Assembly: GCA_913057245.1 (NCBI GenBank)
Contig: CAJXNH010000020.1
Coordinates: 1-64,000 of the forward strand
Reading direction: 5' to 3'
Source: an uncultured Phaeodactylibacter sp.
GTDB lineage: Bacteria; Bacteroidota; Bacteroidia; Chitinophagales; Saprospiraceae
DNA: 64,000 nucleotides
In this document: piece after piece, positions 1 to 64,000 of the stretch
How positions within the stretch are numbered: the first letter of the stretch is position 1
How the letters are laid out: the number at the start of each line of letters is the position of its first letter
The notes under the pieces: model-generated
What the model saw: only the letters and a program-made list of their open reading frames with translations
What the model was told of the DNA's origin: nothing
Databases searched by the model: none
Made by a program: the position numbers and the translations under genes

Positions 1-273
1 AGCCATACATCCGGCCCTGGCAACGGGCTGATTATCTGGCCCAACCCAACGGCTGGCGCTGCGGTACTGGAATGGGCGGTACCTCTGGAGGCAGAAGCGG
101 AAGTACGGATATATGGCCCACTGGGGCAGTTGGCCCTGCCGGTTCAGCAAGCGGAGGCCGGGCAGCAGCAATTGAAACTGGATATGGAGGGGCTTCCGGC
201 AGGCGTGTACACCATCCAATGCAGGTCTGCCGGAGGCCCCGGTCAGTTGGTAAGAATAATAGTGTGCGAATAA
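1..273 (+). CDS. 3' end of a gene continuing upstream of the window: T9SS (Por) C-terminal sorting domain
   Basis: Frame 1 is open from the window edge to TAA at 271-273. It translates to ...GLIIWPNPTAGAAVLEWAVPLEAEAEVRIYGPLGQLALPVQQAEAGQQQLKLDMEGLPAGVYTIQCRSAGGPGQLVRIIVCE. This is the typical ~80-aa T9SS CTD pattern (hxFPNPxxG...xGxYhhxh...K). The provided ORF 72..278 is in a different frame and is probably shadow. Confidence 0.55.
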   Translation, partial: SHTSGPGNGLIIWPNPTAGAAVLEWAVPLEAEAEVRIYGPLGQLALPVQQAEAGQQQLKLDMEGLPAGVYTIQCRSAGGPGQLVRIIVCE

Positions 274-341
274 GATAGAGTTGGTGCAGCAGCTACGATA
301 GCTTGAGGTTTTTGTGGGCGTTTTATTTGTGCATTATTTTC

Positions 342-380
342 GGCTGGTATGCTTAAGTGTATACCAGCCATTGTTTTTTC
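342..380 (+). terminator. Rho-independent terminator-like hairpin plus T-run
   Basis: GGCTGGTAT (342-350) pairs with ATACCAGCC (361-369), followed by the T-run ttgttttttc (371-380). It sits about 70 bp after the stop of the edge T9SS gene. Confidence 0.5.
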
Positions 381-971
381 GGCTGAATATGCTTTGAAAT
401 GCCTTACTTTTTTTGATAAATCCCGCGCAAATCGTTAACGGTGAGTCTACAAGCGGGCATTTTCGCTCTACAAAATAGTTTAAAGTAAAGTAAATCAACG
501 ACTTATGTTATTTCAACCTTTGGGCTAATTTCTTTGATGTTTTGAGAATCCCTCTTATGTTTGAAAAAGAATATACGGGTCTACATTAATAAGAACTATG
601 AATAACGACTAAGCTTTACTAATTAGATCTAAGTTTTCAGTGAGTACGAATGCGCTCCTCTCTTAATTACTCCTCCTGATATGGAAGCTAATCAAAGAAG
701 GTTAGCTTCCCGGGGGGAAGACTTCTCATTCTGTTTGGGTAATTTTATGTTAAAGCTGGTGGCCTGTTGTGGGCATCAGCTTTTTCTTTAATCAGATGTA
801 CTCTTTCCGCTTAGCAGTGATTGGACAATGCACGCTCAGGTGTGTTGTTTTCAGCATTTTTCCATGCTGTAATTGGGTAGCTGTACAGTATTATTTTACA
901 TTCAGCTGGCGCAGTTTTCTTTTGAGAACAAAGGAAAATAACTAATTTCAACTACTCAGAAAAAACAGAGT

Positions 972-2900
972 ATGCACAATAAACGTGAGAAACGGCAGTA
1001 TTTTTCGTTACTTCTCTTTCGTAACAGGCAGCGGATTCGTCAATTGACCCTATTCAGTATTCTTTTTTTGGTGCTGCCCATTCCAAGCTGGTCTTTCGGG
1101 CAAACAGAAGTAGGCGCCCCCTGTGGAAACAGCCTCAGTGAAAAGGATAACACCTATTCACCCAGCCGCCTGCTTGAACTCTTGCAACAGGCGGAAAAAA
1201 CCGGTAGCCCAGAGGCAGAATGCTATGACAGCCTTTACAGAAGCTTGTTTTTCCCATCAGATTCTCTTCAGTACGAATACCATAAAGCCCGGCTTAGAAT
1301 GGTGTTGTACAGCGGTAAAACGAAAGTGATAGAAGGCGTACTTGAGGAGTACAAATCTCTGGCTGACAAAACGAATTCTGTGCAAATCAAAGGAGGGTAC
1401 TGGCTGTCGAGGGGCAATGCCTACTTCGCAAATGGGGAGAAAAGCCTTGCTGAATCCGCATATCGCAAAGCAATTGTATTCTTCGATCAGGCAGAAGATC
1501 AACGCCGGCTTTATCTGGTTTACAGTAACCTCAGCATGGTTTATCTGAATAGTAAAAAATATGAAGCGGCTTACCAATATCTTTTGCTCAGTCAGCAATT
1601 AGCAGGAAAAACAGAGACGCTTATCTCTGAGCAGGACAAGGCGGTCGTGCTAAATAATATAGGGCTTACTTATTTGCGTCGGGATATGTATCAGGTGGCT
1701 GACTCTATTTTTGCAGAGGTCCGGAAAAAGGCATCCGCCATTGAGGACGGCGCCTACCCCATGGTACTGAGTCTGATCAATCAGATAGAAGTCGCCGGTT
1801 ACCTGGAGGATTGGGAAAGAGGTGAAGCATTACTGGAAGAGCTTGACCTGTATATGGAAGAGTTCAATTATCTGTTGCCCGGTTATACAAAGGCTGCTTT
1901 CAGAATATACTTAGGTAAGCAGCAATACGCCCGTGCTGAGTATGTGCTGGATAACCTGCGGTGTTATGAATTAAATAAGAGGACTTCACTTTCGTACGAC
2001 TTTTACTCCATGAAGATTGAGTACCATCTTGCTTTAAATCAGCCAGATCAGGCTCTCGCTGCTATTAATCTGGCCGAAAGTCTTGCTCGGGAGGATGCTC
2101 AGTACCGGGTAGCGTTATCAGAGTCCCGGGTCAAGGCTCTTCTTCTTAAGGGGGAAGCCGGTCTTGCCTCGATTGAAATGCGGGAGTTAGAACGCAGGCA
2201 TAAGGTTTTTCAACAACTGAGCAAAAAGCTACGCGTGGAGGAAATGGCGGCTATCTATGAATTGGAAACTTATAAGAACCAACGAGACCAGGCCGAGCGT
2301 GTCGCACAGGCAGCTGAGTTAAGAGCCACATTACTGGAGCGGAACCGTCTTTACCTTGGTGCAGCTTTGTTGTTTGCTATTGCAGCACTGATTACCCTGG
2401 GCATGCTTCTTCGCAGTAACCAAAAAAGGGTGGCAGAGGCAAGAGCAAAAGCACAGGCAGCCAGAAAACACAGCGAGCAGCTGGATAAACAGCTCAAAGT
2501 GCAGCGTCAGAATGCCTTGCAGAGCGGTATCGGAGCTGCACAGTTGAAAAATAATGCTTTGGATGCAATAGAGCGCTATGAATCCAACCCGTCTTTGCTG
2601 AAGCGAAAGCTGAGTGTCTTAATAAATGATTATACAGAGAAGACCGATTTTGTAGAGCCTTTTCTTTTATCCTACCCCGGCTTTTTCAAGTCATTGTCAG
2701 AAAAAGCTCCGGATTTGACAAAAACACAGCAGCGCTACGCTATTCTTATCGCCCTGGGGGCTTCGACTTTGGAGATTGCGTCTACTCAGGGGGTGAGCGA
2801 AAAAGCAGTGAATATGGCGCGGTACCGTCTTAAGAATAAACTGGAACTCGATAATGAGCTTGGTCTGGAGCCTTACCTTCGCCATTTGCTTTTGGAATAG
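972..2900 (+). CDS. TPR-repeat, single-TM, LuxR-type HTH transcriptional regulator (one-component)
   Basis: 642-aa ORF with an N-terminal hydrophobic segment and multiple TPR-like repeats (Y/A/L periodicity). A central TM helix reads LYLGAALLFAIAALITLGMLL. The C-terminus has a LuxR/GerE-type HTH (QQRYAILIALGASTLEIASTQGVSEKAVNMARYRLKNKL). Confidence 0.75.
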   Translation: MHNKREKRQYFSLLLFRNRQRIRQLTLFSILFLVLPIPSWSFGQTEVGAPCGNSLSEKDNTYSPSRLLELLQQAEKTGSPEAECYDSLYRSLFFPSDSLQYEYHKARLRMVLYSGKTKVIEGVLEEYKSLADKTNSVQIKGGYWLSRGNAYFANGEKSLAESAYRKAIVFFDQAEDQRRLYLVYSNLSMVYLNSKKYEAAYQYLLLSQQLAGKTETLISEQDKAVVLNNIGLTYLRRDMYQVADSIFAEVRKKASAIEDGAYPMVLSLINQIEVAGYLEDWERGEALLEELDLYMEEFNYLLPGYTKAAFRIYLGKQQYARAEYVLDNLRCYELNKRTSLSYDFYSMKIEYHLALNQPDQALAAINLAESLAREDAQYRVALSESRVKALLLKGEAGLASIEMRELERRHKVFQQLSKKLRVEEMAAIYELETYKNQRDQAERVAQAAELRATLLERNRLYLGAALLFAIAALITLGMLLRSNQKRVAEARAKAQAARKHSEQLDKQLKVQRQNALQSGIGAAQLKNNALDAIERYESNPSLLKRKLSVLINDYTEKTDFVEPFLLSYPGFFKSLSEKAPDLTKTQQRYAILIALGASTLEIASTQGVSEKAVNMARYRLKNKLELDNELGLEPYLRHLLLE

Positions 2901-2936
2901 GGCACTTTTGGTTAATTTCGTCTAAACGACTGTACC

Positions 2937-4067
2937 ATGCGAATCCTCATTGCCAGCGACACTTTTAAAGACGCATTGCCCGCCGAAGCAGTTTGCCAGG
3001 CTATCGAAAAAGGGTTGAAAACTGCCAATGATAAATTTCGGGTAACCCTTATGCCACTGGCTGATGGGGGAGAAGGCACTGCGGCTATCCTGGCGCATCA
3101 TACCGGGGGGCAGATGGTGGCAGACCGCGCCAGCAATCCACGCTTCGAACCCATAATGGCCCAATACGGTATGTCTGGGGACGGCAAGACCGCCTTTATA
3201 GAAATGGCTTCGGCTTCCGGGCTTCAGTTGCTTAAGCCGAAGGAAAGAAATCCGCTAAAAACGTCCACAATGGGTACGGGCGCTTTAATCATTGCTGCCA
3301 TGGGACGTGGGGCGGAAAAGATCATCCTGGGCCTTGGGGGCAGCGCCACCAACGATGCGGGCATGGGCATGGCTGCGGCTCTGGGCTACCGCTTTCTGGA
3401 TGAGCAGGGGCAGGAACTGGAGCCGGTGGGGGAGAACCTCAGCAAAGTGCACCGTATTGACGACCGTATGCTATTCCTGGATCCCCGGCAGATTGAAATT
3501 ATCACCCTATGCGATGTGGATAATCCGCTCTTTGGCGAGCAGGGCGCCGCTCGGGTGTTTGCGCCTCAGAAAGGGGCAGATCCGGCAGCAGTTGAGTTCC
3601 TGGATGCCGGGCTGCGGCATATTGCTCCGCAAATGGAAAAGCTTGCCGGAAAACCCATAGCCGATGTACCGGGGAGTGGCGCGGCTGGGGGCATGGGCGC
3701 CGGGTGTCTCACCTACCTTGGTGCTTCATTGAAACCAGGTATTGAAACCATCATGGAGGTGGCGGGGTTTGAAGCAGCTCTCGATCAGGCAGACCTGGTT
3801 ATCACCGGGGAAGGGCGCCTGGATGAACAAACCCTGAGGGGCAAGCTCATCAAGGGGATTACTCAACGCGCCCGGCAAAAAGCTGTACCCGTCATTGCTT
3901 TATGCGGTGCCCTTCAGGCCAGTCCGGAGGCAGTCCGCTCCATCGGGCTAAAGACGGCATTCTCTATCCAAAACCGGCCGGTTGACCTGGAAACAGCACT
4001 GCAGGAAACAGCAAGCCGTCTGGAGGAGACTGCCTTCCATGTCGGGCAGTTGCTATTGACCGAATAA
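2937..4067 (+). CDS. glycerate kinase (GarK/GlxK family)
   Basis: 376 aa. N-terminus MRILIASDTFKDALPAEAVCQAIEKGL matches the glycerate kinase family signature (MKIVIAPDSFKESLSA...). Gly-rich motifs GGSATNDAGMG and TGEGRLDEQTLRGK are typical of the family. Confidence 0.8.
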   Translation: MRILIASDTFKDALPAEAVCQAIEKGLKTANDKFRVTLMPLADGGEGTAAILAHHTGGQMVADRASNPRFEPIMAQYGMSGDGKTAFIEMASASGLQLLKPKERNPLKTSTMGTGALIIAAMGRGAEKIILGLGGSATNDAGMGMAAALGYRFLDEQGQELEPVGENLSKVHRIDDRMLFLDPRQIEIITLCDVDNPLFGEQGAARVFAPQKGADPAAVEFLDAGLRHIAPQMEKLAGKPIADVPGSGAAGGMGAGCLTYLGASLKPGIETIMEVAGFEAALDQADLVITGEGRLDEQTLRGKLIKGITQRARQKAVPVIALCGALQASPEAVRSIGLKTAFSIQNRPVDLETALQETASRLEETAFHVGQLLLTE

Positions 4068-4301
4068 CTTAGCAGGATAAGACAATTACCGTTATCGTTT
4101 TTCCCGGAAATTGCTTTCAAAAAAGATGAAGCAGGTCTGGATGATACTAATCTTGCTCTGTGGAGCAGGTCTCGCCTGTGCACAACCTCTTGCTGTGGCG
4201 CATGCTCACTCATTTTTACCGGATACCATCCAAATCAAAGACACCTGGTGGGGTGGGCAGCGGTATCAGTTGGAAGGGGATTACCTCAGCCTACGGTAAG
4301 G

Positions 4302-6863
4302 TCACTGCACGATGAGCGGCATGACATACACGTTTTCCCTACTCAACACCTTAATATAGTAAGTGCCCCCAGGCCATCCTTGGAGCGAAATACATCCTGG
4401 TACTTGCCGGAAGGCACCCGCTGCTACTACTTGCCCGGTCGCATTGAAGCACTGCCAGGGGAGGGAGAGCGGCAATTCCGGGCTCGCCTGTAGGCAGGTT
4501 TGGGTAGAAGCAGGGTTGGGTGATAGCCAGATTTGTGGTTGCCTTGCCTCGTTTGCTGTGGAAGAGGGGTGTAGGAAGAGGGTTTCCGTTACCGCCCGGG
4601 AGCAGTTGGGGTTGGAGGCATTGAGCGTAACCTCGAAGGTGCCGGGCGCAGGGAAGGTGTGTACCGGATTGGTTACTGTGCTTGTTTCCCCATCCCCAAA
4701 ATTCCAGGAGAAGAAATCAGCATCCGTTGATAAATTAGTGAAAGTGGCGGTCAGCTCATTCGTTTCGTAGGTAAAGGCGGCGGTTGGTCGGGTGTAAATC
4801 GTGACTTGGTCTTGCACCGTAATCTGTTGGGGCGCAAAGGCACTGAACAGGGTAAGGCTAACATCATAAGTGCCCGGTGTTTCATAGGTAATCGTGGGAT
4901 TGGGCTGCGTGGACGAGGCAGGCGTGCCTCCCGGAAAGGCCCAAAGCAGGCTGTCAAAGTTGCCGGTAGACTGATTGACAAAGCCGATGCTCCGGGGGGC
5001 ACAGCCGCTGCTGCTGCCGCTCACGCCAAAGTCCGGCACGGGCGCGCTGCCCACAGTAATCGTTTGCTCAGCAGTAGCAGAACCGCAGTCGTTGGTGACG
5101 GTAAAAGTAACGGTGTAAATCCCTGGGGTGGTGTAAGTGTGAGTGGGGCTGGCAGAGGCGGAGGTGTTGCCGTCCCCAAAGTCCCAGTTGTAGGTTGTTG
5201 CATCCATGGTGGCCGGAGAAAAGGTAGCAGTCAGCCCATTCACGTCCGTAGTAAAGTCAGGTAGGGGTGGCACCCCGCTGATCACTTCAATCACACTGCT
5301 GTAAACCGGTGGGAAGCAGCTGGATATTGCCGAGAGGCGGAAGCTCAAGCCAGCGGCAGCAGCCGGGTTGTTGAGGAGCAGGTTGGGGGTGTTGACACCA
5401 TCATAGGCGGCATTATCCGGTACGGGCATAAAACCGTTGCCGTTGTCGAATTCCCAGATCAGGGTATTGAAGTTTCCATTGGGCAGTGTGCTTAGGGTAA
5501 GGGTTTCGGCACAAGCGGACAACGTATCCTGATCGGTGGCCACCACAGGCGGCTGTGGGATTGGCAGTGTGCTCAACGGGAAAGTCAACGGCTGCTCCAG
5601 CAAGCCATTGGTACCGGAAGTCGCTCCGTTTGGTGATTCCGGGCATTCGGAGGAATTGAGGGAGAGGCCTGGCACTCCTCCATTGAGCAGGATATCAGTG
5701 TCAAAGCCTCCGGGGGCGCTGATGTAGCCGCCGCTGCCACCCCCACCCGGGCCGAAGCACTGATCCTGATTGTTGTTGTTGGCGCTACCGCCGTTGCCGC
5801 CCATTGCAGAAAAGGTAATCGGGCCGGTGATGTTGTTAGCATTGATCAGGATCATGCCGCCTGCACCGCCCCCGCCGGCACCATCGCCTCCGGCGTTTTG
5901 GGCATGCATCCCATTCGCTACGATGGCCCCGCTATTGCTTATAATTTGGTCCGCTTGCAGTAAAACGATACCTCCGCCATTGCCGCCATCTGTAGCTACG
6001 TTGTTGTTGCCATGGCCAGCTCCGCCGCCGCCGCCCAGGAAAAGCCGTTCATTGTTGGGCAAAGGCCAGCCTGCGGCACCTTCCCCAAACCCTTTGCAGC
6101 CCAGGAAGTCGGGATTGTCATTTTCACCGCCCCGGCCTCCGGCAGTAAGCAGTGCACCACCGCCCCCGCCGGCATTATGGTCGTTACCGCCTCCGCCCCC
6201 GTTGGCTGCCGCGCCTCTGCCCCGGGGCCAGGCCATGGGTACGCCGCCTATGCCTTCCCCCTTGAGCCCGCCGCGAATGCTGTTGGCATCAAAGCGGTAA
6301 TCCTCATAATTGATCAGCCAGGTACAGCCGCCATCGTAGTCCAGAGCAGCACTCCCACCCCGGAATCCTTTCCCCGTAGCAGTAAGGTGCCCATTTAGCG
6401 TAAGCGTACCTGCCCGGAAGGCCAGTATGCCACCGGTTTGCCCGTCCCAGGCTTGTGCGGTAACCGAATCGGTGACGACCGCTTGTTCGTAATAGGGGAT
6501 ACTTACGGCCTGTATGTGGCCGTCAGTATTATAGGTGTGCAACAAAGATTGGGTGAGCAACAGGTCGTTGCCCTGAACCTCCTGAATGACAGCCTGCTCC
6601 CAGACACCCGCTGTCCCCAGCTCCGCAACGGACCCAAACTGAGAATTGTTGGGTACAGAGAGGACTGCGCCCTGCATTTGAGCGATTAAGAGGGTGTCGC
6701 CTTGCTGAAAATTAGCAGCATTGCCCACGGTCAGGCGGGCGGTACAGGTGTCAATAGCGGATACCGGGCTGTAGTGGTTGATGATACCGGTAAGCGTATC
6801 GGTCTGCGCAAATAAATTTGATAGGAGAAATAGGGAAAGCGCCAGGCAGGTTAACGTCTTCAT
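4302..6863 (-). CDS. T9SS-secreted protein with PKD domains and a long Gly/Asn-rich region
   Basis: 853 aa with a signal peptide (MKTLTCLALSLFLLSNLFAQ). The central low-complexity GGGGG/NGG tracts may be beta-helix-like. PKD-like repeats contain WDFGDGNTSASASPTHTYTTPGIYTVTFTVTNDCG and WNFGDGETSTVTNPVHTFPAPGTFEVT. The C-terminal T9SS CTD reads ...QIWLSPNPAS...GGTYYIKVLSRENVYVMPLIVQ. Confidence 0.8.
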   Translation of the reverse strand: MKTLTCLALSLFLLSNLFAQTDTLTGIINHYSPVSAIDTCTARLTVGNAANFQQGDTLLIAQMQGAVLSVPNNSQFGSVAELGTAGVWEQAVIQEVQGNDLLLTQSLLHTYNTDGHIQAVSIPYYEQAVVTDSVTAQAWDGQTGGILAFRAGTLTLNGHLTATGKGFRGGSAALDYDGGCTWLINYEDYRFDANSIRGGLKGEGIGGVPMAWPRGRGAAANGGGGGNDHNAGGGGGALLTAGGRGGENDNPDFLGCKGFGEGAAGWPLPNNERLFLGGGGGAGHGNNNVATDGGNGGGIVLLQADQIISNSGAIVANGMHAQNAGGDGAGGGGAGGMILINANNITGPITFSAMGGNGGSANNNNQDQCFGPGGGGSGGYISAPGGFDTDILLNGGVPGLSLNSSECPESPNGATSGTNGLLEQPLTFPLSTLPIPQPPVVATDQDTLSACAETLTLSTLPNGNFNTLIWEFDNGNGFMPVPDNAAYDGVNTPNLLLNNPAAAAGLSFRLSAISSCFPPVYSSVIEVISGVPPLPDFTTDVNGLTATFSPATMDATTYNWDFGDGNTSASASPTHTYTTPGIYTVTFTVTNDCGSATAEQTITVGSAPVPDFGVSGSSSGCAPRSIGFVNQSTGNFDSLLWAFPGGTPASSTQPNPTITYETPGTYDVSLTLFSAFAPQQITVQDQVTIYTRPTAAFTYETNELTATFTNLSTDADFFSWNFGDGETSTVTNPVHTFPAPGTFEVTLNASNPNCSRAVTETLFLHPSSTANEARQPQIWLSPNPASTQTCLQASPELPLSLPWQCFNATGQVVAAGAFRQVPGCISLQGWPGGTYYIKVLSRENVYVMPLIVQ

Positions 6864-6919
6864 GGTTTGGGAATTGTATGAGTCATTTAAGACAAGATAG
6901 CCAATTCCGGGGACTTATA

Positions 6920-7246
6920 CTATGCTTCTTCGTCTTCGGGAGCCAGTTGTACCTTTAGTCCGTTGAGCTCGGGCGTAATTCGGAGCTGACACCCCAAACG
7001 GGAGTTGTCTTCCACAAAGAAAGCCTGATCGAGCATGTCCTCTTCATCTTCGCTCATTTCCGGTAATTCATGGTCGGTTTCCACGTAAACGTGGCAGGTA
7101 GAACAGAGCGCCATGCCGCCGCAGGTGCCTTTCACTGGCAGTTCATAGGCCTTGCAGATCTCCATGAGGTTCATGTTCATATCTGTAGGCGCCTCAAGTT
7201 CGTGGGCTTCGCCCTGCCGGTCAACAACGGTAATTTTTACGTCCAT
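6920..7246 (-). CDS. 2Fe-2S ferredoxin (adrenodoxin/putidaredoxin type)
   Basis: Cys pattern C-x5-C-x2-C...C in GTCGGMALCSTCHVYV...LGCQ, an acidic C-terminus and ~108 aa from the internal Met MDVKITVV. The ORF track's longer start at 7285 adds 13 non-conserved residues. Confidence 0.75.
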   Translation of the reverse strand: MDVKITVVDRQGEAHELEAPTDMNMNLMEICKAYELPVKGTCGGMALCSTCHVYVETDHELPEMSEDEEDMLDQAFFVEDNSRLGCQLRITPELNGLKVQLAPEDEEA

Positions 7247-7461
7247 AATTTTTGTAGCTGTTTTCGCAGCGCAAATATAGTGCATCCGCCGGGGTTGGCA
7301 ACTGCCGGGCGGATTAATTCAAAAAGGCTGTTTTGGGGTAAGGCTCCCGGTCGCTTTCTGGTTTTGTTGATTTTTTTGTTTCGGTTTAGGTTTTTCAAAA
7401 TTATTGGTTTACCTTTGCACGTCTAATTGAAAGACCCTGACAATACTCAAATATCAGTACG

Positions 7462-7815
7462 ATGGACGCTATTAAGTTTGTAGAAGATCAGCTGTTGGCA
7501 AAGAAGGACTTTCCAACTTTCCGCCCCGGTGACAATATTGTGGTAAGCTACAAAATTGTAGAGGGTGATAAGGAACGTATTCAGGATTTCCGTGGTGACG
7601 TGATTAAGATCAAGGGCCATGGCAGCAACCTGATGTTCACCGTTCGGAAGACTTCCAGCGGCATTGGTGTAGAACGTATCTTCCCGATCGTTTCACCGAA
7701 TATTGTAGACATTAAAGTGCTGAAGCGTGGTAAAGTACGCCGTGCGAAGCTGTACTACCTGCGCGATCTTGTGGGCAAGAAAGCTCGTATCAAGGAGCGT
7801 GCGCGCGTGAAGTAA
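7462..7815 (+). CDS. rplS: 50S ribosomal protein L19
   Basis: 117 aa with [44 protein letters not shown]...[34 protein letters not shown], the canonical L19 sequence pattern. Confidence 0.92.
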
Positions 7816-7847
7816 AAATTTTCAGCAATTCGCTGATAGCATATTAT

Positions 7848-7890
7848 CCGGTCAGTTTTCCCTTTGTAGAAAGCTGACCGGATTTTTTGT
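7848..7890 (+). terminator. Rho-independent terminator downstream of rplS
   Basis: CCGGTCAG (7848-7855) ...loop... CTGACCGG (7874-7881), followed by attttttgt. Confidence 0.6.
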
Positions 7891-7932
7891 GCCCGTTTGT
7901 GAGGTGCTTTATCGAATTTTGGCGGCTGAGGA

Positions 7933-9138
7933 TTAATCTACCCGGAATTGTTTAATCATCACAGCTCCGCTCTCTTCCAGATTAGAGCTTACGATGATGA
8001 CCTGTTCACGCTCCCCGTCATCCACGGAGACGGCTACGGTATTCGGCCGGATATCCCCGAGGTCGTCTGCGTGGAGGACGAGGAAGTTGTCGGTTTGCGA
8101 AAGCGTGACGGGAATACCAATGCGCCGCTTTGACACCCGGTGCTGATTGAGGATGCGCTCTCCGTTAAGGAAGAGGGTAGCGACATCGCCGTCTACGGTG
8201 CCATTATCCCAAATTTTAATCCGGATATTTGGGCTGCTCACTTCGAGTACTCGTTGCACTTTGATCTGCCGCTGGTTTTCCAGTTGGTAAGGTTCGGCAA
8301 TGGCCTGCCGGGTTTGTACAATTTCCCTGGTCATTATGGGTTTTTCAAGGTATAAGGCACCACTTGCGCAGGGGCCGGATTCCATATCATAGCCCTCGAT
8401 GTACCCTTTCCAGGTACCTTCCAGGACGAGGCGGCTGCCCTCCCGGCGATAGGCGAGGTCGCCCGACTTGATGCACCAGGGCCAGGCCGGGTCTTCCTTT
8501 TTGACAACGGAGCCTTCCTGAAAGTGGAGTTCGTTGCTGTTGGCGTCGTAGGTATACTCGAGGTCCATATGAGCACTGCCGCCGTTGCCTTCAGATACGA
8601 TATAGGAGCCACCCAGCCCGCGTGGCCCCAGGTCGACTTCGAAGTAGAAGCCATAGTCGCGGTCGGACTGAGAAAGCGTGCCTGTCCACTTGCCGGCAAT
8701 CGTAGGCTTTATTTCCTGTACGACCGTATCCTGTATGGTTTTGACCGGGCGCTGAAGGAAGAGCTGGCCGGGCGTACAGCCATCGGCGAGCCAGGGGCCG
8801 GACAGGGTAGGGATGCCGTCCTGCTCTCCTGCCCGGAGGGTCGCGTATTTAATGCACCACTGAGGCGATGCGGGCTCGATCTGTTCGACCTCCTGAAGAA
8901 TGAGCTTTTGCCCGTCCCAGAAACCGGTGAGGAGGAACCGGGCGGTGTGCTGCCCGTCAGCTGTGGCAGAGAAGGCTTCGCCGTTTAGAGAGGTGCCGGA
9001 CTGCTGTAGTTGGATACGATACACGAAGGTGTCGGTTTTGCCATCCTGAGCAAGGTATCCTTCCCACTGCCCGCCCAGATTTTGTGCAAAAAGTGCTCCC
9101 GAGGCCAGGAGCCAACCGATTATCAATTGCCATCTCAT
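7933..9138 (-). CDS. secreted hypothetical protein
   Basis: 401-aa ORF with a signal peptide (MRWQLIIGWLLASGALFAQ). It has coding-like composition and no family recognised by eye. Confidence 0.55.
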   Translation of the reverse strand: MRWQLIIGWLLASGALFAQNLGGQWEGYLAQDGKTDTFVYRIQLQQSGTSLNGEAFSATADGQHTARFLLTGFWDGQKLILQEVEQIEPASPQWCIKYATLRAGEQDGIPTLSGPWLADGCTPGQLFLQRPVKTIQDTVVQEIKPTIAGKWTGTLSQSDRDYGFYFEVDLGPRGLGGSYIVSEGNGGSAHMDLEYTYDANSNELHFQEGSVVKKEDPAWPWCIKSGDLAYRREGSRLVLEGTWKGYIEGYDMESGPCASGALYLEKPIMTREIVQTRQAIAEPYQLENQRQIKVQRVLEVSSPNIRIKIWDNGTVDGDVATLFLNGERILNQHRVSKRRIGIPVTLSQTDNFLVLHADDLGDIRPNTVAVSVDDGEREQVIIVSSNLEESGAVMIKQFRVD

Positions 9139-9363
9139 AGTTTTCTCATTCTGCGGAGCCTGATTATCAGACTGCTATAAAGATAGTGATAAGGATCAAC
9201 TACTGCAACTGATCTTTATCAATGCGCGCCCATCGGTGAGGGCATACCTTGGAAGCATTAAATCATTAAAACGGAATCCACCAGAAACTAAAAAAAGAAT
9301 GACACCGCAGCCCTAACCGCTGCCGAATTCAACTAAATCTAACCGAACTAGAAAATTGAACCT

Positions 9364-9669
9364 ATGAAAGTACAAGTGAATTCCACCTTTGAGGTAAACG
9401 AATACCTAAATGGGGTTATTGAGGAGAAAGTCAGCAAATTAGCCAATTATTCAGACCGGATCACGGAAGCGGAGGTCTACCTCAAAATTGGAGAAAAGCG
9501 CCACCGACAGCCGGAAGATCAGATTGTGGAACTGCGCCTGACGGTGCCCGGGCATACTTTTTTTGCCGAGGACCACAGCGATGCCTTCGAAAAGGCTGTA
9601 GCCGGTGCCGCTGATAAAGTGAAGCGGCAACTGTTGAAATATAAAGAACAAGTTACGAATCATCATTGA
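9364..9669 (+). CDS. hpf: ribosome hibernation promoting factor / ribosome-associated inhibitor A family
   Basis: 101 aa. MKVQVNSTFEVNEYLNGVIEEKVSKLANYSDRITEAEVYLKIGEKRH...VELRLTVPGHTFFAEDHSDAFEKAVAGAADKVKRQLLKYKE fits the YfiA/HPF (sigma-54 modulation protein) fold pattern. Confidence 0.8.
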   Translation: MKVQVNSTFEVNEYLNGVIEEKVSKLANYSDRITEAEVYLKIGEKRHRQPEDQIVELRLTVPGHTFFAEDHSDAFEKAVAGAADKVKRQLLKYKEQVTNHH

Positions 9670-10139
9670 TCTAAGAAGGAGAGCACAAGGCTTTCCAAGT
9701 ATTTACAAATCGTTATTCCCCCTTCATGTTTTGGAAATAGCGCTTGGGCAGAGGCTTTTATTTACACCGGTTCCGCTCACGGAGCTTCTCAGTTAATCCA
9801 GCCTTTGCCTACTACGCCGGGCAGCAGCATTCTATTGTCACCTTACCTCCGCTGCCCGGCGATTTTTTTGTCCTGCGGGGAAGGGGGTGACCAATGTCAC
9901 TGCCGGTCTGACGAAAGTCACCTGGTTATTTGATCTAGATCACAAACCCCGCCTCACAAACCCCTTTACTTTGTCTTTGTAATCAGAAAACAACCTTTAA
10001 TGATGATTTGCAAGCACCACAACCGCTGCCCCTGAGCAGATAGGAAGGGCATTTTTTTGCCCGGAGTCATGAATGAATGATCATATGTTAAAACAACAAT
10101 CTCTTACTTCAGTCCAAACCTTGTAAAAATTTTTAACCA

Positions 10140-11546
10140 ATGAAAGTAGAACAAATATATACCGGATGCCTGGCCGAAGCGGCTTACTACATTGAGAGCA
10201 ATGGCGAAGCTGTAATTATCGACCCTTTGCGCGAAACGGATCCCTACATCGAGCGCGCAGAAGCTGATGGTGCACGCATCAAGTACGTTCTGGAGACGCA
10301 CTTCCATGCGGATTTTGTTTCCGGTCACCTGGACCTGGCCAATAAAACCGGAGCCACTATCGTATTCGGCCCTACTGCCAAGCCAAACTTTGAAGCGCAC
10401 ATCGCTACTGATGGCGAAGAACTGAAAGTGGGTAATGTAATTATTAAGGTGCTGCATACACCTGGGCACACGATGGAGTCTTCCACCTTCCTGTTGTTTG
10501 ATGAGGAAGGCAAAGAGCATGCGATCTTCACCGGTGATACCCTCTTCCTGGGTGATGTGGGCCGTCCTGACCTGGCCGTTAAAACAGACCTGACCCGCGA
10601 AGACCTCGCCGGTCACCTGTTTGACAGCCTCCGCAATAAGATTATGCCACTGTCTGACGAGGTGATTGTTTATCCTGGTCATGGTGCCGGTTCGGCTTGT
10701 GGTAAGAAAATGAGTTCTGAGACCTGGGGTTACCTGGGCGATCAGAAAAAGACCAACTATGCCCTGCAGCCCATGACCCGCGAGGAATTCGTGAAAGAAG
10801 TGACCGATGGGCTGGTTGCACCTCCGCAGTACTTCCCCAAGAACGCGGTGATGAACAAAATGGGCTACGATTCCATCGACGACATCCTTGCCAAAGGCCT
10901 CAATCCGCTGAGCGTACGTGCCTTCAAAGCGGCATGGGCAGAGGAAGAAGCACTGGTGATTGATACCCGTCATCAGGATGACTTTGCCAATGGCTTCATC
11001 CCTGGCTCGATATTCATCGGCATTGACGACAACTTCGCGATGTGGGTAGGTGCCCTGATTACGGACCTGCAGATCCCTATTCTGGTTGTTGCCGATGAAG
11101 GTCGTCAGGAAGAAGTAGTAACCCGTCTGGCCCGCGTAGGCTACGACAACCCCATTGGTTACCTGGAAGGCGGCTTCGAAGCGTGGTCAGCGGCCGGTGA
11201 AGAAGTGGATACGGTAGAAGAAGTTACAGCCGAGGACCTGGCTGACCGCTTTGACAAAGAAGGCATGAACGTACTGGACGTGCGTAAAGCCAGCGAGTAC
11301 AACGCTCAGCATGTCGTTGGCGCACAAAACTTCCCGCTTGATTTCATCAACAGCAACATGAGCGAGGTCAGCCGCGATAAGCGCTACTTCCTGCACTGCG
11401 CAGGGGGCTACCGCTCTATGATCACGGCGTCCATCCTGAAGTCCCGTGGCTACAACGATGTAGTTAACATCAAGGGCGGCTACAAGGCTCTGGTGGAAAC
11501 CAATCTGCCAATGACAGAATTTGAAGAGCAAATCACAGAACTGTAG
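10140..11546 (+). CDS. MBL-fold metallo-hydrolase (persulfide dioxygenase-like) fused to tandem rhodanese domains
   Basis: 468 aa. N-terminal beta-lactamase fold motifs are HFHADFVSGH, HTPGHT and YPGHGAGSACG. The C-terminal rhodanese carries the catalytic Cys loop FLHCAGGYRS. The architecture matches ETHE1/CstB-type sulfur dioxygenase-sulfurtransferase fusions. Confidence 0.75.
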   Translation: MKVEQIYTGCLAEAAYYIESNGEAVIIDPLRETDPYIERAEADGARIKYVLETHFHADFVSGHLDLANKTGATIVFGPTAKPNFEAHIATDGEELKVGNVIIKVLHTPGHTMESSTFLLFDEEGKEHAIFTGDTLFLGDVGRPDLAVKTDLTREDLAGHLFDSLRNKIMPLSDEVIVYPGHGAGSACGKKMSSETWGYLGDQKKTNYALQPMTREEFVKEVTDGLVAPPQYFPKNAVMNKMGYDSIDDILAKGLNPLSVRAFKAAWAEEEALVIDTRHQDDFANGFIPGSIFIGIDDNFAMWVGALITDLQIPILVVADEGRQEEVVTRLARVGYDNPIGYLEGGFEAWSAAGEEVDTVEEVTAEDLADRFDKEGMNVLDVRKASEYNAQHVVGAQNFPLDFINSNMSEVSRDKRYFLHCAGGYRSMITASILKSRGYNDVVNIKGGYKALVETNLPMTEFEEQITEL

Positions 11547-11684
11547 GACAGGCTTTTTAAAGATTGTTTTATTGTGAATTAGCTACGGCCCGGTACAATC
11601 CTTTTGTGCCGGGCCTTTGACATTTTTATTGCCCATATAATTATCGGTTTTCTTATTTTTGTACCAAATGAACACCGGTAAACT

Positions 11685-12503
11685 ATGGAAAATTTTCTCG
11701 CATTTTTTGAAACTATGCCCGCCTGGCAAAAGCTGGTCTGGGTTTTCGCCTGTTTGTCTGTCAGCTGGGTACTGGAAGGTGCTGTGCCGCTGGTCACCCT
11801 CAATTATAAAAAGTGGAAACACGCCGGGGTCAACCTCATCTTCCTCAGTACTTCACTGGTGATCAATTTGCTATTCACTATCGCCACTGCCGGGGTGTTT
11901 ATCTGGGGTGCACAGTATGAATTCGGGCTGCTGTACTGGCTGGATTTGCCGGTCTGGGCGGAGCTGATTCTGGCGGTGATGCTCCTTGACCTGGTCGCGC
12001 AGTACGTGGCCCACTATCTGCTGCATAAGGTGAAGTGGATGTGGAAATTCCACCTGGTCCACCACAGCGATACGAAAGTGGACGCCACCACAGGCACCCG
12101 GCATCATCCGGGCGATTACGTGATCCGGGAGGTCTTTGCGCTGTTTGGTGTAATCATCTTTGGTATCCCATTGGCGTTCTACCTGTTCTACCGCATTGCC
12201 ACCATCCTGTTCACTTACCTTACGCATGCCAATATTACGGTGCCGGCCTGGCTGGATAAGCCGTTGAGCCTGCTGTTTATTACGCCCAATATGCACAAGT
12301 TCCACCATCACTTTGAGCGGCCCTGGACCGACTCCAACTACGGCAATATCTTCTCGCTCTGGGACCGTATGTTTGGCACCTTCGTATACGATGACCCCCG
12401 AAAAGTGCGCTACGGTGTGGACGTGCTCAGCGATGATCTGGATGAAAACGTGGCTTATCAGTTCAAAGTACCTTTTGATAAAACCATCAAGACTGATTAC
12501 TAA
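11685..12503 (+). CDS. fatty acid hydroxylase / sterol desaturase family membrane protein
   Basis: 272 aa with multiple TM helices and the histidine boxes HYLLHKVKWMWKFHLVHHSD and HKFHHHF. Confidence 0.75.
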   Translation: MENFLAFFETMPAWQKLVWVFACLSVSWVLEGAVPLVTLNYKKWKHAGVNLIFLSTSLVINLLFTIATAGVFIWGAQYEFGLLYWLDLPVWAELILAVMLLDLVAQYVAHYLLHKVKWMWKFHLVHHSDTKVDATTGTRHHPGDYVIREVFALFGVIIFGIPLAFYLFYRIATILFTYLTHANITVPAWLDKPLSLLFITPNMHKFHHHFERPWTDSNYGNIFSLWDRMFGTFVYDDPRKVRYGVDVLSDDLDENVAYQFKVPFDKTIKTDY

Positions 12504-12584
12504 AGTCGGTCAGGTGTGGCAATGAGATCAAATGCCCGGGGTGTTTTGCCAAACATTCACCGGGCATTTGCAGTTCGGGATAGT

Positions 12585-13535
12585 ATGAAGACACTAAACT
12601 TTTCCCACAACGACAAAATGCCCATCATTGGACTGGGTACCTGGAAATCCAAGCCCGGCGAGGTATACGATGCGGTACTCACGGCCTTGAAGACCGGCTA
12701 CCGGCACATTGACTGTGCGCCCATCTACGGTAATGAGCAGGAAGTAGGCAACGCGATCAGGGATGCGATCAAAGCGGGCGTCCTGACCCGTAAAGAACTT
12801 TGGGTGACCTCCAAACTCTGGAACGATGCCCACCGTAAAGACGATGTCATGCCGGCATTACAAAAGACCTTGTCCGACCTGCAGCTGGATTACCTTGACC
12901 TTTTCCTTGTGCACTGGCCTGTGGCCTTGCAGCCGGGGGTGATGTTCCCAAAGGGCAGCGATGATTTTCTGAGCCTGTCCGAAGTGCCGGTGGCCGAAAC
13001 CTGGCAGGGCATGGAAGCCGCAGTAGATCAGGGGCTGGTACGGCATATTGGCGTATCCAACTTCAAACTGGAGCGGGTGAAGCACCTGGTGGAGAACAGC
13101 CGGATCAAGCCCGAGATGAATCAGGTGGAGCTGCACCCCTTCCTGCCACAGGATGAGCTGTTGAAAGGCTGCGAGGAGCTGGGCGTACACCTTACGGCCT
13201 ACTCTCCGCTTGGGTCTAAAGATCGTTCTTCCGCAATTAAGAAAGACGATGAGCCTCTGCTGCTGGAGCACCCGGCGGTAAAGAGAGTAGCCGAAAAGCG
13301 CGATTGTACGCCCGGTCAGGTCCTGATCAGTTGGGCGGTGCACCGTGGTACGGCAGTTATCCCAAAGTCGACTAATGCAGGGCGCATTGCGGAGAACCTG
13401 AACGCCGCTCAGGTAGCACTAAGCGTCGAGGATATGCAGTTTATTGCCCAGATTGGCCCGGAGTACCGCTTTGTGGATGGTAGCTTTTGGGCTATGGAGG
13501 GTAGCCCTTACGCGCTGTCAGACTTGTGGGGCTAA
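12585..13535 (+). CDS. aldo/keto reductase
   Basis: MKTLNFSHNDKMPIIGLGTWKSKPGEVYDAVLTALKTGYRHIDCAPIYGNEQEVG...LWVTSKLWN...HWP... and IPKSTNAGRIAENL carry the AKR catalytic tetrad context (D/Y/K/H). The start is taken at the internal Met; the ORF track starts 23 codons earlier at 12516. Confidence 0.8.
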   Translation: MKTLNFSHNDKMPIIGLGTWKSKPGEVYDAVLTALKTGYRHIDCAPIYGNEQEVGNAIRDAIKAGVLTRKELWVTSKLWNDAHRKDDVMPALQKTLSDLQLDYLDLFLVHWPVALQPGVMFPKGSDDFLSLSEVPVAETWQGMEAAVDQGLVRHIGVSNFKLERVKHLVENSRIKPEMNQVELHPFLPQDELLKGCEELGVHLTAYSPLGSKDRSSAIKKDDEPLLLEHPAVKRVAEKRDCTPGQVLISWAVHRGTAVIPKSTNAGRIAENLNAAQVALSVEDMQFIAQIGPEYRFVDGSFWAMEGSPYALSDLWG

Positions 13536-13543
13536 TCCGCGAA

Positions 13544-14056
13544 TTATTCCAGGATCATTCTGGCCTCTTCAAAAAGAGCCTGTGCTGAGTCCAGTTGGGT
13601 AGCCCAGGATTTGGCCTGTTGCTGCCCTTCCTGTTCGAGTTGTTGCAGTTCTTTCAGGTCGGATGGAGAAAGGGTGCCGTTTCCGCTTTCTTTGATGACA
13701 TTGAGGCGGGCAGCGCCTTCCTGCCACCGGTTGACAAAAGCAAAGGAAGCTTCAGATGCTTTGCCCAGTGTTTGTAATTCCTGTTTAAGCCGCGTTTTAA
13801 TATCCGTCGCGGGAGCCTCCGGTAGCGAATCAAGTGCCATAAGTAATTCCTGAGCGCTCTCCTGAGCTTTTAGAATCCCTGTGACTTGATCGGTTACCAG
13901 CGCGGTCGTGCTATCCCAGTCCGATGAAAACAAGGTCACCTCATCCTCTTTTGGGGGCTTTTCTCCTGAGCAGGCGCTCAAAATCAATAAGGTTAGGCAA
14001 GCAGTCAAAAAGCGCATAAGCAGTTTTTTAAGCGAAGATAGGGAATTGGTGCCCAA
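13544..14056 (-). CDS. lipoprotein, function unknown
   Basis: 170 aa with a lipobox (LTLLILSAC-SGEK) and a coiled-coil-like, Q/E-rich remainder. Confidence 0.55.
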   Translation of the reverse strand: MGTNSLSSLKKLLMRFLTACLTLLILSACSGEKPPKEDEVTLFSSDWDSTTALVTDQVTGILKAQESAQELLMALDSLPEAPATDIKTRLKQELQTLGKASEASFAFVNRWQEGAARLNVIKESGNGTLSPSDLKELQQLEQEGQQQAKSWATQLDSAQALFEEARMILE

Positions 14057-14106
14057 TCGGGGAATACTTTCTTTATTGTAGGTATTACACTAAGTTCTTA
14101 CCTTCG

Positions 14107-16539
14107 TTGGGATCAACTCAAGCTATTAAGATGACCACAGCTAAAAGATACGTGTGTATTCACGGCCATTTCTACCAGCCGCCCCGGGAAAACCCCTGGC
14201 TGGAAACCGTGGAAGTACAGGATTCGGCGGCCCCCTTCCACGACTGGAACGAGCGCATCAACTTTGAGTGCTATGCGCCCAATGCTACCGCCCGCGTCCT
14301 CAATGGTGATCAGCGCATCATTGATATCGTCAATAACTACGCCCGCATCAGCTTCAATTTTGGGCCTACCTTGTTATCCTGGATGGAAAAAGCCGATCCT
14401 AAAACCTACGCCCGTATCCTGATGGCCGACCGCGAAAGTCAGACTATCTTTGGCGGGCATGGTTCGGCTATGGCGCAGGCGCACAGCCACCTCATCCTGC
14501 CGCTCTGCAACCGCCGCGACAAGGAAACGCAAATTGCCTGGGGTATTGCAGATTTTAAGCACCGTTTTCAGCGTATGCCTGAAGGGATGTGGCTGGCCGA
14601 AACAGCGGTGGATACAGAGACCCTGGAGGTCTTGGCAGAACAAGGGATTCAATTCACTGTACTGGCGCCCCGACAAGCCAAAGCAATCCGGAAAATCGGC
14701 GCAGCAGATTGGGAAGAACAGGGGCATGCAGCGGTGGATACCCGCCGGCCTTACCTTTGTCAGTTGCCTTCCGGCAAAACAATCACCTTATTTTTCTACC
14801 ACGGCGGCATCGCGCAGGGCGTAGCGTTTGAAGGGCTGTTGAATAATGGTACCGCCTTTGCGAACCGCTTTCGGGAAGCCTTTACAGATACTGAAGAGCC
14901 ACTGTTAGCCCATATTGCTACCGATGGCGAAAGCTATGGGCACCATCATCGTCATGGCGAAATGGCGCTGGCTGCCTGTCTGCGCTCTATCGAAGAGCAG
15001 GGCATCGCCACCGTGACCAACTACGGTCAGTATATGGAGCTCCATCCGCCCACTTATGAGGTGCAGATTCATGAGAATAGCTCCTGGAGTTGTGTGCACG
15101 GGGTGGAGCGCTGGCGGTCCAACTGTGGCTGCAATACCGGCGGACGGCCTACCTGGACACAAGACTGGCGGGCACCCCTTCGGGAAACCCTCAACTGGCT
15201 GCGCGACCAGCTAATCCCCATTTACGAAGCAGAAGCCGGGAAACTAATAAAAGACCCCTGGGCGGCCCGCAATGACTACATTCTGGTGCTCCTGGACCGC
15301 AATGCCAACTCCGTTGATGCTTTTGTCAAAACGCATGCCAAAAAGGGATTGGATGAGGAAGCGTTGACGCAATTACTCCGTTTGATGGAACTGCAACGCC
15401 ATGCCATGCTCATGTTTACCAGCTGCGGTTGGTTCTTCGATGAGGTATCGGGCATTGAAACCAATCAAATCCTGCAGTATGCCAACCGCGCCATCCACTA
15501 CGCCATTCAGGTGGCCGAGGTAGATTTGCACGATGAGTTTGTGTCCAGGCTGAAACAGATTCCAAGCAATGTTTATGAAAGTGCAGCAGAGAGCTACCAA
15601 AAGTACGTGGCTCCTGCCCGGGTAGATTTAATGCGGGTGGGCATGCACTATGCAGCCTCCTCCATTTTTGAAGAGTACCCGGAACACCTGGAATTTTTTA
15701 ACTACACAGCAGACAGTGAAAGCTTTTACCGGCTTTCTGCCGGGAAATACCGGCTGGCTGTGGGCCGGACAACGGTGCAATCCAAAACCACGCTGTCCCG
15801 AAAACACTTCAGCTTTGCGGTACTTTACCTGGGTCAGCAGAACATCATAGGCAATATCTCACTGGATATGAGCCGGGCAGACTTTGATCAGATGGCGGAA
15901 GGAGCCAAAGCCGCTTTCCGAAGTACCAACCTGGGTGAGGTGATCGGGCTTATGCAGACCTATTTCGGTCAGGAGAAATTCTCCATTTGGGAGCTCTTCA
16001 CCGATGAAAAGCGGAAAATCCTTCGTCAAATCACCGAGGATAGCCAGGAACAAGTGGAAAAAGCCCTGCGCGACATCTACGAAGACAACTATCAATTGAT
16101 GATGGGCATGGCGGTGAGCGATATCCCGGTGCCAGAGTATTACCGGAGCGCGGTTGCCTTTGTATTGAACCACGACCTTCTGGAGGTATTCGGGAACGGA
16201 AGCCTTAACCGCCGGGAATTGCGTCGTATTTATGCCGAGTTCCGTCGTTGGAACATCACTTTGTCTAACGAGCAGGCTTTCAAGCTAGTGGTGGAAGAAC
16301 GCGTGTTCCGTGAGCTGCAGCAGCTGCAAAGTGGAGAAACCGGTTTGGATCAATTGCAAACGCTGGTGGCTGTTTTGCAAACCATCAGTCAGCTGGATAT
16401 TTCCATGGAATACTGGCAAAGCCAAAACCTGTACTTCTCACTACTGAAAGATTATCAATCTGGGGCCCGTTCCTTCCAGGACGAAGACTGGGAAGGCGCT
16501 TTTATGGCATTAGGAGAACTACTGAGCGTGGAGGTTTAA
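14107..16539 (+). CDS. glycoside hydrolase family 57 protein (alpha-glucan branching/amylase-like) with a long C-terminal extension
   Basis: N-terminus YVCIHGHFYQPPRENPW...ISFNFGPTLLSWME...ATDGESYGHH... matches GH57 catalytic regions (HQP motif, GES nucleophile context). 810 aa. The start may be at MTTAKRY (14131). Confidence 0.75.
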   Translation: MGSTQAIKMTTAKRYVCIHGHFYQPPRENPWLETVEVQDSAAPFHDWNERINFECYAPNATARVLNGDQRIIDIVNNYARISFNFGPTLLSWMEKADPKTYARILMADRESQTIFGGHGSAMAQAHSHLILPLCNRRDKETQIAWGIADFKHRFQRMPEGMWLAETAVDTETLEVLAEQGIQFTVLAPRQAKAIRKIGAADWEEQGHAAVDTRRPYLCQLPSGKTITLFFYHGGIAQGVAFEGLLNNGTAFANRFREAFTDTEEPLLAHIATDGESYGHHHRHGEMALAACLRSIEEQGIATVTNYGQYMELHPPTYEVQIHENSSWSCVHGVERWRSNCGCNTGGRPTWTQDWRAPLRETLNWLRDQLIPIYEAEAGKLIKDPWAARNDYILVLLDRNANSVDAFVKTHAKKGLDEEALTQLLRLMELQRHAMLMFTSCGWFFDEVSGIETNQILQYANRAIHYAIQVAEVDLHDEFVSRLKQIPSNVYESAAESYQKYVAPARVDLMRVGMHYAASSIFEEYPEHLEFFNYTADSESFYRLSAGKYRLAVGRTTVQSKTTLSRKHFSFAVLYLGQQNIIGNISLDMSRADFDQMAEGAKAAFRSTNLGEVIGLMQTYFGQEKFSIWELFTDEKRKILRQITEDSQEQVEKALRDIYEDNYQLMMGMAVSDIPVPEYYRSAVAFVLNHDLLEVFGNGSLNRRELRRIYAEFRRWNITLSNEQAFKLVVEERVFRELQQLQSGETGLDQLQTLVAVLQTISQLDISMEYWQSQNLYFSLLKDYQSGARSFQDEDWEGAFMALGELLSVEV

Positions 16540-17973
16540 TTCAGCTGCAACAGTGCGTATTTCAGCCCAGGCTGCTTCCACATGCCGGGCTTCAACGTAG
16601 GTTTGCCCGATGACCATGCGCAAAACGTACCGGTCCTCAATTTTGGTATGGGTCAGGAATAGCTTACCCCGCTGATTTACCCTTTCCACCAATGCCTGGT
16701 TGAGGGCGTTGAGCGCTTCTTCTGATCGGTCATTCGGCCGGAAGCGGAAGCAGGTGAAGTTGAGAAACGGAGGGAGAAGCAGCTCAAAGTTCTCTGACTG
16801 TTCGATCCATTCTGCAAACTGAGCATTGAGCGCAATGTGATGCCGCAGTCGTTCCTGCATCCCTTTCAGCCCAAAACTACGCATGACAAACCAAAGCTTC
16901 AGCGCCCGGAAGCGCCGACCGAGCGGGATGCCCCAGTCCCGGTAGTCATTGACCTGCCCCCGGGTGCGGGTTTTGAGGTATTCCGGCAGGATATCAAAGG
17001 TGCGCACCAGTATATCGGCATCTTTCACATAGTAGGCTGTGCAGTCGAAATTGGTTAACAGCCATTTGTGCGGATTGAAAACAAAACTGTCGGCCTGTTC
17101 TATCCCCTCAATCATCCATTGATACTCAGGCAGGATGAGGGCAGAACCAGCGTAGGCTGCATCAATGTGGTGCCATACGTTATGCCTGGCGCAGATCGCG
17201 CTGATCTCCGGGATGGGGTCTACGGCAACGGTGCCGGTAGTGCCCACAGCAGTGACCACACAACAGGGTAGGTAGCCCGATTCCATATCTTGTTGAATCT
17301 GTGCCTCAAGCGCATCCGCCCGCATCCGCATTTGCTCGTCCACAGGAATTTTGACCAGGTTTTTACGGCCGATACCGGCTATTTTTACTGCTTTTTCAAT
17401 CGAGGAGTGGGTTTGTGTGGAGCAATAAACGCGCAGGTTGGGCGGTACACCATTTTCATTGGCGTCGAAATTGGTCACCTTTTCCCGGGCCGTCAGAATA
17501 GCCACGAGGGTCGCGGAAGAAGCCGTATCCTGAATGACCCCTTCCCAGTCTTTTGGGATGCCCATCGCCCGCTGCAGCCATTCCATCATACGCTCTTCCA
17601 GTTCCGCGGCAGCCGGAGAGGTTTCCCAAATCATACACTGTGCACCCATGGCAGCGGTCATCATTTCGGCGTAGACCGACTCCACTGAGCTGTTGGCGGG
17701 GAAGTAGGCGTGGAAATTGGGGTGCTGCCAGTGCGTCATGCCGGGCAGGATGATGCGGTCCAAATCTTGCAGGATGGCCTCCAGCGGCTCCCCGGATTCA
17801 GGCATTTGATCCGGGATTTGCTTATAAATAGCACCGGGAGCTACCTGTGACTTTACGGGCAGTTCCTCCAATTGGTCGAAGTACTGCTGTATCCATTTGG
17901 TAATATCAGGTGCGTGGCGGTGGAAGTCTTTGCGGTCGATCATGTGTTTCGAAAAGCAGATTTTAGAAAGCAC
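16519..17973 (-). CDS. group II PLP-dependent decarboxylase (aromatic-L-amino-acid decarboxylase-like)
   Basis: 484 aa. ...ILPGMTHWQHPNFHAYFPANSS...FNPHKWLLTNFDCTAYYVKD... contains the PLP-lysine motif NPHKW, typical of DDC/TyrDC/GAD group II enzymes. The start is possibly at MIDRKDF (17943). Convergent 21-nt overlap with the GH57 gene. Confidence 0.8.
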   Translation of the reverse strand: MLSKICFSKHMIDRKDFHRHAPDITKWIQQYFDQLEELPVKSQVAPGAIYKQIPDQMPESGEPLEAILQDLDRIILPGMTHWQHPNFHAYFPANSSVESVYAEMMTAAMGAQCMIWETSPAAAELEERMMEWLQRAMGIPKDWEGVIQDTASSATLVAILTAREKVTNFDANENGVPPNLRVYCSTQTHSSIEKAVKIAGIGRKNLVKIPVDEQMRMRADALEAQIQQDMESGYLPCCVVTAVGTTGTVAVDPIPEISAICARHNVWHHIDAAYAGSALILPEYQWMIEGIEQADSFVFNPHKWLLTNFDCTAYYVKDADILVRTFDILPEYLKTRTRGQVNDYRDWGIPLGRRFRALKLWFVMRSFGLKGMQERLRHHIALNAQFAEWIEQSENFELLLPPFLNFTCFRFRPNDRSEEALNALNQALVERVNQRGKLFLTHTKIEDRYVLRMVIGQTYVEARHVEAAWAEIRTVAAELNLHAQ

Positions 17974-18082
17974 TATTATACGGAAAAGCGCGCTACACGG
18001 TGGTGTTAACGATATGGTAATTGTGACTTTTTATCCGCCTGGTGGGTGGCTGTAGTCTATTTTTATCCCAAAATCACCTGAC

Positions 18083-19039
18083 ATGAAAAACTACCTTACC
18101 CTGGCTATCCTATCCGCCAGCCTTTTCGCCTGTAAAACGCCTTTACAGGAGTACGATTTTGAAACTATACTCTGGACTGCCGCGTGGAGCCCGGACGGGC
18201 GATATGTAGCCTCGGGCGGTAATGCTGAAGTCCTCACGATTTGGTCTGCTGACACCTGGAAAGTCGCAGAACAGCATTCCTTTCCGCAGACCATCACTAA
18301 TACGGCCTGGCACCCCACACAGCACAAACTGGTCGTTACCCTGCACCTAACGAACAAAACCAGCGTTATCATTGATATGGAGACCAAGCAGAAGACCGAA
18401 TTGCCGAGCGTATCACCTGAAGGCGCAAGAGCTGCTGCCTGGAGCCCGGATGGCCGGTGGCTGGCACTGGGTGACAATGAAGGTTACCTGAGTCTCTACA
18501 CGCCTCAGGGCGGCTTGGAGCGACAGGTCAAAGTCGACCCCAAAGCCATTATGGGTTTAAGCTGGCATCCTGATGGAGATCAGGTCGCTACTGTAGGTTC
18601 TAAACTGGGCTTCTACAACCTGGAAACGGAAGGTGTGGAAACGATAGACCACCGCGATACGCCGGTATTAATGCTATCTGTAGCCTGGCATCCTTCTGGT
18701 GCTTTCCTGGCATTGGGGGACTATGGCGATTCTGAACAAAAACTGCCCCCATTGTTGCAATTCCGTAAACCCAATGGAGAATTAATAAAATCCATCCAAA
18801 AAAGCCGGGCGGAATACCGCAACTTAAGCTGGTCTCCTGATGGTAAAACCCTGGCGACTGTGAGTGATGGGGTCCGTCTTTGGTCAGTTGGTGGGAAAAT
18901 GCTTCGTCATGCCCTCAAGGATCAATACCTCTGGGGACTGGACTGGAGCCCTGACGGACAGCAGCTGGTGGTGACTACGGCTGGAGGGGCGGTGAAGGTA
19001 CTGGACCGGGAGCTTAGGCAGGTGGTTAGCCGGCCTTAG
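18083..19039 (+). CDS. WD40/PD40-like beta-propeller lipoprotein
   Basis: 318 aa with a lipobox (LSASLFAC-KTP) and repeated W[SH]PDG(R/K/Q)x(V/L)A(S/T/L)G blades. Confidence 0.65.
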   Translation: MKNYLTLAILSASLFACKTPLQEYDFETILWTAAWSPDGRYVASGGNAEVLTIWSADTWKVAEQHSFPQTITNTAWHPTQHKLVVTLHLTNKTSVIIDMETKQKTELPSVSPEGARAAAWSPDGRWLALGDNEGYLSLYTPQGGLERQVKVDPKAIMGLSWHPDGDQVATVGSKLGFYNLETEGVETIDHRDTPVLMLSVAWHPSGAFLALGDYGDSEQKLPPLLQFRKPNGELIKSIQKSRAEYRNLSWSPDGKTLATVSDGVRLWSVGGKMLRHALKDQYLWGLDWSPDGQQLVVTTAGGAVKVLDRELRQVVSRP

Positions 19040-19174
19040 TTTATTGGGGAGGAACACAGATTGGAGGGATTGCGCGGATTTTCACGGATTTCGAGCGGTG
19101 GCATGCTTGTATGGCGTCACTGGATTGCAAGATCAGTGAGATCAGCGTCATCAGTGACCTTACCTGAGCAACGC

Positions 19175-19966
19175 TTAATCATTCAACTGACAAGTCCAAA
19201 TCGTCACCGCCCGCTCCCCCCGATTAATCACCACCGGTAAATCCACCTGAGTAACCGGATCTACCAGCACGCCCGTATTATCGAAGCCTTTGTACAGATG
19301 AAGCTCCAGACGGTCCTCCCATTCCGGGTAGAAGTTAAGGTACTTCTCAGTTTCCTTTAAGACGCGCTCGAAGGAGAACCAATTGTCGGCATCAAACTGA
19401 TAGAACCAAAACGCGAGGGCATAGGCACCAAAGTGCGAATCAGGAAAGTACTCATCGTAGCAACGCTCCACCAGTTCACCGGCCAGCTCCGCCGCTTTGC
19501 TGTTGCTGTAGCGCTCAAGGGAAATTTGCTCCACCTGCTCGCCTACGAATTCAGCGAGGCTGGACTTTGAATCAATCACTTCCTGAAAGGACGTATCATC
19601 TTCAAAAATGGACGTGAAGTATTCCAGCTCCCAATTGCTGAGGATCACACCATTGTACATATTGCTGCGGAAAGCCTGTGCAGCCGGCTGTTTGAAAGCA
19701 TGCATGAGGTCTAGTATTTTATCTTCACCGATACCAGGTACCGTTTCCACCTGCCGGAGATCCTCAAAACGGCGCCCGGGCAGCTCAGTGCGGGCTTTAA
19801 GCAGGCGGTCAGCGACCTTCTCTCCAATCCCCGTGCCTTTTTCCTGCCGGCGGTCGCGGATAGCATCAGATAGGGCAGTGGCATCATCAATGTGGTTGAG
19901 AAAACCGAGCAGTCGGCGCTCCATTGCGGGCAGCAGTTCTTTCCTGAGATCCATAGTTGCACTCAT
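19175..19966 (-). CDS. hypothetical protein with N-terminal helix-hairpin-helix motif
   Basis: 263 aa. The GIGEKVADRLLKAR...VPGIGEDKILDLMHAF pair resembles HhH (ComEA-like) motifs. The aromatic-rich C-terminal domain is unknown. Confidence 0.5.
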   Translation of the reverse strand: MSATMDLRKELLPAMERRLLGFLNHIDDATALSDAIRDRRQEKGTGIGEKVADRLLKARTELPGRRFEDLRQVETVPGIGEDKILDLMHAFKQPAAQAFRSNMYNGVILSNWELEYFTSIFEDDTSFQEVIDSKSSLAEFVGEQVEQISLERYSNSKAAELAGELVERCYDEYFPDSHFGAYALAFWFYQFDADNWFSFERVLKETEKYLNFYPEWEDRLELHLYKGFDNTGVLVDPVTQVDLPVVINRGERAVTIWTCQLND

Positions 19967-20052
19967 TTTAGATGCAAAAGATAGCAGGTCTGCCGTAAAT
20001 GAACGGCTTTTTCAGGAAAATTTACATAAAATTAAAGCAGCATGGCTTCAGC

Positions 20053-21363
20053 TTACAGCCCGTATTGCTTGATCTTGCGGTAGAGGGTCCGCTCAGAGAT
20101 GCCTAAATCAGAAGCGGCTTCCTTGCGCCGGCCATTGTGCTTGCGCAGGGCTTTATAGATCAGCTCCTTTTCGTTGTCTTCCAGGGAGAGATTCTCTTCC
20201 AGCTCTTCCGTTTGAGCATAATGCTGCTGCTGTTCCGGATCATCGTGGTTGAGAATGATGGGCTTTACGCTCTCGGGCAAATCCTGTGCAGGGAAGTCAT
20301 CATCGTGGTAGTCGTGGAGAAAGTCGGTGACGTCGCGTTTGTCGGCAGCATTCGTACCAGGATAGTCGGAGGAAGGCGCCTGCAGGCTGCGGATATCACT
20401 GGCATCAGGCACGCGGAGGTCATTGTTGCGAATGAGTTCAAAAACGAGCGTCTTCAGGTCATTCAGGTCGTTCTTCATGTCAAGCATGAGCTTGTAGAAG
20501 ATTTCCCGCTCCTGCATGCTGACGCCATCTCCATCGCCTCCTTTGCGTTCGGCAATCATCGGCAGGTTGCGGCGGCTGAGCTGTGGGGCGTACTGCAGCA
20601 AATGCTCAGCATCCAGTAGTTTCTCCTCTGCCATCACGGAGGCCTGCTCCGCCACATTTTTGAGTTCCCGTATATTGCCGGGCCAGCTGTAGTTTTCCAG
20701 CATCAGCCGGGCCTTATCATCCAGTTGAATGGAAGCCATCCGGTACTTTTCGGCAAAGTCAGTAGCGAATTTCCGGAAGAGCATGTAAATGTCCTCCCGC
20801 CGTTCCCGCAGCGGTGGCACACTGATGGGCACCGTATTCAGGCGGTAGTATAGGTCTTCCCGGAATTTGCCTTTCTTTACCGCTTCCAGCAGGGAAACAT
20901 TGGTAGCCGCAATGATGCGCACATCCGTTTTATGCACCTTGGAGGCACCTACCCGGATGAATTCTCCGGTTTCCAGCACGCGCAGCAGAAAGGACTGCGT
21001 ATCCATGGGCATCTCGCCGATCTCATCCAGGAAAATCGTACCGCCGTCATAAGTCTCAAAGTACCCTTTGCGCTCACTGGTGGCTCCGGTGAAGGCCCCT
21101 TTCTCATGCCCAAACAGCTCAGAGTTGATCGTGCCCTCCGGAATGGCCCCGCAGTTGATGGCAATGAAGTTGTTGTGCTTGCGGGCACTCAGCGCATGAA
21201 TGATTTTGGAAAACACCTCCTTACCCACACCGCTTTCCCCTGTAATCAGCACAGACAAGTCTGTACCCGATACGCGGACGGCAGTGCTCAGCGCGCGGTC
21301 GAGTAGGGGAGACCGCCCGATGATGCCAAAGCGTTGTTTGATGGATTGGAGGTTGGCGTCCAT
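20053..21363 (-). CDS. sigma-54-dependent transcriptional activator (AAA+ plus Fis-type HTH, no N-terminal sensor/receiver domain)
   Basis: 436 aa. Walker A GESGVGKE, GAFTGA motif (EKGAFTGA) and an R-finger region. The C-terminal HTH reads ASDLGISERTLYRKIKQYGL. The sigma-54 domain begins within ~20 aa of the N-terminus. Confidence 0.8.
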   Translation of the reverse strand: MDANLQSIKQRFGIIGRSPLLDRALSTAVRVSGTDLSVLITGESGVGKEVFSKIIHALSARKHNNFIAINCGAIPEGTINSELFGHEKGAFTGATSERKGYFETYDGGTIFLDEIGEMPMDTQSFLLRVLETGEFIRVGASKVHKTDVRIIAATNVSLLEAVKKGKFREDLYYRLNTVPISVPPLRERREDIYMLFRKFATDFAEKYRMASIQLDDKARLMLENYSWPGNIRELKNVAEQASVMAEEKLLDAEHLLQYAPQLSRRNLPMIAERKGGDGDGVSMQEREIFYKLMLDMKNDLNDLKTLVFELIRNNDLRVPDASDIRSLQAPSSDYPGTNAADKRDVTDFLHDYHDDDFPAQDLPESVKPIILNHDDPEQQQHYAQTEELEENLSLEDNEKELIYKALRKHNGRRKEAASDLGISERTLYRKIKQYGL

Positions 21364-21398
21364 TTGGGGTGGTTGGTTTTCGGTATAAAAAATCTGGC

Positions 21399-22841
21399 TT
21401 ATGCCTGTACCATCTCGCCAATCAGGGTGGCACTTGTGGTATCGTTTACTTTGACGTAGCAGTAGTCGCCGGGTTTGTAACCAGGCTGTTTGTCGAATAC
21501 CAGCATCTTATTTTGGGAATTCCGACCCTTAAACTGCTGATCGGACTTCTTGGAATCGCCCTCGATCAATACTTTGAAGGTCTTGCCGATGTCCTGCTTG
21601 TTGTGGGCAAAGGATACCTGCGTTTGCAAACGGATGATTTCCTGCAGGCGGCGTTTCTTTACCTCCAGCGGGATATCGTCCTCATACTTCCGGGCAGCCA
21701 GAGTACCGGGGCGCTCCGAGTAGTAGAACATATAGGACATGCTGTAATTCGCAAATTCAATCATGCTCAGAGTCTCCTGATGTTCTTCTTCCGTTTCGCT
21801 GCAGAAGCCGGCGATGATGTCGGAGGAAATCGCACAGTCGGGCATGATTTCGTAGATGCGGCGTACCTTATTCATGTACCACTCCCGGTCGTAAGTCCGG
21901 TTCATCAGGTCAAGCACACGACTGTTGCCAGACTGTACCGGCAGGTGGATGTACTTGCAGATGTTATCGTGCTTTTTCATGGTATAGAGCACCTCGTCCG
22001 TAATGTCTTTCGGGTGAGAAGTGCTGAACCGTATGCGGAGGTCCGGGTGGACCAGTGCCACCATTTCCAGGAGGTTGGCAAAAGTGACGGTCTGCTCCGT
22101 CTCCGGGTTTTCCCATTTGTAGGAGTCGACGTTTTGCCCCAGCAGGGTAACTTCCCGGTAGCCCCGTTCGTACAAATCAGTGGCTTCCGCTACGATACTA
22201 AAGGCATTGCGGCTCCGCTCCCGCCCGCGGGTGAAAGGCACCACACAGAAGGAGCACATATTGTCACAGCCCCGCATGATGGAGATGAACGCCGTCACGC
22301 CATTACTGTCAAGGCGCATGGGGTTGATGTCGGCGTAGGTCTCTTCACGGGAGAGGAATACATTGATCCCTTTATCGCCATCTTCAGCCGTGGCGATGAG
22401 TTTGGGCAGATCGCGGTAGGCATCCGGGCCAATGACCAGGTCTACCAGCTTCTCTTCGTCCAGCAGCTTGGTCTTCAGGCGCTCCGCCATACAGCCGAGC
22501 ACGCCTACCAAAGTACCGGGGCGGTTTTCCTTCACCTTGTCGAACACCCGTAGCCGCTTGCGTACGGTATCCTCCGCTTTCTCGCGGATAGAGCAGGTGT
22601 TGATAAGAATGAGGTCTGCGATTTCCATATTGCGGGTGGACTGATACCCTTCCTGCCCCAAAATGGACGCTACGATTTCGCTGTCGCTGAAATTCATCTG
22701 GCAGCCGTAACTCTCAATATAGAAATGCCGGCCCCCTTCCGGATGAGCCTCTGCGGCCTGTTCCTGGAAGAAAGCTTCGCCCTGTCGCTGTTCGTCTATG
22801 GTCTTGGTCAAGCCGACCAAGGTTGGATTGTCATCGTACAT
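21399..22841 (-). CDS. miaB: tRNA-2-methylthio-N6-dimethylallyladenosine synthase
   Basis: 480 aa with the MTTase N-domain Cys ([15 protein letters not shown]), a radical-SAM CxxxCxxC ([12 protein letters not shown]) and a C-terminal TRAM domain. Confidence 0.88.
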
Positions 22842-23025
22842 CGTCGTCCCGTTTTCAAAGTAGTCGGCAAAGATAAAATAAATTCACCGGCTGAGTGACA
22901 ATTTGGCAGGCAGATTTTGTAATTTGTCTTTGACTATATCTTATTGTGAAATCCTTAACCATATAGGGCACACCAAGTTCGCCTGCTATAGCATCCATTT
23001 AAAACTAAAACCAAACCTGAAAACC

Positions 23026-23844
23026 ATGAAGAGGACACTTCGCACTTTGATCCCATTATTCGTACTGGCTTTTTCAGCTATGGCCTGTGACGGACGCTCT
23101 GGCTCCTCAGATTATTCCTATGCCAGTGAGGAAGCTCGGGCTATCCCTGATCAAACTACCGAAGCCAAATCAGGTGGTAGCTCCGGAGAGACTGTCCCGG
23201 AAAAGAAAGTGATCCGCACGGCCCGGTTGCGGATGGAAGTGGCCGACTACGAGGAGGCGATTAGGAAGGCGAAGCAGGTCATCACAGCATTTGAGGCAGA
23301 AATTACATCGGAGGAAGAGCGGCAGTACGGGCAGCAACTGGAGAATCAGCTGGTGATTCGGCTGGCACCTGCAAAACTGGACTCCCTGCTCAATGCCCTG
23401 GAAGGGCTGGCGCTGCAAATTGACTCCCGTTCGGTAAATGCAGAGGATGTCACGCGGCGGTACGTCGACCTTGAAACCCGGCTGGCATCCAAACGCGCCG
23501 TCATTGCCCGCTACCAAGAGCTATTGGCGGAAGCCCGGAATGTGAACGACGTGCTGGCAGTGGAGAACAACCTGCGGCAGGTCATCGAGGAGGTGGAGTC
23601 CATGGAGGCCCAGTTCCGTTACCTGAAGCAGCAGGTAGACCGCAGCACCATTTACCTGACCCTGTACGAGACCAGCTCAGCGGGTATTGCCCAGCGCAGC
23701 TTTGGCAGTAAAATAGCGATGGCTTTTGCAGATGGATGGGGGCTGCTGAATAACCTCGTACTTGGTGCCATCACGGCCTGGCCCGTACTGATTCTACTGG
23801 CACTGCTCATTTGGTGGTGGCGCCGGCGACGGGCAAAGCGATAG
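23026..23844 (+). CDS. DUF4349-like secreted/membrane-anchored coiled-coil protein
   Basis: Signal/lipoprotein-like MKRTLRTLIPLFVLAFSAMAC, a coiled-coil middle, and a C-terminal TM helix plus basic tail (WWWRRRRAKR). The start is chosen at the internal Met (ORF track 22903). Confidence 0.55.
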   Translation: MKRTLRTLIPLFVLAFSAMACDGRSGSSDYSYASEEARAIPDQTTEAKSGGSSGETVPEKKVIRTARLRMEVADYEEAIRKAKQVITAFEAEITSEEERQYGQQLENQLVIRLAPAKLDSLLNALEGLALQIDSRSVNAEDVTRRYVDLETRLASKRAVIARYQELLAEARNVNDVLAVENNLRQVIEEVESMEAQFRYLKQQVDRSTIYLTLYETSSAGIAQRSFGSKIAMAFADGWGLLNNLVLGAITAWPVLILLALLIWWWRRRRAKR

Positions 23845-24362
23845 TACTACAAGGTGGAGTTACTCAACCTGTATTCGGTCAGATTCGGCGAATCGGTTCG
23901 TGAGGTGCTGCGAAGGAGTAGTCCGACACAGCCTATCCCAGCCGGTTTTGACCCGAAAAGCCCATCATTATTGGGATCACAAACAGGATTATTGCAAAGA
24001 GTATCATCAAAGAAAAAGTTCCGCCTGTCATGATTGTCGATTTTGGTGATGAATTGTCTTCAAGGTAAGGGTATACGGGCTCAACCGAATTGATAGGCGT
24101 CACCAAAAAAGGTTGATATTTGTTTGCAAAAAAATGCAGGGTTCGGGAATTTTTCCTTTCGAACTACTGTATGTATCTCTGACAAGAGCGAACAACCTTT
24201 ACAAATGCAATACGGCGTGCAGTTTTCACGCCATAAAGAGGCTTACCTTATTCTATCCGAACCGTAGCAGCGTTTCTGTACAGCGCTCTGGTGCCCGCCT
24301 GTTTGGGGTAGGGTATACCGTTTGGTACCATAGGCTTGCATAAGCATCTGGATACTGGAGTC

Positions 24363-24420
24363 GATGGTTCGAATCCATCTGGCGCTTAATCGTGCCATAG
24401 TTCAGCGGGTTAGAACACAG
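24363..24420 (+). other. tRNA-like fragments: T-arm plus 3' acceptor strand, followed by a D-arm-like element, inside an ORF-free region (candidate structured ncRNA or tRNA remnant)
   Basis: GATGG-TTCGAAT-CCATC (24363-24379) is a perfect 5-bp T-stem with a canonical T-loop, followed by TGGCGCT+T. 24397-24416 TA-GTTC-AGCGGGTTA-GAAC mimics U8A9 plus a D-arm. No complete cloverleaf could be assembled by eye. Confidence 0.25.
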
Positions 24421-24908
24421 TACTTGCTTTCACGGGGCTTTGCCCTGTACCAACCGCCATTTTGGGCAATGGACTGATAATCCATCTGGAAGTTCTCAGG
24501 TTCTTCCCTGTAAAAAACCTGGACCGTACGTGCAGCAGCGGATGCCCGTGGATTTTACAGTCAGGCTGTAAGCGATTCACCATCCTAAGGGCTACCGGTT
24601 GGGCAGGATACCGTCTGCCGGAGGCTGTGCACTTGGAAAGGTTTTCTGTGCATACCCGGTGTGCAACTACCGGGCATTGTACCGAATGTCTTTTTCGTGG
24701 CGCTGTGGAGCAGCGGGGTACCCCTGTTGCATTGCAGGGCTGCGGGCTAAAGCAACTCCTGGTGATGGGCCAGGTTGCTAAGGCTCAACTGTACAGGCTG
24801 CCACAGACTGAATGCCGGGCTCGTATCCCTGGGATTGAGGCGCCGTTGCTGTACGTTTTGTAAGGAATCAAAATTTTTAAATAGTTCACAACTGCAAAAA
24901 ACCAAGTC

Positions 24909-26012
24909 ATGAAATTCGTAACGATCAGCCGTCATGAGGTTGGCCTGTTGTTCCGGGGCAAGTCCTTCGTAGGCGTACGTCTGGAAGGCTGGCATTGGGT
25001 GGGCTGGGGGCAGCGGCTGGTGCTCTACGACCGGACCACGTCATTGGTCTTGCCTGTTGACCTGAGCATCCTGCTGGAGGATGAGCGCTTTCGGGCTGAA
25101 GTCCACCTGGTAGAAGTAAAGGACCACGAGCGTTGCCTGGAGTACCGGGACGGGCTGTTCCACAACCTGTTGTTGCCAGGGCGCCATGTCTACTGGAAGT
25201 CTGGTATCGACTACGACTTCCGGATGGTAGATACCCGCAAGGATGAAGTCGGGGCCGTTATCGAACCAGAGTTGCTCACCAAATTGGTGGTTTTCCGTCA
25301 GGTACACCGGTACGATGTGGCTACCCATGAGACTGGCCTCCTGCTGATTGACGGTGAGCTGAAGCAAAAGCTGTCTGCCGGTCGGCACTACTTCTGGAAA
25401 ACCGCTCAGCACCTGAAAGTGCTTTTGGCTGACCTAAGGGTACAGACCATGGAGGTCAGCGGGCAGGAAATCCTCACCAAAGACCGGGTGGGCATCCGGC
25501 TCAACTTCCAATTGCAATACCGCATCACGGATGTGGAGCGGGCATTGCTGGAAGTGAGCGATATGCCCCGCCAATTGTACCTGTTGGTGCAATTAGCACT
25601 GCGGTCTTATGTGGGCACCCGGACGTTGGACGAGCTGCTGGCTGGTAAGGACAGCGTCTACAACAGCATCCAGGACGAACTGGCTAAAGCCGCTGAAAGC
25701 CTGGGGATAGCCGTTTTGTCCGGAGGTCTAAAGGACATCATCTTACCGGGCGAAATCCGGGAGATCATGAACCGGGTCCTCGTGGCTGAAAAGCAGGCTC
25801 AGGCCAATACCATCCTCCGGCGGGACGAAGCAGCTGCCACCCGTAGCCTGCTCAACTCCGCTAAGCTGATGGAGGACAACGCCATGTTGCTCCGCCTCAA
25901 GGAGATGGAGTATGTGGAGAAGATCGCCGAGAAGATCAACACCCTTTCTGTCTCCGGTGGCGGACAGGTGATTGAACAGTTGCGCGAACTTTTTATCGCG
26001 GATAAAAAGTAG
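24909..26012 (+). CDS. SPFH/band-7 (stomatin/prohibitin-like) domain protein
   Basis: 367 aa with SPFH-like core segments (TKDRVGIRLNFQLQYRITDVERALLEVSD..., LGIAVLSGGLKDIILPGEIREIMNRVLVAEKQAQANTI). Confidence 0.65.
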   Translation: MKFVTISRHEVGLLFRGKSFVGVRLEGWHWVGWGQRLVLYDRTTSLVLPVDLSILLEDERFRAEVHLVEVKDHERCLEYRDGLFHNLLLPGRHVYWKSGIDYDFRMVDTRKDEVGAVIEPELLTKLVVFRQVHRYDVATHETGLLLIDGELKQKLSAGRHYFWKTAQHLKVLLADLRVQTMEVSGQEILTKDRVGIRLNFQLQYRITDVERALLEVSDMPRQLYLLVQLALRSYVGTRTLDELLAGKDSVYNSIQDELAKAAESLGIAVLSGGLKDIILPGEIREIMNRVLVAEKQAQANTILRRDEAAATRSLLNSAKLMEDNAMLLRLKEMEYVEKIAEKINTLSVSGGGQVIEQLRELFIADKK

Positions 26013-26028
26013 ACAAGGGTTTGCTGTA

Positions 26029-26057
26029 GGGCTGCTCCGTTTGGGGCAGCCCTTTTT
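26029..26057 (+). terminator. Rho-independent terminator after the SPFH gene
   Basis: GGGCTGC...GCAGCCC hairpin followed by TTTTT. Confidence 0.55.
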
Positions 26058-26065
26058 CAATGCAC

Positions 26066-28375
26066 TTAGAAATCAAAGTCCAGTCGCATCGTCAAATTGC
26101 GGGGCGCTTCCATAATGCCCGGCCGGGGCGAGTAGGCTTCATTGAGCAGGTTGTTGAGCAGCAGGGATAGTTTAACAGACTCGGTCAGTTTATAGCTACC
26201 TCGAAGGTTGACCACTGTAAAACCCCTGTCGTTGCGTGCGCGGAAGTCCCTCAGCCCGCTGATGAACAGCAGGAATGCCGCATCAATGGCTTCGATTTGA
26301 CTGTTGTAGAAAGTCTCAACACCAAAGGACGCCTTTTTATAATCCGCCTGTAGGTCGAGTTTGAACAGGTGGCGGGAGCGGTACTTCAGGATATTCTCAT
26401 CTGAAGACGAATTGTTGGCGTTGATTTGCCCCTGTGTGCGGTCCTGACCGGCAGGAACGCGGGTGGTGTCAAAGGCCTCAAAACGCGGATCAACGTAGGT
26501 GTATCCGGCCAGTAAGCTTACCGGAAGGCCTAAAATTTCCCCTCTGCCCGCCGCTGTGACCTCGAATCCATCAATCTGGGTGTCTCCAATATTGATGGCC
26601 TGAAAACTAAAGCCTACAATATTGAACTCCATCATATCAAAGTAGCGGGAGCGGAAGACCGCAAAGTCCAGAAACCCTTCAAAATTGGAAACCCGGAAGC
26701 CTTGCTTGACGCCTAGTTCTGCTGTCCAGCCGGTCTCAGATTGCAAGGTGGGGTTGGGGACGATGCGCAGCGCACCGGCATCTGTCACGATATATTTTTC
26801 TGCTACGGTTGGGTAGCGGTAGCCCTGCCCCCAGCTCGCCCGCAGGAAGGTCGCCCTGCCGGCCTGATAGTTGAGCCCGAGGCGCGCCACGGGTTTGGCT
26901 TCCTCCTCATCGGAAGGGTCCACCGTGCCGCCATCGTACTCAAAACCCGGATTACGCAGCACATTACGCTCATAGCGGAACCCCACTGAGGCATTCAGTT
27001 TGCCAAAAAACTCCTTATCGAATTGGGCGTAGGCCGCCAGGTTGCGGGAGGTGAAGGTAGTGTCGCCGTACAGCTCCGCTTCGATATCGGTACCCGACCC
27101 GACCAGGCCGGCCGTAAAGACCAGGTCTGCTGCTGCCATCCGGCGCTGGAACTGATACTCCGCGTAGAACATATCCGAGAAATTACTCTGATTGAGGTCG
27201 TTTTCATTGTCGATATTGTAGAAGCGGCTCAGGATGCGGTGGCGGTTGTTGGCGCCATCGTAGTAGGTGACGGTTGGGTCGATATTGTAGCGCAACCGGC
27301 GGCGGCCACCAAGCGTATTGGGCCCCGGCTGATAGGCAGCGGTATCACTGGCCCAATAAAAGAAAGAGGCGGTCTCTCCGGCGTTGATATTGGCATTCAG
27401 CCCGATGGTCAGGCGGTCGGTAGCGCGGTAGCGGGTGCCTACATTGAAGCGGCCGGTACGGCGGAATGCCCCTTCGTTATAGCTCTCTTCATTCAGGTAA
27501 TAGCCGCCCATAACCAGGTCCAGCTTGCCCATCTTACGGCGGTGGGCTACACTCGCTCCGATGGTGCGCGGCGCGGTATCCCACCATTTCAGGCGTTCAT
27601 CTTCGGGGCTGAAGTTATGGGTGTAAAAGACCGCTGCTTCGGTCTCCGGTGCTGATTTGGCGTAAGCTGTACGGACGTTGATGATGCCGTTGAGCGCGGA
27701 AGAACCGTACAGCGCCGAGCCCGCGCCCTTGACCACTTCCACCTGCGCGATATTTTCGATCGGCACATCATCCCAGTTGGGGAAGCCGGCATCGGCAGAG
27801 AGGATGGGGATATCATCCACCAGCAGCAGTACCCGGCTGCCAGCACCCTGTGAATAGCCCGAGCCCCCCCGGATATTCGCCTGCCCGTCAATGATGGTGA
27901 CGCCCGGCAGTTTCTCCAGCGCCTCGTCAATGGATACCTTGCCCGTGTTCTCAATCAGGTCAGGTTGCAGGACTTCCAGGGAGACGGTCACCTTGCTGAG
28001 CGGCTTTTCGAATTTACCGCTGGTTACGGTAGCGGTTTCGAGCACGGTCGCGCGGGGATCGAGCGCCATATTCAGCTCAATGGTGCCTCCTTCCGGCAGA
28101 TTTACTTCTGTTTCATAGGTTTCATAACCTACATAACTGGCCTTCAGGAGGTGTTTACCAGGGTCGGCCTCCAGCTCGTAGAACCCATCAAAGTTGGTTA
28201 CGGTACCCTGGCCTTGCAGGCTGATGGTCGCTGCAATCAGAGGCTCTCCGGTTTTGGCGTCCGTGACCCGTCCGGTGAGCAGGGCTTGCTGAGCAGAAAG
28301 GAAAGCAGCGGGAAACAGAAAAATTAGCAAAAGGTAGTACTTGGTCATATGCAATGAATTAGGCACAGCACTCAA
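26066..28375 (-). CDS. TonB-dependent outer-membrane receptor with N-terminal carboxypeptidase-regulatory-like domain
   Basis: 769 aa with a signal peptide, then a CarbopepD_reg-like domain (LLTGRVTDAKTGEPLIAATISLQGQGTVTNFDGFYEL), a plug, and a beta-barrel ending in ...NLTMRLDFDF (C-terminal aromatic). Confidence 0.85.
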   Translation of the reverse strand: MSAVPNSLHMTKYYLLLIFLFPAAFLSAQQALLTGRVTDAKTGEPLIAATISLQGQGTVTNFDGFYELEADPGKHLLKASYVGYETYETEVNLPEGGTIELNMALDPRATVLETATVTSGKFEKPLSKVTVSLEVLQPDLIENTGKVSIDEALEKLPGVTIIDGQANIRGGSGYSQGAGSRVLLLVDDIPILSADAGFPNWDDVPIENIAQVEVVKGAGSALYGSSALNGIINVRTAYAKSAPETEAAVFYTHNFSPEDERLKWWDTAPRTIGASVAHRRKMGKLDLVMGGYYLNEESYNEGAFRRTGRFNVGTRYRATDRLTIGLNANINAGETASFFYWASDTAAYQPGPNTLGGRRRLRYNIDPTVTYYDGANNRHRILSRFYNIDNENDLNQSNFSDMFYAEYQFQRRMAAADLVFTAGLVGSGTDIEAELYGDTTFTSRNLAAYAQFDKEFFGKLNASVGFRYERNVLRNPGFEYDGGTVDPSDEEEAKPVARLGLNYQAGRATFLRASWGQGYRYPTVAEKYIVTDAGALRIVPNPTLQSETGWTAELGVKQGFRVSNFEGFLDFAVFRSRYFDMMEFNIVGFSFQAINIGDTQIDGFEVTAAGRGEILGLPVSLLAGYTYVDPRFEAFDTTRVPAGQDRTQGQINANNSSSDENILKYRSRHLFKLDLQADYKKASFGVETFYNSQIEAIDAAFLLFISGLRDFRARNDRGFTVVNLRGSYKLTESVKLSLLLNNLLNEAYSPRPGIMEAPRNLTMRLDFDF

Positions 28376-28584
28376 AAGTGGTGGCTGTGGATGATCTCCA
28401 AAATGTTCAGGGTGCTAATTTCAGGGCGTGTGGAACGACAAATGTAAGGTATTGGGCTTATTTGACAAGCAAGTTGCTTAAAAAAATCGCTTTGCACGCA
28501 GCCGACAGATATCCACATATCCATTCAGCTTTCCTAAAAGTTTTCTAACTTCGTCGACTGAATTCTTTACCAAACAACACGATT

Positions 28585-29382
28585 ATGAATCGAATTGTAC
28601 TGATTTTCTTGGGGGTTATCCTCGCCAGCGTTGGGTATGCGCAGGATTGCCAGCCGGACGAAACAGTTCCGGATTCGGTGGTGGTTGCTCCACTGCCTTA
28701 CAATGAAATGCAACGCCCTGAGGGCGGTATTGCGGATACGGCTTGTGTGGGCAGCCCGTATGAGTTTATCTTTACCTTCAATATCCCGGCGGTCTATAAT
28801 GTGAGCGGTTTTGAAGTGCCGCTCATTGATGTGAGCATCCCTGCGGAAGATGGGATTGATAACCTGCCGGCCTCTATGGATTATGTTTGTAATCCGCCCA
28901 ACTGCGTTTTTGCCGCCGAGACCAAAGGCTGCATCCTGGTGTCTGGTACAGCCACGGCTGATGAAGTAGGTCAGCACGACCTGACGATCGCGGCAGTCAT
29001 TAATGCCGGGCTAGAACTTGAAGTTACAGTCCCTGGCGATCTGGAGGCAGATGCCCACTACTATCTTTTTGTAAAGGAAGAAGGTAGTACCAACTGCTTC
29101 TCCAACACCAACGAGGCCTTTGCAGCAGACTTTGGGCTGAGCAACCGCCCCAACCCATTCGGTAACCTCACGCAGGTGGTGGTGGATGCCAAACAGTCGG
29201 GCCTGTACCAGTTCTTCGTTACGGATTTGCTGGGCCGTCAGGTGCACCAACAGCAAATTCAGCTGATCGAAGGTGAAAACCACATCGACTTCAACGGTAG
29301 CCAACTGGCAGAAGGCATGTACCTTTATGGTATTACCGATGGCCGCCACGCCGCTACCTCCAAAATGATTATCAACCGGTAG
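28585..29382 (+). CDS. T9SS C-terminal-domain secreted protein
   Basis: 265 aa with a signal peptide (MNRIVLIFLGVILASVGYAQ) and a C-terminal CTD (NRPNPFGNLTQVVVDAKQSGLYQFFVTDLLGRQV...GMYLYGITDGRHAATSKMIINR). Confidence 0.7.
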   Translation: MNRIVLIFLGVILASVGYAQDCQPDETVPDSVVVAPLPYNEMQRPEGGIADTACVGSPYEFIFTFNIPAVYNVSGFEVPLIDVSIPAEDGIDNLPASMDYVCNPPNCVFAAETKGCILVSGTATADEVGQHDLTIAAVINAGLELEVTVPGDLEADAHYYLFVKEEGSTNCFSNTNEAFAADFGLSNRPNPFGNLTQVVVDAKQSGLYQFFVTDLLGRQVHQQQIQLIEGENHIDFNGSQLAEGMYLYGITDGRHAATSKMIINR

Positions 29383-29558
29383 TACCCCTGCTGGGTCTCC
29401 AAGAATTCAGTCCTTCTGACAAGGAGCGGGGTGCTGCCCACCCTGCAGCGTGAAGCCCCGCTCCGACACCCTATAAAATTTTCTTTACTGGCAAACCGTT
29501 CCTGTACAGTGCCTTGTGCTGCACAAGGGTGGTCTTGTCGTTTAAAATTCAGAAGGAC

Positions 29559-31358
29559 ATGAAGTACTTATACCTAACCATCCTGCTTTGGGGCCTTAGC
29601 CTTTCGGCGAAAGCCAACTGCCCCGGCTGTACCGTCAATCTCCCCGCTCTCCCGGAGGATACCATCTACATTTCGGCTGCCCCGGACGGGCAGGTCGGCC
29701 AATTTTACAGCGAAGACCTGTCGTTCCGCCTGCCGCAAACCACCACGCCGGTCAATGCCACCGACCCGGATACGCCTCCGGGGCTACCCATTTCCCAAAT
29801 GACGATCAGCTCTGTGGCGAATGTGCCGCCCGGACTGCAGTGGGAAGCCAATCAGCTGGCTTTTGACGTTAGCGAAAATACGGATGGCTGTGTGCGCTTC
29901 TGCGGTACCCCCCTGATTCCGGGGCTGTATGAGGTGGAAGTCATTATTTCAGCCCAGGTTTTGGTGGCTACGCAAACCTCGGCGGTGACCATTCCTATTC
30001 TTATTCTGCCCGGACAAGTCATTTCAGAAGGCTTCACTATCGACAATACCTCAGGCTGCGGGGAGGTGGTGGCCAATTTCACCAATAATCTGCCTTCCAA
30101 CGGCACCGATGGCTTCAGCTATATCTGGGATTTCGGTAACGGGCAAAGTTCTGCTGCTGAAAATCCGGGCACGCAGGTTTACGATACGCCCGGCGAGTAC
30201 GGCGTAAGCTATCAGGCGATTGTGGACACCTTCGGGCATCAGCTGACGGAGGTGGTCATCACGGATGTAGATTGTAATGATATCTTCGGAGGCGCGCCCG
30301 ATCTCGTCCTGGAAGTCTACAACCCCCTGGGCGACAAAGTTTTTGCTTCTGATGTGGTGCAGAATGCCAGCTTGCCTGTTGTTTTTGCGCCCGGCATTTT
30401 TATTGAAAACGGTCCCTACCAGATTCAGGTCGTGGATGACGATCAGGGGCTGGACGGAGGCGATGACGTCTGCGGCATTTTCGGCTTTGTGCAAACCTCC
30501 AATGGCGAGCTGGAAGACGATGGCGCTACGGTAGACATTACCATCATCAATCCTGTTGACACCATCCGCTCTGAGGGCATCATAACGGTCTACGAGCAAC
30601 CGGAAAAGCCCGAACTGCAGGGCTATAGCGGTGAGGATCTCTGCGATGGCGACTCCCTGACGCTGATGACCAACTACACGGAAAACACCCAATGGTACCT
30701 CGACACCGTGCCCCTGTTTGAGGCGAATGGTGATCTGCTCTCTGTGGGCGAAAGCGGCTTCTACTGGGTCACCTATACCAATGCCGATGGCTGCAGCGCC
30801 ACTTCTGATACGCTCTTGTTGGATTTCAATGACCTGCCGGCTTTCCCCATCTTCCAAATTGAGCAAAACCTGCTCTTTCTGCTGGATCCGGACACCCTGC
30901 CTGATCCCTACGAGCTGCAGTGGTACCTGGATGAGCAGCCCCTGGAAGGTGGCAATGATTTGGAATACTGCATCAGCACCTCAGGGAGTTACACCCTGGA
31001 GGTAGTCAATCCGCTTACGGGCTGCAGCCGTTCGTACACCCAAAGTATAACCTACGACCCCGATTTCCCCAACTGCATGCCGGTAAGTGTGGAAGAGGCG
31101 GCACTTCAGGGCATAAAGGCCTACCCAACGCTGCTTGCCCCCGGTGCGCCGGTTTGGATCAGCGGGGATGTGGCAGGTGGCCCAATGAACATCCGGTTGA
31201 TGAATACGCTTGGGCAACAGCTGCAATTGTGGAGGTTGGAAGGGGGCGATGTTGGCGAAACGCTGCGGCTCGACCTCCCGATATTAGCCACCGGCGTACA
31301 TTATTTACAAATTCAGACCAAAGCAGGGGGGAAGACGATCCCGGTCGTCATTCAATAG
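29559..31358 (+). CDS. T9SS-secreted PKD-domain protein
   Basis: Signal peptide MKYLYLTILLWGLSLSAKA, a PKD-like motif (YIWDFGNGQSSAAENPGTQVYDTPGEYGVSY), and a C-terminal CTD (...IKAYPTLLAPGAPVWIS...GVHYLQIQTKAGGKTIPVVIQ). Confidence 0.75.
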   Translation: MKYLYLTILLWGLSLSAKANCPGCTVNLPALPEDTIYISAAPDGQVGQFYSEDLSFRLPQTTTPVNATDPDTPPGLPISQMTISSVANVPPGLQWEANQLAFDVSENTDGCVRFCGTPLIPGLYEVEVIISAQVLVATQTSAVTIPILILPGQVISEGFTIDNTSGCGEVVANFTNNLPSNGTDGFSYIWDFGNGQSSAAENPGTQVYDTPGEYGVSYQAIVDTFGHQLTEVVITDVDCNDIFGGAPDLVLEVYNPLGDKVFASDVVQNASLPVVFAPGIFIENGPYQIQVVDDDQGLDGGDDVCGIFGFVQTSNGELEDDGATVDITIINPVDTIRSEGIITVYEQPEKPELQGYSGEDLCDGDSLTLMTNYTENTQWYLDTVPLFEANGDLLSVGESGFYWVTYTNADGCSATSDTLLLDFNDLPAFPIFQIEQNLLFLLDPDTLPDPYELQWYLDEQPLEGGNDLEYCISTSGSYTLEVVNPLTGCSRSYTQSITYDPDFPNCMPVSVEEAALQGIKAYPTLLAPGAPVWISGDVAGGPMNIRLMNTLGQQLQLWRLEGGDVGETLRLDLPILATGVHYLQIQTKAGGKTIPVVIQ

Positions 31359-31651
31359 GCTCCTGAAAGAGGAGCATAAAAAAGATTGTGTCTTAACTGT
31401 TAAAATATATAAAAAATCATATATTGAGGGGCTAAACAAGCAAGAGCAACCTAAAAAGCCATGGCGCGGTGTTCGGTCCGGAGCAGCTACTGATTTGGTA
31501 CTCAGCAGGGTATTCGAAAAAAGTGTAGCTTTGCGGGCTAAACACTGCGCATAATCCCAAACTGAATTTGGCACCGCAAGTCTGAACTCCAGGTCTTAGA
31601 TAGTCGGTCCGATGGTGGAATATCCCACCGTACTCTTGCGAACCCTGAATT

Positions 31652-33580
31652 ATGACAGTTGAGATTAGAAGAAAAGAAATAGGCAACCTTCTACTTGAGA
31701 ACATCCCGGATATCCCTGTCCTGCTGAAAGACCGGCTTCAGTTGTATCAGCAGACACGCGAGGCGGCTTTGGCCGATTGGCTGCCCGATGGCAGTGGGTT
31801 ACTGATCTCAACCCGGTTTGGAGAAGCTGCACAGATTCACGAAGTGGTCCGCCCCGGGCACTTCCGTAAACAACTGACCTTTTTTGACGAGCCCGTTTAT
31901 ATTGCCCGCACCTGCCCCGATGCTGACCGTCAGGGTTTTTTGTTTGCGCGGGATACGGGTGGCAATGAGGCTTATCAGTTGTACTTCTATGATTTGCGAA
32001 AGCAGGAATACCGAATGCTGACGGATGGGGAATCCAAGCACAGCAGTGGCGTATGGAACCGGGAGGGCAGCGCTTTTATTTACAGCAGCACCAAGCGCAA
32101 CGGTATTGATCAGGATTTGTACCTCTACGACCTGGCTGGTGGTACAGGTGAACGACTGGTCTTTACCGGCAAGGGCTATTGGTACCCGGTCGCCTGGGCA
32201 TCAGGCGGGCGGTATGTGACCGTCATTAACTACCGGTCGATCAATGAAAGCCACCTGCATATCCTGGATGTGGAGACCGGGGCATTGGAAACCATTCAGG
32301 CGGATCCGAATATTGCCTGTCGCTCCGGCAGCTGGTCCGCCGATGGCCGCCGGATTTTCTACACGTCTGATGCGGATAGCGAATGGCGCGGGCTGATGGT
32401 TTACGACCTGGATACACAATCGAAGCAAAAGATTACTCAGGGGCTGGACTGGGAAGTGGAAGGCTTGCAGCTTTCCGCGGATGGCACACAGCTGGCCTTT
32501 GTCATCAATAAGAACGGCATTTCCGAATTGTACCTTTACGATACGGCGCAGGCGTGCTACGAGCGGGTTGAAGTTCTGCCGGAAGGCGTCATTGCCGATA
32601 TGCGCTGGCATCCCAAAACGCTGCGCCTTGCCCTGACCATCAATACGCCACAGGCGCCGGCCGATGCCTATGTGCTGGATGTTGAAACGATGGACCTGCA
32701 GCAGTGGACCTTTTCAGAAGTGGGTGGATTAGACCGCAAAGGGTTTGTCAAGCCCAGGCTCATTCATTATCCGACTTTTGATCAGGTAGGGGGTAAAGAC
32801 CGGGAGATTCCTGCCTTTTACTACCGGCCGGAGCACAAAAACGCGCCCATGCCGGTGCTGATTTACATCCACGGCGGCCCGGAGAGTCAGTTTCGGCCCG
32901 GCTTTTCACCGGCTTTTCAGTACTACCTTAAAGAACTTGGGGTGGCTGTGCTCGCTCCCAATGTGCGGGGCTCTTCGGGCTATGGGAAGCACTACCTCAA
33001 GCTGGATAATGGCTTTAAGCGGGAGGATTCTGTGCGGGACATCGGGGCGCTGCTGGACTGGATTGAACAGCAGCCTGAGCTGGACAGCCATCGTGTGGCG
33101 GTTATGGGCGGTTCCTACGGTGGCTACATGGTGCTGGCGAGCATGTCGCACTACAACGACCGTCTTTGTTGCGGGATTGATATCGTGGGGATCAGCAACT
33201 TCATTACCTTCCTGAAGAATACCAAGTCTTACCGCCGCGATCTGCGCCGGGTGGAGTACGGGGATGAGCGTGATCCGGCTATGCGCCGGCATCTGGAGCA
33301 GATTTCTCCGACGACTAATGCTCATAAGATTACCAAGCCGATGCTCATCGTGCAGGGGCAGAATGACCCCCGGGTGCCGGCCAGTGAGGCGGAGCAAATG
33401 CTGCGGGCAATCCGTAAGAATGGGGGAGAGGCCTGGTACCTGCTGGCTAAGGATGAGGGGCATGGCTTCCGGAAAAAGTCGAACCGTGATTTTTACAATC
33501 AGGCGGTGATCTTGTTTCTGCAGACTTATCTGATGCAGCCGCTGGAGGTGGGGGTGCCTGAGGCGTTGGTGACGACTTAG
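31652..33580 (+). CDS. S9 family serine peptidase (prolyl oligopeptidase/dipeptidyl-peptidase-like) with N-terminal beta-propeller
   Basis: 642 aa. The C-terminal alpha/beta-hydrolase carries the nucleophile elbow GGSYGGYM, with Asp/His downstream (...QGQNDPRVP...DEGHGF). Confidence 0.8.
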   Translation: MTVEIRRKEIGNLLLENIPDIPVLLKDRLQLYQQTREAALADWLPDGSGLLISTRFGEAAQIHEVVRPGHFRKQLTFFDEPVYIARTCPDADRQGFLFARDTGGNEAYQLYFYDLRKQEYRMLTDGESKHSSGVWNREGSAFIYSSTKRNGIDQDLYLYDLAGGTGERLVFTGKGYWYPVAWASGGRYVTVINYRSINESHLHILDVETGALETIQADPNIACRSGSWSADGRRIFYTSDADSEWRGLMVYDLDTQSKQKITQGLDWEVEGLQLSADGTQLAFVINKNGISELYLYDTAQACYERVEVLPEGVIADMRWHPKTLRLALTINTPQAPADAYVLDVETMDLQQWTFSEVGGLDRKGFVKPRLIHYPTFDQVGGKDREIPAFYYRPEHKNAPMPVLIYIHGGPESQFRPGFSPAFQYYLKELGVAVLAPNVRGSSGYGKHYLKLDNGFKREDSVRDIGALLDWIEQQPELDSHRVAVMGGSYGGYMVLASMSHYNDRLCCGIDIVGISNFITFLKNTKSYRRDLRRVEYGDERDPAMRRHLEQISPTTNAHKITKPMLIVQGQNDPRVPASEAEQMLRAIRKNGGEAWYLLAKDEGHGFRKKSNRDFYNQAVILFLQTYLMQPLEVGVPEALVTT

Positions 33581-33629
33581 GGCTTTTATTGTTCCTGTTT
33601 CAGGGGTTTTTCCTTAAGGTTTTATTGAA

Positions 33630-33960
33630 TAGGGTGCGACTTCTACGAAGTCGTTGGGCTTTGTTGGTGTGGGGGTGAGTAGGATGCGACTTCTACGAAG
33701 TCGTTGGGTCTTCTTTTTGTGGAGGTTGAGTAAGGTGCGACTTCTGCGAAGTCGGTGGGCTTTGTTGTTGCCTGGGTTAGAAGGGTGCGACTTCTACGAA
33801 GTCGGTGGGCTGAGCTGATGTCGGGTATATAAAGATGTGCCTTCTCCGAAGTCTGACCGCCCTTTCCATATAGCTTTGTGACTCTATCTGGCTTCGCCGT
33901 GCAGACAGGTTCTGCGAATTCGGTGGGTTGCGATGTTGCCGGGGATACAAAATTACAGAT
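33630..33960. repeat. tandem array of ~50-bp direct repeats (4 good and 2 degenerate copies), each containing the palindrome GCGACTTC-TACG-GAAGTCG
   Basis: Units start near 33632, 33683, 33735 and 33783, with decayed copies at about 33836 and 33900. Both the palindromic core (rGGTGCGACTTCTACGAAGTCGkTGGGCT) and the T-rich/G-rich 'spacer' (ttgttggtgtgggggtgagta vs ttctttttgtggaggttgagta vs ttgttgttgcctgggttagaa) are conserved between units. Confidence 0.8.
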
Positions 33961-34216
33961 AAGTTATTGAATGATTGTGTATAACAAATTGCACAAAAAC
34001 AGAAAGTGACCACCGGTTATCAAAGTGCGATAGCTGCTGGGGTATAGCTTCCCGCTCTGCTCCAGCTTATCCACGAGATGCATAGGCAGGGCGCTCAACT
34101 CTGCACATCAGAAGCTTGTTAGGTGTTCTGTACTCAGGTGGCCGAATTCTTAGATATGCGAGTCACGGTATTACCAATTTACCCGAACCAGGTCAAAACC
34201 ACAAATCAAAGCTCGA

Positions 34217-35545
34217 ATGGCGATAGAAAAATCAACACCGGCTTCCGGCCTTTCCAGGAGAGGGGCTCCCCTGGCGGCCTCCGCTGCCCGGGTGGACATG
34301 GACCTCTTCTTTGAAGCTGCTCAAAATCTGTACGATCCGGAGGAGAATCCCGAAGGGTACTTCACCCTGAATGTGGCGGAGAATGCCCTGATGATCCCGA
34401 TGATGAAGGCGCGCATAGATGAAATTTTGCAGCAGGGCGATGTTCCCGAATGGGCTTTCCAGTATACCGATCCGAATGGGCACCCGGAGGTCCGGGAGAC
34501 CGTAGCTGCATTTATGGAGCAATACCTGTGCCAATGTCCCATTGCGCCTGATTCCATCGCCTTTTCTGCCGGTGCTGCAGCGACCATAGAGGTAAGTACA
34601 TTTATGCTGGCAGACGAAGGGGATGTGGTGGTGATTCCGGCTCCCGCTTACCCCATGTACACCAATGATGTGGGCTTGAAAAGCGGATTGCAGCGCTATG
34701 ATTTGCAAACGCATTACCACCCTGCTGATCATGGTGATATTTCCCCATTAACCACTGCACATCTGGATGCTGCCTGGGCGGACATCAGCGGGCAGGGTCA
34801 GAGGTTCAAAATCCTGTTGCTGACCTCACCGGATAACCCCACCGGCTGCATGTACTCGGAACAACAGCTGAGGGAGATTGCCGAGTGGTGCATGGCGCAT
34901 GAGGTGCACCTGGTTGTCAGTGAAATTTATGGTTTGTCGTTGGTGAATATCGAGGACGATGACATCCGGGCAGATTATACGCCGGCAACGGTGCCCCAAT
35001 CTTTCGCACAGCTCATGGCGGAGCTTCAAAGCGATTACCTGCACCTCTGGTATGCCCTGTCCAAGGATTTTGCCATGTCCGGATTCCGGTTTGGTATCGT
35101 ACATTCCTTGAATGAAAGCTTCCTAAAGGGTTTTGGGAATGTCAATATCCCGCAGATGGTCTCCAACCTTGCGCAGTGGGTAATCGGGGAGCTGATGAAA
35201 GATCACGCCTTCCTGGAGCGCTACATCGTAACCAACAAGGCCCGCCTTACCGGGAGCTACAAAGCAGTCGTCAAGGCCCTTCGGGAGTTGGAAGTGCCCT
35301 ACGTCCCCAGCCGCGGTAGCCTGTTTGTGTGGGCCGATTTTTCCAAATACCTAAAAGAGGATAGCGAAAAGGGGCAGGAAGACCTTTGGATGGACATTTA
35401 CCACAGTACCGGCATATTGCTGACGCCCGGTGCCGGATTCCAGCATAAGAAGTATGGGGTGTTTAGGATAGTGTATACTACATTGCCTTTGAGCCATTTG
35501 GAGGTGGCGCTGGAGCGGTTGAAGGGCTATTTTAGGAACGGCTAA
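34217..35545 (+). CDS. PLP-dependent aminotransferase, class I/II (ACC-synthase-like subfamily)
   Basis: TLNVAENALM..., the PLP-lysine region LWYALSKDFAMSGFRFGIV (SxxKxxxxxGxRxG), and a fold-type I pattern throughout. The start may be at MDLFFEAAQ (34298). Confidence 0.75.
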   Translation: MAIEKSTPASGLSRRGAPLAASAARVDMDLFFEAAQNLYDPEENPEGYFTLNVAENALMIPMMKARIDEILQQGDVPEWAFQYTDPNGHPEVRETVAAFMEQYLCQCPIAPDSIAFSAGAAATIEVSTFMLADEGDVVVIPAPAYPMYTNDVGLKSGLQRYDLQTHYHPADHGDISPLTTAHLDAAWADISGQGQRFKILLLTSPDNPTGCMYSEQQLREIAEWCMAHEVHLVVSEIYGLSLVNIEDDDIRADYTPATVPQSFAQLMAELQSDYLHLWYALSKDFAMSGFRFGIVHSLNESFLKGFGNVNIPQMVSNLAQWVIGELMKDHAFLERYIVTNKARLTGSYKAVVKALRELEVPYVPSRGSLFVWADFSKYLKEDSEKGQEDLWMDIYHSTGILLTPGAGFQHKKYGVFRIVYTTLPLSHLEVALERLKGYFRNG

Positions 35546-35837
35546 GGCAGCTTAATAACAGATAGAAACAGCAATACCCCACTTTTTCAAGCTTTTGCCC
35601 TGTCGTCCAGTTTCCCACTGGGCGATAGGTTTCCTAAGCCTGGTCTATATTAACCCATCACCTCGCTGGAAGCGCGACGACGGGAGTGGGGCGAAGTCAA
35701 TGCAAAAAACATAATACTCACTCAGTCAGCAGCACCACTGACACCCGCTGCCCGCACACTCGTTCAGTAGTCGCCCGGGCTTACAGGAGGATTCGTATCT
35801 TTCTGCCGTTTCCAGGATATGTTAAACCTTGTAGCTT

Positions 35838-37616
35838 ATGACTAAATGCGCGCTTACGCTGATTGTGGGGCTGTTTTTGAGCTTGAATGTGCTGGCACAA
35901 AAGGTAGATGCTGACCTTCCGGCGGAAGTGGTCTATGAGATGAAGCGACAAATATTAAAACGATACGCATACTTTAGCAGCTTAGCTTTAAGTAATAACT
36001 ATAGGGAATCAGACAGAATTTCATCCCATAATAGGGTGAAAAATGTTGACAATGTAGTATTTGGATATTTTACGGATTTGCCTAAGATGTATATTAGAAA
36101 ATCGGGCTTAGGAGCTGTTCCTGGATCCAATTTCCACTTATTTGAAGTGGGATTTAATCGTATACCAGAAAACAAAGACATAAATGATTGGTCAGCGGGA
36201 CAGATAAAAAGGCTTTTTCAGGATAAACTTGGATTGTTTTTAGTGGATATAGATACTAAGGTTGTCATGCCTATTTATCCTACCTTTAAAAATGACATCA
36301 TAGCATACTTTAATTCTGTGCCTAATCGCCCTGATTCATATGTATTTTTTGTTAAAGCTTTGTCTTACTTGGATGAGGATGTAGAAGTTAATATTGATCG
36401 ATCGTCGGAGGACTCTATTTTTATAAATAGGATTAGGCGAACAGAAGATGGTTTTTTAAGCCATTATAGGTATCAATTTTCATTTGATGATCCAGGGAAC
36501 TATAAAATTGAGAAAATAAAAATTCCCAAACCCAAACAAGCGAAAGTTGAACTCGCTCCTCGGTCAAGCGCATACCCTAAGCTTGAAATTCCTGACTTCA
36601 GCGGCACAGAAGACAAAAAGCGCTATCTCTTCGAAGCCCTTATGGAGAACCTCTACCTCTATAAATTTCATCAAAAAGTCAGCGCTTTGCCTGATAGTGT
36701 AGACCCGGAGACTTTGTTAGACAGCCTAATTCCAGACTACGATGTATACCTGCCTCGTATGTACCACCTGAGGTATGGCTGCTGCTGGGTAAGTGAGCCA
36801 CGGGTAGCGGATTTGCAGGCAAGGCTGCCAGAGATGATGAGCTTTAGCTATGATTATGAGAGGGAGCCTTATCTTAACGGAACTATCGATTATAAATTTG
36901 TTTCGGCTGAACACCGGTTTTATTATCGTGATATCGAGTATTATAAAATCTACGTGGACACCCTGCTTTTATGGCACAAGAGAGAAGACTCACAGTTTGC
37001 GGATTCCATTAGCTGGGACGGTTTTAACAATGACAACATTTATGATACCTACTATCAGCCCCAATGGAAAGCCATAACCGAAAGGGCGTTGCGTTATTCC
37101 TATCCTTTAGTAGTAAGCCCGGAGCCATTGCCAGCAAGGTACCTTTCCCAATGCGCCTGGGCTAACAGTCTAGGCGCGGCTAATAACCACTATGACTATC
37201 CCTATCATTACATCAAGCAGCCTCGTGCCAATCATTATCTGCTGGCATTGGACACGGAGACCCGGGATGTGTACTTCATAAGCGGGAAAGATATCTTTTT
37301 GACCAAAACTGTCCCTTTATATCTGCCCTATGTGGAGGACAAGGAGGCCAGGAGGCGTGTTCCTGTGCATCGTGATCCTGATTACAGCTACCTCTATAAG
37401 AAAGGAGATTGGCGAATGCTGTTCACCTACATTCAAGACCGCCTCTACCGCTACCTGGTAGAACGGCTGGACCGCAGCAACGTCATCTACGAAGATGAGG
37501 AGAAGGTAGTGCTGCGCTGTAAGGGGAAGGAGTACCAGTACCTAAAAGAAATCGAACTGGAAGTCACCCTCTACTTTGATGATCCGGAGAATTTGGAGGT
37601 CCGGAAATTAGAATAA
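35838..37616 (+). CDS. secreted hypothetical protein, Tyr-rich, partly encoded by an AT-rich segment
   Basis: 592 aa with a signal peptide (MTKCALTLIVGLFLSLNVLAQ). About 36.0-37.1 kb is markedly AT-rich relative to its flanks. No recognisable family. The last ~24 codons are duplicated at 41176-41256. Confidence 0.6.
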   Translation: MTKCALTLIVGLFLSLNVLAQKVDADLPAEVVYEMKRQILKRYAYFSSLALSNNYRESDRISSHNRVKNVDNVVFGYFTDLPKMYIRKSGLGAVPGSNFHLFEVGFNRIPENKDINDWSAGQIKRLFQDKLGLFLVDIDTKVVMPIYPTFKNDIIAYFNSVPNRPDSYVFFVKALSYLDEDVEVNIDRSSEDSIFINRIRRTEDGFLSHYRYQFSFDDPGNYKIEKIKIPKPKQAKVELAPRSSAYPKLEIPDFSGTEDKKRYLFEALMENLYLYKFHQKVSALPDSVDPETLLDSLIPDYDVYLPRMYHLRYGCCWVSEPRVADLQARLPEMMSFSYDYEREPYLNGTIDYKFVSAEHRFYYRDIEYYKIYVDTLLLWHKREDSQFADSISWDGFNNDNIYDTYYQPQWKAITERALRYSYPLVVSPEPLPARYLSQCAWANSLGAANNHYDYPYHYIKQPRANHYLLALDTETRDVYFISGKDIFLTKTVPLYLPYVEDKEARRRVPVHRDPDYSYLYKKGDWRMLFTYIQDRLYRYLVERLDRSNVIYEDEEKVVLRCKGKEYQYLKEIELEVTLYFDDPENLEVRKLE

Positions 37617-38700
37617 AAAAACAGCCACAGTCCGGGACTCCGGGCTGTGGCTGTACTATGCAAACAATAGGTTCGTCAGAAAATTTACTGCCGCACCACC
37701 TTTAGTACTTCCCGGTAGCCATCCTGCGTGAAGACTTCCAGGAAGTAAAGCCCTGCGGGCAGATAGCTGGCGTCCCAGTCTATGGACTGCTCTCCTTCGC
37801 GCAGGGGCGTTTGAGCCAGCTGCTGCCCAAACTCATTGAACAGAGCCGCTGTACCATCCGCTGGAAGTGCTGCAGAGAATTGCAGGGTGAAGGTACGGCG
37901 CACGGGGTTGGGCACTATGGTGGCCTTGAGGACCTCGGGCTGCGCGTTTTCCCAGTATAGGCTGTCGGGGGCGGAAAGATTGATACCGCCTGAATTGTTT
38001 CGGAAGCGAATATCCCCAAAGGTCGCAGAAGCGGAGCCGTTCGGGTCAGTGGCAAATACGGCCAGCCCCATTTCCACACACGAGTTCATGGGCAGGTAAG
38101 CCTGATAAAAGGTTTGCCAGGAGCCATTGCTGCTGGAACGGTACCGGGCGCGAATCAAGTCGCCGTCACGTTGCAGGCGCAGCCAATAAGGGAAAGACGC
38201 CTGTATCAGCGTGCTGCTTTTAGGCCCGTTGTCTGTAGTACGGATTTCCCGCCGGATCAAATTGGTGAGGTTAGAATACACCGCTACCATCTTAGCGCCC
38301 GGGGCATCGCTCTCGCGTATCATCAGTCCGGCGTAACCGCCGTCCACGCTTTCGATACGTGCCTGAATACCACCGTCATTGCACAGCTCTATGTTTGCAA
38401 AAGCGAGGTTGTCGGCATTTTGAGTCAGGAGGTTGTAGCTGCCGGTGCTTATGGTCAAGTCACCGTTGTTGGGGCTATCGGCAGAGCAGAGGCTGTAGTT
38501 GAAGTCGCTGCCATCTCCCTGATCCCCAATATTGGTTGCCGACCATCCTGCAGGCAGTGCGTTGCCTTCCTCTACGGAAACAGTAGCGCTGCATTGGTCT
38601 GATGCACCATTGAAATCGGTGATGGTGTAGGTGACATTAATGGTACTGCCAATGTCATCACAGTCGAAGAAGCTCTGGCTGATGGATTCTGAAGCAAGCC
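37546..38700. repeat. segmental duplication copy A (near-identical to 41176-42334)
   Basis: Both copies share the same sequence from 'aaagaaatcgaactggaagtcaccc' through the terminator hairpin and the 3' 1.04 kb of the minus-strand gene. The embedded ORFs 37836..38099/38114..38602 are identical to 41475..41738/41753..42241 in the ORF track. The copies diverge after 'gaagcaagccc' (38700 / 42334). Confidence 0.9.
37614..37656. terminator. bidirectional Rho-independent terminator
   Basis: AAAAAAA-ACAGCCACAGTCCGG-gac-TCCGGGCTGTGGCTGT is a stem of about 15 bp with one mismatch. There is an A-run on the plus side (a T-run for the minus-strand gene ending at 37685). It also lies 1 nt after the stop of the plus gene. 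Confidence 0.7.
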
Positions 38701-40780
38701 CGCACTCCGTGATGCTATTGCCACCAATCTCTTCAGGCAGCAGGGTGCCCTGCCCATTGGGGGCTAGTACCACTGTCACCTCCTGGCAGATAGCGGATGC
38801 AGGCGCACAGCAGAAGTTATTCGGATCTTCAATCACAATCTGTGCCTCGCACTGAGCTGTGAGCTGATTGGAGTCATCCGTTACAATGAGGGTGACAATG
38901 TGGAAGTCTCCGTCTTCACAGGTAAAGGTGAGTTCGGAGTCCGTGCTCAGGGAAAAACTGCCACATTCGGTGTAGGAACCGTCATCAAGCGCTTCTTTTG
39001 ATACCGTGACGAGACCGGATTCCTGCATTTCGACGGTGACGTTCTTACATTTTGCTGTGGGGGGCAGGTCGTCCACTACCGTAAGTTGGAACTGACACCT
39101 ATTCTTGTTGCCGGCTTCATCTTCGATCGTCAGTTCAATAGTGTTTGTACCAAGCATGTAGGAAGGTTGCCCGTCCTCGCCTGTCATAAGGCTGGTTTGC
39201 AAAGCATCTACTCCGCTACAGTTGTCTGACATCAGAATGGTGTCCCAGGGTATACCAGTGTAGGTGCATCCGCCTTCGGAAATGCTCACGATGGTATCCG
39301 CCGGGCATTCGATTAGGGGCGCTTCCGTGTCCCCCTCTACCGTGGTGGTATCGCTGGCGGTACAATCCTGCCCGTTGATGATAGTGACGATGTAATCTCC
39401 CGGTAAGGCCGCGGCGATATACGGGTTTTGCTCATTGCTGCTAAAGCCGCCGGGCCCCATCCAGGACCAGGAGATGGCTTCTCCGCCGTTTTCGGACAAG
39501 TTGACTTCGTCCCCGGCACAGATTGAGCCGTCGCTGTCATTACTCGCTTCTGCAATAGTGGTGCAGGGGATTTCAAATGCTCCGATATCCGGCAGCCCGG
39601 TACGCGCTACTCCGTTCAGGTCAAAAGCAGGGGCGCCTTCTGTACTGCCGGCATTACGGGCCGGAGAGGTAATCCGGGGTGGAGCATAGTAAGAGGTATC
39701 AAACTGCGGGTCCTCATCCATTACGTTCTCACCCGGATAAGTGCCATCGAGTATGCTGTGGCTGATTTTCAGCGTGGGCTGCGGCTGAGAAAAGTCGGTA
39801 AAGGAGAGCTGGTCTGTGATGAGGTTCGAGTTCCCCCATACGATGGTGTTATAAAGTACGATAACAGAATCTTTTGGGTCGCCTGAACCAATACCGAAAT
39901 CGTTGTCAGCCTGTATCATGAAGACCGCCTTGCCGGTGGCATGGTTGTCGTCAATGATGGTGCAGTTGATGAAAGCGGCAGATCCGCTACTGAAGTTAAA
40001 GTTTTCTTCATAAGAGACGAAGAAATTCTCATTCGGTGAAGTATTGTTGACGAACAAGCAGTTGATGAAGCGGGCGTCTCCCCGGGGTACCCAGACTGCG
40101 CCTGCCTGCGAGTCCGCATAGTTATCTCGTATAATGCAATTGGTGAATTCGGCTTCAGCACCGCTCGCCACAATGATGGCGGCACCAATGTTGGCCGCAT
40201 TTTTTTCAATGGTGCAGTTAGAAAAGCGTATATTTTTACTAGAGGACTGGACGGTTACTGCTCCGTTCGCGACTTCTGTGTAGTTGTTGCGAAAGACGAG
40301 CCCGTCTACAGTTATATTTTCCTTTTGGTAGTCGATAAAGAACATAGAGAACGCATTGCCTTCCGTGGTGCCGGACTGGTTGATGTCTCCGTCTATCACG
40401 GTGAGGTGCTCCTTCCAGTTTCGTTGATTGCGCACCGTCTCCTGCCCGCTAAAGCCACCGTACAGCGCGAGGTTAGAGCGCTTGACGATAAACTGGTTTA
40501 TTACATTGTTTGTAATGTCTATTCCCTCGTCCGGGTAGTAATGCCCTGCGGCAAGCCATATTTCGCTGATTTCGGGGGCGTTCTCTGCCAGGTGCAAAGC
40601 ATGTTGCAGATTATTGAATGCCTGATCCCAAGAGTACCCGTTTCCGGAAGAAGGTAAAGAAGGGTTGACATAAAGCACGCTGTCGGTTGGTGGCAGAAGC
40701 GCTCCCTCAATTGGGACTGCTCCCCAACTAAGTCTGGAAAAAGCCAGGAGAAGGCATGCCATGCATATCCATTTTTTCAT
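37685..40780 (-). CDS. large T9SS-secreted surface protein with parallel beta-helix region, HYR domain(s), a conserved ~230-aa pre-CTD module and the T9SS CTD
   Basis: 1031 aa with a signal peptide (MKKWICMACLLLAFSRLSWG) and N-x-x-G/I-x-x-N beta-helix repeats. A HYR-like domain reads PLIECPADTIVSISEGGCTYTGIPWDTILMSDNCSGV.... The C-terminal 345 aa are identical to those of the 2118-aa protein and end in a T9SS CTD (...ATIVPNPVRRTFTLQFS...GLYFLEVFTQDGYREVLKVVRQ). Confidence 0.85.
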   Translation of the reverse strand: MKKWICMACLLLAFSRLSWGAVPIEGALLPPTDSVLYVNPSLPSSGNGYSWDQAFNNLQHALHLAENAPEISEIWLAAGHYYPDEGIDITNNVINQFIVKRSNLALYGGFSGQETVRNQRNWKEHLTVIDGDINQSGTTEGNAFSMFFIDYQKENITVDGLVFRNNYTEVANGAVTVQSSSKNIRFSNCTIEKNAANIGAAIIVASGAEAEFTNCIIRDNYADSQAGAVWVPRGDARFINCLFVNNTSPNENFFVSYEENFNFSSGSAAFINCTIIDDNHATGKAVFMIQADNDFGIGSGDPKDSVIVLYNTIVWGNSNLITDQLSFTDFSQPQPTLKISHSILDGTYPGENVMDEDPQFDTSYYAPPRITSPARNAGSTEGAPAFDLNGVARTGLPDIGAFEIPCTTIAEASNDSDGSICAGDEVNLSENGGEAISWSWMGPGGFSSNEQNPYIAAALPGDYIVTIINGQDCTASDTTTVEGDTEAPLIECPADTIVSISEGGCTYTGIPWDTILMSDNCSGVDALQTSLMTGEDGQPSYMLGTNTIELTIEDEAGNKNRCQFQLTVVDDLPPTAKCKNVTVEMQESGLVTVSKEALDDGSYTECGSFSLSTDSELTFTCEDGDFHIVTLIVTDDSNQLTAQCEAQIVIEDPNNFCCAPASAICQEVTVVLAPNGQGTLLPEEIGGNSITECGLASESISQSFFDCDDIGSTINVTYTITDFNGASDQCSATVSVEEGNALPAGWSATNIGDQGDGSDFNYSLCSADSPNNGDLTISTGSYNLLTQNADNLAFANIELCNDGGIQARIESVDGGYAGLMIRESDAPGAKMVAVYSNLTNLIRREIRTTDNGPKSSTLIQASFPYWLRLQRDGDLIRARYRSSSNGSWQTFYQAYLPMNSCVEMGLAVFATDPNGSASATFGDIRFRNNSGGINLSAPDSLYWENAQPEVLKATIVPNPVRRTFTLQFSAALPADGTAALFNEFGQQLAQTPLREGEQSIDWDASYLPAGLYFLEVFTQDGYREVLKVVRQ

Positions 40781-41175
40781 AAGTACATATTTGTTTTAAA
40801 ATAAGGAGGGCTTGACCCCGGAAAGCACAAAAAAAAGCTATATCTCTCTCTAAAGCTAAATCGTTAACACCTCATAAACTCTCAAATATGCAAGTAGCTG
40901 AATAACAATGCTTAGGGCTGAGCTTTGTTCTCACTTAGGCAGCTGGATTAAAAGGCAATGAGGGGTAAATAAGGGGTGTCAGGTTTGTTGTAAAGCCAAT
41001 TTTGCCAAGTTGTTCCTTGTGGTCAATAGCAGGATATAGCCAGGAGAAAGTCACTAGATCGTTGCTTGGACACTCTTGGTTTTACTCCTTGAGAAGGCAG
41101 CATACCGTCTCTAATCATTTGTCTTTATAGGGTTGGCGATAAATGCGGCGGCGCAGGAGCATACTCTGAGAGGGA

Positions 41176-41256
41176 AATACCAAAAAGAAATCGAACTGGA
41201 AGTCACCCTCTACTTTGATGATCCGGAGAATTTGGAGGTCCGGAAATTAGAATAAA
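41176..41256 (+). pseudogene. duplicated 3' fragment (last 24 codons plus stop) of the 35838..37616 gene, carried along by the segmental duplication
   Basis: Translates KEIELEVTLYFDDPENLEVRKLE*, identical to the C-terminus of the 592-aa protein. Upstream sequence is unrelated and no start codon is present. Confidence 0.7.
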
Positions 41257-42334
41257 AAAACAGCCACAGTCCGGGACTCCGGGCTGTGGCTGTACTATGC
41301 AAACAATAGGTTCGTCAGAAAATTTACTGCCGCACCACCTTTAGTACTTCCCGGTAGCCATCCTGCGTGAAGACTTCCAGGAAGTAAAGCCCTGCGGGCA
41401 GATAGCTGGCGTCCCAGTCTATGGACTGCTCTCCTTCGCGCAGGGGCGTTTGAGCCAGCTGCTGCCCAAACTCATTGAACAGAGCCGCTGTACCATCCGC
41501 TGGAAGTGCTGCAGAGAATTGCAGGGTGAAGGTACGGCGCACGGGGTTGGGCACTATGGTGGCCTTGAGGACCTCGGGCTGCGCGTTTTCCCAGTATAGG
41601 CTGTCGGGGGCGGAAAGATTGATACCGCCTGAATTGTTTCGGAAGCGAATATCCCCAAAGGTCGCAGAAGCGGAGCCGTTCGGGTCAGTGGCAAATACGG
41701 CCAGCCCCATTTCCACACACGAGTTCATGGGCAGGTAAGCCTGATAAAAGGTTTGCCAGGAGCCATTGCTGCTGGAACGGTACCGGGCGCGAATCAAGTC
41801 GCCGTCACGTTGCAGGCGCAGCCAATAAGGGAAAGACGCCTGTATCAGCGTGCTGCTTTTAGGCCCGTTGTCTGTAGTACGGATTTCCCGCCGGATCAAA
41901 TTGGTGAGGTTAGAATACACCGCTACCATCTTAGCGCCCGGGGCATCGCTCTCGCGTATCATCAGTCCGGCGTAACCGCCGTCCACGCTTTCGATACGTG
42001 CCTGAATACCACCGTCATTGCACAGCTCTATGTTTGCAAAAGCGAGGTTGTCGGCATTTTGAGTCAGGAGGTTGTAGCTGCCGGTGCTTATGGTCAAGTC
42101 ACCGTTGTTGGGGCTATCGGCAGAGCAGAGGCTGTAGTTGAAGTCGCTGCCATCTCCCTGATCCCCAATATTGGTTGCCGACCATCCTGCAGGCAGTGCG
42201 TTGCCTTCCTCTACGGAAACAGTAGCGCTGCATTGGTCTGATGCACCATTGAAATCGGTGATGGTGTAGGTGACATTAATGGTACTGCCAATGTCATCAC
42301 AGTCGAAGAAGCTCTGGCTGATGGATTCTGAAGC
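41176..42334. repeat. segmental duplication copy B (near-identical to 37546-38700), including a second copy of the terminator hairpin at ~41253-41296
   Basis: See copy A. By eye it is identical at DNA level over about 1.15 kb. Confidence 0.9.
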
Positions 42335-45300
42335 AAGCCCGTCTGCGCAGAAGGTGGTGCTTTCTGAAGACGCAAAAGCGCCACCGGAGGCCAGAGTGTT
42401 ACCCAGTTCATCGCTCAGGCTGTAGGAGCCACTGCCGTAAGCACAGCAGATACCATCACCGGCAGAATCAAAGATGGTAAAGGTATAATCGCCACCCGAG
42501 AGGCTGAACGTTTCCGTAACGGTAGAGCCATTGCGCTGTGAACCATAGGAGCCGCCCGAAGCTACGGTAGTACCACCATCAGTCACGGTCCAGGTGGTTT
42601 CACTGGGATAGTTGTCGAGTACGATAGTCAGGATGAAGTTGTTGCCGTTACTGCAGGGGGCGCACCCCATGATGCAGGGGGCGCACCCCATGATGCTATT
42701 GCCACCAATCTCCTCAGGCAGTAGGGTGCCCTGCCCATTGGTGTCTAGTACAACTGTCACATCCTGGCAGATAGCAGATGGCGGTGCACAGTATTCGCTT
42801 ACTCTAAAATCATCGAGCAGAATACCACGTCCGCGTTGTGGCGTTTCATTACTTGTCGTGTCCAATACCAGGTCCAAGCTGTCCTGATCGTTGGCGTCGG
42901 TTACGGTAAAAGCAAACTGAAGGTAATCAGATAAGCTTGGCAGCAGAATCTCTTCGGTTGTCCACGTGGACGCCAAATTCTGGTTAGGAGAATATTCCGC
43001 AAGTTGTGTCCACTCTCCACCTTCTGCTGTTCTGTACAACAAGTTTAGCGTTGGCTGATAATTCATAATACTGTCCAAAAAAGTTGGGTCAAAATTAAGG
43101 CTCCACTTGAAAAGCGAGCCTTCAAACCCAGGGTCAAGATCTTTAACTGATAAGGTCCACTCTCCGTTAAGAGGGCAGCCTTCTAGGCTGGAGAAGTCTC
43201 CTTCGGGCTTATAACTGCCCTCAGGGAAGTAAGAAGCAGAAACTTCAGAGGTCAGGCCGTCAATTAAGCTGGGAACAGTAGTGTAAACGTGAGACGGGGT
43301 AAAGCTCAAGTGTTCATCCCTGAGCGTGCCAAAATCGGTACTCTCCATGCTGAAGCAGTACTCATAAGGGGTGCCAGGCGTCAGGTCGTTACGACCTATA
43401 AAATCCGTTCGAATAAATGGCTCGCCTAAATGTTCCAAGATATGGGGAGAAGAAAAGTGTTTAATTATTTTAGCAGATTGCCCATTAGGGCAGGATAGCT
43501 CAATATCCAGGTTGTCATAACGTTCGTGCTCCAGGCTAATGCAAACACTGGAAAGCATGGACTCAGTGAGTGTGGCATCCCTCGGGAAGCCACTGAGCTT
43601 AATGGTAGAAGGGCTCGTAAGTGGAAAAAAAGGTATGATTCCATCCACCCGGCCAATCGCTAAGTTCTCGTTAGCTACAGCTGTTTGTGGCGATGGACCT
43701 ACCGACGATATAAGGCCTTCTAAAATGTTATAGGCAAAAGAAACCACAGGAACCTCAGAAAACGAACTGACATCAAATAATGGCGAAATAAGTGTGTCTT
43801 TCCTGACTGTTGGACTGATAAATGCCGCCATGTTATCACCATTAAGGGGTTGGTTAGCCAATCCGGTAGTATCGAATACCTTTTCGGGGAACTGCCAGGC
43901 TGAGGGGCTGCTGGATTGAAGTGTCCAACATTCTGGTTTGACTCCAGAACCTTCGAAACCTGTAAAATATGGACTCCTAAGTGTAAGTGTCCAAGGAGAA
44001 CCACATGAATAGGTTAGTCTAACAGTGGAGGACGGGCGAGAGAGGTGCCCATCGCAAATGGCGATAACCTCAAACCTGTAATTGCCGTCTCGGTCGAAAA
44101 AAAATAACTCGGCGTTAAATTGATTAGTAGAAATAAAGCTATACCAGTGAGGCGATCCCTCCAGAGCATACCGGACGAGAAAAGAGTCCGCATCTGATGA
44201 ATCCCAGCTTAGGACAGCAACATCGACGTCGGTTGACCATGGAAAAAGACTAGCTTGAACATTCTGAGGTGGTAAACAATCCTCTTCTTCTTGAATATGA
44301 ATATTGTCAATCCTGGCAAAAGCATTGTGATACCCTTCAAATCGGACCACGTAACTTTCGGCGTTGGTGTTAAGTTTTGGCAGCGGTATTCTTGCTGTAG
44401 CCCAGCCATTTGTGGGGGTTTTAAAATCCACCAGGACTTTTTCACTCAAAGGCGACGATGAACCAAACGATTGATAGGCCACCCTAAAAGCAGGAGCAGG
44501 CTTGAAAGCGATACTGCTGGTACAGAAGCTGGTACTTTCGCTGAAGTCGAAGCTGCCGCCCGATGCGATCACTGCTCCGGTGCCATCTGTAAGGGTATAG
44601 GAACCATTGCCAGCTAAACAGCAAATACCGTCCCCGTAGCTGTCATTAATAGTGAAGGTATAGTCTCCTGGCTCCAGGCTGATGTTCTCTGTAATAGTGC
44701 CTGCTGTGTACAAGCTGAAATTCCTATCGTAGGGGCCACCGGAAGCTACTATAGCACCGTCAGCATCAGAGACCGTCCACGAAGTTTCATCAGGAAAGGT
44801 GTCGACATCGATGGTTAGGGTCAGGTTGAGTCCGTAACAAGAGGAGCAGGGTGCACAGCTGGACCCACCGCAGTCTATGCCACTCTCATCACCGTTTTGG
44901 ATGCCATCATAGCAGGATGGCGAAACGGTCGTGCTGCAGGTGGTGGGTGCTTCCTCAATCCAGTAATCAAAAGTTAACAGGTGGTTTTCCGCTTCGTTCC
45001 AAAGGATAGATGGTGATTCTAAACGGGCTGTGTGCTGTGTGTCCGAAAAGCAATCATAATTCCCGGTGAAAGTTGCTCTGCGCCCCCCTGTAACCTCTTC
45101 AAATAATAACGGGAATCCATCTTGTATCCAGCATCCTTCAGGAGCTGAAGCATTTTCAAAGCCCTGGAATACAGGAAAAGGTGAGTATTCACCACATAAA
45201 GTTCTAAATTCTAAGGGCTCTGAAGGATTGCTGAAGATATCGGCGGATCCACAAGACTCAGTGATGACGTAAAAATCGTAAGGGGTATCTGATTCTAATC

Positions 45301-47680
45301 CCGTAGCCAGATATAGAGAAGTATCAAGCCCTGAGATGGTTTGACCTTGACCGGGTGAAAAACCTCTGAGCCCAATCTCGATGGCGTACTCTAAGGCATC
45401 ACCGGGAGCACTCCAACTTAATAAAGCAGAAGTTTCAGATAGGCTGTCAACAGACAGTACTGTTGGCGCTGTACACTGTACCTTTTCATCTGCTCCAATA
45501 TAGGGATGCGCTGGTCTGGTGTGGCCATCAATATCATCACTAATACCGGGAATTGTTATGCCCTGTCCCTGTACCGCTAAATTGAACCCAGAGAGATGCA
45601 GATCATTAGTACTTACGAACACAATGCTGTCAGAGACGGAGTTGGCATTGTAAGATGAAGATGCGGTCTGCCATTCTTCCAGCGAGTTGTAAAATTGGTT
45701 GGCCACCACCGCGAGGGCTCCATTGCCGTCAGTGCGGTAGTACAGATTATAGTCGAGCACATCATCGTTATTGGTTGGAGCATCGAGGTCAATGGCTTCC
45801 GAAGTATTGGAGATGAAAATGTTGTTCCGAATATCATACCCATCCGAAGAGGAATTGACCCATAGAGCCTGATCATCATCAGCAAGGCCCGTATTGAAAA
45901 ATAAGTCCACACTATCGGAACCTTGTAAAAAGTATGCATCCCCGGTACCGAATGCCCGCCCCATATTGTTTGAGACATTTGCTCGATCGGCAGCCCCCAT
46001 AGATGAAGTATTGATGCTGCTTAAAAAATAAGCATAAGTTGCGGCGCCCAGAACTTGGTTTTTCTGAACTATTGGTGATTTTGAATTCGCCACCCAGATT
46101 CCGTAAGAAGAACCAGCAGGCGGCATTTCATGGATTGTATTACCGGTTGCAACAGGACTGTTCAGGTTTCGAAAATGAATACCGGTAGATTGAGCTGAAA
46201 TTTCGCACCCCTCTACGGTGATATTATTTCCATCAGTTACCTGACTTGAAGAACCATTTATCCGGATACCGGTGCCTCCACCGTTAATCTTTACATTTTT
46301 GATAAGACCGTTGTTCATGCTGTTGCCGGTGGAGCCTAGTGTAAATTGATTGCCGTTAGCTACAATACCTGCACTGTTGGAACTTGTGTTATTGACATTA
46401 ATGATACAGTCCTGGATCGTATTAAAATCGGCCTCATTCCAAAGTTGAATGCCCCAGGAAGTCGAGCTGCCCGTGTGCCGGATGGTCAAGTCTTCTATTG
46501 TTATATAGTCGGCTCCGTTAAGCTCTACTGCCATAACACCGGAACCAGAGCCATCATAGGTAATTATGGTTTGATCTGCACCTGCTCCGGAGAGTGTCAC
46601 CGTATTGATCTCGCTGGCTCCCTCATAAGGGAACAGTTTAATTTGTTCCTGGTAGGTACCTGGGGCAATGTTGAAAATGACGGGGCCGTTTACACCGCAA
46701 GTGACTAAGCCGGCGATAGCGTCATGGATTGTCTGGAAGTCAGCATCACCACTACTTCCCACACTGTAGGAACCAGAGAGTTGGGATTCACAACCTGAAG
46801 AAAAGCCAAAGGGGCCTGCCCAGTCCTGTACCGGAGCGCCAGCGCAGTTGGTCCTGATGTATAAGTCATAGGCAGTCAGAGGGGTTAAGCCTGTTACAGA
46901 GATTCCATTGCTGGTGGCATTACCAAAGTTGATTACGTTAGTGCCCTGAGAAGCGCCCTGCGCTACAATTTCCCAATCATAAGAGGTCCCACAGACATCT
47001 GTCCAAGTCAGGTCTATTTCGGTTCCTGCTGAGTTGGCGGTGCTCAAAGAGAATGGGGGGATACATTGGGGAGGGGCATCATAAACCGCAATGTCATCAA
47101 TGGCAGCATCTGAAAAAAAGTCTACTCCTATTGTGCCTATGATCCGGAACTTGAAGTTGGAACTACCGGCATAACTACAAAGCGTAATCTCTGCCTTGAG
47201 ATAACTGTCCGATTCCGAGGTTTGCTGCTCTCCACTAATAGACCAAAGAGGAGTTGACCAGGTGGCCCCACCATCATCAGAAGCTTCTACGGATATGCTT
47301 CCCATTGATTGCCCATACATATGATAGTAGAATTCGAGGGCAGGGTTGCTCAAGTTGGAAAAATCAAATACGGGCGATTCCAAAATGGCTTGTTTTTCAA
47401 AGCAGCTACTCCCTTCCATATAGAGGTACTTGCCAGAGCCACTTGTGTTATCCCCGCTAGGGCCTGTTAGGGAAGAAGTCGTGCCATTTGCATCGACAAT
47501 CCAGTCTGTATCATCATCTGTTACATTTGTAAATCCTCCGGAGAGCGTGCAAATACTAGAGCAGGATTTGTCGCATTCCGTTTCTGTTTCAAATGTTTCC
47601 ACAAAGGGAAATGAACTGATTTGTGCATTGAGGTTTAGGCCCATGAGTAAGACTAGGCCAAAAAGTAGATTCTTTTGCAT
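41324..47680 (-). CDS. giant modular T9SS-secreted surface protein
   Basis: 2118 aa with a signal peptide (MQKNLLFGLVLLMGLNLNAQ). The N-terminus has an N-terminal MAM domain (...GKYLYMEGSSCFEKQAILESPVFD...EFYYHMYGQSMGSISVEASDDGGATW) and FN3-like segments, then an extensive parallel beta-helix region, then a second MAM-like segment. A Cys-rich motif [23 protein letters not shown] follows, then two copies of the ~100-aa DNYP.ET.WT...GDGICC.YG module. A recombinant HYR-like junction (CAPPSAICQDVTVVLDTNGQGTLLPEEIGGNSI) precedes the C-terminal 345 aa, which are identical to the 1031-aa protein and include the T9SS CTD. Confidence 0.85.
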   Translation of the reverse strand: MQKNLLFGLVLLMGLNLNAQISSFPFVETFETETECDKSCSSICTLSGGFTNVTDDDTDWIVDANGTTSSLTGPSGDNTSGSGKYLYMEGSSCFEKQAILESPVFDFSNLSNPALEFYYHMYGQSMGSISVEASDDGGATWSTPLWSISGEQQTSESDSYLKAEITLCSYAGSSNFKFRIIGTIGVDFFSDAAIDDIAVYDAPPQCIPPFSLSTANSAGTEIDLTWTDVCGTSYDWEIVAQGASQGTNVINFGNATSNGISVTGLTPLTAYDLYIRTNCAGAPVQDWAGPFGFSSGCESQLSGSYSVGSSGDADFQTIHDAIAGLVTCGVNGPVIFNIAPGTYQEQIKLFPYEGASEINTVTLSGAGADQTIITYDGSGSGVMAVELNGADYITIEDLTIRHTGSSTSWGIQLWNEADFNTIQDCIINVNNTSSNSAGIVANGNQFTLGSTGNSMNNGLIKNVKINGGGTGIRINGSSSQVTDGNNITVEGCEISAQSTGIHFRNLNSPVATGNTIHEMPPAGSSYGIWVANSKSPIVQKNQVLGAATYAYFLSSINTSSMGAADRANVSNNMGRAFGTGDAYFLQGSDSVDLFFNTGLADDDQALWVNSSSDGYDIRNNIFISNTSEAIDLDAPTNNDDVLDYNLYYRTDGNGALAVVANQFYNSLEEWQTASSSYNANSVSDSIVFVSTNDLHLSGFNLAVQGQGITIPGISDDIDGHTRPAHPYIGADEKVQCTAPTVLSVDSLSETSALLSWSAPGDALEYAIEIGLRGFSPGQGQTISGLDTSLYLATGLESDTPYDFYVITESCGSADIFSNPSEPLEFRTLCGEYSPFPVFQGFENASAPEGCWIQDGFPLLFEEVTGGRRATFTGNYDCFSDTQHTARLESPSILWNEAENHLLTFDYWIEEAPTTCSTTVSPSCYDGIQNGDESGIDCGGSSCAPCSSCYGLNLTLTIDVDTFPDETSWTVSDADGAIVASGGPYDRNFSLYTAGTITENISLEPGDYTFTINDSYGDGICCLAGNGSYTLTDGTGAVIASGGSFDFSESTSFCTSSIAFKPAPAFRVAYQSFGSSSPLSEKVLVDFKTPTNGWATARIPLPKLNTNAESYVVRFEGYHNAFARIDNIHIQEEEDCLPPQNVQASLFPWSTDVDVAVLSWDSSDADSFLVRYALEGSPHWYSFISTNQFNAELFFFDRDGNYRFEVIAICDGHLSRPSSTVRLTYSCGSPWTLTLRSPYFTGFEGSGVKPECWTLQSSSPSAWQFPEKVFDTTGLANQPLNGDNMAAFISPTVRKDTLISPLFDVSSFSEVPVVSFAYNILEGLISSVGPSPQTAVANENLAIGRVDGIIPFFPLTSPSTIKLSGFPRDATLTESMLSSVCISLEHERYDNLDIELSCPNGQSAKIIKHFSSPHILEHLGEPFIRTDFIGRNDLTPGTPYEYCFSMESTDFGTLRDEHLSFTPSHVYTTVPSLIDGLTSEVSASYFPEGSYKPEGDFSSLEGCPLNGEWTLSVKDLDPGFEGSLFKWSLNFDPTFLDSIMNYQPTLNLLYRTAEGGEWTQLAEYSPNQNLASTWTTEEILLPSLSDYLQFAFTVTDANDQDSLDLVLDTTSNETPQRGRGILLDDFRVSEYCAPPSAICQDVTVVLDTNGQGTLLPEEIGGNSIMGCAPCIMGCAPCSNGNNFILTIVLDNYPSETTWTVTDGGTTVASGGSYGSQRNGSTVTETFSLSGGDYTFTIFDSAGDGICCAYGSGSYSLSDELGNTLASGGAFASSESTTFCADGLASESISQSFFDCDDIGSTINVTYTITDFNGASDQCSATVSVEEGNALPAGWSATNIGDQGDGSDFNYSLCSADSPNNGDLTISTGSYNLLTQNADNLAFANIELCNDGGIQARIESVDGGYAGLMIRESDAPGAKMVAVYSNLTNLIRREIRTTDNGPKSSTLIQASFPYWLRLQRDGDLIRARYRSSSNGSWQTFYQAYLPMNSCVEMGLAVFATDPNGSASATFGDIRFRNNSGGINLSAPDSLYWENAQPEVLKATIVPNPVRRTFTLQFSAALPADGTAALFNEFGQQLAQTPLREGEQSIDWDASYLPAGLYFLEVFTQDGYREVLKVVRQ

Positions 47681-48242
47681 GGAGATTAAGTTTGTTAAGG
47701 AAAAATATGGTAGTAGGAGCTTAAGTGTTGTTTCGGATATTGCGTTTTGAGCTGCTATCGTCAGAAAAAATCAGTCATACCTTGGTCAACTTGCGCAGGT
47801 CTGCGGCTTCTGAATGGGGTCCTGTGAACTCCATGGATATGCCTGATGAACCACCTTTGAGGAGAATAATCAGAGGAGTGGGGAAAACGTATGAAGCCTT
47901 TTACGGGCTGATTACTAACGAGGCGAAGGATCTTGTGCCCCGCACGGATTAAATACCGGGACAATAAGAAGAATATACAAGACATGAGTGATGAGGCAAC
48001 TAAAAGGACCTCATCCCAAGAGCTGTTTTTGGAAGGCATGCCTATCTGTTTTTGTTGTTACATCTACCCACATCTTCTGAAGAGAAAGAAGGTGGAGATG
48101 CATGCCTGTAAAACTATTAACGGGATGTTTGAAAGCCTGCTATTTAAAGCTTCCTGTTACTCTAAAATCGTAAAAACTACTCTCATTTGGTAAAAACGAC
48201 AGGAAGGTTTGTTTGTAAAAGGCTGGTATTCAATGAGGTGTT

Positions 48243-49922
48243 TTATTCTTCTTCGTTTCGGATCATCTGAGTATATTGCTTCGGGGTAAGCCCGGTCTGA
48301 TCCTTGAAGGCTCGGTAAAAAGTGGCGGTAGAATTAAATCCGGATAATCTTCCAATTTCATCGAAGGAAAAAGAGTGGTTCTTCTGCAATTCAATCTTGG
48401 CACGTTCTACTCTAAACCGGTTGAGGAATGCAGAGAAGTTCATCTGAGTGTAGTAGCTAATGGTTTTGGATATGTAGGTACGGTTGGAGTTGCAAATTTT
48501 AGCCAGGTCACTGATGCGGAAATCGGGTTGAAGGTAGCATTCCTCTTTTTCAATAATGCTTACGATTTGCCTCCACAGCTCATAATGGTGGGTAAATGGT
48601 ATGGTGTTTTCATCTTCCTCGATGGGCGTTGATATGTCAGGTTGGTTCCACTCTGCTGTTGGTGATTGGACATGATAACCTGACTTGGGCTTTAGCAGAG
48701 CTTCGAACTGACGCTGGGTTTCTTTTTCTTTAAGAAATAGCACCCTATAGCTTACTTGTAGCCTCCTGTGATTTTTTATCAGCATAACGACTGCTACTCC
48801 GAGGATAAAAATGAAAGCAAGGGAAAGCGTCAGTATGTTTCGCTGTGAACGCAGCCTGACCTGTTGGTTATTAATGATTTGGGCATTCTCTTTTGTTTCG
48901 TGGATGATTTGCAGCTCACTGACAATTCGGCTGGTGTTTTCATCGTATATGGAATCAAGGAAGTGTTCGTACTCCCAAAGTTCTTTCTCAAAAGTAGCAG
49001 CATCTTCGAGCTCTGCCATCGCAATCAAATGATAAATCCATTTTCCCTGCTGGGTTCGGTTATTAGAGGGAGAGAGCGTATCGAGCCTTGCTCTTGCAGC
49101 CTCAAACTCACCTCTTGCAATCTCTAACTTGGCTTTAAAAACCTGAAGCCCTTCATTCAGATAGTAATACCCTTTTTCTTCAATCAGGCGGGTCGCTTTT
49201 TCCAGGTAGTATTTTGACTTCTCCTCCTCTCCGGCTTCATGATGAAAAGCCGCCAGATGTATGCATACATTGGTATACTCGTAAGTGTTGCCCGCTTGCT
49301 CATAAAGTTGTAGGGACCGCGTAAGCTTTGTTTCAGCCTTATAATCTTTAAGTTCCTCGTCAATAGTAGCTTCATTGTGCAAAACTAATGCCAGCCCTTC
49401 TGTGTTCCCGGCATCTTCAAATTTGCTCCTTGCTGATTCAAGGTAGGATCTGGCTTCGCTGAATTTGCGCTGATGAATAAGAAGCAAACCAATGTTTAAT
49501 TCAGATTGGGCTATGCCATTTTGATTGCCGATGCTTTTTTCCAGTTCTAAAGAAGCAAGATAGGCCGCTAAGCCTTCTTCATAACGGTCTGTCATGTCAT
49601 AGACGATCCCCAGGTTATTGAGTAACTTCCCTTTGAATAAAGGTGACTGCTCCGCATAACCAGATTCCAGCGCTTTCAGGTATGCATTTCCGCTTAGATA
49701 GTAGTTGCCGTTAAAGTAATGAGCGATGCCCATGTAGTAATGCGCCTGAGCCAGAATGGAATCTTCTGCCGCCGGGGCTTCCTCCACTATTGTGCTCAGT
49801 ATCTGTAGCGCAGAGTCAGGTTGCCCTGGCAGCAACGCCTTTACAGAATCAAGTCCGTTCTGTGCCGTAACGGATGAGGCATATAATAATGATGCTAACA
49901 GAAATGTTAGTAATCGATTCAT
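48243..49922 (-). CDS. TPR-repeat, single-TM, AraC-type HTH transcriptional regulator (one-component)
   Basis: 559 aa with a signal peptide and periplasmic TPR-like repeats. The TM helix reads ILTLSLAFIFILGVAVVMLI. The C-terminal AraC/XylS HTH reads ...ISDLAKICNSNRTYISKTI...ERAKIELQKNHSFSFDEIGRLSGFNSTATFYRAFKDQTGLTPKQY. Confidence 0.8.
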   Translation of the reverse strand: MNRLLTFLLASLLYASSVTAQNGLDSVKALLPGQPDSALQILSTIVEEAPAAEDSILAQAHYYMGIAHYFNGNYYLSGNAYLKALESGYAEQSPLFKGKLLNNLGIVYDMTDRYEEGLAAYLASLELEKSIGNQNGIAQSELNIGLLLIHQRKFSEARSYLESARSKFEDAGNTEGLALVLHNEATIDEELKDYKAETKLTRSLQLYEQAGNTYEYTNVCIHLAAFHHEAGEEEKSKYYLEKATRLIEEKGYYYLNEGLQVFKAKLEIARGEFEAARARLDTLSPSNNRTQQGKWIYHLIAMAELEDAATFEKELWEYEHFLDSIYDENTSRIVSELQIIHETKENAQIINNQQVRLRSQRNILTLSLAFIFILGVAVVMLIKNHRRLQVSYRVLFLKEKETQRQFEALLKPKSGYHVQSPTAEWNQPDISTPIEEDENTIPFTHHYELWRQIVSIIEKEECYLQPDFRISDLAKICNSNRTYISKTISYYTQMNFSAFLNRFRVERAKIELQKNHSFSFDEIGRLSGFNSTATFYRAFKDQTGLTPKQYTQMIRNEEE

Positions 49923-50470
49923 TTGTACTATCCCCCGATACGGGGGTGAAATAAATTTGAGAAGGTAAATAGAGGTGCTATGTTAGCATCTCTAATGAAA
50001 ATACTTTTATTTGCTGAGCCCTCAGCTTTGCTTTTACTTCAACGAGTGCGCAATATAGTAAAGAATTGCCTCACCCGCTGTTTGAAGGGGTGCCGGGCTA
50101 CATTTAATGATTGATTTTTGACTTTTTCTTTTTGAACACTACGGCGTTAAAATGCTCACCCTAGTGGCTCAAGTCATAGATCTCTGATACTTAAGTTGAA
50201 GTTATTTTTCGGCTAATCAAGGCGAAGGTTCGCGACTTTAGCCCGAGCTAAAGGAACGGATCTGGCGCTGGCTTAGGCTATACCGGTGCTTTTTGCCTTG
50301 CAGGGCACAAAAATAAAGTCCTCAAAATTTCACCTCTCGTGATCGAGGGGAGTATGGTTTGAAAATACAGGAAATACAATAAAGCCAAGAGCATGATAAG
50401 CTATCGAAAAATATGTAAAGGCATGCATATTTTCAGAAAACGGCAGGTTCTCATCAAGGAAGCGTTAGGA

Positions 50471-50512
50471 GCAAAAAATCCCGAATACCAGCCTTGGCCA
50501 GCATTCGGGATT
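50471..50512 (-). terminator. Rho-independent terminator downstream of the M43 protease gene
   Basis: AATCCCGAAT (50477-50486) pairs with ATTCGGGATT (50503-50512). It is followed on the minus strand by a T-run (plus-strand gcaaaaaa at 50471-50478). Confidence 0.6.
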
Positions 50513-50552
50513 GATGAAGAATTTTTGTTAAAGGCTTATTAGCCTGTTTAGT

Positions 50553-53411
50553 TTACCGCACTACCACAAAGCGGCGGACGATATGCTCCTGATTAGCGCT
50601 CAGGTGCAGGAAGTAAACGCCGGGGGCGAGTGTGGACGCGTCCATCTCATGTACGGAGGTGCCCACTTGTCCCAGCCATTGCTGCTGACTGATCACCCGT
50701 CCGTCTGTGCCGGTCACCATCACTTGTACCGGGCCTGCTTCAGGCAGGGTGAAGGAAAGCTTGAGGTCGCCGTTGGTCGGGTTCGGGAAGAGGTTGATGT
50801 CAGCAATTTGCGGTGCAGCTTGTGCCTGTGGGCCACGGAAGGTGCTTTGCTCAACCGATGGTTTCACATAGTCAGCGGTAAGTACAGGATTAGCCGTACG
50901 GGCACCGCTTTGGCAACCGCTGATCACGATGTCATCCAGGTATACCCAATCGGAATTACCGGAGGCGTCACAACGGAAACGCAGGCGGGTGTTAGTGGTG
51001 AACGGACCCGGGATAACCACAGCATCGAAGTAGCGCTGATTGTTTTGGAATTCATCGCCCTGATTCCACTCTTCGACGGTGGTGTAGGTGCTGCCGCCAT
51101 TGGTAGATATCTGTAGCCAGAAGTCTTCGTTAGCGTTGTCCATACTGACCGGGAAGTAGCTGAAATCGACTGTGAGTTCGCTGTAAGCGGTCAGATCCAG
51201 GTTATCTGTGGTGAGCACGGAGGTACTGGAGTTGTCCCTCAGTGCCAGGCTAACAAACCCGGTATTGGGGTTGCTGTTGCTGCGGTAGCAATCGCTGCCG
51301 CCATCATTCCAGATACCAAAACCTGACTCAAAGCCTTCGCTGTTGAGCGTGAGGTAGGTGCAACCGCCACCGCCTCCGCATGGTGCACAGCTGGAACCGC
51401 CGCAGTCCACGCCAGTCTCATCACCGTTCTGGATGCCATCATTGCAGGTTGGGGCCGTACCGCCATCGCCTGCGCAGAAGTTGGTGCTTTCTGAAGACGC
51501 AAATGCACCACCGGATGCCAGGGTGTTGCCCAGTTCATCGCTCAGGCTGTAAGAACCAGTGCCATAAGCACAGCAAATACCATCCCCAAAGGAATCGAAA
51601 ATAGTGAATACATAGTCACCACCCGAGAGGCTAAAGGTTTCAGTAACGTTAGAGCCATTGGGCTGTGTGCCGTAAGGGCCACCCGAAGCTACGGTAGTGC
51701 CGCCATCGGTTACGGTCCATGTGGTCTCACCGGGATAGTTGTCGAGTACGATGGTCAGAGTAAAGTTATTGCCATTGCTGCAGGAGGTATTACAAGGCGC
51801 GCAGTCCGGGCCACCGCAATCCACGCCAGTTTCACTGCCGTTTTGAATACCATCGTTGCAAGTCGGGCAGGCGGCACAGTCCGGGCCACCGCAATCCACA
51901 CCGGTTTCGCTACCGTTCTGAATGCCGTCATTACAGGTTGGGCAAGCCGGGCAGTTGGTGCCGCCGCAGTCTACGCCGGTCTCGTCACCGTTCTGGATGC
52001 CATCGTTACAAGTTGGAGCAGCGCCGACCGTACAGAAGCTGGCGCTTTCGCTGGAGCCGAAGCTGCCGCCCGATGCAATCACCGCACCGGTACCATCGGT
52101 AAGGCTATAGGAACCATTGCCATACGCACAGCAAATGCCGTCCCCGAAGCTGTCATTAATGGTAAAGGTATAGTCTCCTGTACCCAGGCTGATGTTCTCG
52201 GTAACGGCAGAGCCGTTGGCTTGACCGCCGTAGGTGCCACCTGAAGCTACCGTAGCACCACCGGCATCGGTGACGGTCCAGGAAGTTTCCGCAGGATAGT
52301 TATCGAGCGTGATGGTCAGGGTCAGGTTGGGGTCATTACAGGGACAGGGAGCGCAGCTGGAACCGCCGCAGTCCACGCCGGTCTCGTCACCGTTTTGGAT
52401 GCCATCATTGCAGGTAGGCGTTACGGGGGTGCCGCAGGCGGTAGAGTTCAGCAGGCTGGCACGGGCGCCACCGGGCTCAAACAAAGCCCGCATACGGGCA
52501 GTCTGGCCTTGCGTGAAGAGGTTCATACAGCCATCATCGGAGTAGTCCATGTAGTTTTGGAACATGTCAGGAAGATCACCGGTACCTCCATTACAGGAGT
52601 CGCTACCGGGGAAATTACAAGGTGAACCCGTGTAGTTTGGCCCGCCAGCCCGTGGCGTATCACTGACGAAGTCGTCGGCGTTGCAGTTGCCATCCCCCCA
52701 GATGTGGCGAAGATTGAGGTAGTGCCCCACCTCGTGCGTACCGGTCCGGCCCTTATCGAAAGGAGCGGTAGCGGTGCCAATATCCCCAAAGTATTGGTAA
52801 TCAACAACCACTCCATCGGTACTGGCAGGGCCACCGGGGAACTGTGCGTAACCCAGAATGCCGCCGCTGATATCACAAACCCAAAAGTTCATGTAGTCAC
52901 TTGCCGGCCAGGCGTCTTTCCCACCACTGGAGTTAAACTTCACCTCATCATTAGTGCCGAAAGCAGTGACACTGGTTGGGGTGCGCGTAATGCCATCGGT
53001 TGGGTTTCCCTGCGGGTCAACGGTAGCCAGGCAAAACTCAATTTCTACATCGGCTGCGACGCCCTGAAATACAGAAGGCGTGTTGACCGCATCCGCATTC
53101 AGGCGGCGGAAGTCTTCATTCAGAATATCAATCTGGCTTTGCACCTGAGCCGCACTGATATTCTCCGTGGCGTTATTGTACACCACATGCACCACCACGG
53201 GGATGGTAATGGTGCCTGTCACCGAGCGTGAAGCACTTTCCAGGACGCGGGCAGTGTGCCTCTCGATTTCTTTTTGCCGTTGTTCGCGTTCCGGGTGCAT
53301 TTCATGCTGATGCTCCAGGTAGTCCATGCTACCACAATTGCGCTGCGCCCATAGGTTACCCGTCAGGCCTAACAGCAAGAGTATCAAAAGGGTGTTCAAG
53401 TTTTTTTTCAT
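50553..53411 (-). CDS. T9SS-secreted M43-family (pappalysin/ulilysin-like metzincin) zinc metalloprotease with Cys-rich tandem motifs and beta-sandwich modules
   Basis: 952 aa with a signal peptide plus propeptide. The catalytic motif [11 protein letters not shown] has the spacing of the M43 HEXXHXXGXXH motif (ulilysin HEVGHWLGLYH). It carries five tandem Cys-rich motifs TCNDGIQNG(D/S)[11 protein letters not shown] and two DNYP.ET.WT...GDGICCAYG modules (about 95% identical to those in the 2118-aa protein). A C-terminal beta-sandwich and T9SS CTD read ...[16 protein letters not shown]...[22 protein letters not shown]. Confidence 0.85.
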
Positions 53412-53890
53412 ACTATTGCAAGTGTTTTGGTAATGAGAACAAGGAATCGGTCACAACGATGTTGTGTAATTTTTTACCGGGGTGAGTGCTGTCTAGCCTG
53501 AAATAAATATTATGATGGGGTGGATAAGCTAATGAATTATTTGGTTATGATTTTGAATCTTTTGAAAAATATTTTGAATTAAATCCTGTTAGTAGGTAGG
53601 ATTTTGGTGTGGTTGTAACGCGGATTGGACTGATAATGTGGATGTAAACGGCTTACGAGAAGGCCTTTGCAGCGGGCAGGAGGGATATCAGGATATACTT
53701 TTCGGCACAGCAGGATGGAGAGGTGGGCATAAACAGCGACCGCATGGTAATCAAGGGGCTTCCAATCCAAACCGTTTCACCTCCCGCTGAATAGTAGCGC
53801 TGCGTCTAAAGCTAAAGGGGCAAATGCCAGCCGTCACAGCTCTGCAGCATAGCAAAGCCGTGACGGTCGGACAAATCCAGGCTCTCTTAT

Positions 53891-53940
53891 TAGATTTTAT
53901 TAACTGATCTTTCGCATGCGAAAGATCAGTTAATAAAATC
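53891..53940. repeat. perfect 50-bp palindrome (inverted repeat with no spacer)
   Basis: AGATTTTATTAACTGATCTTTCGCA|TGCGAAAGATCAGTTAATAAAATCT equals its own reverse complement over all 50 nt. It abuts or overlaps the stop codon of the minus-strand gene ending at ~53939. Confidence 0.9.
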
Positions 53941-55931
53941 TATTTTACTTTCATGACCCGGAGCAAGAGCGGCGCTTTGCCCGGTTGCCGTATTTCAAGC
54001 AGGTAGAGCCCACCGGGCAGGTTACCGACGGCCCATTGTGTGATGGTATCTCCGGGCATGAGCTGTCTTTGGGCAACGGGCTGTCCCAGCGGGTTGCGCA
54101 GGACAGCAGTAGCTGTATTGCCTCCGTCATTGTGGTATTTCAGGCTGAAAGCATCCTGTGCCGGATTAGGGAAAATGCTTGCCCGTATCCCATCGTGCTC
54201 GCTGGCTTCAGTCCCGGCATGAACAGCCAACAGGTTATTGGCGCCGATATTGGACCTTGTTGCGACCTGGGCGAAGGTAGCCTCTGCCTGGCCGTTGGGG
54301 TCAGTAGTAAAGACCGCCAGCCCCATTTCCACACACGCTTTCATGGGGATGTAAGCCTGGTGCAAAAGCACCCAGCTGCCTGCATCTGAATTCCAGTAAA
54401 AGGCCCGGATGTAGTCGCCCTTCCGGCGCAGTCGCAGCCAGAAGGGGAAGCTGGCATAAAGGCTGCCGCTGCTGCGTGGGCCGTTTTCAACAGTACGGGT
54501 CTCCCGGCGCAGGAGGTTGGTGAGATTGGAGTAAATCGCGATCATTTTTGCGCCCGGCGCATTGTTCTCCCGGATCATAAGGCCCGCGTAGCCACCTGTT
54601 ACACTTTCAATGCGTGCCTGTATACCGCCATCGTTGCACAGTTCCTGGCTAATGAAGCCCAGGTTGTCAGCGTTGGCAGGGATAAGGTTATAGCCGCCGG
54701 TCATAATAGTGAAATCTCCACCATTGGGATTATCGGTGGCACAAGGGTCATAGCTGTAGTCGCTGCCGCTGCCCTGGCTCCCGATATCTGTTGGCTGCCA
54801 GTTGCCGGGGAGGCTGCCCCCTGAGGCGACGGTAATATTAGCTGTGCACTCTGAGGTGTTGTTGTTAGCATCAGTTACCACCACTGGTACAGGGAAGGTA
54901 AGCCCTACTTCGTCGCAGGTGAAGGTAGCGGGGGAGAATTCTGCACTTGCGATGCTGCAGTTATCCGTGCTTTGTGCGCTGTCGAAGACATCTTCCAGCT
55001 GCAACTGGTATTGCCCTTCTGAGCCGATATCCACCGATGAGTCCAGGCAAAGTGCAACCGGGGCAGTGTCGTCCTGTACAGTCACATTAAAGGTACATTC
55101 ATCCTGATTGCCATTGTCATCACTGATGGTATAGGCAACGGTATGCCCGCCAACTGCCAGCGTAGTGCTGAAGAGGGCGCTTTCCGTTACTTCCTGTGGC
55201 GTGCCGTCATCAATGGCAATAGTCAGGGTAATGGGTGAACAGGCCCCGTTGGCTTCGGCCGGGTTATTCCAGGATACTTCCGCCGCGCATTGGCCATTGC
55301 CGCTATCGCTTGTGTTTTTGGTGATTGGGCCGGGGCATGAAATGGCCGGCTCTGGCAGTACGCCCAGCTCAAAGGTAGCACTATTGGTACAGGGGCCTGG
55401 AGTGGTATAGGTTATAGTATAGTTCCCTGGCTGTGAGGCAGCAATATCAATTTCACCGGTTGCAGGATTGATGCTCAGCCCAACTGGAGATACGGAGAAG
55501 GTACCGCCGCTGATGCCGGTGATTTCCGGGGTGGGGCTGTCGGCGTTGGCGCAGTAGGCTGCTTGCCCGTAGCTGAAGGCAGAATCATCTAAGGCATTGA
55601 TAGTGACAGAGACATTCGAAGGTCGCAGTTGTAATTTGTCCCCGCAACGTGAAAATTTAAAGTATTGAATAACAGTGTTTAACAAATTGTGTTCATGTTT
55701 ATGTTTTTGAAAAAGCACACTTTTTTGAAAGATTAATCAGTTAGAATTCTAAGTGTAGAAACCTAAAAAATATAAAGATCAAGTAATCAATAGATTAAGT
55801 ATGTATTTTCATTCTAATTAGGGGGCAAATTACAACTGCGCCCTTGCTGAGCTATCCTGACTGAAAGCTCCTAATGAAGAAATTAATGTTAGCGCTGCAA
55901 ATAGCAGCTGTCGAAACCACCAATATTTCAT
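53939..55931 (-). pseudogene. T9SS cargo gene (HYR domains, conserved pre-CTD module, CTD) interrupted after its signal peptide by a ~217-bp TIR-flanked insertion
   Basis: The body ORF (track 53940..55718, 592 aa, GTG start, no signal peptide) is preceded by the insertion. Upstream of the insertion a short minus-strand ORF from ATG 55931 encodes MKYWWFRQLLFAALTLISSLGAFSQDSSARAQL*, a textbook signal peptide whose stop lies inside the right TIR. Conceptual removal of 55624-55840 joins ...SQDSSARA to RPSNVSVTINALDD... in frame. The body carries HYR-like repeats and a module about 65% identical to the pre-CTD module of the 1031/2118-aa proteins, plus a T9SS CTD. Confidence 0.6.
55624..55840. mobile_element. 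MITE-like insertion: ~217-bp AT-rich element bounded by ~20-bp terminal inverted repeats
   Basis: CGCAGTTGTAATTTGTCCCC at 55624-55643 versus GGGGGCAAATTACAACTGCG at 55821-55840. These are reverse complements apart from a 1-nt indel. The interior is AT-rich and has no ORF. The element splits the signal peptide from the body of a T9SS gene. Confidence 0.5.
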
Positions 55932-56228
55932 GTGATTTATGATTGAAAAGGCAATTATCCCAACCAAAACAAGACAAAGAAAAGTTTTTGTCCCCTCCTT
56001 TTTACCTTCTGATTTCAGGCTTTAAATATCTTCTTCTTCACAGGTCAATCCCAGGTTTTATGCCACTTTGATACGGATGGGAGGGATACGGGGTGAATGG
56101 GCATAGCGATTTATTCCGGATTGCGGTGGGCTACAAACAGCTGGCATTGATTAAACTAATAGACTTGTTAAAGGAAAGCAAACCTCCGCAACCATTTACC
56201 GGGATTCAATACCTTTACCGCAAAAAGT

Positions 56229-56735
56229 ATGCGCCAATTATTGCTGGGCTTAGCCGCCCTGACGTTATTTTCCGCCTCCGGGTGCTATTCCTTTAAGGGG
56301 ATAAGTATTGACTATTCGCAGGTGAAGACCTACTTCGTGGAACAATTTGACATTACCGCACTCAACGCGGAGCCTACGATTGCCATACGCCTGACGGAAG
56401 ACCTGAAAGAAAAAATCCGGACCGAATCCCGCCTGACACTGGAGGAAATCGACCCGGATATCTCTTTTGAAGGCACCGTTACGCGCTATACGGTGACATC
56501 TGAAGCCCCACAGCCCGGGGAGGTAACGAGTATCAACCGATTGACCATAGAAGTAGCGGTGCAGTACATCAATAATGTCAATGAAGAGAAAAGCTGGGAA
56601 CGCAAGCGCCCCTTCTCCTTTTTCTTTGACTTCGGCACTTCCCAGGCCCTGGCAGATGTGGAGGAAGAAGCCATCAGCACCATCAGTCAGCAGATGATGG
56701 AGGATATTTTCAACACTGCCTTTACGGACTGGTAG
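56229..56735 (+). CDS. lipoprotein, possibly LptE-like (LPS assembly)
   Basis: 168 aa with a lipobox (LFSASG-CYSFKGISI). This resembles the C-x-YSF-x-G N-terminus of Bacteroidota LptE-family lipoproteins. The assignment is tentative. Confidence 0.4.
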   Translation: MRQLLLGLAALTLFSASGCYSFKGISIDYSQVKTYFVEQFDITALNAEPTIAIRLTEDLKEKIRTESRLTLEEIDPDISFEGTVTRYTVTSEAPQPGEVTSINRLTIEVAVQYINNVNEEKSWERKRPFSFFFDFGTSQALADVEEEAISTISQQMMEDIFNTAFTDW

Positions 56736-58370
56736 TTAAGCCGTCACACCGGCATACAGCTCGTCCCGCTGCGCATGTATTGCATCTGACCGCAGGTAGT
56801 CATCGAAGTTCATCAGGCTGTCGATAATGCCGTTGGGGGTGATCTCGATGATGCGGTTGGCTACGGTCTCCGTCAGTTTGTGGTCATGGGAGGTGAAAAT
56901 CATATTGCCCTTGAAGTCTGTCATGGCGTTGTTAAGTGCCGTGATGGACTCGAGGTCAAGGTGGTTAGTCGGCTCATCCATGAGAATAAAGTTGGGGTGG
57001 GTGAGCATGATCTTGGACAGCATGCAGCGTACCTTTTCCCCGCCCGAGAGTACAGACGACTGCTTGAGCACCTCTTCTCCTGAGAACAGCATCCGGCCCA
57101 GGAATCCCCGGATAAACTGCTCGTCCGGATCTTCGGAGTACTGCCGCAGCCAGTTGATAAGGTCGAGGTCGCCCTTGCCGGTGAAGTACTCGTCGTTTTC
57201 GTTAGGCAGATAGCCTACGTTGATGGTTTTGCCAAATTCAATGGTACCGCCATCCGCCTGCGCCTTGCCTGCCATGACATCGAAGAAAGCCGTCAGCGCT
57301 GTGGCATTGCGGCCCAGGAGGGCAATCTTCTCTCCTTTGTTCATCGTGAAGCTGACGTTGGCGAAAAGGGGAGTGCCATCCGTGCCCTGCAGGCTCAGGT
57401 TCTCGACCTTCAGGATTTGGTCGCCCGGCTCGCGTTCCATTTTGAAGTTGATGTAGGGGTACTTCCGGCTCGAAGGCTGAATGTCTTCCAGGTTGAGTTT
57501 TTCCAGGGCCTTCTTGCGCGCTGTGGCCTGCTTGGATTTGGAGGCGTTGGCGCTAAAGCGCTGAATGAACTCCTGCATCTCCTTGCGCTTCTGTTCGATC
57601 TTCTTGTTCTTATTGGCCATCTGCTGCGCCATAAGTTGGCTGGACTCGTACCAGAAGGTGTAGTTGCCGGTGAAGATTTTGATGCGCTTGAAGTCAATAT
57701 CCACCACATGCGTACAGACCATGTCCAGGAAGTAACGGTCGTGTGAGACCACAATCACCATATTCCTAAAGTCCGCCAGGAATTCGGCCAGCCAGGTAAC
57801 GGTTTCCGCATCGAGGTCGTTGGTCGGCTCATCGAGCAGGAGGATGTCCGGATTGCTGAACAGGGACTGTGCCAGAAGGACCTTCACCTTTTCTCCACCG
57901 CTGAGGTCTTTCATTTGGCGGTAGTGGAGGGACTCGTGTATGCCCAGGTTACTGAGCAGTTCGGCCGCATCGCTCTCGGCATTCCAGCCGCCCATTTCCC
58001 CAAACTTGTTTTCCAGCTCAGCCGCCAGCAGGCCATCGGCTTCTGTGGCATCGGGGTCCATGTAGATGGCATTCTTGCGCACCATGATGTCGTACATCTC
58101 CCGGTGGCCCATGATGACCGTATCGAGCACCTGCTCCTCTTCGTATTCGAAGTGGTTCTGTTTCAGAACAGCCATGCGGTTGCCCGGCTCGATATCCACA
58201 CCGCCCCGGTTGGCAGCGATTTCTCCGGAGAGGATTTTCAGGAAAGTGGATTTGCCGGCGCCATTGGCACCGATGACACCGTAGCAGTTGCCACGGGTGA
58301 ATTTGAGGTTGACCTCATCAAAAAGGACGCGCTTGCCGTATTGCAAGCCAAGGTTATGTACGGTCAGCAT
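56736..58370 (-). CDS. ABC-F family ATPase (tandem ABC domains, no TMD; EttA/Uup-like translation factor)
   Basis: Two nucleotide-binding domains, each with a Walker A (GANGAGKST, GRNATALT-like), an ABC signature (LSGGEKVKVLLAQSL, LSGGEKVRCMLSKIM) and a Walker B (LLLDEPTN, LMDEPTN), separated by a charged linker. The start is taken at MLTVHNLGL (the ORF track begins 16 codons earlier). Confidence 0.85.
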   Translation of the reverse strand: MLTVHNLGLQYGKRVLFDEVNLKFTRGNCYGVIGANGAGKSTFLKILSGEIAANRGGVDIEPGNRMAVLKQNHFEYEEEQVLDTVIMGHREMYDIMVRKNAIYMDPDATEADGLLAAELENKFGEMGGWNAESDAAELLSNLGIHESLHYRQMKDLSGGEKVKVLLAQSLFSNPDILLLDEPTNDLDAETVTWLAEFLADFRNMVIVVSHDRYFLDMVCTHVVDIDFKRIKIFTGNYTFWYESSQLMAQQMANKNKKIEQKRKEMQEFIQRFSANASKSKQATARKKALEKLNLEDIQPSSRKYPYINFKMEREPGDQILKVENLSLQGTDGTPLFANVSFTMNKGEKIALLGRNATALTAFFDVMAGKAQADGGTIEFGKTINVGYLPNENDEYFTGKGDLDLINWLRQYSEDPDEQFIRGFLGRMLFSGEEVLKQSSVLSGGEKVRCMLSKIMLTHPNFILMDEPTNHLDLESITALNNAMTDFKGNMIFTSHDHKLTETVANRIIEITPNGIIDSLMNFDDYLRSDAIHAQRDELYAGVTA

Positions 58371-58434
58371 GAATGTTACGCTTGGGGCATAGAGGTATGC
58401 CATGAAATAAAGCCGCAAAGGTAAGGGTATTTTC

Positions 58435-58839
58435 TACTTTACCCCCCCTTGGGCAGCTTCTTTTAATATTGGAAGGTGTTTTTTGACAATTGCCCAGACG
58501 ATAGTCATGTCCATACCATCGTAATTGTGAATCAAATAGTTATCAGTTGGCGTGTTGAAAAAACTTCAGATCTAAAGTAAGGATTCTGAATAGGTTGGTC
58601 TTTTAGCAGGTCGACCTTTCTTCCGAATAGTTGTTCTAATTCATTCCAGATTGCCATTAGGTATTCTCCTTTCTGAATGGGGGTATATGCTCAAGTTCTA
58701 CCATGAGGTCCAAATCGCTTTTGTCATAATCGAAGCGAGCCGTCGTCACTGAACCAAAAGCAAATAGTTTCGATACACGGTACTTTTCGCATATCGATTG
58801 CAAGACTGTGCGGTTGGTTTCGAAGATTGAATGTTCCAT
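58435..58839 (-). pseudogene. degenerate MNT/HepT (nucleotidyltransferase/HEPN) toxin-antitoxin remnant split over three reading frames
   Basis: Frame A (58839-58657) gives MEHSIFETNRTVLQSICEKYRVSKLFAFGSVTTARFDYDKSDLDLMVELEHIPPFRKENT*, an MNT core with GS...DxD. Frame B from about 58672 gives ...GEYLMAIWNELEQLFGRKVDLLKDQPIQNPYFRSEVFSTRQLITI*, the MNT C-terminus running into the start of a HepT. Frame C down to about 58435 gives YLIHNYDGMDMTIVWAIVKKHLPILKEAAQGGVK*, a HepT C-terminus with the Rx4-6HxY motif split by a frameshift. Confidence 0.55.
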
Positions 58840-58948
58840 ATCAGGTAGTAATATAGATAATTTCCTTTGCAGTATGATGGTTCACATACAACTATTTCAA
58901 CCGCTCGAACATCTTCTCCGTTCCCGCTTTCCTTAGTAAAAGACCACT

Positions 58949-59962
58949 TTGACGCTTAGCACTGCCATTTTTGCCTTCCTGGGGCTCGCTGCCCTTATTG
59001 CTACTGCCGGTACTGTCCTTACCCGTGCCGGGGACCGGATTGCTGACCTCACCGGACTGGGAGAGGCCCTCATTGGTGGCGTGTTGCTGGGAGGCATTTC
59101 TTCTTTGTCGGGCGTAATGACCTCCGTGACAGCGGCCTGGAACGGGCACGCGCACCTGTCGTTTAGCAATGCCGTTGGTGGGATAGCTGCTCAAACGGTA
59201 TTTTTGGCGGTGGCTGACCTGACTTACCGGCGGGCGAACCTGGAGCATGCCTCGGCTTCCCTGTCCAATCTGATGCAAGGCATTTTGCTCATGTTGATGC
59301 TCACTTTCGTACTCCTGGTGGTGGCGGGCCCGGATCTTACACTTTGGCATATCCACCCTGCCTCGGTTTTGCTCCTGTTGATTTACGTCCTGGGTACCCG
59401 CCTGGTCGCCAAAGCCAGGAAATCGCCCATGTGGAAACCCATCCACACCCGGGAAACCGTGGAGGATGAGCCGGATGATGACTTGGATCAGGTCAATAAA
59501 CCGCTGTTGTTTACCCGGTTTTTGCTTTCAGCAATGGTGGTGGGCGTAGCGGGTTACTTCGTGGCAAAAGTAGCTGTGGTCATTGCCAATCAATCAGGCT
59601 TGTCGCAGTCTTTTGTAGGGGCTTTGTTTACTTCAGTGGCGACCTCCCTTCCCGAGCTGGTCATCTCCATCGCGGCGGTACGTCAGGGGGCGCTGACCTT
59701 GGCGGTAGCCAATATCATCGGCGGTAACAGCTTCGATGTGCTGTTTTTGGCTTTTGCCGATACGGCTTATCAGGAAGGTTCTATTTACCATGAGGTGGGC
59801 AATGCGGAAGCCTTTGTGTTGTCCCTCGGGATTTTGCTCGCCGGCACCCTGTTGTTGGGTATGCTGCACCGGCAGCGGGAAGGGCTTGCCAATGCGGGGT
59901 GGGAGAGCATGACGGTGATCGGGCTGTTTCTGGGTGGATATATAATGCTTTATTTTATGTAA
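58949..59962 (+). CDS. CaCA-family cation/Ca2+ antiporter-like membrane protein (YrbG-like)
   Basis: 337 aa, polytopic, with two alpha-repeat signatures (GEALIGGVLLGGISSLSGVMTSV and SFVGALFTSVATSLPELVISIAAVRQG, the G(S/T)SxPE motif). Confidence 0.6.
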   Translation: MTLSTAIFAFLGLAALIATAGTVLTRAGDRIADLTGLGEALIGGVLLGGISSLSGVMTSVTAAWNGHAHLSFSNAVGGIAAQTVFLAVADLTYRRANLEHASASLSNLMQGILLMLMLTFVLLVVAGPDLTLWHIHPASVLLLLIYVLGTRLVAKARKSPMWKPIHTRETVEDEPDDDLDQVNKPLLFTRFLLSAMVVGVAGYFVAKVAVVIANQSGLSQSFVGALFTSVATSLPELVISIAAVRQGALTLAVANIIGGNSFDVLFLAFADTAYQEGSIYHEVGNAEAFVLSLGILLAGTLLLGMLHRQREGLANAGWESMTVIGLFLGGYIMLYFM

Positions 59963-59986
59963 TTTAGGTGCCTAAATACGAGCACT

Positions 59987-61960
59987 ATGCGACACTTCCT
60001 ACTGCTGTTTTTCATCCTTCCCCTGGGGCTTCCCGCACAGTCCACGTTTCAGCATCAGGCGCCGAGCCTTCAGATTGGGCTGGGCGGGCTGAGTTTTGGA
60101 AAGGGTACCCTGGACGCTGAGGTGATCGCCTCGGTCATTGCCGATAAGCAGGAGGAGGTGCGTGTCCGGCTGATCAAAAATATGTTCCTGGGGCAGATTG
60201 AGGAGGCCGGCGGGCTGAATTACATCTACCTCGATAACATCATCAATACGGTACTGGAAGAGCGCAATGCCGAGACCCGCACCCGCAATATTTATGAGAA
60301 TACGGTCAACCTGGTTTTTGTCTATGCGCTTTCCGACTACTACTTTGCCCTTTGCGATGCTGAGTTGGTGGCTTTGGCCGAAGCCTACGGGGGGCAAAAG
60401 ACCGGTGCGGTCATGGCCGGTCAGACCTTTGCCCGTTTTCAGCTGGCGGCCTCCGGGGAGCGGCCCGGGCAGGGGCTGGTAGCCAGGTCTTCCGCTATTA
60501 CATTTTCGGAGGATAGCCTGACTACAGCGTTTAAGGCACTGTTGCTGGATATCGTCAGCGAGGCCGTGCGCAATGAACCGACTTTACAGGAGTTGGGGCT
60601 GCTCCGCACTATGTACCGCAATTCCGGCAGTGAAGCGCTGAATACTTACCTCACCCTGACGGATACGGTCAGGAAGCCTCTGGCAGATGCCGTGTATAAT
60701 CGTGTGCAGAGCCGCTTATCCAATCTGATTGACTACATCGGCCTGATCAATTACCTTTTCCGTACGACCAACTTTAAGGTAAACGGGGCTTCCATGGGGC
60801 TGGATTTGGAAAGCGCTGCCGGGCTGCGCAACAATGATGCTATTGGCGCTCAGCTCGATAGTGTGCGGCAGTACATCCGGCGGGCGATAGGCGAACAAGG
60901 CAGGGCGGAGCTGTCGGCAGAGGAACTACAGGTCTTGCTGTCCTTTCTGGGGCAAATGCAACAGCTCGATTTGGATAACATCAGCCCCGGTGCGCTGTCT
61001 GATCTCATCTTTGAGCTTTATAACGACGTGCTGCCGGTCCTGGAGCGCCTCGCCAAAAACTCACAGTACTTCATTGACACTTACTTCGAGCTGAACACCC
61101 TGTTGCAGTCGCTGGTCAAAACCGCCTTTGAGCAGGGCTTCCCTTTTGATTACGAAGCACTGCGCGACCATCTGCTGTTCCGGCTCATGGCTAAGTTGTA
61201 CGAATTTGATCAGGCGGCCACCTACGATGACTACCTGAATGCCCTGGCCGGGCTGAGCGATATCTTTCCCAATCAGGATACCAAAGCGGCGCTCAACAAA
61301 ATTATCAGCCTGCTGCGCAGTTATACCGAGATCATCGAAGGCTTTCAGGAAAATGAAGCCCTGGATTTTGATGTGGAAAGCTTTCTGGTTTCTTTGCAAA
61401 ACATCAATTATGACCGGTGGCGGCCACTGTCTTTTATCTTCAACGTGGGGGTCAACAATGCCCACTTCCCGGACGGGCTGTCCCTGGAGAATGGAGAAAG
61501 CCTGCGCAATTACACCTTCGCTGGCGAGAAGATCGGACTCAAGGTCAATTTGCTGGACTGGGCTTACATCAACAGCTTCGGGCGGCAGGAGACTTTCCGG
61601 TACTGGGGTAAATCCTACGTGCGCCTGGAACCGGCCACGGAACCTACGGTGAGCAACCTGCACCTGCTCTTTTACGGCACTGGCCTGCTGTACAATCTGG
61701 CCAATACCGGCACCACTCCGGATTTCAACCGCCCCATGATTGCCGGCGGCTTGGGGCTTACCTTTTTCAATCAGCTGGATTTGAATGCTTCTGTAGGCGT
61801 ACCTGTCAATGCGACTGCTGCGCAGTCCACCCCCCTTTTTCTTAATGTGGGCTTTGATATCCGCTTCGATGAGTATCTGCAGGCGTTGAATGAACGGCGT
61901 CGGCAGCGCCGGTATGAGCGCCGGGTGGATGCCCTGTTGCTCGCCCCTCCGGAGGATTGA
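59987..61960 (+). CDS. secreted hypothetical protein (helical N-terminal region, beta-rich C-terminal region)
   Basis: 657 aa with a signal peptide (MRHFLLLFFILPLGLPAQS). The C-terminal 200 aa have alternating hydrophobic patterns compatible with an OM beta-barrel. No family recognised. Confidence 0.55.
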   Translation: MRHFLLLFFILPLGLPAQSTFQHQAPSLQIGLGGLSFGKGTLDAEVIASVIADKQEEVRVRLIKNMFLGQIEEAGGLNYIYLDNIINTVLEERNAETRTRNIYENTVNLVFVYALSDYYFALCDAELVALAEAYGGQKTGAVMAGQTFARFQLAASGERPGQGLVARSSAITFSEDSLTTAFKALLLDIVSEAVRNEPTLQELGLLRTMYRNSGSEALNTYLTLTDTVRKPLADAVYNRVQSRLSNLIDYIGLINYLFRTTNFKVNGASMGLDLESAAGLRNNDAIGAQLDSVRQYIRRAIGEQGRAELSAEELQVLLSFLGQMQQLDLDNISPGALSDLIFELYNDVLPVLERLAKNSQYFIDTYFELNTLLQSLVKTAFEQGFPFDYEALRDHLLFRLMAKLYEFDQAATYDDYLNALAGLSDIFPNQDTKAALNKIISLLRSYTEIIEGFQENEALDFDVESFLVSLQNINYDRWRPLSFIFNVGVNNAHFPDGLSLENGESLRNYTFAGEKIGLKVNLLDWAYINSFGRQETFRYWGKSYVRLEPATEPTVSNLHLLFYGTGLLYNLANTGTTPDFNRPMIAGGLGLTFFNQLDLNASVGVPVNATAAQSTPLFLNVGFDIRFDEYLQALNERRRQRRYERRVDALLLAPPED

Positions 61961-61964
61961 AATA

Positions 61965-62330
61965 TCATCCAAAAAAACGAGTGATCAAAGATTTCACTAC
62001 CGCTGATTTGAGTTTTAGGTAAGCCTTGATCTGCGATTCAGAGAGCAGGGGGAATAGTTCTTTTTCCTTATTGTCCACCAGGTTTTGCATATAAAAGTAG
62101 GCGGAAAAGTGGTTCATACCTGCGTCAATGACCTCCCGTTGCACAATGCGCGCGTACTTCAAATTAAGTTGATGGACCCCTTCAATCTGATTAGGAAGTA
62201 GAGGCAGGGCCTCCTTCATCTGATCGGTCTGATAATTGGCACGTTCTTCCGGGGTGCCATAGTCCTCCTGTGCTTGTACAAGCAGGAAAAAGAGGAGGGA
62301 AATAGCGAGGGACAGGTATTTTATGGTCAT
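61965..62330 (-). CDS. small secreted hypothetical protein
   Basis: 121 aa with a signal peptide (MTIKYLSLAISLLFFLLVQAQ). Confidence 0.5.
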   Translation of the reverse strand: MTIKYLSLAISLLFFLLVQAQEDYGTPEERANYQTDQMKEALPLLPNQIEGVHQLNLKYARIVQREVIDAGMNHFSAYFYMQNLVDNKEKELFPLLSESQIKAYLKLKSAVVKSLITRFFG

Positions 62331-62402
62331 TGTTTAGCGGTTTTAAGCGGTGTTGCCTTTGTATAAAGACGGTGGCAGGCCCAAAAGTGTTGCTCCTGTG
62401 CT

Positions 62403-63221
62403 TTACCGGAACTGTCCGCGGCTTACTGTTTCAGGCCCTTTTTTGTTTTCCCGGGCTGTGATGCGGTCGAAGGTGGCGTGGTAGGTGTTGTGGTTGGTCC
62501 TCATCACCGTATCCCAAAAGTTGAAATAGAGCCCGTAGTTGCAGCCCGACCGTTCGTGGTGCATGTTGTGGTGGGTGGAGGTGTTGAACCACCGGAAAAC
62601 GGGGTGATGCACAAACCCTGCCGGGAAAATTTCGTACCCCAGGTGCCCCAACACATTCCAAAGCAGGGACCAGGTGGCAAAGAAAAACAGCACTAGTGGG
62701 TGGAAAGGGATGATCAATGTTGCGATGGGAAGGATGGCTATTTCCACAATTGCTTCAAGCGGGTGGAAAGACAAGGAAGCCCAGGGCGTTGGATTGAAAG
62801 ACTGATGGTGGACCCGGTGGAGCCGTTTAAATAAACGGGGATGGTGCATCAACCGGTGCACCCAGTAGAAATAAGTGTCGTGCAGGACCAGGAGCAACAG
62901 GAAGGAAATGGGGATGTACCAAGCCCCATAGGCATTCCAGTCGGTATAAATCTCAGTGTACCCCGCTGTTCGCATGAAATAGAGCCCTACGCCAATTAAC
63001 CCAAAGATCAGCGCGCTGTAGCCGGAGTGCAAAATTTCTGCCAGCATGTGACGCTGTTCGGCAGTGCGGTTTTGAATTTTCAGGTGGCGGAAGAACGTAT
63101 GGCCGAAGCGGTAAAAGAGTAGAAACGCCAAGCCTGCAAAGACAAGATAACGGAAGAAAATAGCAAAGGCGGCCAGCAGCCATCCGGGGAGCAGCCCGAA
63201 GTGTTCGATGAGGTAATGCAT
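62403..63221 (-). CDS. fatty acid hydroxylase / sterol desaturase family membrane protein (second copy in window)
   Basis: Histidine boxes HDTYFYWVHRLMHH, HRVHHQS and HHNMHHE, with 4-5 TM helices. The start is taken at MHYLIEHF (63221); the ORF track starts at 63299. Confidence 0.7.
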   Translation of the reverse strand: MHYLIEHFGLLPGWLLAAFAIFFRYLVFAGLAFLLFYRFGHTFFRHLKIQNRTAEQRHMLAEILHSGYSALIFGLIGVGLYFMRTAGYTEIYTDWNAYGAWYIPISFLLLLVLHDTYFYWVHRLMHHPRLFKRLHRVHHQSFNPTPWASLSFHPLEAIVEIAILPIATLIIPFHPLVLFFFATWSLLWNVLGHLGYEIFPAGFVHHPVFRWFNTSTHHNMHHERSGCNYGLYFNFWDTVMRTNHNTYHATFDRITARENKKGPETVSRGQFR

Positions 63222-63341
63222 GATGTTTGTTTTTTGGAAAAACCGGGCTGCCGTTTTCAGATAGCCCGGGGCAGAAGGCAAATATGGGGTAAGGTTCAAA
63301 AAAGGGTGTTCATAGTGGTTGGCTCATGGGATTATCAGGGA

Positions 63342-64000
63342 TTAAAAGAGGTCAATGGTATAGGAATTGCCGTTGATGATCAGGGTGACGGAACCATCGC
63401 CGTTAAAGACCAGGTCGCCGGAAAAGGTTTGCGTGTTCCCACCCGAGCCTGTGATGACGATGGTGGCCTCGGCGATACCGGACTTGATTTGCTTGGTGCC
63501 CTTGTCGATATTCAGGTCATCCACCTCAATGGTGATGGCAGAGGTAAAGGCATTCTGATTGCGGACTTTAGACTCCTGTGCTCCGGTGCGCTCGAAAGTG
63601 CCGTTAAATACATAATTCGCTCCGGTGAAGAGGTTATCAACGGTCCAGGTACTACCTGATGCATCTTGCGATAGCATACGGCTGGTTTCGTAGGTGCCGG
63701 AAGAGGTGGTTGCTAAGTTGAGCCCTAGTGGGATGTCCGCAGCGTTGCAGTCCAGGCTCCATTCCCAGGTGAAGGCATATTCAGCGGTGATATTGGTTTC
63801 GTTGACGCTGCGGACGAAGGTGGAATCGAATGTTTCGCCGCAGGGGGAGCCGCCGGACTTTTCCGTGTAGGATTCGGCCAGGTCGGCGGTGGCGTCGATT
63901 TCCTGCGCCATGCCTTCGGTGGAGGCCTGCAGGGCACCCGTCATGGCATCTACGGCATCTTCTTCGGTTGGCTGTTTGAGGTTTTCCGGGGTGATGTCGG
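63342..64000 (-). CDS. hypothetical protein, 5' end beyond window
   Basis: The frame stays open upstream of the listed Met at 63944 to the window edge (...DITPENLKQPTEEDAVDAM...). Ser/Thr/Gly-rich with no recognised family. Confidence 0.45.
   Translation of the reverse strand, partial: DITPENLKQPTEEDAVDAMTGALQASTEGMAQEIDATADLAESYTEKSGGSPCGETFDSTFVRSVNETNITAEYAFTWEWSLDCNAADIPLGLNLATTSSGTYETSRMLSQDASGSTWTVDNLFTGANYVFNGTFERTGAQESKVRNQNAFTSAITIEVDDLNIDKGTKQIKSGIAEATIVITGSGGNTQTFSGDLVFNGDGSVTLIINGNSYTIDLF

Follow-up and report, generated by a model that had tools for sequence, protein, structure and literature searches.

A tandem hairpin array between a peptidase gene and an aminotransferase gene as a probable locus of a dispersed intergenic repeat family in uncultured marine Bacteroidota

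Results

Flanking genes and organization of the array

The region described here lies in a 64-kb stretch of DNA, which was analyzed at its full length and is referred to as the window. The intergenic region of 636 bp (33581-34216) is located between the genes for an S9 peptidase and an aminotransferase (Table 1). Both gene assignments had been made in an earlier note on this DNA and were confirmed by Pfam; the same note had given the region as about 640 bp long and otherwise free of ORFs, and it indeed contains short mechanical ORFs only. The peptidase gene is syntenic in the loci L001, L003, and L004. Among named proteins, those of Chitinophagales, Saprospiraceae, and Lewinella are the closest to the aminotransferase (60-67% identity), and the domains found in the neighboring genes of the window include Por_Secre_tail (T9SS) and CarboxypepD_reg/TonB-receptor.

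Table 1. Features of the intergenic region and its flanking genes (positions are those of the window)
Feature	Position	Strand	Description and basis
Upstream gene, S9 prolyl-oligopeptidase-family peptidase, 642 aa	31652..33580	+	Pfam Peptidase_S9, E 7e-39
Terminator-like hairpin and T-run, GTTCCTGTTTCAGGGGT TTTTCCTTAA	33591..33617	+	Consensus scan; follows the peptidase stop codon and precedes the array
Unit 1 (head)	33623..33672	+	Hairpin CGACTTC-TAC-GAAGTCG at 33637-33653; R1 47.5 bits, E 8e-12
Unit 2	33673..33723	+	Hairpin at 33687-33703; R1 50.9 bits
Unit 3	33724..33773	+	Hairpin at 33738-33754, loop TGC; R1 51.6 bits
Unit 4	33774..33823	+	Hairpin at 33788-33804; R1 48.7 bits
Unit 5, decayed	33824..33873	+	Hairpin remnant TGCCTTC-TCC-GAAGTCT at 33838-33854; R1 22.1 bits, E 3e-4
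Terminal split unit	33874..33922	+	TGTGAC-TCTAT / insert CTGGCTTCGCCGTGCAGACAGG / TTCTGC-GAATTCG; in-register sequence comparison
Spacer-like tail, GTGGGTTGCGATGTTGCCGGGGATACAAAA	33923..33952	+	Fits the family spacer consensus ..TGCC.GGGTTA..; spacer alignment
Element 2, second, unrelated dispersed repeat	33975..34095	-	blastn of the loci against the window; alignment A4
Aminotransferase upstream region	34096..34216	+	Homology to L003 and L004 resumes; kept with or without the array
Downstream gene, class I/II PLP-dependent aminotransferase, 442 aa	34217..35545	+	Pfam Aminotran_1_2, E 3e-47

Four of the units in the head-to-tail array at 33623-33952 are intact and 50 nt long; a decayed unit and a split terminal unit follow them. 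The array of four good and two decayed units of about 50 bp reported in the earlier note is thus confirmed. Tandem Repeats Finder places 3.7 copies of period 50 at 33626-33811 (81% matches, score 244) with overlapping rows that reach 33853, and the covariance model R1 was built on an alignment of 44 units (A2). In the 64-kb window, R1 detects units 1 to 4 at 47.5-51.6 bits and unit 5 at 22.1 bits, with no further match. The core of the unit is the hairpin CGACTTC-TAC-GAAGTCG, in which a 7-bp stem (CGACTTC/GAAGTCG) encloses a 3-nt loop, TAC; an eighth stem pair (G·T) is possible in units 1 and 2 only. The previous description of an 8-bp stem with a 4-nt TACG loop is a misparse, and the string GCGACTTC-TACG-GAAGTCG given with it is absent from the sequence.

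The 17-mer CGACTTCTACGAAGTCG begins at 33637, 33687, 33738 (one mismatch), and 33788. At three or fewer mismatches it is found nine times, compared with 0.10 expected, and none of 100 shuffles contains as many; the sole match outside the array in the 64-kb window, at 16071 with three mismatches, looks like a chance occurrence. A coding reading of the array was rejected, since the period (50/51/50) is not divisible by 3 and the only ORFs are short mechanical ones. The hairpin of the terminal unit, at 33877-33922, is split by the 22-nt insert CTGGCTTCGCCGTGCAGACAGG (33888-33909). The whole intergenic region is 100% identical in L001, an independent ENA assembly, so the array is not a one-off assembly artifact; the earlier note had asked whether it would persist in another assembly, and it does.

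The remainder of the intergenic region contains few candidate signals. The terminator-like hairpin at 33591-33617 is only a lead as a terminator, such hairpins being no more frequent than expected (2 found versus 1.4 in shuffles). A sigma-70 promoter scan found nothing, and the Bacteroidetes-type promoter motif TAnnTTTG occurs at 39 sites in the window versus 33 expected; one site, at 33871, is inside unit 5 and has no -33 partner. The stretch at 34096-34216 probably holds the promoter and 5' UTR of the aminotransferase gene. Element 2, which has the core GGATAAGCTGGAGCAGAGCGGGAAGCTATACCCCAGCAG and the TIR-like end GTGCAATTTGTTATACAC, gave no match to Rfam at permissive E-values. Its exact 39-mer core is present in L037, L040, L045, and L049, which are four other contigs of the lineage.

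Hairpin, spacer, and unit subtypes

In alignment A2, columns 13 to 31 are at least 90% conserved, versus a mean column identity of 68% overall. Conservation at this level covers the hairpin columns and the preceding TG, while the remainder drifts; the T at position -2 is invariant by construction, as it was used for orienting the units. The stem covaries at three pairs, with nine cells changed on both sides among units preselected at one stem mismatch or fewer, and none of 500 shuffles reaches that cell count; the overall pairing of 98.7% is partly a product of this preselection and does not count as evidence. The compensatory double changes are GGACTTC/GAAGTCC, TGACTTC/GAAGTCA, TAACTTC/GAAGTTA, and CGACCTC/GAGGTCG. 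Eight cells are wobbles, and when read on the + strand all of them are G·U or U·G and none is A·C, which indicates that the structure is selected on one strand, either as RNA or as single-stranded DNA.

Folding of the units, as the earlier note had proposed, gives a DNA hairpin of -6.0 kcal/mol (z = -3.2), and the hairpin is the only part that is conserved as structure: RNAalifold returned 7-bp hairpins only, with no conserved spacer fold and no extended stem. The fold of the whole array on the + strand is no better than that of shuffles (z = -0.85). The complementary strand has C/A-rich spacers without structure, against which the hairpins are prominent (z = -2.55).

The spacer of about 31 nt is G/T-rich and unstructured, with a loose consensus. 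Among 69 candidate units, of which about 10 were later judged to be spurious, a weak GTAA/GTAG tetramer is present at positions -8 to -5 (G in 32, T in 36, A in 54, and A in 48 or G in 16), and neither a CGTC tag nor a CCA tail is present.

The units differ according to their position in the array. The first unit is typically perfect and reads ..AACA-TGCGAC.., later units often read ..AAGG-TGTGAC.., and the last units at unrelated loci have TTCTCCGAAGTCT in common. Unit 5 of the window belongs to this last-unit subtype, as do units in L037 and L044. A split terminal unit of the form GAC-TCTAC-[CCTGgCT-N9-AGaCAGG]-TTCTAC-GAAGTC, in which a direct duplication of 5-6 nt (TTCTAC or TTCTGC) flanks a nested hairpin, ends the arrays of the window, L003, L030, L010, L018, L019, and L020. 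Since unit subtypes are common to different loci, it was multi-unit elements, and not single hairpins, that were copied to new sites. A duplication in L020 sets one such element at about 172 bp; it begins approximately 12 nt before the first hairpin and stops where the terminal hairpin ends. No TIR beyond the palindromic hairpins was found, and no TSD at the element ends set by this duplication.

Occurrence of the unit at other loci

A scan of GTDB with an exact 23-nt pattern, covering one genome per species, gave a single match, a Bacteroidales MAG (L002) with two to four diverged hairpins in both orientations. These hairpins may be a distant relative of the family, and L002 was left out of the conclusions. 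A scan of JGI metagenome contigs for the exact 19-mer TGCGACTTCTACGAAGTCG gave 44 loci, which were thus found through the hairpin itself. Approximately 26 of the 44 are intergenic head-to-tail arrays of 2 to 5 or more units with a phasing of 48-52 nt, and these share a spacer consensus of approximately G.CTGCC..GTGTTGCC.GGGTTAGTAAsr-TG-hairpin. The other loci, about 18, are chance matches, mostly within high-GC coding DNA (..YCDFYEV..), and were excluded; one of them, L025, is an unrelated 87-nt satellite.

After orthologous copies had been merged, about 15 arrays at 13-14 different intergenic regions remained. All family copies are intergenic, and there is one array in the 64-kb window; the model R1 recovers the family arrays at 30-54 bits and, in the window, only the known array. 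The arrays are on contigs of the same or related populations, namely, the PR_CR_10_Liq_1/2/3 samples (14 array-bearing contigs) and the marine assemblies UENT, UENU, UENV, UENW, and OBAL; UENT01 alone has seven such contigs of similar coverage. Two proteins of the window are encoded identically on contigs of PR_CR_10_Liq_2 and PR_CR_10_Liq_3, and therefore the population of the window occurs in these samples. Several contigs start or end within an array, as is expected of repeats, which break assemblies. The suggestion in the earlier note that the unit is REP/BIME-like is thus supported to the extent that the unit is a member of a dispersed intergenic family. That note had named hundreds of copies at gene ends as the sign of an ordinary REP family; dispersal between genes was found, but with about 15 loci and not hundreds.

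Searches of Rfam 15 at the gathering score with the whole 64 kb gave no match, and permissive E-values on 33500-34300 gave chance-level matches only (E 0.53 and 6.8). There was likewise no match to the array or its core in phage, plasmid, and viral-contig searches, and the literature searched yielded no paper with the core sequence.

Orientation and neighbors of the arrays

The genes next to the arrays are mutually unrelated and include those for a TonB-dependent receptor, an OmpR-type response regulator, a UPF0014 permease, an S8 subtilase with a T9SS tail, and, as read from its translation, an SMC-like protein. The distance of the arrays from gene ends is 12-130 nt. In 8 of 13 contexts, including that of the window, the head of the array is 12-65 nt past the stop codon of a co-directional gene, and five arrays are antisense to both neighbors, with the head toward the start of a divergent gene. 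The head-to-tail arrangement predominates, inverted arrangements being present only in L038, L046, and L002; L046 has a pair of mutually facing arrays between convergent genes. The orientation of the arrays gave no signal when compared with local GC skew, a proxy for replication direction (8 versus 8). An array of gene-specific operators is excluded by the occurrence of both orientations next to unrelated neighbors, and the independence of orientation also argues against an obligatory cotranscriptional role.

Variation at the orthologous site and beside other arrays

The site between the peptidase and the aminotransferase could be compared with its counterparts in relatives. In L003, where the aminotransferase is 96% identical, the peptidase gene is followed by four units, a split terminal unit, a GNAT acetyltransferase gene, and the aminotransferase gene. 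L030 is the L003 locus in another sample and has two units and the terminal unit only. In L004 (87% identical), the array is absent, the GNAT gene begins 10 nt past the stop codon of the peptidase gene, and the unit model R1 found nothing. The window has the array and lacks the GNAT gene, the position of which is occupied by element 2; homology to the relatives picks up at about 34096, and the ~120-bp region upstream of the aminotransferase gene is conserved irrespective of the array. The unit counts at this site are thus 4+1+1 in the window, 4+1 in L003, 2+1 in L030, and 0 in L004, although some copy-number differences (e.g., L003 versus L030) could be due to the collapse of near-identical units in short-read assembly. 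At a second locus, there are two units, two units plus the terminal unit, or at least three units.

Between the window and L003, the hairpins do not differ, whereas the spacers are at most 68% alike between flanks that are 93-95% identical; inside one array the spacers are 72-97% alike. From these comparisons of the orthologous site and the spacers, the array is dispensable, variable in copy number, and locally homogenized or duplicated, and only the hairpin is constant.

Larger rearrangements are also present beside the arrays. L020 corresponds to the L018/L019 locus with an additional segment of 2.77 kb, which has a GC content of 36.7% versus approximately 50% in the flanks, is bracketed by two copies of the 172-bp array, and is absent in L018 and L019. 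The four ORFs of this island have no Pfam match, and no integrase or recombinase was found among them. In the window, element 2 has replaced the GNAT gene present at the array tail in L003 and next to the peptidase gene in L004. Arrays therefore coincide with recombination events, and one or two cases are no proof of a causal link.

Discussion

A family of mobile repeats as the probable explanation

The array is most likely one locus of a dispersed, modular family of intergenic palindromic repeats in an uncultured marine Bacteroidota lineage, which is Chitinophagales/Saprospiraceae-like. On the metagenome contigs analyzed, family members are scattered between genes irrespective of orientation and neighbors, their copy number varies, and their stem pairing is under selection. 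The repeats are probably repetitive, mobile DNA, and the array at this locus probably has no dedicated regulatory role for the neighboring genes.

The unit of about 50 nt consists of a strictly conserved hairpin with a 7-bp stem and a 3-nt loop (TG-CGACTTC-TAC-GAAGTCG) followed by a loose spacer of about 31 nt. The composite element has a conserved head unit and a variable number of head-to-tail units, and at its end there are often a degenerate unit and a terminal unit that is split by a nested hairpin of about 22 nt. In the scheme that we propose, the hairpin may be recognized, on one strand and in a sequence-specific manner, by a putative trans-acting protein that binds single-stranded DNA or RNA and seeds new copies of multi-unit elements, by analogy with REPs as recognition sites for RAYT transposases. 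No cognate gene, transposase or otherwise, turned up: a tblastn search of the window and the loci (~0.4 Mb) for Y1/RAYT proteins, a weak test with approximate sequences of IS608 TnpA and E. coli RAYT as queries, was negative (best E-value, 1.6). Slippage or unequal recombination may add and remove units locally, and the arrays may act as recombinogenic spots. At this locus, the hairpins would at most act generically on the 3' end of the peptidase transcript.

Alternative explanations

A cis element that acts at the RNA level is the next candidate, and we regard it as possible although rather unlikely. The hairpins would then be stabilizers of mRNA 3' ends, exonuclease blocks, terminators, or attenuators, or else protein-binding modules within an RNA, and such a role could coexist with membership in a repeat family. 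The small structured RNA array that the earlier note had named as a candidate is likewise possible, with structural conservation confined to the 7-bp hairpin. The placement of 8 of 13 array heads, that of the window included, shortly behind a co-directional stop codon is consistent with this reading, as is the report that REPs lie mostly 3' of coding regions and are plausibly transcribed (PMC3733652). The eight wobbles of the G·U type on the + strand, with none of the A·C type, fit a role in RNA equally well, and the hairpins that stand out amid the unstructured C/A-rich spacers of the complementary strand (z = -2.55) point in the same direction. However, five arrays are antisense to both neighbors, and a direct reading shows no U-tract following the hairpins, while in the window a separate terminator-like hairpin (33591-33617) precedes the array. 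On the + strand, the fold of the array does not surpass that of shuffles (z = -0.85), conserved structure is lacking in the spacer, no Rfam family was matched, and the array is absent in the close relative L004.

It is improbable that the arrays are hot spots of recombination or integration of the att type, or that an enzyme adds units in a polar manner at the head, in which case they would not be passive repeats. This reading would account for the duplication of the 172-bp array around the low-GC island of L020, which is missing in L018/L019, and for the replacement of the GNAT gene at the array tail by another repeat in the window. It would also account for the polarity of the arrays, in which the head units are conserved and the tail units are degenerate or split, and for the direct duplication of 5-6 nt around the insert in the terminal unit. 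On the other hand, the island is a single case and carries no integrase or recombinase recognizable by Pfam, homologous recombination between repeats of any kind gives the same picture, and the polarity could equally result from selection on the first hairpin alone. A more specific form of the idea, to which we likewise give little credence, is that of an undescribed hairpin element of Bacteroidota, with a dedicated, single-strand-specific enzyme that adds units at the head or integrates at the hairpin loop. If this were true, the arrays would be attachment or recombination sites for gene-sized cassettes such as the L020 island and the gene replacement in the window.

The earlier note had considered binding sites for a dimeric regulator, and a set of operators for a DNA-binding regulator of the aminotransferase or peptidase gene is suggested by the perfect 7-3-7 palindrome, which is present four times at intervals of about five helical turns upstream of a gene. 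We consider this very improbable. Elsewhere, the genes that neighbor the arrays are unrelated, the arrays occur in either orientation, and many of them follow a stop codon. The array is not part of the conserved ~120-bp region, its distance to the downstream aminotransferase start being approximately 265-600 bp; it is absent in the 87%-identical L004, and in L003 a whole gene is inserted between it and the aminotransferase gene. Moreover, the compensatory changes in the stem suggest a single strand that folds rather than a duplex operator.

A CRISPR-like miniarray or an assembly artifact, to which the regularly spaced hairpin repeats with intervening segments of about 31 nt might be attributed, is the least credible explanation of all: as the earlier note had already argued from the conservation of the segments between the palindromes, these are not CRISPR spacers, since they are interrelated (62-97% identity) and follow a consensus common to the loci of the family, the repeat core is about 19 nt long, no Cas domains are encoded within ±10 kb, and the array is identical in an independent assembly and has orthologs in two further samples.

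Significance of the family

The finding is real and largely ordinary in kind, and what sets it apart is an unusually regular and polar organization in a phylum that is poorly described for such elements. To our knowledge, good catalogs of small dispersed palindromic repeats exist for Proteobacteria and Firmicutes and hardly any for Bacteroidota, and the family is a concrete example from the latter that can easily be searched for with its 19-nt core or the model of its 50-nt unit. The family accounts for the contig breaks and length polymorphisms that metagenome assemblies of the lineage show, the arrays mark structural variation (the insertion of an island and the replacement of a gene), and they could be used as a VNTR-like marker for strain typing. 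For both flanking genes, the result is a useful negative, i.e., the array is probably no dedicated regulatory device. If a cognate enzyme is found, the host-element relationship of the REP/RAYT type would be extended to another phylum or a new one would be revealed there.

Comparison with known repeat systems

Among the known systems, CRISPR arrays resemble the family in their regularly spaced, hairpin-forming direct repeats and in having better-conserved units at one end and degenerate units at the other. The spacers of the family, however, are homologous within and between loci, the repeat is too short, the arrays are many and have 2-6 units, and cas genes are absent; in the window, there were no Cas Pfam domains among the genes within ±10 kb of the array.

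The MIRU minisatellites of mycobacteria are intergenic head-to-tail repeats of 40-100 bp at tens of loci, with a copy number that varies between strains. The family shares with them the dispersed head-to-tail intergenic repeats and the variable copy number. MIRUs are as a rule in-frame within operons, where stop and start codons overlap, and have no conserved hairpin core. Unlike in MIRUs, the period of the array is no multiple of 3, and the arrays of the family are 12-130 nt from gene ends.

The BOX elements of Streptococcus pneumoniae have the structure boxA-(boxB)n-boxC, i.e., they are composite, with variable tandem modules and a length that differs between strains (Croucher et al. 2011, PMC3049150). 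The family is similar in being a composite, dispersed intergenic element whose end modules are distinct and whose tandem internal modules, of about 45-50 nt, vary in number, in its length variation between strains, and in the stem-loops predicted if it is transcribed. BOX elements are also found next to repeats of other families, and the array and element 2 form such a cluster here. Here, there is no sequence similarity to BOX, no TIR or TSD was detected, and the phylum is different; furthermore, each module of the family has the same small hairpin, whereas BOX forms one large fold.

The stems of REPs are mostly 6-9 bp with loops of 2-3 nt, and head-to-tail dimers are rare; units are reiterated in tandem together with flanking DNA, G·T pairs occur in the stems, and most copies are downstream of coding regions and plausibly transcribed (Di Nocera et al. 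2013, PMC3733652). A cognate RAYT (Y1 transposase) gene is typically bordered by the repeats, and an orphan state is reported for CGTC REPs. The REP superfamilies are defined by an unpaired GTAG or CGTC tag 0-2 nt from the stem, which is conserved in more than 90% of the members, and for Bacteroidota the CGTC type alone is listed (PMC3733652). Like REPs and BIMEs, the family has a short stem-loop (7 bp and 3 nt), is extragenic and, across contigs of the same or related populations, dispersed, is often 3' of genes, and is present in both orientations, and like REPs it has subfamilies with complementary stem changes, G·T pairs, and tandem units reiterated with flanking DNA. Its differences lie in the lack of a GTAG or CGTC tag at the stem, the GTAA/GTAG-like tetramer being 4 nt off and conserved at approximately 46-78% per position, in the special split terminal unit, and in a predominantly head-to-tail organization with a fixed phasing of about 50 nt and a conserved spacer, where REPs predominantly form inverted head-to-head or tail-to-tail dimers. 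Membership in the GTAG and CGTC superfamilies fails because the defining tag is absent and the organization is head-to-tail. The best reading is thus that of a family that behaves like REP clusters and BOX elements, is without the GTAG/CGTC tag, and is arranged mostly head-to-tail.

Repeats within the window

The hairpin array is adjoined by a second dispersed repeat, element 2, which is also found at four other loci (see the table below). As observed in these copies, a core of approximately 45 nt is invariant (TGGATAAGCTGGAGCAGAGCGGGAAGCTnTACCCCAGCAG), can be folded as GCTGG-AGC-AGAGC-GGGAA-GCTCT-ACC-CCAGC, and is flanked on either side by the inverted repeats ATAACAAATTGCAC and GTGCAATTTGTTAT. 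Element 2 has no match in Rfam and looks like either a MITE or the gene for a small RNA. In the close relatives L003 and L004, a GNAT (Acetyltransf_3) gene of 174 to 177 aa lies between the peptidase and aminotransferase genes (L003 3019-3552, L004 9217-9741), whereas the window (compared over 33953-34095) lacks this gene and has element 2 there instead.

Three other repeats or hairpins are present in the window. The 75-nt tandem repeat presumably encodes a 25-residue protein repeat, and the perfect 21-nt duplication contains a GC-rich palindrome. The solitary hairpin resembles the family core with an altered stem; it falls below significance with the covariance model of the ~50-nt unit and is probably a chance likeness.

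Positions of element 2 and of other repeats and hairpins
Feature	Location	Strand	Remarks
Element 2, second dispersed repeat	window 33975-34095	minus	adjoins hairpin array
Element 2, further copies	L037 974-1012; L040 12655-12693; L045 4-42; L049 5244-5282		
75-nt tandem repeat	window 51795-52021		3 copies, 78% matches; inside 952-aa ORF (50553-53411, minus strand)
21-nt tandem duplication	window 42652-42696		TGCAGGGGGCGCACCCCATGA; perfect, 2.1 copies
Solitary hairpin	window 61812-61828		TG-CGACTGC-TGC-GCAGTCC

Arrays and hairpin clusters at other loci

The exact matches of the 19-mer hairpin core in L008, L011-L013, L015, L023, L024, L029, L031, L034, L035, L043, and L047 were rejected as chance occurrences in high-GC coding sequence. 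These coding matches (L008, L011-L013, etc.) encode ..(M)R.YCDFYEV.., and the proteins sharing this motif look like one conserved family. L025 (1-3467) is likewise unrelated to the hairpin family. An 87-nt tandem satellite spans the entire 3.5-kb contig, and the 19-mer lies by chance within one of its copies.

In L020 (1697-4800, compared with L019 8562-8735), a 2.77-kb island with a GC content of 36.7% has near-identical 172-bp hairpin arrays, one on each side, and is missing in two related assemblies. Its four ORFs gave no Pfam hits, and an SMC-like gene is located downstream. In L026, a two-unit array is followed by a 137-nt tandem repeat (4220-4494; two copies, 86% matches), each copy of which begins with the right hairpin half TTCTACGAAGTCAG, as though half a hairpin and a long insert had been duplicated together.

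At 455-725 of L002, a locus of the Bacteroidales MAG JAIPBS010000006.1, which belongs to a different order of Bacteroidota, the related hairpins ATGCGACTTCTACGAAGTCG, ATGTGACCTCTACAAGGTCG, GATCCCTATGGGATC, and GGACTTCTCCGAAGTCC form a small cluster in which both orientations occur. The stems carry compensatory changes, and the cluster may represent a distant branch of the hairpin-array family. Units in both orientations also form complex clusters in L038 (2452-2640 and 11570-11920), with the variant stems CGACCTC/GAGGTCG and TGACCTC-GCCA-GAGGTCA, the latter having a 4-nt loop. These clusters are closer to BIME-like mixed clusters than to the simple head-to-tail arrays of the other loci.

Follow-up and report, generated by a model that had tools for sequence, protein, structure and literature searches.

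An identical 3' block shared by two neighbouring T9SS cargo genes of Phaeodactylibacter and probably kept alike by repeated gene conversion

The rgpA, kgp and hagA genes of Porphyromonas gingivalis encode T9SS type A cargo proteins with near-identical C-terminal adhesin modules in combinatorial arrangements, and the sharing of these modules has been attributed to homologous recombination and gene conversion (PMC5266723). The C-terminal-most adhesin domain of the three genes occurs as allelic variants between strains (PMC5266723). They are the closest precedent for the locus described here, which likewise contains Bacteroidota T9SS type A cargo genes with shared C-terminal modules. The gingipain repeats of P. 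gingivalis lie at dispersed loci, whereas here the two genes (genes A and B) are neighbours that read in the same direction. The unit that they have in common also differs; it consists of a predicted DUF1349-like lectin fold, the C-terminal sorting domain (CTD) itself, a terminator and a stub of a neighbouring gene. The shared tract stops at a module that is nested within an Ig-like domain, and the host, of the order Saprospirales, is a marine bacterium that is free-living and associated with algae.

Other paralogues are kept alike by RecA-dependent non-reciprocal exchange, such as tufA/tufB of Salmonella and E. coli and omp2a/omp2b of Brucella. As in those pairs, paralogues within one genome are more similar here than orthologues between genomes. 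The exchange in those systems homogenises entire genes of one function, whereas at our locus it would be confined to the 3' third or sixth of two multidomain genes that are otherwise unrelated. In Neisseria pilE/pilS and the MgPa repeats of Mycoplasma genitalium, gene conversion of surface-protein segments produces variation. Our locus resembles them in the apparent conversion of surface-protein segments and in variation between strains. Unlike them, it has no promoterless donor cassettes, both copies appearing to be parts of expressed genes, and the exchange would homogenise the copies within a genome rather than diversify them.

The window, that is, the whole 64-kb stretch of DNA that was analysed, was compared with itself by an offset scan and BLASTN. 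Copy A (R_A, 37544-38702) and copy B (R_B, 41183-42341) were 100% identical over 1159 nt at an offset of 3639 nt, and a separate repeat search of the window agreed. To the left, the match continued to 37539/41178 with one mismatch. An exact repeat of 1159 nt in 64 kb cannot have arisen by chance. A preliminary description of the window had reported two identical blocks and an abrupt end of identity. Both observations stand, but copy B had been placed 7 nt off, at 41176-42334, and the right-hand ends are 38702/42341 rather than 38700/42334. The tract includes the terminator and a 68-nt intergenic spacer, and it contained no mismatch in 1159 nt, compared with 12 in 110 nt of the adjoining homologous piece. 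Because non-coding sequence and synonymous sites are included, selection on the protein cannot explain the identity.

Gene A (37685-40780, minus strand) encodes a 1031-aa protein with a choice-of-anchor Q/pectate-lyase-like passenger, HYR Ig-like domains, a DUF1349-like domain and a T9SS CTD. Its product is 99% identical to WP_282781043.1, annotated as 'HYR domain-containing protein [Phaeodactylibacter xiamenensis]'. Gene B (41324-47680, minus strand) encodes 2118 aa, with MAM, fn3, P-domain and repeated Cys-rich modules, followed by the tail that it has in common with A. The identical tail comprises the 338 C-terminal residues of both proteins, not 345 as first described. By eye, the N-termini of A and B resembled signal peptides (MKKWICMACLLLAFSRLSWGA...; MQKNLLFGLVLLMGLNLNAQ...). 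The T9SS machinery (PorK/L/M/N, SprA, PorV and PorU) is likely present in the genome, given the phylum Bacteroidota and the genus Phaeodactylibacter.

Three parts of the tail, all on the minus strand, were recognised within R_A. A T9SS type A sorting domain lies at 37688-37915. Its TIGR04183 scores were 27.7 bits in A and 27.6 bits in B, exceeding the cut-off of 23; the PF18962 scores, 23.7 bits in A (up to 26.2 for the tail) and 22.9 bits in B, were under the gathering score of 27. The preceding module, 37967-38560, gave a weak match to Pfam PF07081, and the AlphaFold 2 model, searched with Foldseek, had its best PDB matches to 3O12 (TM 0.76) and 3MEP_A (TM 0.71). A sequence search of the tail against the PDB returned no match. 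The model points to a concanavalin-type beta-sandwich, and we consider this pre-CTD module to be a DUF1349-like jelly-roll lectin fold. The presence of a pre-CTD module and a T9SS CTD in the shared 3' end, as previously proposed, was borne out. The third part is the C-terminal half of a HYR-like Ig domain (38567-38701), and the breakpoint falls in a loop of it, between NSITEC and GLASES in A.

The block also carries the end of a neighbouring gene. U592 (35838-37616, plus strand) encodes 592 aa with a signal peptide, and its last 24 codons (23 sense codons and the stop, 37544-37616) lie inside R_A, in agreement with the preliminary description. All homologues of U592 are annotated as hypothetical proteins and come from Phaeodactylibacter and related MAGs. 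No Pfam or NCBIfam family matched U592, a sequence search of the PDB gave insignificant matches only, and its AlphaFold 2 model (pLDDT 50.6) was too poor for a fold search. The corresponding 3' fragment beside B, encoding KEIELEVTLYFDDPENLEVRKLE and a stop, is present without upstream coding sequence at 41183-41255 on the plus strand; it had been noticed before, at 41176-41256. A profile built from six U592-type 3' regions, run with nhmmer, found no U592 homology at E <= 100 in 40781-41182. This unique intergenic region extends from the start of gene A to R_B and presumably holds the gene A promoter. That a full U592 paralogue formerly stood beside B is unproven, as the nhmmer result was negative and the similarity at the edge (about 5-22 nt) is doubtful.

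Next to the end of U592 is a hairpin at 37621-37654 (minus strand), with a 15-bp GC-rich stem, a dG of about -33 kcal/mol and a z of -6.7. A U7 tail follows on the minus strand only; the plus-strand side has no U tract. The fold was computed on copy A, and block identity places the duplicate downstream of gene B at 41260-41293 (minus strand). Judged by these features, it is a canonical intrinsic terminator for genes A and B and merely a hairpin without a U tract for U592. The earlier proposal of a bidirectional terminator thus holds for the minus strand and not for the plus strand.

The locus was compared with contigs L001 and L002 (ENA k141; 99.96% identical to the window), L007 (NODE_710, UENT01000710), L012 (NODE_2353), L013 (JGI, a 328-kb contig) and L014 (scaffold_396). 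These came from other samples and were assembled separately, and the left and right junctions were alike in all six. Both copies with the same junctions were present in three independent assemblies of P. xiamenensis-like strains (L012, L013 and L014), which answers the earlier suggestion to look in related strains for one versus two copies. A fourth related assembly contained copy B and, of copy A, the edge. In the flanks, strains with the same junctions are 0.5-1.4% divergent from the window. Since the junctions are the same in all genomes, the duplication is older than the divergence of the strains.

The two edges of the tract are of different kinds. On the right, the limit of identity coincides exactly with the start of a Cys-rich module of 340 nt (113 aa) that lies nested within B's Ig-like domain (42342-42681, minus strand), an insert previously estimated at about 360 nt. 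Beyond the module, B continues with the N-terminal half of this Ig-like domain (42682-42791, minus strand), which is 89.1% identical to 38701-38810 in A (12 mismatches in 110 nt) and appears not to have been converted. This is the similar piece of about 100 nt that had been noted beyond the block. The 110-nt piece was likewise about 90% identical between A and B in L012, indicating that conversion does not cross the heterology. On the left, homology was detectable no further than about 5-22 nt of doubtful similarity, and the junction showed just a short 'TACC(A)' match. The window lineage has a private 6-nt insertion in U592 at this limit. The left-edge sequence of copy B in the window is 'tacca', like the L014-type U592 allele, and in the B copies of other strains it is 'ataaaa'. 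Such strain-dependent left edges fit separate conversion events.

Copies from the same genome were far more alike than copies from different genomes. A and B differed at 0 sites in the window, 3 in L012, 5 in L013 and 0 in L014, whereas R copies differed at 9-15 sites between genomes. In 17 of the 24 variable columns, A equalled B in every genome while the genomes were unlike each other; a single column (1/24) was orthology-like, in that two genomes had one state in their A copies and another in their B copies. Same-genome copies were mutual nearest neighbours in 89-100% of bootstraps. Lineage variants were found in both copies. Outgroup paralogues show that, at 37992, 38053, 38197 and 38490, the window carries derived alleles in A and B alike; L012 has, in both of its copies, a loop in which three codons are replaced (NGS to LYA, 38122-38128). 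Among L012, L013 and L014, the 1970 nt unique to A differed at 1-3 sites, compared with 12 sites in the adjoining R_A, which points to histories that part abruptly at the very border of the repeat. There were also pairs with identical flanks whose R nevertheless differed, at 2 sites between L014 and L007 and at 4 sites between the window and L001.

The differences among strains in the tail were 16 nonsynonymous and 5 synonymous. Clustered multi-nucleotide changes were observed at 38122-38128 and 38450-38490, and strains were also distinguished at 38258 and 38414-38440. The in-window paralogue D and the L004/L005 homologues were considered as templates for these clusters; the L012 cluster matched none of them, and the L001 cluster matched partly.

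The most probable explanation, in which we have good though not complete confidence, is concerted evolution, in which recurrent interlocus gene conversion, limited by heterology, would keep the R core of the two copies alike. Genes A and B would be neighbouring T9SS cargo genes of the same orientation with an old paralogous C-terminal unit, made up of the Ig-like domain, the DUF1349-like lectin fold, the type A CTD, the terminator and the U592 stub. RecA-type homologous recombination between the copies, 3.6 kb apart, would let one repeatedly overwrite the other in a non-reciprocal manner. Because of this repeated copying between A and B, the 1159-nt core would be identical within a genome and diverge between strains. 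The tract would be bounded on the right by the large heterology of the 340-nt module and on the left by the loss of homology within the 3' stub of U592. As the stub lies beside B, we infer that the context of A was the original donor. The findings are those by which concerted evolution is recognised: a high-identity tract, a duplication predating divergence, within-genome copies closest to each other, and lineage variants in both copies. They support a process that is ongoing or recurrent and not one recent event. The preliminary description had offered gene conversion or cassette-type exchange as a recent event; with the three further assemblies, conversion is the part that we retain, as a recurrent process and with no sign of a dedicated cassette machinery. 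The outcome would be that two proteins with unrelated passengers always display the same fast-evolving lectin-like module together with the same secretion and anchoring signal. The locus clearly exemplifies a well-known process, and no new mechanism is proposed.

An unlikely alternative, though the strongest of those considered, accepts the duplication but ascribes the perfect identity of its copies, and much of their concerted pattern, to short-read repeat collapse; the true copies would differ more and evolve independently. All related contigs were assembled from metagenomes, and the record names (k141, NODE) mark at least four of them as short-read products; the window itself is probably part of a MAG contig. 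The assembly graph (U592, R, A-unique, R, B-unique) is a simple loop in which one collapsed R edge is possible, so that copy interiors would be identical by construction. The interior identity could therefore be partly imposed, and a single collapsed edge could mimic part of the concerted pattern. Both k141 contigs (L001 and L002) stop inside copy B, and the A/B differences that were resolved in L012 and L013 are near the left border, within short-read reach. In L013, all of them fall in the left 460 nt, with a spacing of 83-114 nt from the left border, and the right 695 nt are identical; this may mark the reach of short-read phasing. However, four assemblies from different samples, with three styles of record name (NODE, JGI Ga and scaffold), all had near-identical copies within the genome, and the divergence of R between genomes scaled with strain relatedness (2 sites for L014/L007, 4 for the window/L001). 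Equal-coverage bubbles normally break contigs rather than merge silently, and the L013 contig is 328 kb long. Even if the repeat had been collapsed, the edges anchored by unique flanks (about 100-140 nt on each side) were identical or nearly so.

That the window lineage acquired the block in one very recent segmental duplication, in which an illegitimate or microhomology event copied the 3' end of A onto B with no continuing exchange, is highly improbable as an account of the present state. It would suit the 100% identity of the window copies and the left junction, which has only the 'TACC(A)' match and no extended homology. Yet the same junctions occur in strains 0.5-1.4% apart in the flanks, placing the event before that divergence; 0-5 sites separate the copies of any one genome, and both copies carry the strain-specific variants. 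We found no relatives whose gene B has a non-R tail and no U592 stub. The block may have originated in such a one-off event; a plain two-sided conversion cannot have founded it, since the left junction lacks detectable homology beyond about 5-22 nt. Circle integration of the Campbell type may also have produced the duplication, which requires a prior U592-R-A context. Tandem duplication of a 3639-nt unit was rejected, as just its first 1159 nt match and the sequence from 42342 onward is unlike that from 38703 onward, save the 110 nt at 89%.

Dedicated variation systems were also considered. Gene tables covered 25.8-59.9 kb of the window, and the inverted-repeat search covered 34-50 kb. No transposase, integrase, recombinase or reverse transcriptase was found among the genes of the former region, and no inverted repeats of at least 40 nt in the latter. 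An IS- or transposon-mediated duplication was rejected on these grounds, and the earlier statement that neither copy is flanked by an IS element or transposase was upheld for the region covered. A mobile cassette, a site-specific shufflon, a DGR TR/VR pair or silent-cassette antigenic variation almost certainly does not move the block: a surface-exposed lectin-like tail in which nonsynonymous differences (16) outnumber synonymous ones (5) among strains, the clustered changes and the hypervariable segments of U592 and B would suit such a system, but the enzymes and inverted repeats are missing from the regions searched, no silent promoterless copy was found, both copies are in complete, separately terminated genes, and the between-strain changes involve all bases and are not adenine-specific. 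The DGR pair was further rejected because the window copies are identical.

Beyond conversion itself, a wider reading is possible but doubtful. It holds jointly that the shared tail is a co-evolving display unit, that its lectin domain is under diversifying or frequency-dependent selection, that variants spread by conversion, and that the locus is an island of surface variation. The excess of nonsynonymous changes (16 versus 5) and the loop replacements suggest the selection part, and the roughly tenfold greater between-strain divergence of the tail than of the adjoining A-unique sequence suggests the same reading. If it were true, each new variant would spread to every tail-bearing cargo gene, and anchor-proximal modules would switch together. 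Mosaic U592 alleles, a swappable B module and the shared tail would then form a recombination-driven island in marine alga-associated Saprospirales.

The comparative evidence indicates that T9SS cargo genes outside Porphyromonas also share and homogenise a C-terminal region, here a lectin-like domain with the sorting signal, and that a domain nested within another domain can act as a barrier ending a conversion tract. The repeat breaks short-read assemblies, as in both k141 contigs, and can mislead the annotation of MAGs, the calling of orthologues and strain typing by SNPs at this locus. In addition, gene A can be lost or amplified by crossover between the two direct repeats of 1.16 kb.

The nested module at the right edge also has relatives and variants of its own. 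It matched no Pfam family over its 113 aa and was 84% identical to 51467-51787 in gene C. Between strains it occurred as three allelic types of 340, 322 and 298 nt, with identity down to 79.5%. Hypervariable segments were observed in gene B and in the neighbouring gene U592.

When the window was compared with itself, 37544–38702 and 41183–42341 formed an exact direct repeat of 1159 nt (offset 3639), and 5 further bases matched with one mismatch. The preliminary description had placed the first copy within 2 nt of these borders and the second 7 nt off. The repeat block (R; copies R_A and R_B) took in 1015 coding nt from the 3' ends of two minus-strand genes, gene A (37685–40780, 1031 aa) and gene B (41324–47680, 2118 aa). 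The identical ending of the two proteins stood as described, but its length was 338 residues, not 345. R_A also contained the 3' end (23 sense codons plus stop) of U592, a plus-strand gene of 592 aa (35838–37616), and R_B repeated this end as an orphan fragment (41183–41255). A GC-rich hairpin was located at 37621–37654 (15-bp stem, dG about −33 kcal/mol, z −6.7). It was followed by a U7 run on the minus strand only, which makes it a canonical terminator of the minus-strand genes. On the U592 side it is only a hairpin that lacks a U tract, and the bidirectional function first ascribed to it held in one direction.

The R-encoded tail began with the C-terminal half of an HYR-like Ig domain, continued with a beta-sandwich of roughly 200 aa that weakly matched DUF1349 (Pfam), and ended with a T9SS type A sorting domain (TIGR04183 above cut-off, PF18962 slightly under the gathering score). 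The tail was modeled using AF2 with a mean pLDDT of 75.7 (80–90 in the beta-sandwich domain). The top Foldseek PDB matches of the beta-sandwich were the DUF1349 structures 3O12 and 3MEP_A, with target TM of 0.76 and 0.71, respectively. The passenger of A was a choice-of-anchor-Q/HYR region, whereas that of B contained MAM, fn3, P-domain and repeated Cys-rich modules. Protein A was 99% identical to WP_282781043.1 of Phaeodactylibacter xiamenensis. Two more T9SS cargo genes were present: gene C (50553–53411), with an M43 peptidase, and gene D (53940–55718), with the tail architecture of A and B. The D tail shared 46% aa identity and 68% nt identity with the A/B tail.

The right end of identity fell exactly at a 340-nt (113-aa) module of B (42342–42681), which is nested in a loop of the Ig-like domain. 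The protein sequence at this junction was NSITEC/GLASES in A and NSIMGCAPC–(module)–FCAD/GLASES in B. Past the insert, 110 nt were homologous again at only 89% identity (12 mismatches), up to the N-terminal edge of the Ig domain. The homology between A and B therefore comprises a single Ig-lectin-CTD unit together with its 3' flank. Within this unit, the 3' 1159 nt have a different and much younger history than the 5' 110 nt; the 110-nt piece was about 90% identical in the related contig L012 as well. At the left border, U592 of the window carried a private 6-nt insertion, and the edge at B ("tacca") matched the uninterrupted U592 allele of L014.

Six related contigs from samples other than the window's had the same repeat junctions. 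L001 and L002 (ENA k141 contigs) were 99.96% identical to the window; both ended inside copy B (at window 41456 and 42031, respectively), an indication from practice that short-read MAGs become fragmented by the repeat here. L007 (ENA NODE_710) ran from the edge of copy A through the A-unique part and across copy B. L012 (ENA NODE_2353, ERZ650152), L013 (JGI, 328 kb) and L014 (ENA scaffold_396) contained both copies. Flanks of the related strains differed from the window by 0.5–1.4%. The common junctions indicated a real duplication that arose before the strains diverged.

The 1159 nt of R_A and R_B differed at 0 sites in the window, 3 in L012, 5 in L013 and 0 in L014, whereas copies of different genomes differed at 9–15 sites, which supported the gene conversion proposed in the preliminary description. 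Among the eight copies, 17 of the 24 variable columns had A equal to B in every genome while the genomes differed; in only one did the A copies of two genomes group together, apart from the B copies of those genomes. Same-genome copies were mutual nearest neighbours in 89–100% of bootstraps. Judged by outgroup paralogues, the window states at 37992, 38053, 38197 and 38490 were derived, in both copies. Both copies of L012 carried a three-codon loop replacement of NGS to LYA. Between L012, L013 and L014, 1–3 sites differed in the 1970 A-unique nt and 12 in the adjoining R_A, an abrupt change of history at the repeat border. Over 15.6 kb, every difference between the window and L001 fell within the repeat. 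Taken together, these sequence patterns are the classic marks of interlocus gene conversion that recurs, with a tract limited by heterology.

Assembler collapse could produce part of this pattern. U-R-Au-R-Bu is a simple loop that can be traversed with one collapsed R edge, so an assembly could by itself make the interiors identical, and some of the concerted signal could arise in this way. The comparison contigs were all metagenome-assembled, and record names (k141, NODE) point to short reads for at least four. As the whole story, however, collapse is opposed by the agreement of four assemblies, made from different samples and named in three record styles, by the resolved A/B differences in L012 and L013, by the 328-kb length of the L013 contig and by the absence of N gaps from all loci. 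Moreover, R distances followed strain relatedness, with no difference between L014 and L007 in the flanks and 2 within R. Purifying selection alone was rejected because identity extended to non-coding and synonymous sites, and a single very recent duplication because the repeat is common to diverged strains. A mobile element, shufflon, DGR or silent cassette was rejected on gene content, repeats, gene completeness and base changes: no transposase, recombinase or RT was found in 25.8–59.9 kb of the window, inverted repeats of 40 nt or more were absent from 34–50 kb, and, against a silent cassette or DGR, both copies belong to complete genes and the changes were not adenine-specific.

The founding transfer would have run from the context of A to B, because only a stub of U592 lies beside B and the complete gene beside A. 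No U592 homology was detectable upstream of about 41161–41178, so the block would first have been joined to B illegitimately or through microhomology, or else a larger duplication would have occurred and its edge decayed afterwards. Simple tandem duplication of 3639 nt was rejected, as the second unit ends after 1159 nt. Later conversions between R_A and R_B may have run in either direction. The divergence rate of R was fast and B-like.

In general terms, the A/B tail belongs with tufA/tufB and omp2a/omp2b, which are examples of concerted evolution. The nearest precedent is found in Porphyromonas gingivalis, where the T9SS cargo genes rgpA, kgp and hagA have adhesin modules in common in a combinatorial manner, and gene conversion and allelic exchange have been invoked (PMC5266723); the likeness lies in T9SS cargo with common modules. 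Features particular to the A/B case are the adjacency of the genes, a unit composed of CTD, DUF1349-like domain, terminator and neighbouring-gene stub, a tract end marked by a nested domain, and the host, a marine member of the order Saprospirales that is associated with algae.

U592 is a signal-peptide gene of a family without Pfam or NCBIfam match, whose homologues are annotated only as hypothetical; its AF2 model (pLDDT 50.6) was too poor for use. Window 35570–37616 was compared with L005, L006, L008–L011 and L013. The 5' region (about 35570–35960) and roughly the last 175 nt (37425–37604) were 84–95% nt-identical across contigs, whereas the centre was only 36% aa-identical in the same contigs. 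Breakpoints recurred at 35880/35960, 36597 and 37425, and L005 had three U592 paralogues in tandem. U592 is thus a mosaic, hypervariable gene. The L013 allele was 36% identical to that of the window, though L013 was 98.4% identical from 37425 on; left of U592 (L013 1–7679 versus window 27882–35564) identity was only 92.8%, so that U592 marks a recombination boundary between segments of different history.

The Cys-rich module of about 113 aa, for which no Pfam family was found, was repeated in B and C (42342–42681, 44507–44848, 51441–51782 and 52002–52343) with the motif LTI.LD.YP.ET.WTV.D...GDGICC; the nested module is one of the B copies. The nested module had three allelic types (340, 322 and 298 nt), down to 79.5% identity, in strains otherwise about 99% identical, which indicates module swapping. 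Among the modules compared, the full 340-nt form occurred only in the window-type allele (window and L002). Between strains, the tail showed 16 nonsynonymous and 5 synonymous coding changes. These changes, and the hypervariability of U592 and of the nested module, leave room for the whole locus being a recombination-driven surface-variation island, which we consider unlikely.

A perfect 21-nt tandem duplication (42652–42696, 2.1 copies, MGCAPCI twice) lay at the edge of the nested module. Gene C contained a 75-nt tandem repeat in three copies (51795–52021; motif of 10 residues, not shown, followed by (D/S)ETGVDCGG), and its motif also occurred ahead of module copies in B. A perfect AT-rich palindrome of 52 nt with 26-bp arms (53891–53942), presumably a terminator, lay between C and D and overlapped the stop codon of D. 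Between the S9 peptidase and aminotransferase genes, an intergenic array (33626–33853) of about 4.4 50-nt units, each with the short hairpin CGACTTC-TAC-GAAGTCG, looked like a REP-type repeat. Similarity of L012 to the window stopped at 50104. On the window's gene C side, L012 had a DDE_Tnp_4 transposase gene past an AraC/TPR regulator, and its gene B was called as two ORFs of 688 and 1420 aa (L012 107–571 and 3122–9441 for both observations), suggesting a frameshift or sequencing error.

What the first reader, a model, noticed from the sequence alone, without database searches (positions are those of the whole stretch)
37685..55931. Candidate undescribed locus: cluster of giant modular T9SS cargo proteins sharing exchangeable modules, with its own TPR/AraC regulator
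Four consecutive minus-strand genes encode T9SS cargo (1031 aa, 2118 aa, 952 aa, and a disrupted ~660 aa gene). They are assembled from a common parts list:
- MAM and FN3 domains, a parallel beta-helix, and HYR domains;
- an M43 metzincin domain;
- tandem Cys-rich DG..NGDE.G.DCGG motifs;
- a ~100-aa DNYPxETxWT...GDGICCxYG module, present twice in each of two proteins at about 95% identity;
- a conserved ~230-aa module (GW..T.IG.QG.GSD..Y..C...ELCNDGGIQARIESV.GGYAGLMIRE..APGAKM.A.YSNLTNL.RRE.RT...GP.SS....ASFP.WLRL.R.GD.IRA.Y..S..GSW...QAYLPM..CVEMGLAVF.TDPNG) that always sits directly before the T9SS CTD.

The locus contains a TPR/TM/AraC-HTH regulator (48243..49922) and shows several rearrangement signatures: the segmental duplication, a 21-bp in-frame duplication, a MITE-like insertion and a 50-bp palindrome. 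Together this suggests a diversifying adhesin/protease locus in which C-terminal surface-attachment or recognition cassettes are shuffled between cargo proteins. The function of the conserved pre-CTD module is unknown.
Basis: partly seen in the sequence, partly recalled or inferred. Interest (0 to 1): 0.75.

Follow-up and report, generated by a model that had tools for sequence, protein, structure and literature searches.

The report
Strain-variable island of T9SS surface-protein genes
This is a real but fairly ordinary cluster of secreted surface-protein genes in a marine Phaeodactylibacter, built from widely used protein modules and reshuffled between close relatives by ordinary recombination and mobile elements, not by a new dedicated system.

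Summary
The sequence features are mostly real. Four minus-strand genes carry type-A T9SS C-terminal domains: A 1031 aa, B 2118 aa, C 952 aa (M43 protease), and D, which is split by a MITE. A TPR/TM/AraC gene (R) lies among them.

Confirmed rearrangement marks:
- a 1164-bp duplication at 99.9% identity
- a 21-bp in-frame duplication
- a 223-bp MITE
- a 52-bp perfect palindrome

Corrections:
- The GDGICC modules are 52-86% identical, not about 95%.
- The "pre-CTD" module is about 190 aa and sits in A, B and D but not C.
- It is a divergent DUF1349 (ConA-like beta-sandwich). About 10,000 representative proteins match it, usually about 100 aa from the C-terminus.
- The GDGICC module and the 25-aa Cys-rich repeat have no Pfam or PDB relative, but the GDGICC module is widespread in marine Bacteroidota cargo and also found in a diatom protein.

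Comparative data show a variable island between lptE/ABC-F and an aminotransferase gene:
- P. xiamenensis KD52 has R-B but no A.
- Another MAG has C but no D, R or B.
- A more distant MAG has no island.
- Inside a B gene that is otherwise about 99% identical, one GDGICC cassette is only about 66% identical.

No recombinase, RT or invertase is present. Verdict: a recombination-prone T9SS cargo island, a new member of a known kind.

The parts
37685..40780 (-). Gene A, 1031 aa T9SS cargo: signal peptide, probable right-handed beta-helix with choice-of-anchor-Q, HYR/Ig-like repeats, DUF1349-like module, type-A CTD
   Evidence: No orthologue at this position in KD52.
37985..38560 (-). DUF1349-like (ConA-like) 'pre-CTD' module of A (aa 741-932). 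The identical copy in B is at 41624-42199.
   Evidence: Pfam DUF1349 19.9 bits, below the 32.4 cut-off. AF2 pLDDT 85. Foldseek TM 0.73 to 3o12 and 0.68 to 3mep. Profile search finds 10,096 representatives.
37539..38702 (.). Segmental duplication, copy 1: last 78 nt of the convergent gene unk592, a 68-nt intergenic hairpin, and the 3' 1018 nt of gene A
   Evidence: 99.9% identical to 41178-42341.
41178..42341 (.). Segmental duplication, copy 2: a 78-nt relic of the unk592 3' end, the intergenic hairpin, and the 3' 1018 nt of gene B
   Evidence: The near-identical metagenome contig L001 ends inside this repeat.
41324..47680 (-). Gene B, 2118 aa T9SS cargo: MAM, NosD-like beta-helix, fn3, Cys-rich repeat, GDGICC-1, P-domain, HYR-like domain with nested GDGICC-2, DUF1349-like module, CTD
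   Evidence: 97-99% identical to the KD52 orthologue except in the cassette regions.
44519..44833 (-). GDGICC module 1 of B (aa 950-1054)
   Evidence: Identity to KD52 drops to 92-96% over 43933-44826, which spans most of this module plus about 590 bp further along the gene.
42342..42683 (-). 342-nt (114-aa) insertion relative to gene A: GDGICC module 2 nested in the last HYR-like Ig domain of B. It is 84% nt identical to module 2 of C. It includes the 21-bp tandem duplication at about 42655-42696.
   Evidence: Only about 66% identical to the KD52 allele while the flanks are 94-99.7%.
48243..49922 (-). Gene R, 559 aa: signal peptide, TPR region, one TM helix, AraC-type HTH. A predicted membrane-anchored one-component regulator located upstream of B.
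   Evidence: Pfam HTH_18 55.7 bits and TPR_12 40 bits. TM segment read from the sequence. 99.5% identical in KD52, next to B.
50553..53411 (-). Gene C, 952 aa T9SS cargo: M43 metzincin ([11 protein letters not shown]), 5 Cys-rich repeats, 2 GDGICC modules (52023-52331 and 51459-51767), MAM/Reelin-like domain, CTD. No DUF1349-like module.
   Evidence: The orthologue in MAG bin.35 has 977 aa with one extra Cys-rich repeat.
51799..52023 (-). Three tandem 75-nt units encoding the 25-aa Cys-rich repeat [10 protein letters not shown](D/S)[14 protein letters not shown]
   Evidence: No Pfam or PDB sequence match.
53891..53942 (.). 52-bp perfect palindrome that overlaps the stop codon of D
   Evidence: No other copy in the window or in the held loci other than L001, the near-identical copy of this locus. 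Flagged only as terminator-like.
53940..55718 (-). Gene D body: Ig-like/HYR domains, DUF1349-like module (54243-54818, 65% identical to A), CTD. It lacks its signal peptide.
55621..55843 (.). 223-bp MITE with 23-nt terminal inverted repeats that interrupts D
   Evidence: The same TIRs bound a 1.45-kb element encoding an ISKra4-like transposase in marine metagenome contigs L065 and L072.
55830..55931 (-). Orphaned 5' end of D (MKYWWFRQLLFAALTLISSLGAFSQDSSA...), the signal peptide

Best explanation
WHAT IT IS. The region is a strain-variable chromosomal island in a Phaeodactylibacter closely related to P. xiamenensis. It lies between lptE/ABC-F and an aminotransferase gene.

GENE CONTENT. It holds independently transcribed genes for Sec- and T9SS-exported multidomain proteins:
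- C, an M43 metalloprotease.
- A and B, two large proteins built from beta-helix, MAM and HYR domains.
- D, an HYR protein inactivated by a MITE.
- R, a membrane-anchored TPR/AraC regulator that probably controls the downstream gene B.

MODULES. The proteins are assembled from widely used extracellular modules.
- The module before the CTD in A, B and D is a divergent DUF1349 ConA-like beta-sandwich. In this lineage it is fused to the CTD as a standard C-terminal tail. It is most likely a glycan-binding or surface-retention domain.
- The GDGICC module is an uncurated 8-stranded beta-sandwich with invariant acidic residues and a Cys-Cys pair. It is probably a Ca2+-stabilised binding module.
- The 25-aa Cys-rich repeats are probably disulfide-bonded spacers.

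HOW VARIATION ARISES. Variation comes from general homologous and illegitimate recombination among paralogous modules, and from IS/MITE activity. The recombination events are segmental duplication or unequal crossover, replacement of a cassette by gene conversion, and slippage in tandem repeats. There is no dedicated shuffling machinery.

SHOWN VERSUS INFERRED. Shown: the domain content, the rearrangements and the differences between genomes. Inferred: ligand binding, the target of R, and the surface location of the proteins.
For: DOMAINS
- Domain assignments.
- Pre-CTD module: AF2 model pLDDT 85. The best PDB matches are the DUF1349 structures 3o12 and 3mep, TM 0.73 and 0.68.
- Its profile finds 10,096 representative proteins. 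Most single-copy hits end about 100 aa before the C-terminus.
- Multi-copy relatives pass the Pfam DUF1349 cut-off at the same residues.
- In the held loci, 80 of 87 modules are followed by a CTD within 400 nt.
- 678 homologues were found in T9SS cargo of many Bacteroidota.

VARIABILITY
- KD52 has R-B at 97-99% identity but no A, and different genes upstream of R.
- MAG bin.35 has ABC-F-LptE-C followed by a different regulator and a different cargo gene.
- In GSL.Bin30, ABC-F directly abuts the aminotransferase gene.
- The GDGICC-2 cassette of B is about 66% identical to KD52 inside flanks that are 94-99.7% identical.
- The 21-bp duplication is absent in KD52.
- The Cys-repeat count differs: 3 tandem copies here and 4 in bin.35.
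- The duplication carries a 78-nt relic of the neighbouring gene.
- The MITE's TIRs match an ISKra4-like IS.
- There is no recombinase, RT or transposase ORF in the window.
Against: - No expression, localisation or binding data exist.
- R's link to B rests on adjacency in only two near-identical genomes.
- The donor of the replaced GDGICC cassette was not found among the held sequences.
- Only 64 kb of this genome was inspected, so a trans-acting diversification system elsewhere cannot be excluded.
- The DUF1349 assignment is below the Pfam cut-off for these copies: 16-20 bits against 32.4.
- T9SS machinery genes were not seen in the window.
Confidence: 0.75

Rival explanations
1. This is a dedicated, programmed diversification locus. 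C-terminal or internal cassettes would be actively shuffled between cargo genes to vary surface specificity, in the manner of pilE/pilS-type or shufflon-type systems. The TPR/AraC gene would be the locus's own regulator.
For: - Cassette-like replacement of GDGICC-2 within an otherwise about 99% identical gene.
- An identical 1164-bp tail on two different genes.
- Regulators lie next to large cargo genes in the equivalent islands of other genomes.
Against: - No recombinase, invertase or RT in the window.
- No conserved inverted or direct repeats at the module borders beyond the coding homology itself.
- No silent cassette array.
- The events seen are few and mixed in kind: a duplication, slippage, and a MITE.
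- The same modules occur genome-wide and phylum-wide.
- R is absent where C occurs in bin.35.
Confidence: 0.07
2. The 99.9% identical A/B tail is an assembly or polishing artefact, for example a collapsed or copied repeat. Gene A as written would then not exist.
For: - Exact protein A is not on record in the public gene index.
- KD52 has no A.
- The L001 contig carries 5 differences from both window copies within its last 311 bp.
Against: - The window is contiguous across both copies, with unique sequence on all four sides.
- Gene A has a coherent ORF with a signal peptide. It also has a 110-bp stretch at 89% identity to B upstream of the repeat, which indicates true older paralogy.
- An independent short-read contig of the same strain breaks inside the repeat. 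That is expected if two copies exist.
Confidence: 0.06
3. This is a conserved, stable adhesin/protease operon made only of well-characterised domains. In that case there would be nothing variable or unknown.
For: Most domains have Pfam families. R-B is conserved at 97-99% in KD52.
Against: - Gene content differs in every related genome examined.
- GDGICC and the Cys-rich repeat have no Pfam, NCBIfam or PDB match.
- DUF1349 has no known function.
- The genes have separate intergenic regions, and C has its own terminator-like hairpin.
Confidence: 0.03

Closest known systems
Type-A CTD cargo of the Bacteroidota type IX secretion system (for example P. gingivalis gingipains, F. johnsoniae SprB/RemA/ChiA)
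   Same: N-terminal signal peptide, long multidomain body with Ig-like, HYR and fn3 modules, and a C-terminal TIGR04183/PF18962 sorting domain.
   Different: - The penultimate domain here is a DUF1349-like ConA-type sandwich, not the Ig-like domain of gingipains.
- Secretion, CTD cleavage and anchoring were not tested.
- The T9SS machinery was not seen in the window.
Pappalysin-family (M43B) metzincins such as ulilysin and the T9SS-secreted mirolysin of Tannerella forsythia
   Same: Gene C has Peptidase_M43 (62.9 bits), the HExxHxxxxxH zinc motif, and a T9SS CTD.
   Different: C carries five Cys-rich repeats, two GDGICC modules and a MAM-like domain between the catalytic domain and the CTD. 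The Gly of the HExxHxxGxxH motif is Asn.
Pfam DUF1349 (PF07081), Concanavalin-like clan; structures 3O12 (yeast) and 3MEP (Erwinia ECA2234)
   Same: - Same fold: TM 0.73 and 0.68.
- Weak direct Pfam hits.
- The profile of this module hits proteins whose same residues pass the DUF1349 cut-off.
   Different: - The window copies score below the curated cut-off.
- This subfamily is extracellular, is fused directly to a T9SS CTD, and is expanded in Phaeodactylibacter, Lewinellaceae and Saprospiraceae.
- The family has no known function.
ISKra4-family insertion sequences and their MITE derivatives
   Same: The 223-bp insert has 23-nt TIRs that match (22-23 of 23) those of a 1.45-kb element encoding a 448-aa ISKra4-like transposase. 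It has no coding capacity.
   Different: - Only one copy was seen in the held sequences of this genome.
- No clear target-site duplication was seen.
- The transposase scores below the NCBIfam cut-off (107 against 205 bits).
Gene-conversion-driven variation of surface-protein genes (Neisseria pilE/pilS, Borrelia vlsE) and unequal crossover among paralogous adhesin genes
   Same: Replacement of an internal cassette within an otherwise near-identical gene, and homogenised tails on paralogues.
   Different: There is no silent cassette array, no dedicated sequence signals and no evidence of high frequency. The pattern is consistent with sporadic RecA-type recombination.
Bacteroidota membrane-anchored or hybrid regulators with AraC-type output (for example HTCS regulators next to their target loci)
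   Same: R has an extracytoplasmic sensor-like TPR region, a TM helix and a cytoplasmic AraC HTH. It lies directly upstream of a large secreted-protein gene. The bin.35 island has an HTCS with AraC output in the equivalent place.
   Different: R has no kinase or receiver domains, and its target and signal are unknown. Its only paralogue in the 63 related loci held is 27% identical.

Membership tests
T9SS type-A CTD cargo | C-terminal sorting domain that matches TIGR04183/PF18962 at the curated cut-off | tested here: met
   NCBIfam 27.7, 27.6, 43.9 and 24.9 bits for A, B, C and D against a cut-off of 23. By Pfam, only C and D exceed the cut-off of 27.
T9SS type-A CTD cargo | N-terminal Sec signal peptide | tested here: met
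   Hydrophobic N-termini of A, B and C were read from the sequence. D's is separated from the gene body by the MITE. No predictor was run.
T9SS type-A CTD cargo | T9SS machinery in the genome, and secretion that depends on it | not testable with these tools
   No por/gld/spr genes lie in the 64-kb window. This is only inferred from the Bacteroidota (Phaeodactylibacter) origin.
Peptidase M43 (pappalysin/cytophagalysin) | Pfam PF05572 above cut-off, and the zinc-binding HExxHxxxxxH motif | tested here: met
   62.9 bits against a cut-off of 23. [11 protein letters not shown] is in the sequence. The Met-turn was not examined.
DUF1349 (PF07081) | Score at or above the Pfam gathering cut-off (32.4 bits) | tested here: not met
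   16.3-19.9 bits.
DUF1349 (PF07081) | ConA-like fold of the solved members, and a transitive profile link to cut-off-passing members | tested here: met
   TM 0.73 to 3o12 and 0.68 to 3mep. P0023, P0054 and P0134 are hit by the module profile and pass DUF1349 at 88-134 bits over the same residues.
MITE (non-autonomous IS derivative) | Small size, terminal inverted repeats shared with an autonomous IS, and no transposase | tested here: met
   223 bp, 23-nt TIRs. The same TIRs flank an ISKra4-like transposase gene in L065 and L072.
MITE (non-autonomous IS derivative) | Multiple copies in the genome, and a target-site duplication | tested here: inconclusive
   Apart from L001 (the near-identical copy of this locus), there is no second copy in the window or in the 63 related loci held. 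No obvious direct repeat was seen. The ORF is restored by removing 222 or 225 nt, not 223. The rest of the genome is not available.
AraC/XylS-family transcription regulator | C-terminal double-HTH (HTH_18/HTH_AraC) above cut-off | tested here: met
   HTH_18 55.7 bits against 33.6, and HTH_AraC 35.7 bits against 26.6.
Programmed DNA-diversification systems (shufflon, invertase switch, DGR, silent-cassette conversion) | A nearby recombinase or RT, and conserved recombination sites or a silent cassette array | tested here: not met
   Pfam scans of the ORFs of 180 aa or more found none. Overlapping shadow ORFs and one 200-aa ORF at 63342-63944 gave nothing or were skipped. The repeat search shows only coding-homology repeats.

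The most novel reading that the evidence does not exclude
The GDGICC module may be an undescribed family of Ca2+-dependent glycan- or cell-wall-binding beta-sandwich domains. It would be shared by diatoms and by diatom-associated and other marine Bacteroidota. In Phaeodactylibacter it would be swapped as a cassette by gene conversion, even nested inside an Ig-like domain, to retarget T9SS proteases and adhesins. The DUF1349-like+CTD tail would act as a lineage-specific surface-retention unit.
Probability: 0.18. Interest if true: 0.55.

Novelty: new member of a known kind. Interest (0 to 1): 0.3.

Why it matters
Saprospirales and Phaeodactylibacter are abundant particle- and alga-associated bacteria with very large T9SS secretomes. 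This locus gives a clean, small-scale record of how such secretomes evolve:
- tail duplication
- cassette replacement inside a gene that is otherwise about 99% identical
- tandem-repeat slippage
- knockout of a gene by a MITE

It also points to two widespread extracellular modules that have no curated family, GDGICC and the [10 protein letters not shown]...DCGG repeat. It further shows a divergent DUF1349 subfamily that is systematically fused to the T9SS CTD. These would be reasonable targets for domain curation and binding studies. None of this changes current understanding of T9SS or of genome plasticity.

Tried and rejected
- Pfam at E<=10 on the isolated GDGICC and Cys-repeat sequences gave nothing. 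NCBIfam run on the whole proteins gave no hit over those regions.
- PDB sequence searches for both modules gave nothing meaningful.
- Foldseek against AFDB50 was unavailable.
- A literature search for 'GDGICC' returned 0 papers.
- A search for 'DUF1349' returned only incidental mentions.
- A search for Phaeodactylibacter plus T9SS returned 2 papers, both judged unrelated from their titles and abstracts.
- The first word-indexed search for the pre-CTD module found only 10 proteins and suggested rarity. The exhaustive profile search overturned that with about 10,000 hits.
- An exact look-up of protein A found no record.
- I looked for the donor of the replaced GDGICC-2 cassette among all held loci. 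The closest were C2 of the window at 84% and bin.35 C2 at 85.5%. The donor remains unidentified.
- I looked for other copies of the palindrome and of the MITE in the window and the held loci. Only L001, the near-identical copy of this locus, has them.
- I considered Notch/LNR-like or disintegrin-like ancestry for the Cys-rich repeat, because PAPP-A, another M43B protease, carries LNRs. No sequence support was found, so the idea stays a recollection and not a result.
- I considered the sigma-70 promoter and terminator scans uninformative. The counts were close to those of shuffled sequence.
Full report
**1. What is in the sequence**

The region 37.5-56 kb carries five minus-strand ORFs:

| Gene | Coordinates | Length |
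|---|---|---|
| A | 37685-40780 | 1031 aa |
| B | 41324-47680 | 2118 aa |
| R | 48243-49922 | 559 aa |
| C | 50553-53411 | 952 aa |
| D | 53940-55718 | 592 aa |

Pfam and NCBIfam give these assignments:
- **A:** HYR and a choice-of-anchor-Q domain.
- **B:** MAM, fn3, a proprotein-convertase P-domain and a weak NosD-like beta-helix.
- **C:** Peptidase_M43, with [11 protein letters not shown] in the sequence, and a MAM/Reelin-like domain.
- **D:** HYR.
- **R:** TPR repeats plus HTH_18/AraC, with a signal peptide and one hydrophobic helix.
- **A, B, C, D:** all four reach the NCBIfam cut-off for the type-A T9SS sorting domain.

The flanks are housekeeping genes. On one side are LptE, an ABC-F ATPase and a Na/Ca exchanger. 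On the other are a 592-aa ORF with no family ('unk592'), an aminotransferase and an S9 peptidase.

No recombinase, integrase, invertase, reverse transcriptase or transposase ORF was found anywhere in the 64 kb.

**2. The repeats and rearrangement marks**

*Segmental duplication.*
- A 1164-bp segment (37539-38702) is repeated at 41178-42341 with one mismatch. A and B therefore share 338 identical C-terminal residues.
- The segment runs past the stop codon. It includes a 68-nt intergenic hairpin and the last 78 nt of the convergent gene unk592. A relic of unk592's last 25 codons therefore sits downstream of B.
- This shows a true DNA-level segmental duplication and not only shared protein ancestry.
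- Immediately upstream, A 38701-38810 matches B 42682-42791 at 89%. B carries 342 extra nucleotides between the two matching blocks.

*The extra 342 nt in B.*
- It encodes GDGICC module 2. In B this module is nested inside the last HYR-like Ig domain, which A has uninterrupted.
- It is 84% nt and 86% aa identical to module 2 of gene C.
- It contains a 21-bp tandem duplication (IMGCAPC twice).

*Other marks.*
- The four GDGICC modules are 52-86% identical in protein, not about 95%.
- Gene C has five 25-aa Cys-rich repeats, three of them as 75-nt tandem units.
- A 52-bp perfect palindrome overlaps D's stop codon.
- D is split. A signal-peptide ORF starting at 55931 is separated from the body of the gene by a 223-bp element with 23-nt terminal inverted repeats.
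- Removing 222 or 225 nt restores a single ORF that carries the signal peptide.

**3. What the modules are**

*The pre-CTD module.*
- It is about 190 aa and occurs in A, B and D but not C.
- It gives sub-threshold Pfam hits to DUF1349 and DUF1583.
- An AlphaFold model built from a 7-sequence alignment is confident: pLDDT 85, pTM 0.85, all-beta.
- Its best PDB matches are two solved proteins of unknown function, 3o12 and 3mep (which I recall as DUF1349 members), with TM 0.73 and 0.68. ConA-like glucanases and lectins follow.
- The word-indexed search found only 10 relatives. The exhaustive profile search found 10,096 representative proteins at E<=1e-3, of which 716 have E<=1e-30.
- Most single-copy hits end about 100 residues before the C-terminus. 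Others hold 4-11 tandem copies.
- Multi-copy relatives pass the DUF1349 gathering cut-off over the same residues.
- The module is therefore a divergent, extracellular DUF1349 subfamily and not a new domain. DUF1349 itself has no described function.
- A scan of GTDB species genomes found it in 63 loci, all from Phaeodactylibacter, Lewinellaceae, Saprospiraceae or Chitinophagales-labelled MAGs. There are many copies per genome, at least 6 in P. xiamenensis KD52 and about 17 in one MAG.
- In all held sequence, 80 of 87 copies are followed by a recognisable CTD within 400 nt, with a median gap of 67 nt.
- 'DUF1349-like + CTD' is therefore a standard C-terminal tail of cargo proteins in this lineage.

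*The GDGICC module.*
- It is about 103 aa, with the motifs DNYPxETxW and DSxGDGICCxYGxGSY.
- It has no Pfam, NCBIfam or PDB sequence match.
- Its model is very confident (pLDDT 92.6) and is an 8-stranded beta-sandwich.
- A profile search found 678 proteins. Many are T9SS cargo from Tenacibaculum, Aquimarina, Winogradskyella, Ekhidna and others, often next to MAM or fn3. One is an M4 peptidase from a Pseudomonadales MAG.
- One cluster also includes a 4128-aa protein of the diatom Detonula confervacea.
- The invariant acidic residues and the structural neighbours suggest a Ca2+-stabilised binding module. That is inference.

*The Cys-rich repeat.* It has no detectable relative in Pfam or PDB.

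**4. Comparison with relatives**

- **Near-identical strain.** A metagenome contig, L001, is 99.96% identical over 17.9 kb. It has the same MITE and palindrome and ends inside the A/B repeat. That is what a short-read assembler does at a true repeat.
- **P. xiamenensis KD52** (L002 and L004, same contig):
  - It has R and B at 97-99% nucleotide identity.
  - B is followed directly by an unk592-like gene. There is no gene A.
  - Upstream of R lie a TPR histidine kinase, a LytTR response regulator and a different 2435-aa beta-helix/HYR/DUF1349-like/CTD gene, in place of C and D.
  - A DDE transposase sits next to the unk592-like gene.
- **MAG bin.35** (L022 and L008, one contig): the order is ABC-F, LptE, C (97% aa in the M43 part), a hybrid two-component regulator with AraC output, a different 2196-aa cargo gene, unk592, aminotransferase. 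There is no D, R or B.
- **GSL.Bin30** (L049): in this more distant MAG the ABC-F and aminotransferase genes are adjacent, so the island is absent.

The locus is therefore a variable island at a conserved chromosomal position.

At finer scale, a sliding comparison of B between the window and KD52 shows:
- 98-100% identity almost everywhere;
- about 66% over 42439-42732, which is GDGICC-2;
- 92-96% over 43933-44826, which spans most of GDGICC-1 and the sequence just after it.

The KD52 allele of GDGICC-2 lacks both the 21-bp duplication and the 21 nt that encode ICCAYGS. A 27-34% divergent cassette inside flanks about 1% divergent can only be explained by recombinational replacement. The donor was not among the held sequences.

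The bin.35 orthologue of C has four tandem Cys-rich repeats where the window has three.

**5. The mobile element**

- The TIR sequence of the 223-bp insert occurs in 8 marine metagenome contigs, mostly at contig ends.
- In two of them, L065 and L072, a pair of these TIRs bounds a 1.45-kb element. It encodes a 448-454-aa protein that matches the ISKra4 transposase model at E 9e-31, below the curated cut-off.
- Only the TIRs are shared with the insert. The insert is therefore a MITE related to an ISKra4-like IS.
- D, deprived of its signal peptide, is most likely a pseudogene.

**6. Mechanism and rivals**

*Best reading (about 0.75).* This is a recombination-prone island of independently transcribed T9SS cargo genes. 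The genes are built from generic extracellular modules. Variation arises by segmental duplication or unequal crossover, gene conversion among paralogous modules, slippage in tandem repeats, and IS/MITE activity.

The window arrangement (B-S-X-S-unk592, where S is the 1164-bp repeat and X the sequence between its two copies) and the KD52 arrangement (B-S-unk592) interconvert by a single homologous crossover between the two S copies. Which of the two is ancestral cannot be decided.

*Role of R.* R is plausibly the local regulator of B. It has the same orientation, lies 562 bp upstream, and is conserved together with B in KD52. There is an analogous regulator-cargo pair in bin.35. This is inference only. 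R is not a regulator 'of the locus', since C occurs without it.

*Rivals.*
- A programmed cassette-shuffling system is unlikely (about 0.07). There is no machinery, no silent array and no conserved site.
- An assembly artefact for the A/B repeat is unlikely (about 0.06) but not excluded. L001 differs at 5 positions from both window copies within the repeat, which I cannot explain.
- A stable, fully characterised operon is contradicted by the comparative data.

**7. Novelty**

Each element belongs to a known kind: type-A T9SS cargo, an M43 protease, a DUF1349-like domain, an AraC regulator and an ISKra4-type MITE. Variable islands of surface-protein genes are also well known.

The modestly new points are:
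- the systematic DUF1349-like+CTD tail in this lineage;
- two widespread uncurated modules (GDGICC and the Cys-rich repeat);
- a clear example of an internal domain cassette nested in an Ig-like domain and replaced between near-identical alleles.

I rate this as a new member of a known kind, with interest 0.3.

Noticed in passing
window 35838-37616 (+); relic at 41178-41255; L005 10944-12713, 12921-14681, 19213-20475; L002 10944-12053: The 592-aa ORF 'unk592' has no Pfam or NCBIfam family. It is convergent with the cargo genes. It has three paralogues in tandem in MAG G1-WW12-15 and is shortened next to a DDE transposase in KD52. Its last 25 codons are duplicated downstream of gene B.
   Followed up: partly
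P0192 / P0289 (protein cluster): The GDGICC module occurs in a 4128-aa predicted protein of the diatom Detonula confervacea (MMETSP/EukProt). Phaeodactylibacter was, to my recollection, first isolated from a diatom culture. This could mean a shared or transferred domain, or bacterial contamination of the transcriptome.
   Followed up: no
L001 17582-17892 vs window 42031-42341 and 38392-38702: The near-identical metagenome contig has 5 substitutions in its last 311 bp. There both window copies and KD52 agree with each other. Elsewhere it has only 2 differences in 17.6 kb. This could be strain variation in the repeat, a chimeric contig end, or homogenisation of the two copies in the window assembly.
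   Followed up: partly
window 53891-53942: A 52-bp perfect, AT-rich palindrome starts exactly at D's TAG stop codon. The only other copy in the held sequences is in L001, the near-identical strain. Its function (terminator, protein-binding site or element scar) is unknown.
   Followed up: partly
L065 201-1655; L072 1-1454: A 1.45-kb insertion sequence in marine metagenome contigs has GGGCGCAGTTGTAATTTGTCCCC terminal inverted repeats and a 448-454-aa ISKra4-like transposase. The transposase has no Pfam hit and scores below the NCBIfam cut-off. Several contigs end at the TIR, which suggests a multi-copy element.
   Followed up: partly
L002 9560-9870 (KD52 gene B): The KD52 allele of GDGICC module 2 lacks the hallmark ICCAYGS segment and is strongly divergent. 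It may be a decaying or alternative form of the domain.
   Followed up: partly
L008 43-4050; L004 7986-10626: The equivalent islands in other genomes carry different regulators next to large cargo genes. bin.35 has a hybrid two-component system with AraC output. KD52 has a LytTR response regulator plus a TPR histidine kinase.
   Followed up: partly
window 28585-29382 (+), 4302-6863 (-), 29514-31358 (+): There are further secreted-type genes outside the flagged region. One is a 265-aa protein with a T9SS CTD and no other family. Two are PKD-domain proteins. Cargo genes are therefore scattered through the window and not confined to the island.
   Followed up: no
window 972-2900 (+), 7933-9138 (-), 59987-61960 (+), 63342-63944 (-): Four ORFs of 200-657 aa have no Pfam match. 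The one at 59987-61960 is conserved at 79-91% nt in related genomes (L022, L007).
   Followed up: no
P0006: One database homologue of the pre-CTD module, from a Logan assembly, has a strikingly I/L/V/F/C/W-enriched sequence that still aligns along its whole length. It is possibly a low-quality or compositionally skewed assembly.
   Followed up: no

Follow-up and report, generated by a model that had tools for sequence, protein, structure and literature searches.

Prokaryotic Mutator-like DDE transposases include those of ISKra4 and ISLre2 (p-MULT4 and p-MULT3, respectively), which have been reported for Bacteroidetes too (Guerillot et al. 2014, PMC3942029). In the window analyzed here, which is the whole 64-kb stretch of DNA (64,000 nt) from an uncultured Phaeodactylibacter sp., a short element was found that resembles the MITEs that derive from bacterial IS. 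Like these, the window element was small (223 bp) and non-coding, its 23-nt TIRs were those of an autonomous IS, it showed strong hairpin potential and an in-gene insertion, and its siblings were short with unrelated interiors and target-site duplications (TSDs) of 8-9 bp. Unlike these, the window copy had no TSD and one mutated tip, and it is single-copy so far. A second group of comparable systems are the invertible promoters and intragenic invertons of Bacteroidota, for which a short AT-rich segment between inverted repeats at the 5' end of a surface-protein gene is a typical layout. The window repeats likewise bracket ~180 bp at the 5' end of a surface gene, but in contrast to invertons they are dispersed IS ends, neither orientation provides an open frame or a recognizable promoter, no recombinase is encoded near the locus, and one orientation was found in all contigs. 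We consider it likely that positions 55621-55843 of the window represent a non-autonomous, MITE-like derivative of an ISKra4/ISLre2-type IS, residing in the linker of a T9SS-secreted HYR gene which is now a recent pseudogene.

The features of the locus, in window positions, are the following.

53635 to 56165, no strand: strain-specific cassette of 2.5 kb between the M43 peptidase gene and lptE
53940 to 55718, minus strand: body ORF of the cargo gene, 592 aa, GTG start
53940 to 55625, minus strand: T9SS cargo body proper, from the codon CGA (R) at 55625 to the stop
55621 to 55843, no strand: whole non-autonomous TIR element, 223 bp, its tips aligned to ~40 related TIR copies
55621 to 55643, plus strand: body-side TIR, GGTCGCAGTTGTAATTTGTCCCC, with the outer tip GGT
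55644 to 55820, no strand: interior of the element, 177 nt, 23% GC
55821 to 55843, minus strand: signal-peptide-side TIR, GGGCGCAGTTGTAATTTGCCCCC as read on the minus strand, holding the TAA at 55832-55830
55830 to 55931, minus strand: mini-ORF for an apparently orphaned signal peptide, 33 aa plus stop

The 592-aa ORF showed Pfam matches to HYR and to Por_Secre_tail, the T9SS C-terminal domain (28.9 bits, cutoff 27, residues 515-578). It therefore carries the C-terminal sorting domain of a T9SS type A cargo protein (PF18962 / TIGR04183 type). The N-terminal Sec signal peptide that such a cargo bears on the same polypeptide was absent, as the N-terminus (MLFQKHKHEHN...) was not signal-peptide-like. 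Both points had been made in an earlier note on this DNA, which described the ORF as starting at a GTG, with a T9SS CTD and no signal peptide. The cargo body consists of an Ig-like repeat, the HYR domain, a concanavalin-like region and the type A C-terminal sorting domain, and that the listed ORF reaches upstream as far as the GTG at 55718 is due solely to the element being open, by chance, in this frame. Directly at the end of the gene we observed a perfect 52-nt palindrome (26+26, loopless; window 53891-53942) that overlaps its TAG stop. This palindrome is single in the window, and all its other occurrences were in copies of this locus; a terminator hairpin is the probable explanation, though it would be an unusually long and perfect one.

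The same note had pointed to a signal-peptide ORF further upstream on the same strand, and this ORF was recovered with an ATG at 55931, a TAA at 55832-55830 and the product MKYWWFRQLLFAALTLISSLGAFSQDSSARAQL before the stop. The peptide has a basic n-region, a hydrophobic core (LLFAALTLISSLGAF) and a c-region of small residues. A crude signal-peptide rule was passed by only eight of 364 ATG ORFs of at least 28 aa in the 64-kb window, four of these eight being long real genes, and a signal-like mini-ORF at exactly this place is therefore not expected by chance. The mini-ORF looks like a genuine orphaned signal peptide. A further short ORF with a convincing signal-peptide-like start (MKQVWMILILLCGAGLACAQ...) lies elsewhere in the window between two larger ORFs (4126-4299, plus strand, 57 aa), and may encode a small secreted protein or be another gene remnant.

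The stop codon of the mini-ORF falls within the 20-mer GGGGGCAAATTACAACTGCG (55821-55840), as had been claimed, and the partner repeat is located at 55624-55643. The two 20-mers, described in the note as reverse complements, are complementary at 19 of 20 positions and so not perfect, but the pairing is beyond chance (none of 100 shuffles gave two matches at three or fewer mismatches). In a repeat search the arms grew to 25 nt at 92%, separated by 177 nt, and comparison with the ~40 related copies set the true TIR length at 23 nt. The ~217 bp that had been placed between the repeats is the span with the 20-mers included. The description of this stretch as AT-rich and non-coding was borne out: GC content was 23-31% across the element compared to ~55% in the flanking coding sequence, and the translations showed stops in all frames, across the six reading contexts examined, and no transposase. 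At 223 bp the element is within the size of MITEs, which are under ~600 bp and have no transposase ORF. Its DNA folds as a long hairpin through the TIRs (-30.5 kcal/mol, z -5.0). The signal-peptide-side TIR is exactly that of the short derivative at locus L025 and has one mismatch to the family consensus, and the outer tip on the body side reads GGT as opposed to GGG in every other copy found.

The note had also proposed to look for a TSD and for further copies of the element. No TSD was detected around the window element at any offset tried (plus-strand flanks cattcgaa / ttgctgag), where the parent transposase makes one of 8-9 bp. A second copy of the 223-bp element was found neither in the 64-kb window nor in 46 fetched loci, and the interior showed no likeness to the related IS and MITE copies or to the rest of the window (best off-target blastn-short matches 11-17 nt, E at least 0.4). 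Within the 64 kb there was no further TIR, even at up to five mismatches, and no autonomous copy; searches of the viral_contigs and plasmids collections for the TIR or the element returned nothing. The term MITE-like is accurate for this element, and the singleton does not imply a multi-copy MITE family with this interior.

Copies of the TIR were found in related genomes. A scan of one genome per species for CGCAGTTGTAATTTGYCCCC yielded 25 loci, all of which belonged to Phaeodactylibacter, Lewinella or other Lewinellaceae/Saprospiraceae with the exception of one MAG labelled only Bacteroidota. Many of these 25 matches were situated 31-50 nt from a contig end, which indicates a dispersed repeat that breaks assemblies. 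Rescanning the loci with mismatches revealed a common 23-nt terminus, GGGCGCAGTTGTAATTTG[T/C]CCCC, with copies starting GGG. The informative copies are listed below.

L007, 2994-4448: full-length IS of 1455 bp with one intact 459-aa ORF and a perfect 8-bp TSD (AGCCCAAC)
L024: IS copy of ~1.45 kb, bounded by TIRs, frameshifted, without TSD
L006, cultured P. xiamenensis KD52: IS copy with an intact 448-aa ORF and one truncated TIR
L006, 3924-5270, and L007, 3017-4396: transposase-family ORFs
L011, L012, L013 and L016: complete copies of a 244-bp non-coding derivative whose end sequence occurs in at least 16 loci of two MAGs
L025: 128-bp non-coding derivative, an internal deletion of the 244-bp form, with an 8-bp TSD
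L019: 326-bp non-coding derivative with only a partial TSD match (6/9)

The TIRs of the window element are thus shared with an autonomous IS, represented by the 1455-bp copy in L007, by L006 and L024 and by other copies. In this respect the view of the locus as a MITE-like TIR element was supported, and candidates for the autonomous partner that the note had suggested seeking exist in relatives, including P. xiamenensis, which is the species of the window organism or a sister of it, with its intact copy in strain KD52. The advice to look for other copies was answered in part, since the TIR recurs in 25 loci of related genomes and this particular element and interior do not. Derivatives of 128-326 bp bounded by the TIRs were present at six loci, of which four had a perfect TSD of 8-9 bp, one (L019) had the partial match and one (L013) was cut by its contig end. 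The TSDs measured 9 bp in L011, L012 and L016 and 8 bp in L025 and L007, so that the TIRs are combined with the 8-9-bp direct repeats that characterize the ISKra4 family; counting all paired sibling copies, five of eight had a perfect TSD of this size. We take these TSDs and the TIRs beginning with GGG to agree with the description of the partner family in ISfinder. This IS family clearly gives rise to MITE-type derivatives. The full-length copies themselves appeared to be nested in or placed beside other transposase-like ORFs (L007 2631-3203, L024 5094-5966), suggesting IS-in-IS insertion.

Like members of the ISKra4 and ISLre2 families, the partner IS has one ORF of ~450 aa, its best NCBIfam match is ISKra4 (459-aa protein, E 1e-28, profile positions 130-422), and its product shares ~30% identity with plasmid-borne genes annotated as transposases of the ISLre2 family. 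Unlike them, it reached only 100.7 bits against the curated NCBIfam model NF033572, below the cutoff of 205, and no Pfam domain was matched by the transposase. Judged from these profile matches, the protein appears to be homologous to ISKra4 but outside the equivalog. With an E limit of 1e-10, at least 880 protein clusters were related to this transposase; nearly all of them are unnamed 'hypothetical protein' entries, mostly encoded on contigs of 1.4-2 kb, approximately the length of the IS. From its sequence relationships, the group looks like an abundant, under-annotated and divergent ISKra4/ISLre2-like IS branch of Bacteroidota.

The relation between signal peptide and body was then considered at the level of the reading frame. 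The signal-peptide ATG at 55931 and the body are already in one frame (213 nt from the ATG to the GTG at 55718; current frame 2), and any deletion of a multiple of three nucleotides would therefore "fuse in frame". For the same reason the in-frame observation is a one-in-three coincidence and adds no weight. The earlier note had argued that deletion of the 217 nt restores an in-frame fusion, but the junction that it displayed, ARA followed by RPS, requires the removal of 213 nt (55626-55838), and with the two parts in phase beforehand and a canonical element of 223 nt the argument is void. Since 223 is not a multiple of three, cutting out the element itself shifts the body by one base relative to the signal-peptide frame. 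By arithmetic, the frame is kept only when 223+8 nt are removed, which is what an insertion together with its 8-bp TSD would add, and there is no TSD here. The edges that an excision junction would bring together are ...GCTCAGCAA / TTCGAATG.... A plain insertion with no other change does not fit the locus, and its history is most economically completed by some secondary change at the body-side junction.

Protein searches with the in-silico fused product retrieved the gene itself as the only full-length match; the best other match of similar extent was 44% identical. The first 217 aa of the fused product likewise retrieved no protein in which this signal peptide is joined to this domain. The start of the body coincides with the boundary of an Ig-like repeat unit, and '...SNVSVTINALDDSAFSY' corresponds to the inter-repeat linker of homologues, as in P0047 where the linker after the preceding Ig-like repeat reads '...PNSSGVSVTVNALDD'. 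A signal peptide directly before this type of Ig-like repeat exists in other proteins (P0079).

Besides the body, the element and the signal peptide, the cassette comprises 305 bp past the stop and 234 bp of upstream sequence, and this composition fits a single gene unit. The window organism is a very near relative of P. xiamenensis, the LptE proteins of the two being 98-99% identical. In relatives with the same flanking M43 peptidase and lptE genes (L035-L037, L042, L044), 124-531 bp replace positions 53635-56165. No empty site is therefore available in close relatives, because the whole gene is absent there as judged by synteny via LptE. Phaeodactylibacter strains differ in what they have between the M43 peptidase gene and lptE, a hypervariable spot with the 2.5-kb gene cassette here (53635-56165), approximately four tandem copies of a ~138-bp repeat in L035-L037 (L035 6436-6966) and a single short unit in L042 (6813-6936) and L044 (796-982). 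In P. xiamenensis proper the upstream genes are wholly different (WD40, decarboxylase).

Every copy of the locus in the databases was 100% identical DNA carrying the element (L026/L045, L028/L029, L030/L046), all contigs that span the element showed one orientation only, and the members of the body-protein cluster were the same DNA with no strain variation. The JGI contig L027 (sample 3300000547) ends at the inner TIR edge, its position 1 being window position 55822. In the same sample, contig L028 runs across the element and shares 1.9 kb with L027 at 100% identity. The break in L027 is best explained by a TIR common to other elements in that community, although it could alternatively reflect a population polymorphism, and it is the one hint at excision or inversion of the element. 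In metagenome_contigs, a pattern of left flank and right flank separated by 0-30 nt gave zero matches, as did a 20-mer across TIR and interior that is present in L028; as the collection does not contain the sample of L028, both zeros are uninformative.

Our preferred explanation starts from direct observations: the identity of the TIRs with those of an IS family, the full-length and short derivatives of that family, the non-coding nature of the element and the split of the gene. The parent would be an IS of ISKra4/ISLre2 type (prokaryotic Mutator-like DDE) that circulates in Phaeodactylibacter and other Lewinellaceae, and a transposase of this family would have inserted the element in trans. 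Signal peptide and body would formerly have formed one ORF, with the presumed insertion site in the linker from the Sec signal peptide to the first Ig-like domain of a T9SS-secreted HYR surface protein. The TAA in the signal-peptide-side TIR is predicted to stop translation after 33 codons, and the leftover 1.7-kb body would have no export signal, so that the gene is almost certainly inactivated as it stands. A small later deletion or rearrangement at the body-side junction might account for the absent TSD and the GGT tip. The end of L027 at the inner TIR edge is as expected for a repeat that other elements have in common. Most likely, then, the state of the gene is that of a pseudogenizing insertion with a later junction change. 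Counted against this explanation are the absent TSD, the GGT tip, the unrelated interior, the frameshifting length of 223 nt, the absence of an orthologue that joins the two parts and the absence of an autonomous copy in the window; of these, the lack of a TSD, the tip mutation and the single-copy interior are the details that it leaves unaccounted for.

Several of these details would be accommodated if the present junctions were secondary, meaning that the element, or two recombined elements, mediated an adjacent deletion or rearrangement and that signal peptide and HYR body were never directly contiguous. Intervening domains would then have been lost, or the two parts would come from two source genes, with the same frame being the one-in-three coincidence described above. 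The window copy without a TSD, as opposed to the perfect TSD in five of eight paired siblings, the mutated or replaced body-side tip and the frame shift upon removal of 223 nt all point in this direction, and because the body opens with the linker that in homologues follows a repeat (P0047), an upstream Ig-like repeat could have been lost. In contrast, signal peptide and body lie on one strand in one 2.5-kb cassette whose non-coding 5' and 3' flanks are plausible, there are proteins with this repeat type immediately behind the signal peptide (P0079), and neither a second element copy nor a reciprocal junction was seen in the window. We regard both forms of this alternative as unlikely. It is extremely unlikely that a full-length IS inserted and decayed in situ by loss of its interior, with no mobilization as a short MITE. 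A singleton with a unique interior would be consistent with such decay, as would the capacity of the family for deletion derivatives (the 128 bp of L025 from the 244-bp form). The 177-nt interior, however, with its GC content of 23%, is unlike the sub-terminal and internal sequence of the full-length IS copies L003, L006, L007 and L020, and decay does not explain the absent TSD either.

The remaining alternatives concern an on-off switch. If the inverted repeats were recombination sites of an invertible or excisable segment controlling a surface protein, the short AT-rich stretch at the 5' end of the gene and the break of L027 at the inner repeat edge, where L028 from the same sample continues, would be readily understood. 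We consider this very unlikely, as in-silico inversion keeps stops in every frame and the TAA of the TIR is still in frame with the signal peptide; a promoter or an intact ORF was found in neither orientation. The Bacteroidota -7 motif TAnnTTTG is absent from the element in both orientations, and 55400-56300 contains a single sigma-70-like site, which is outside the element and within the signal-peptide ORF. The nine neighbouring proteins that were scanned (48.2 to 63.9 kb) contained no recombinase domain, be it of an invertase or a tyrosine recombinase, all independent spanning contigs had the same orientation and were 100% identical, and the repeats are dispersed TIRs of an IS family rather than locus-specific sites. 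An inverton that recodes the protein was ruled out by the stops in all frames after in-silico inversion. A promoter or RNA role of the interior was rejected too: besides the missing TAnnTTTG, no promoter or terminator-like site lies in the element, no terminator-like site was found in 55400-56300, and the interior matched no Rfam family. Translational bypass and an intron were dropped in view of the 213-nt gap, the lack of take-off and landing codons that match and the absence of any intron-like structure. Finally, a family transposase acting in trans might remove the 223 nt in a subpopulation and restore a secretable T9SS surface protein with its signal peptide, and this excision would have left two traces, a 1.7-kb body ORF that is still intact and a contig that breaks at the TIR edge. 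We judge such a switch highly improbable; if true, it would represent phase variation through MITE excision in a marine Saprospiria. The gene had earlier been proposed to be either inactivated or phase-switched, and while inactivation is a sensible reading of the locus, phase switching found no support.

The likely MITE-like insertion is an event of an ordinary kind and raises no new mechanistic question. Its value lies mainly in annotation and in the description of a poorly annotated IS group. Gene callers list a 'T9SS cargo' of 581-592 aa that starts within the transposon relic, and a disrupted-gene flag is warranted for such entries. The ISKra4/ISLre2-like group has no Pfam model, and its proteins are mostly labelled hypothetical. 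This group spawns several short derivatives with unrelated interiors, and these derivatives fragment the MAG assemblies of Phaeodactylibacter.
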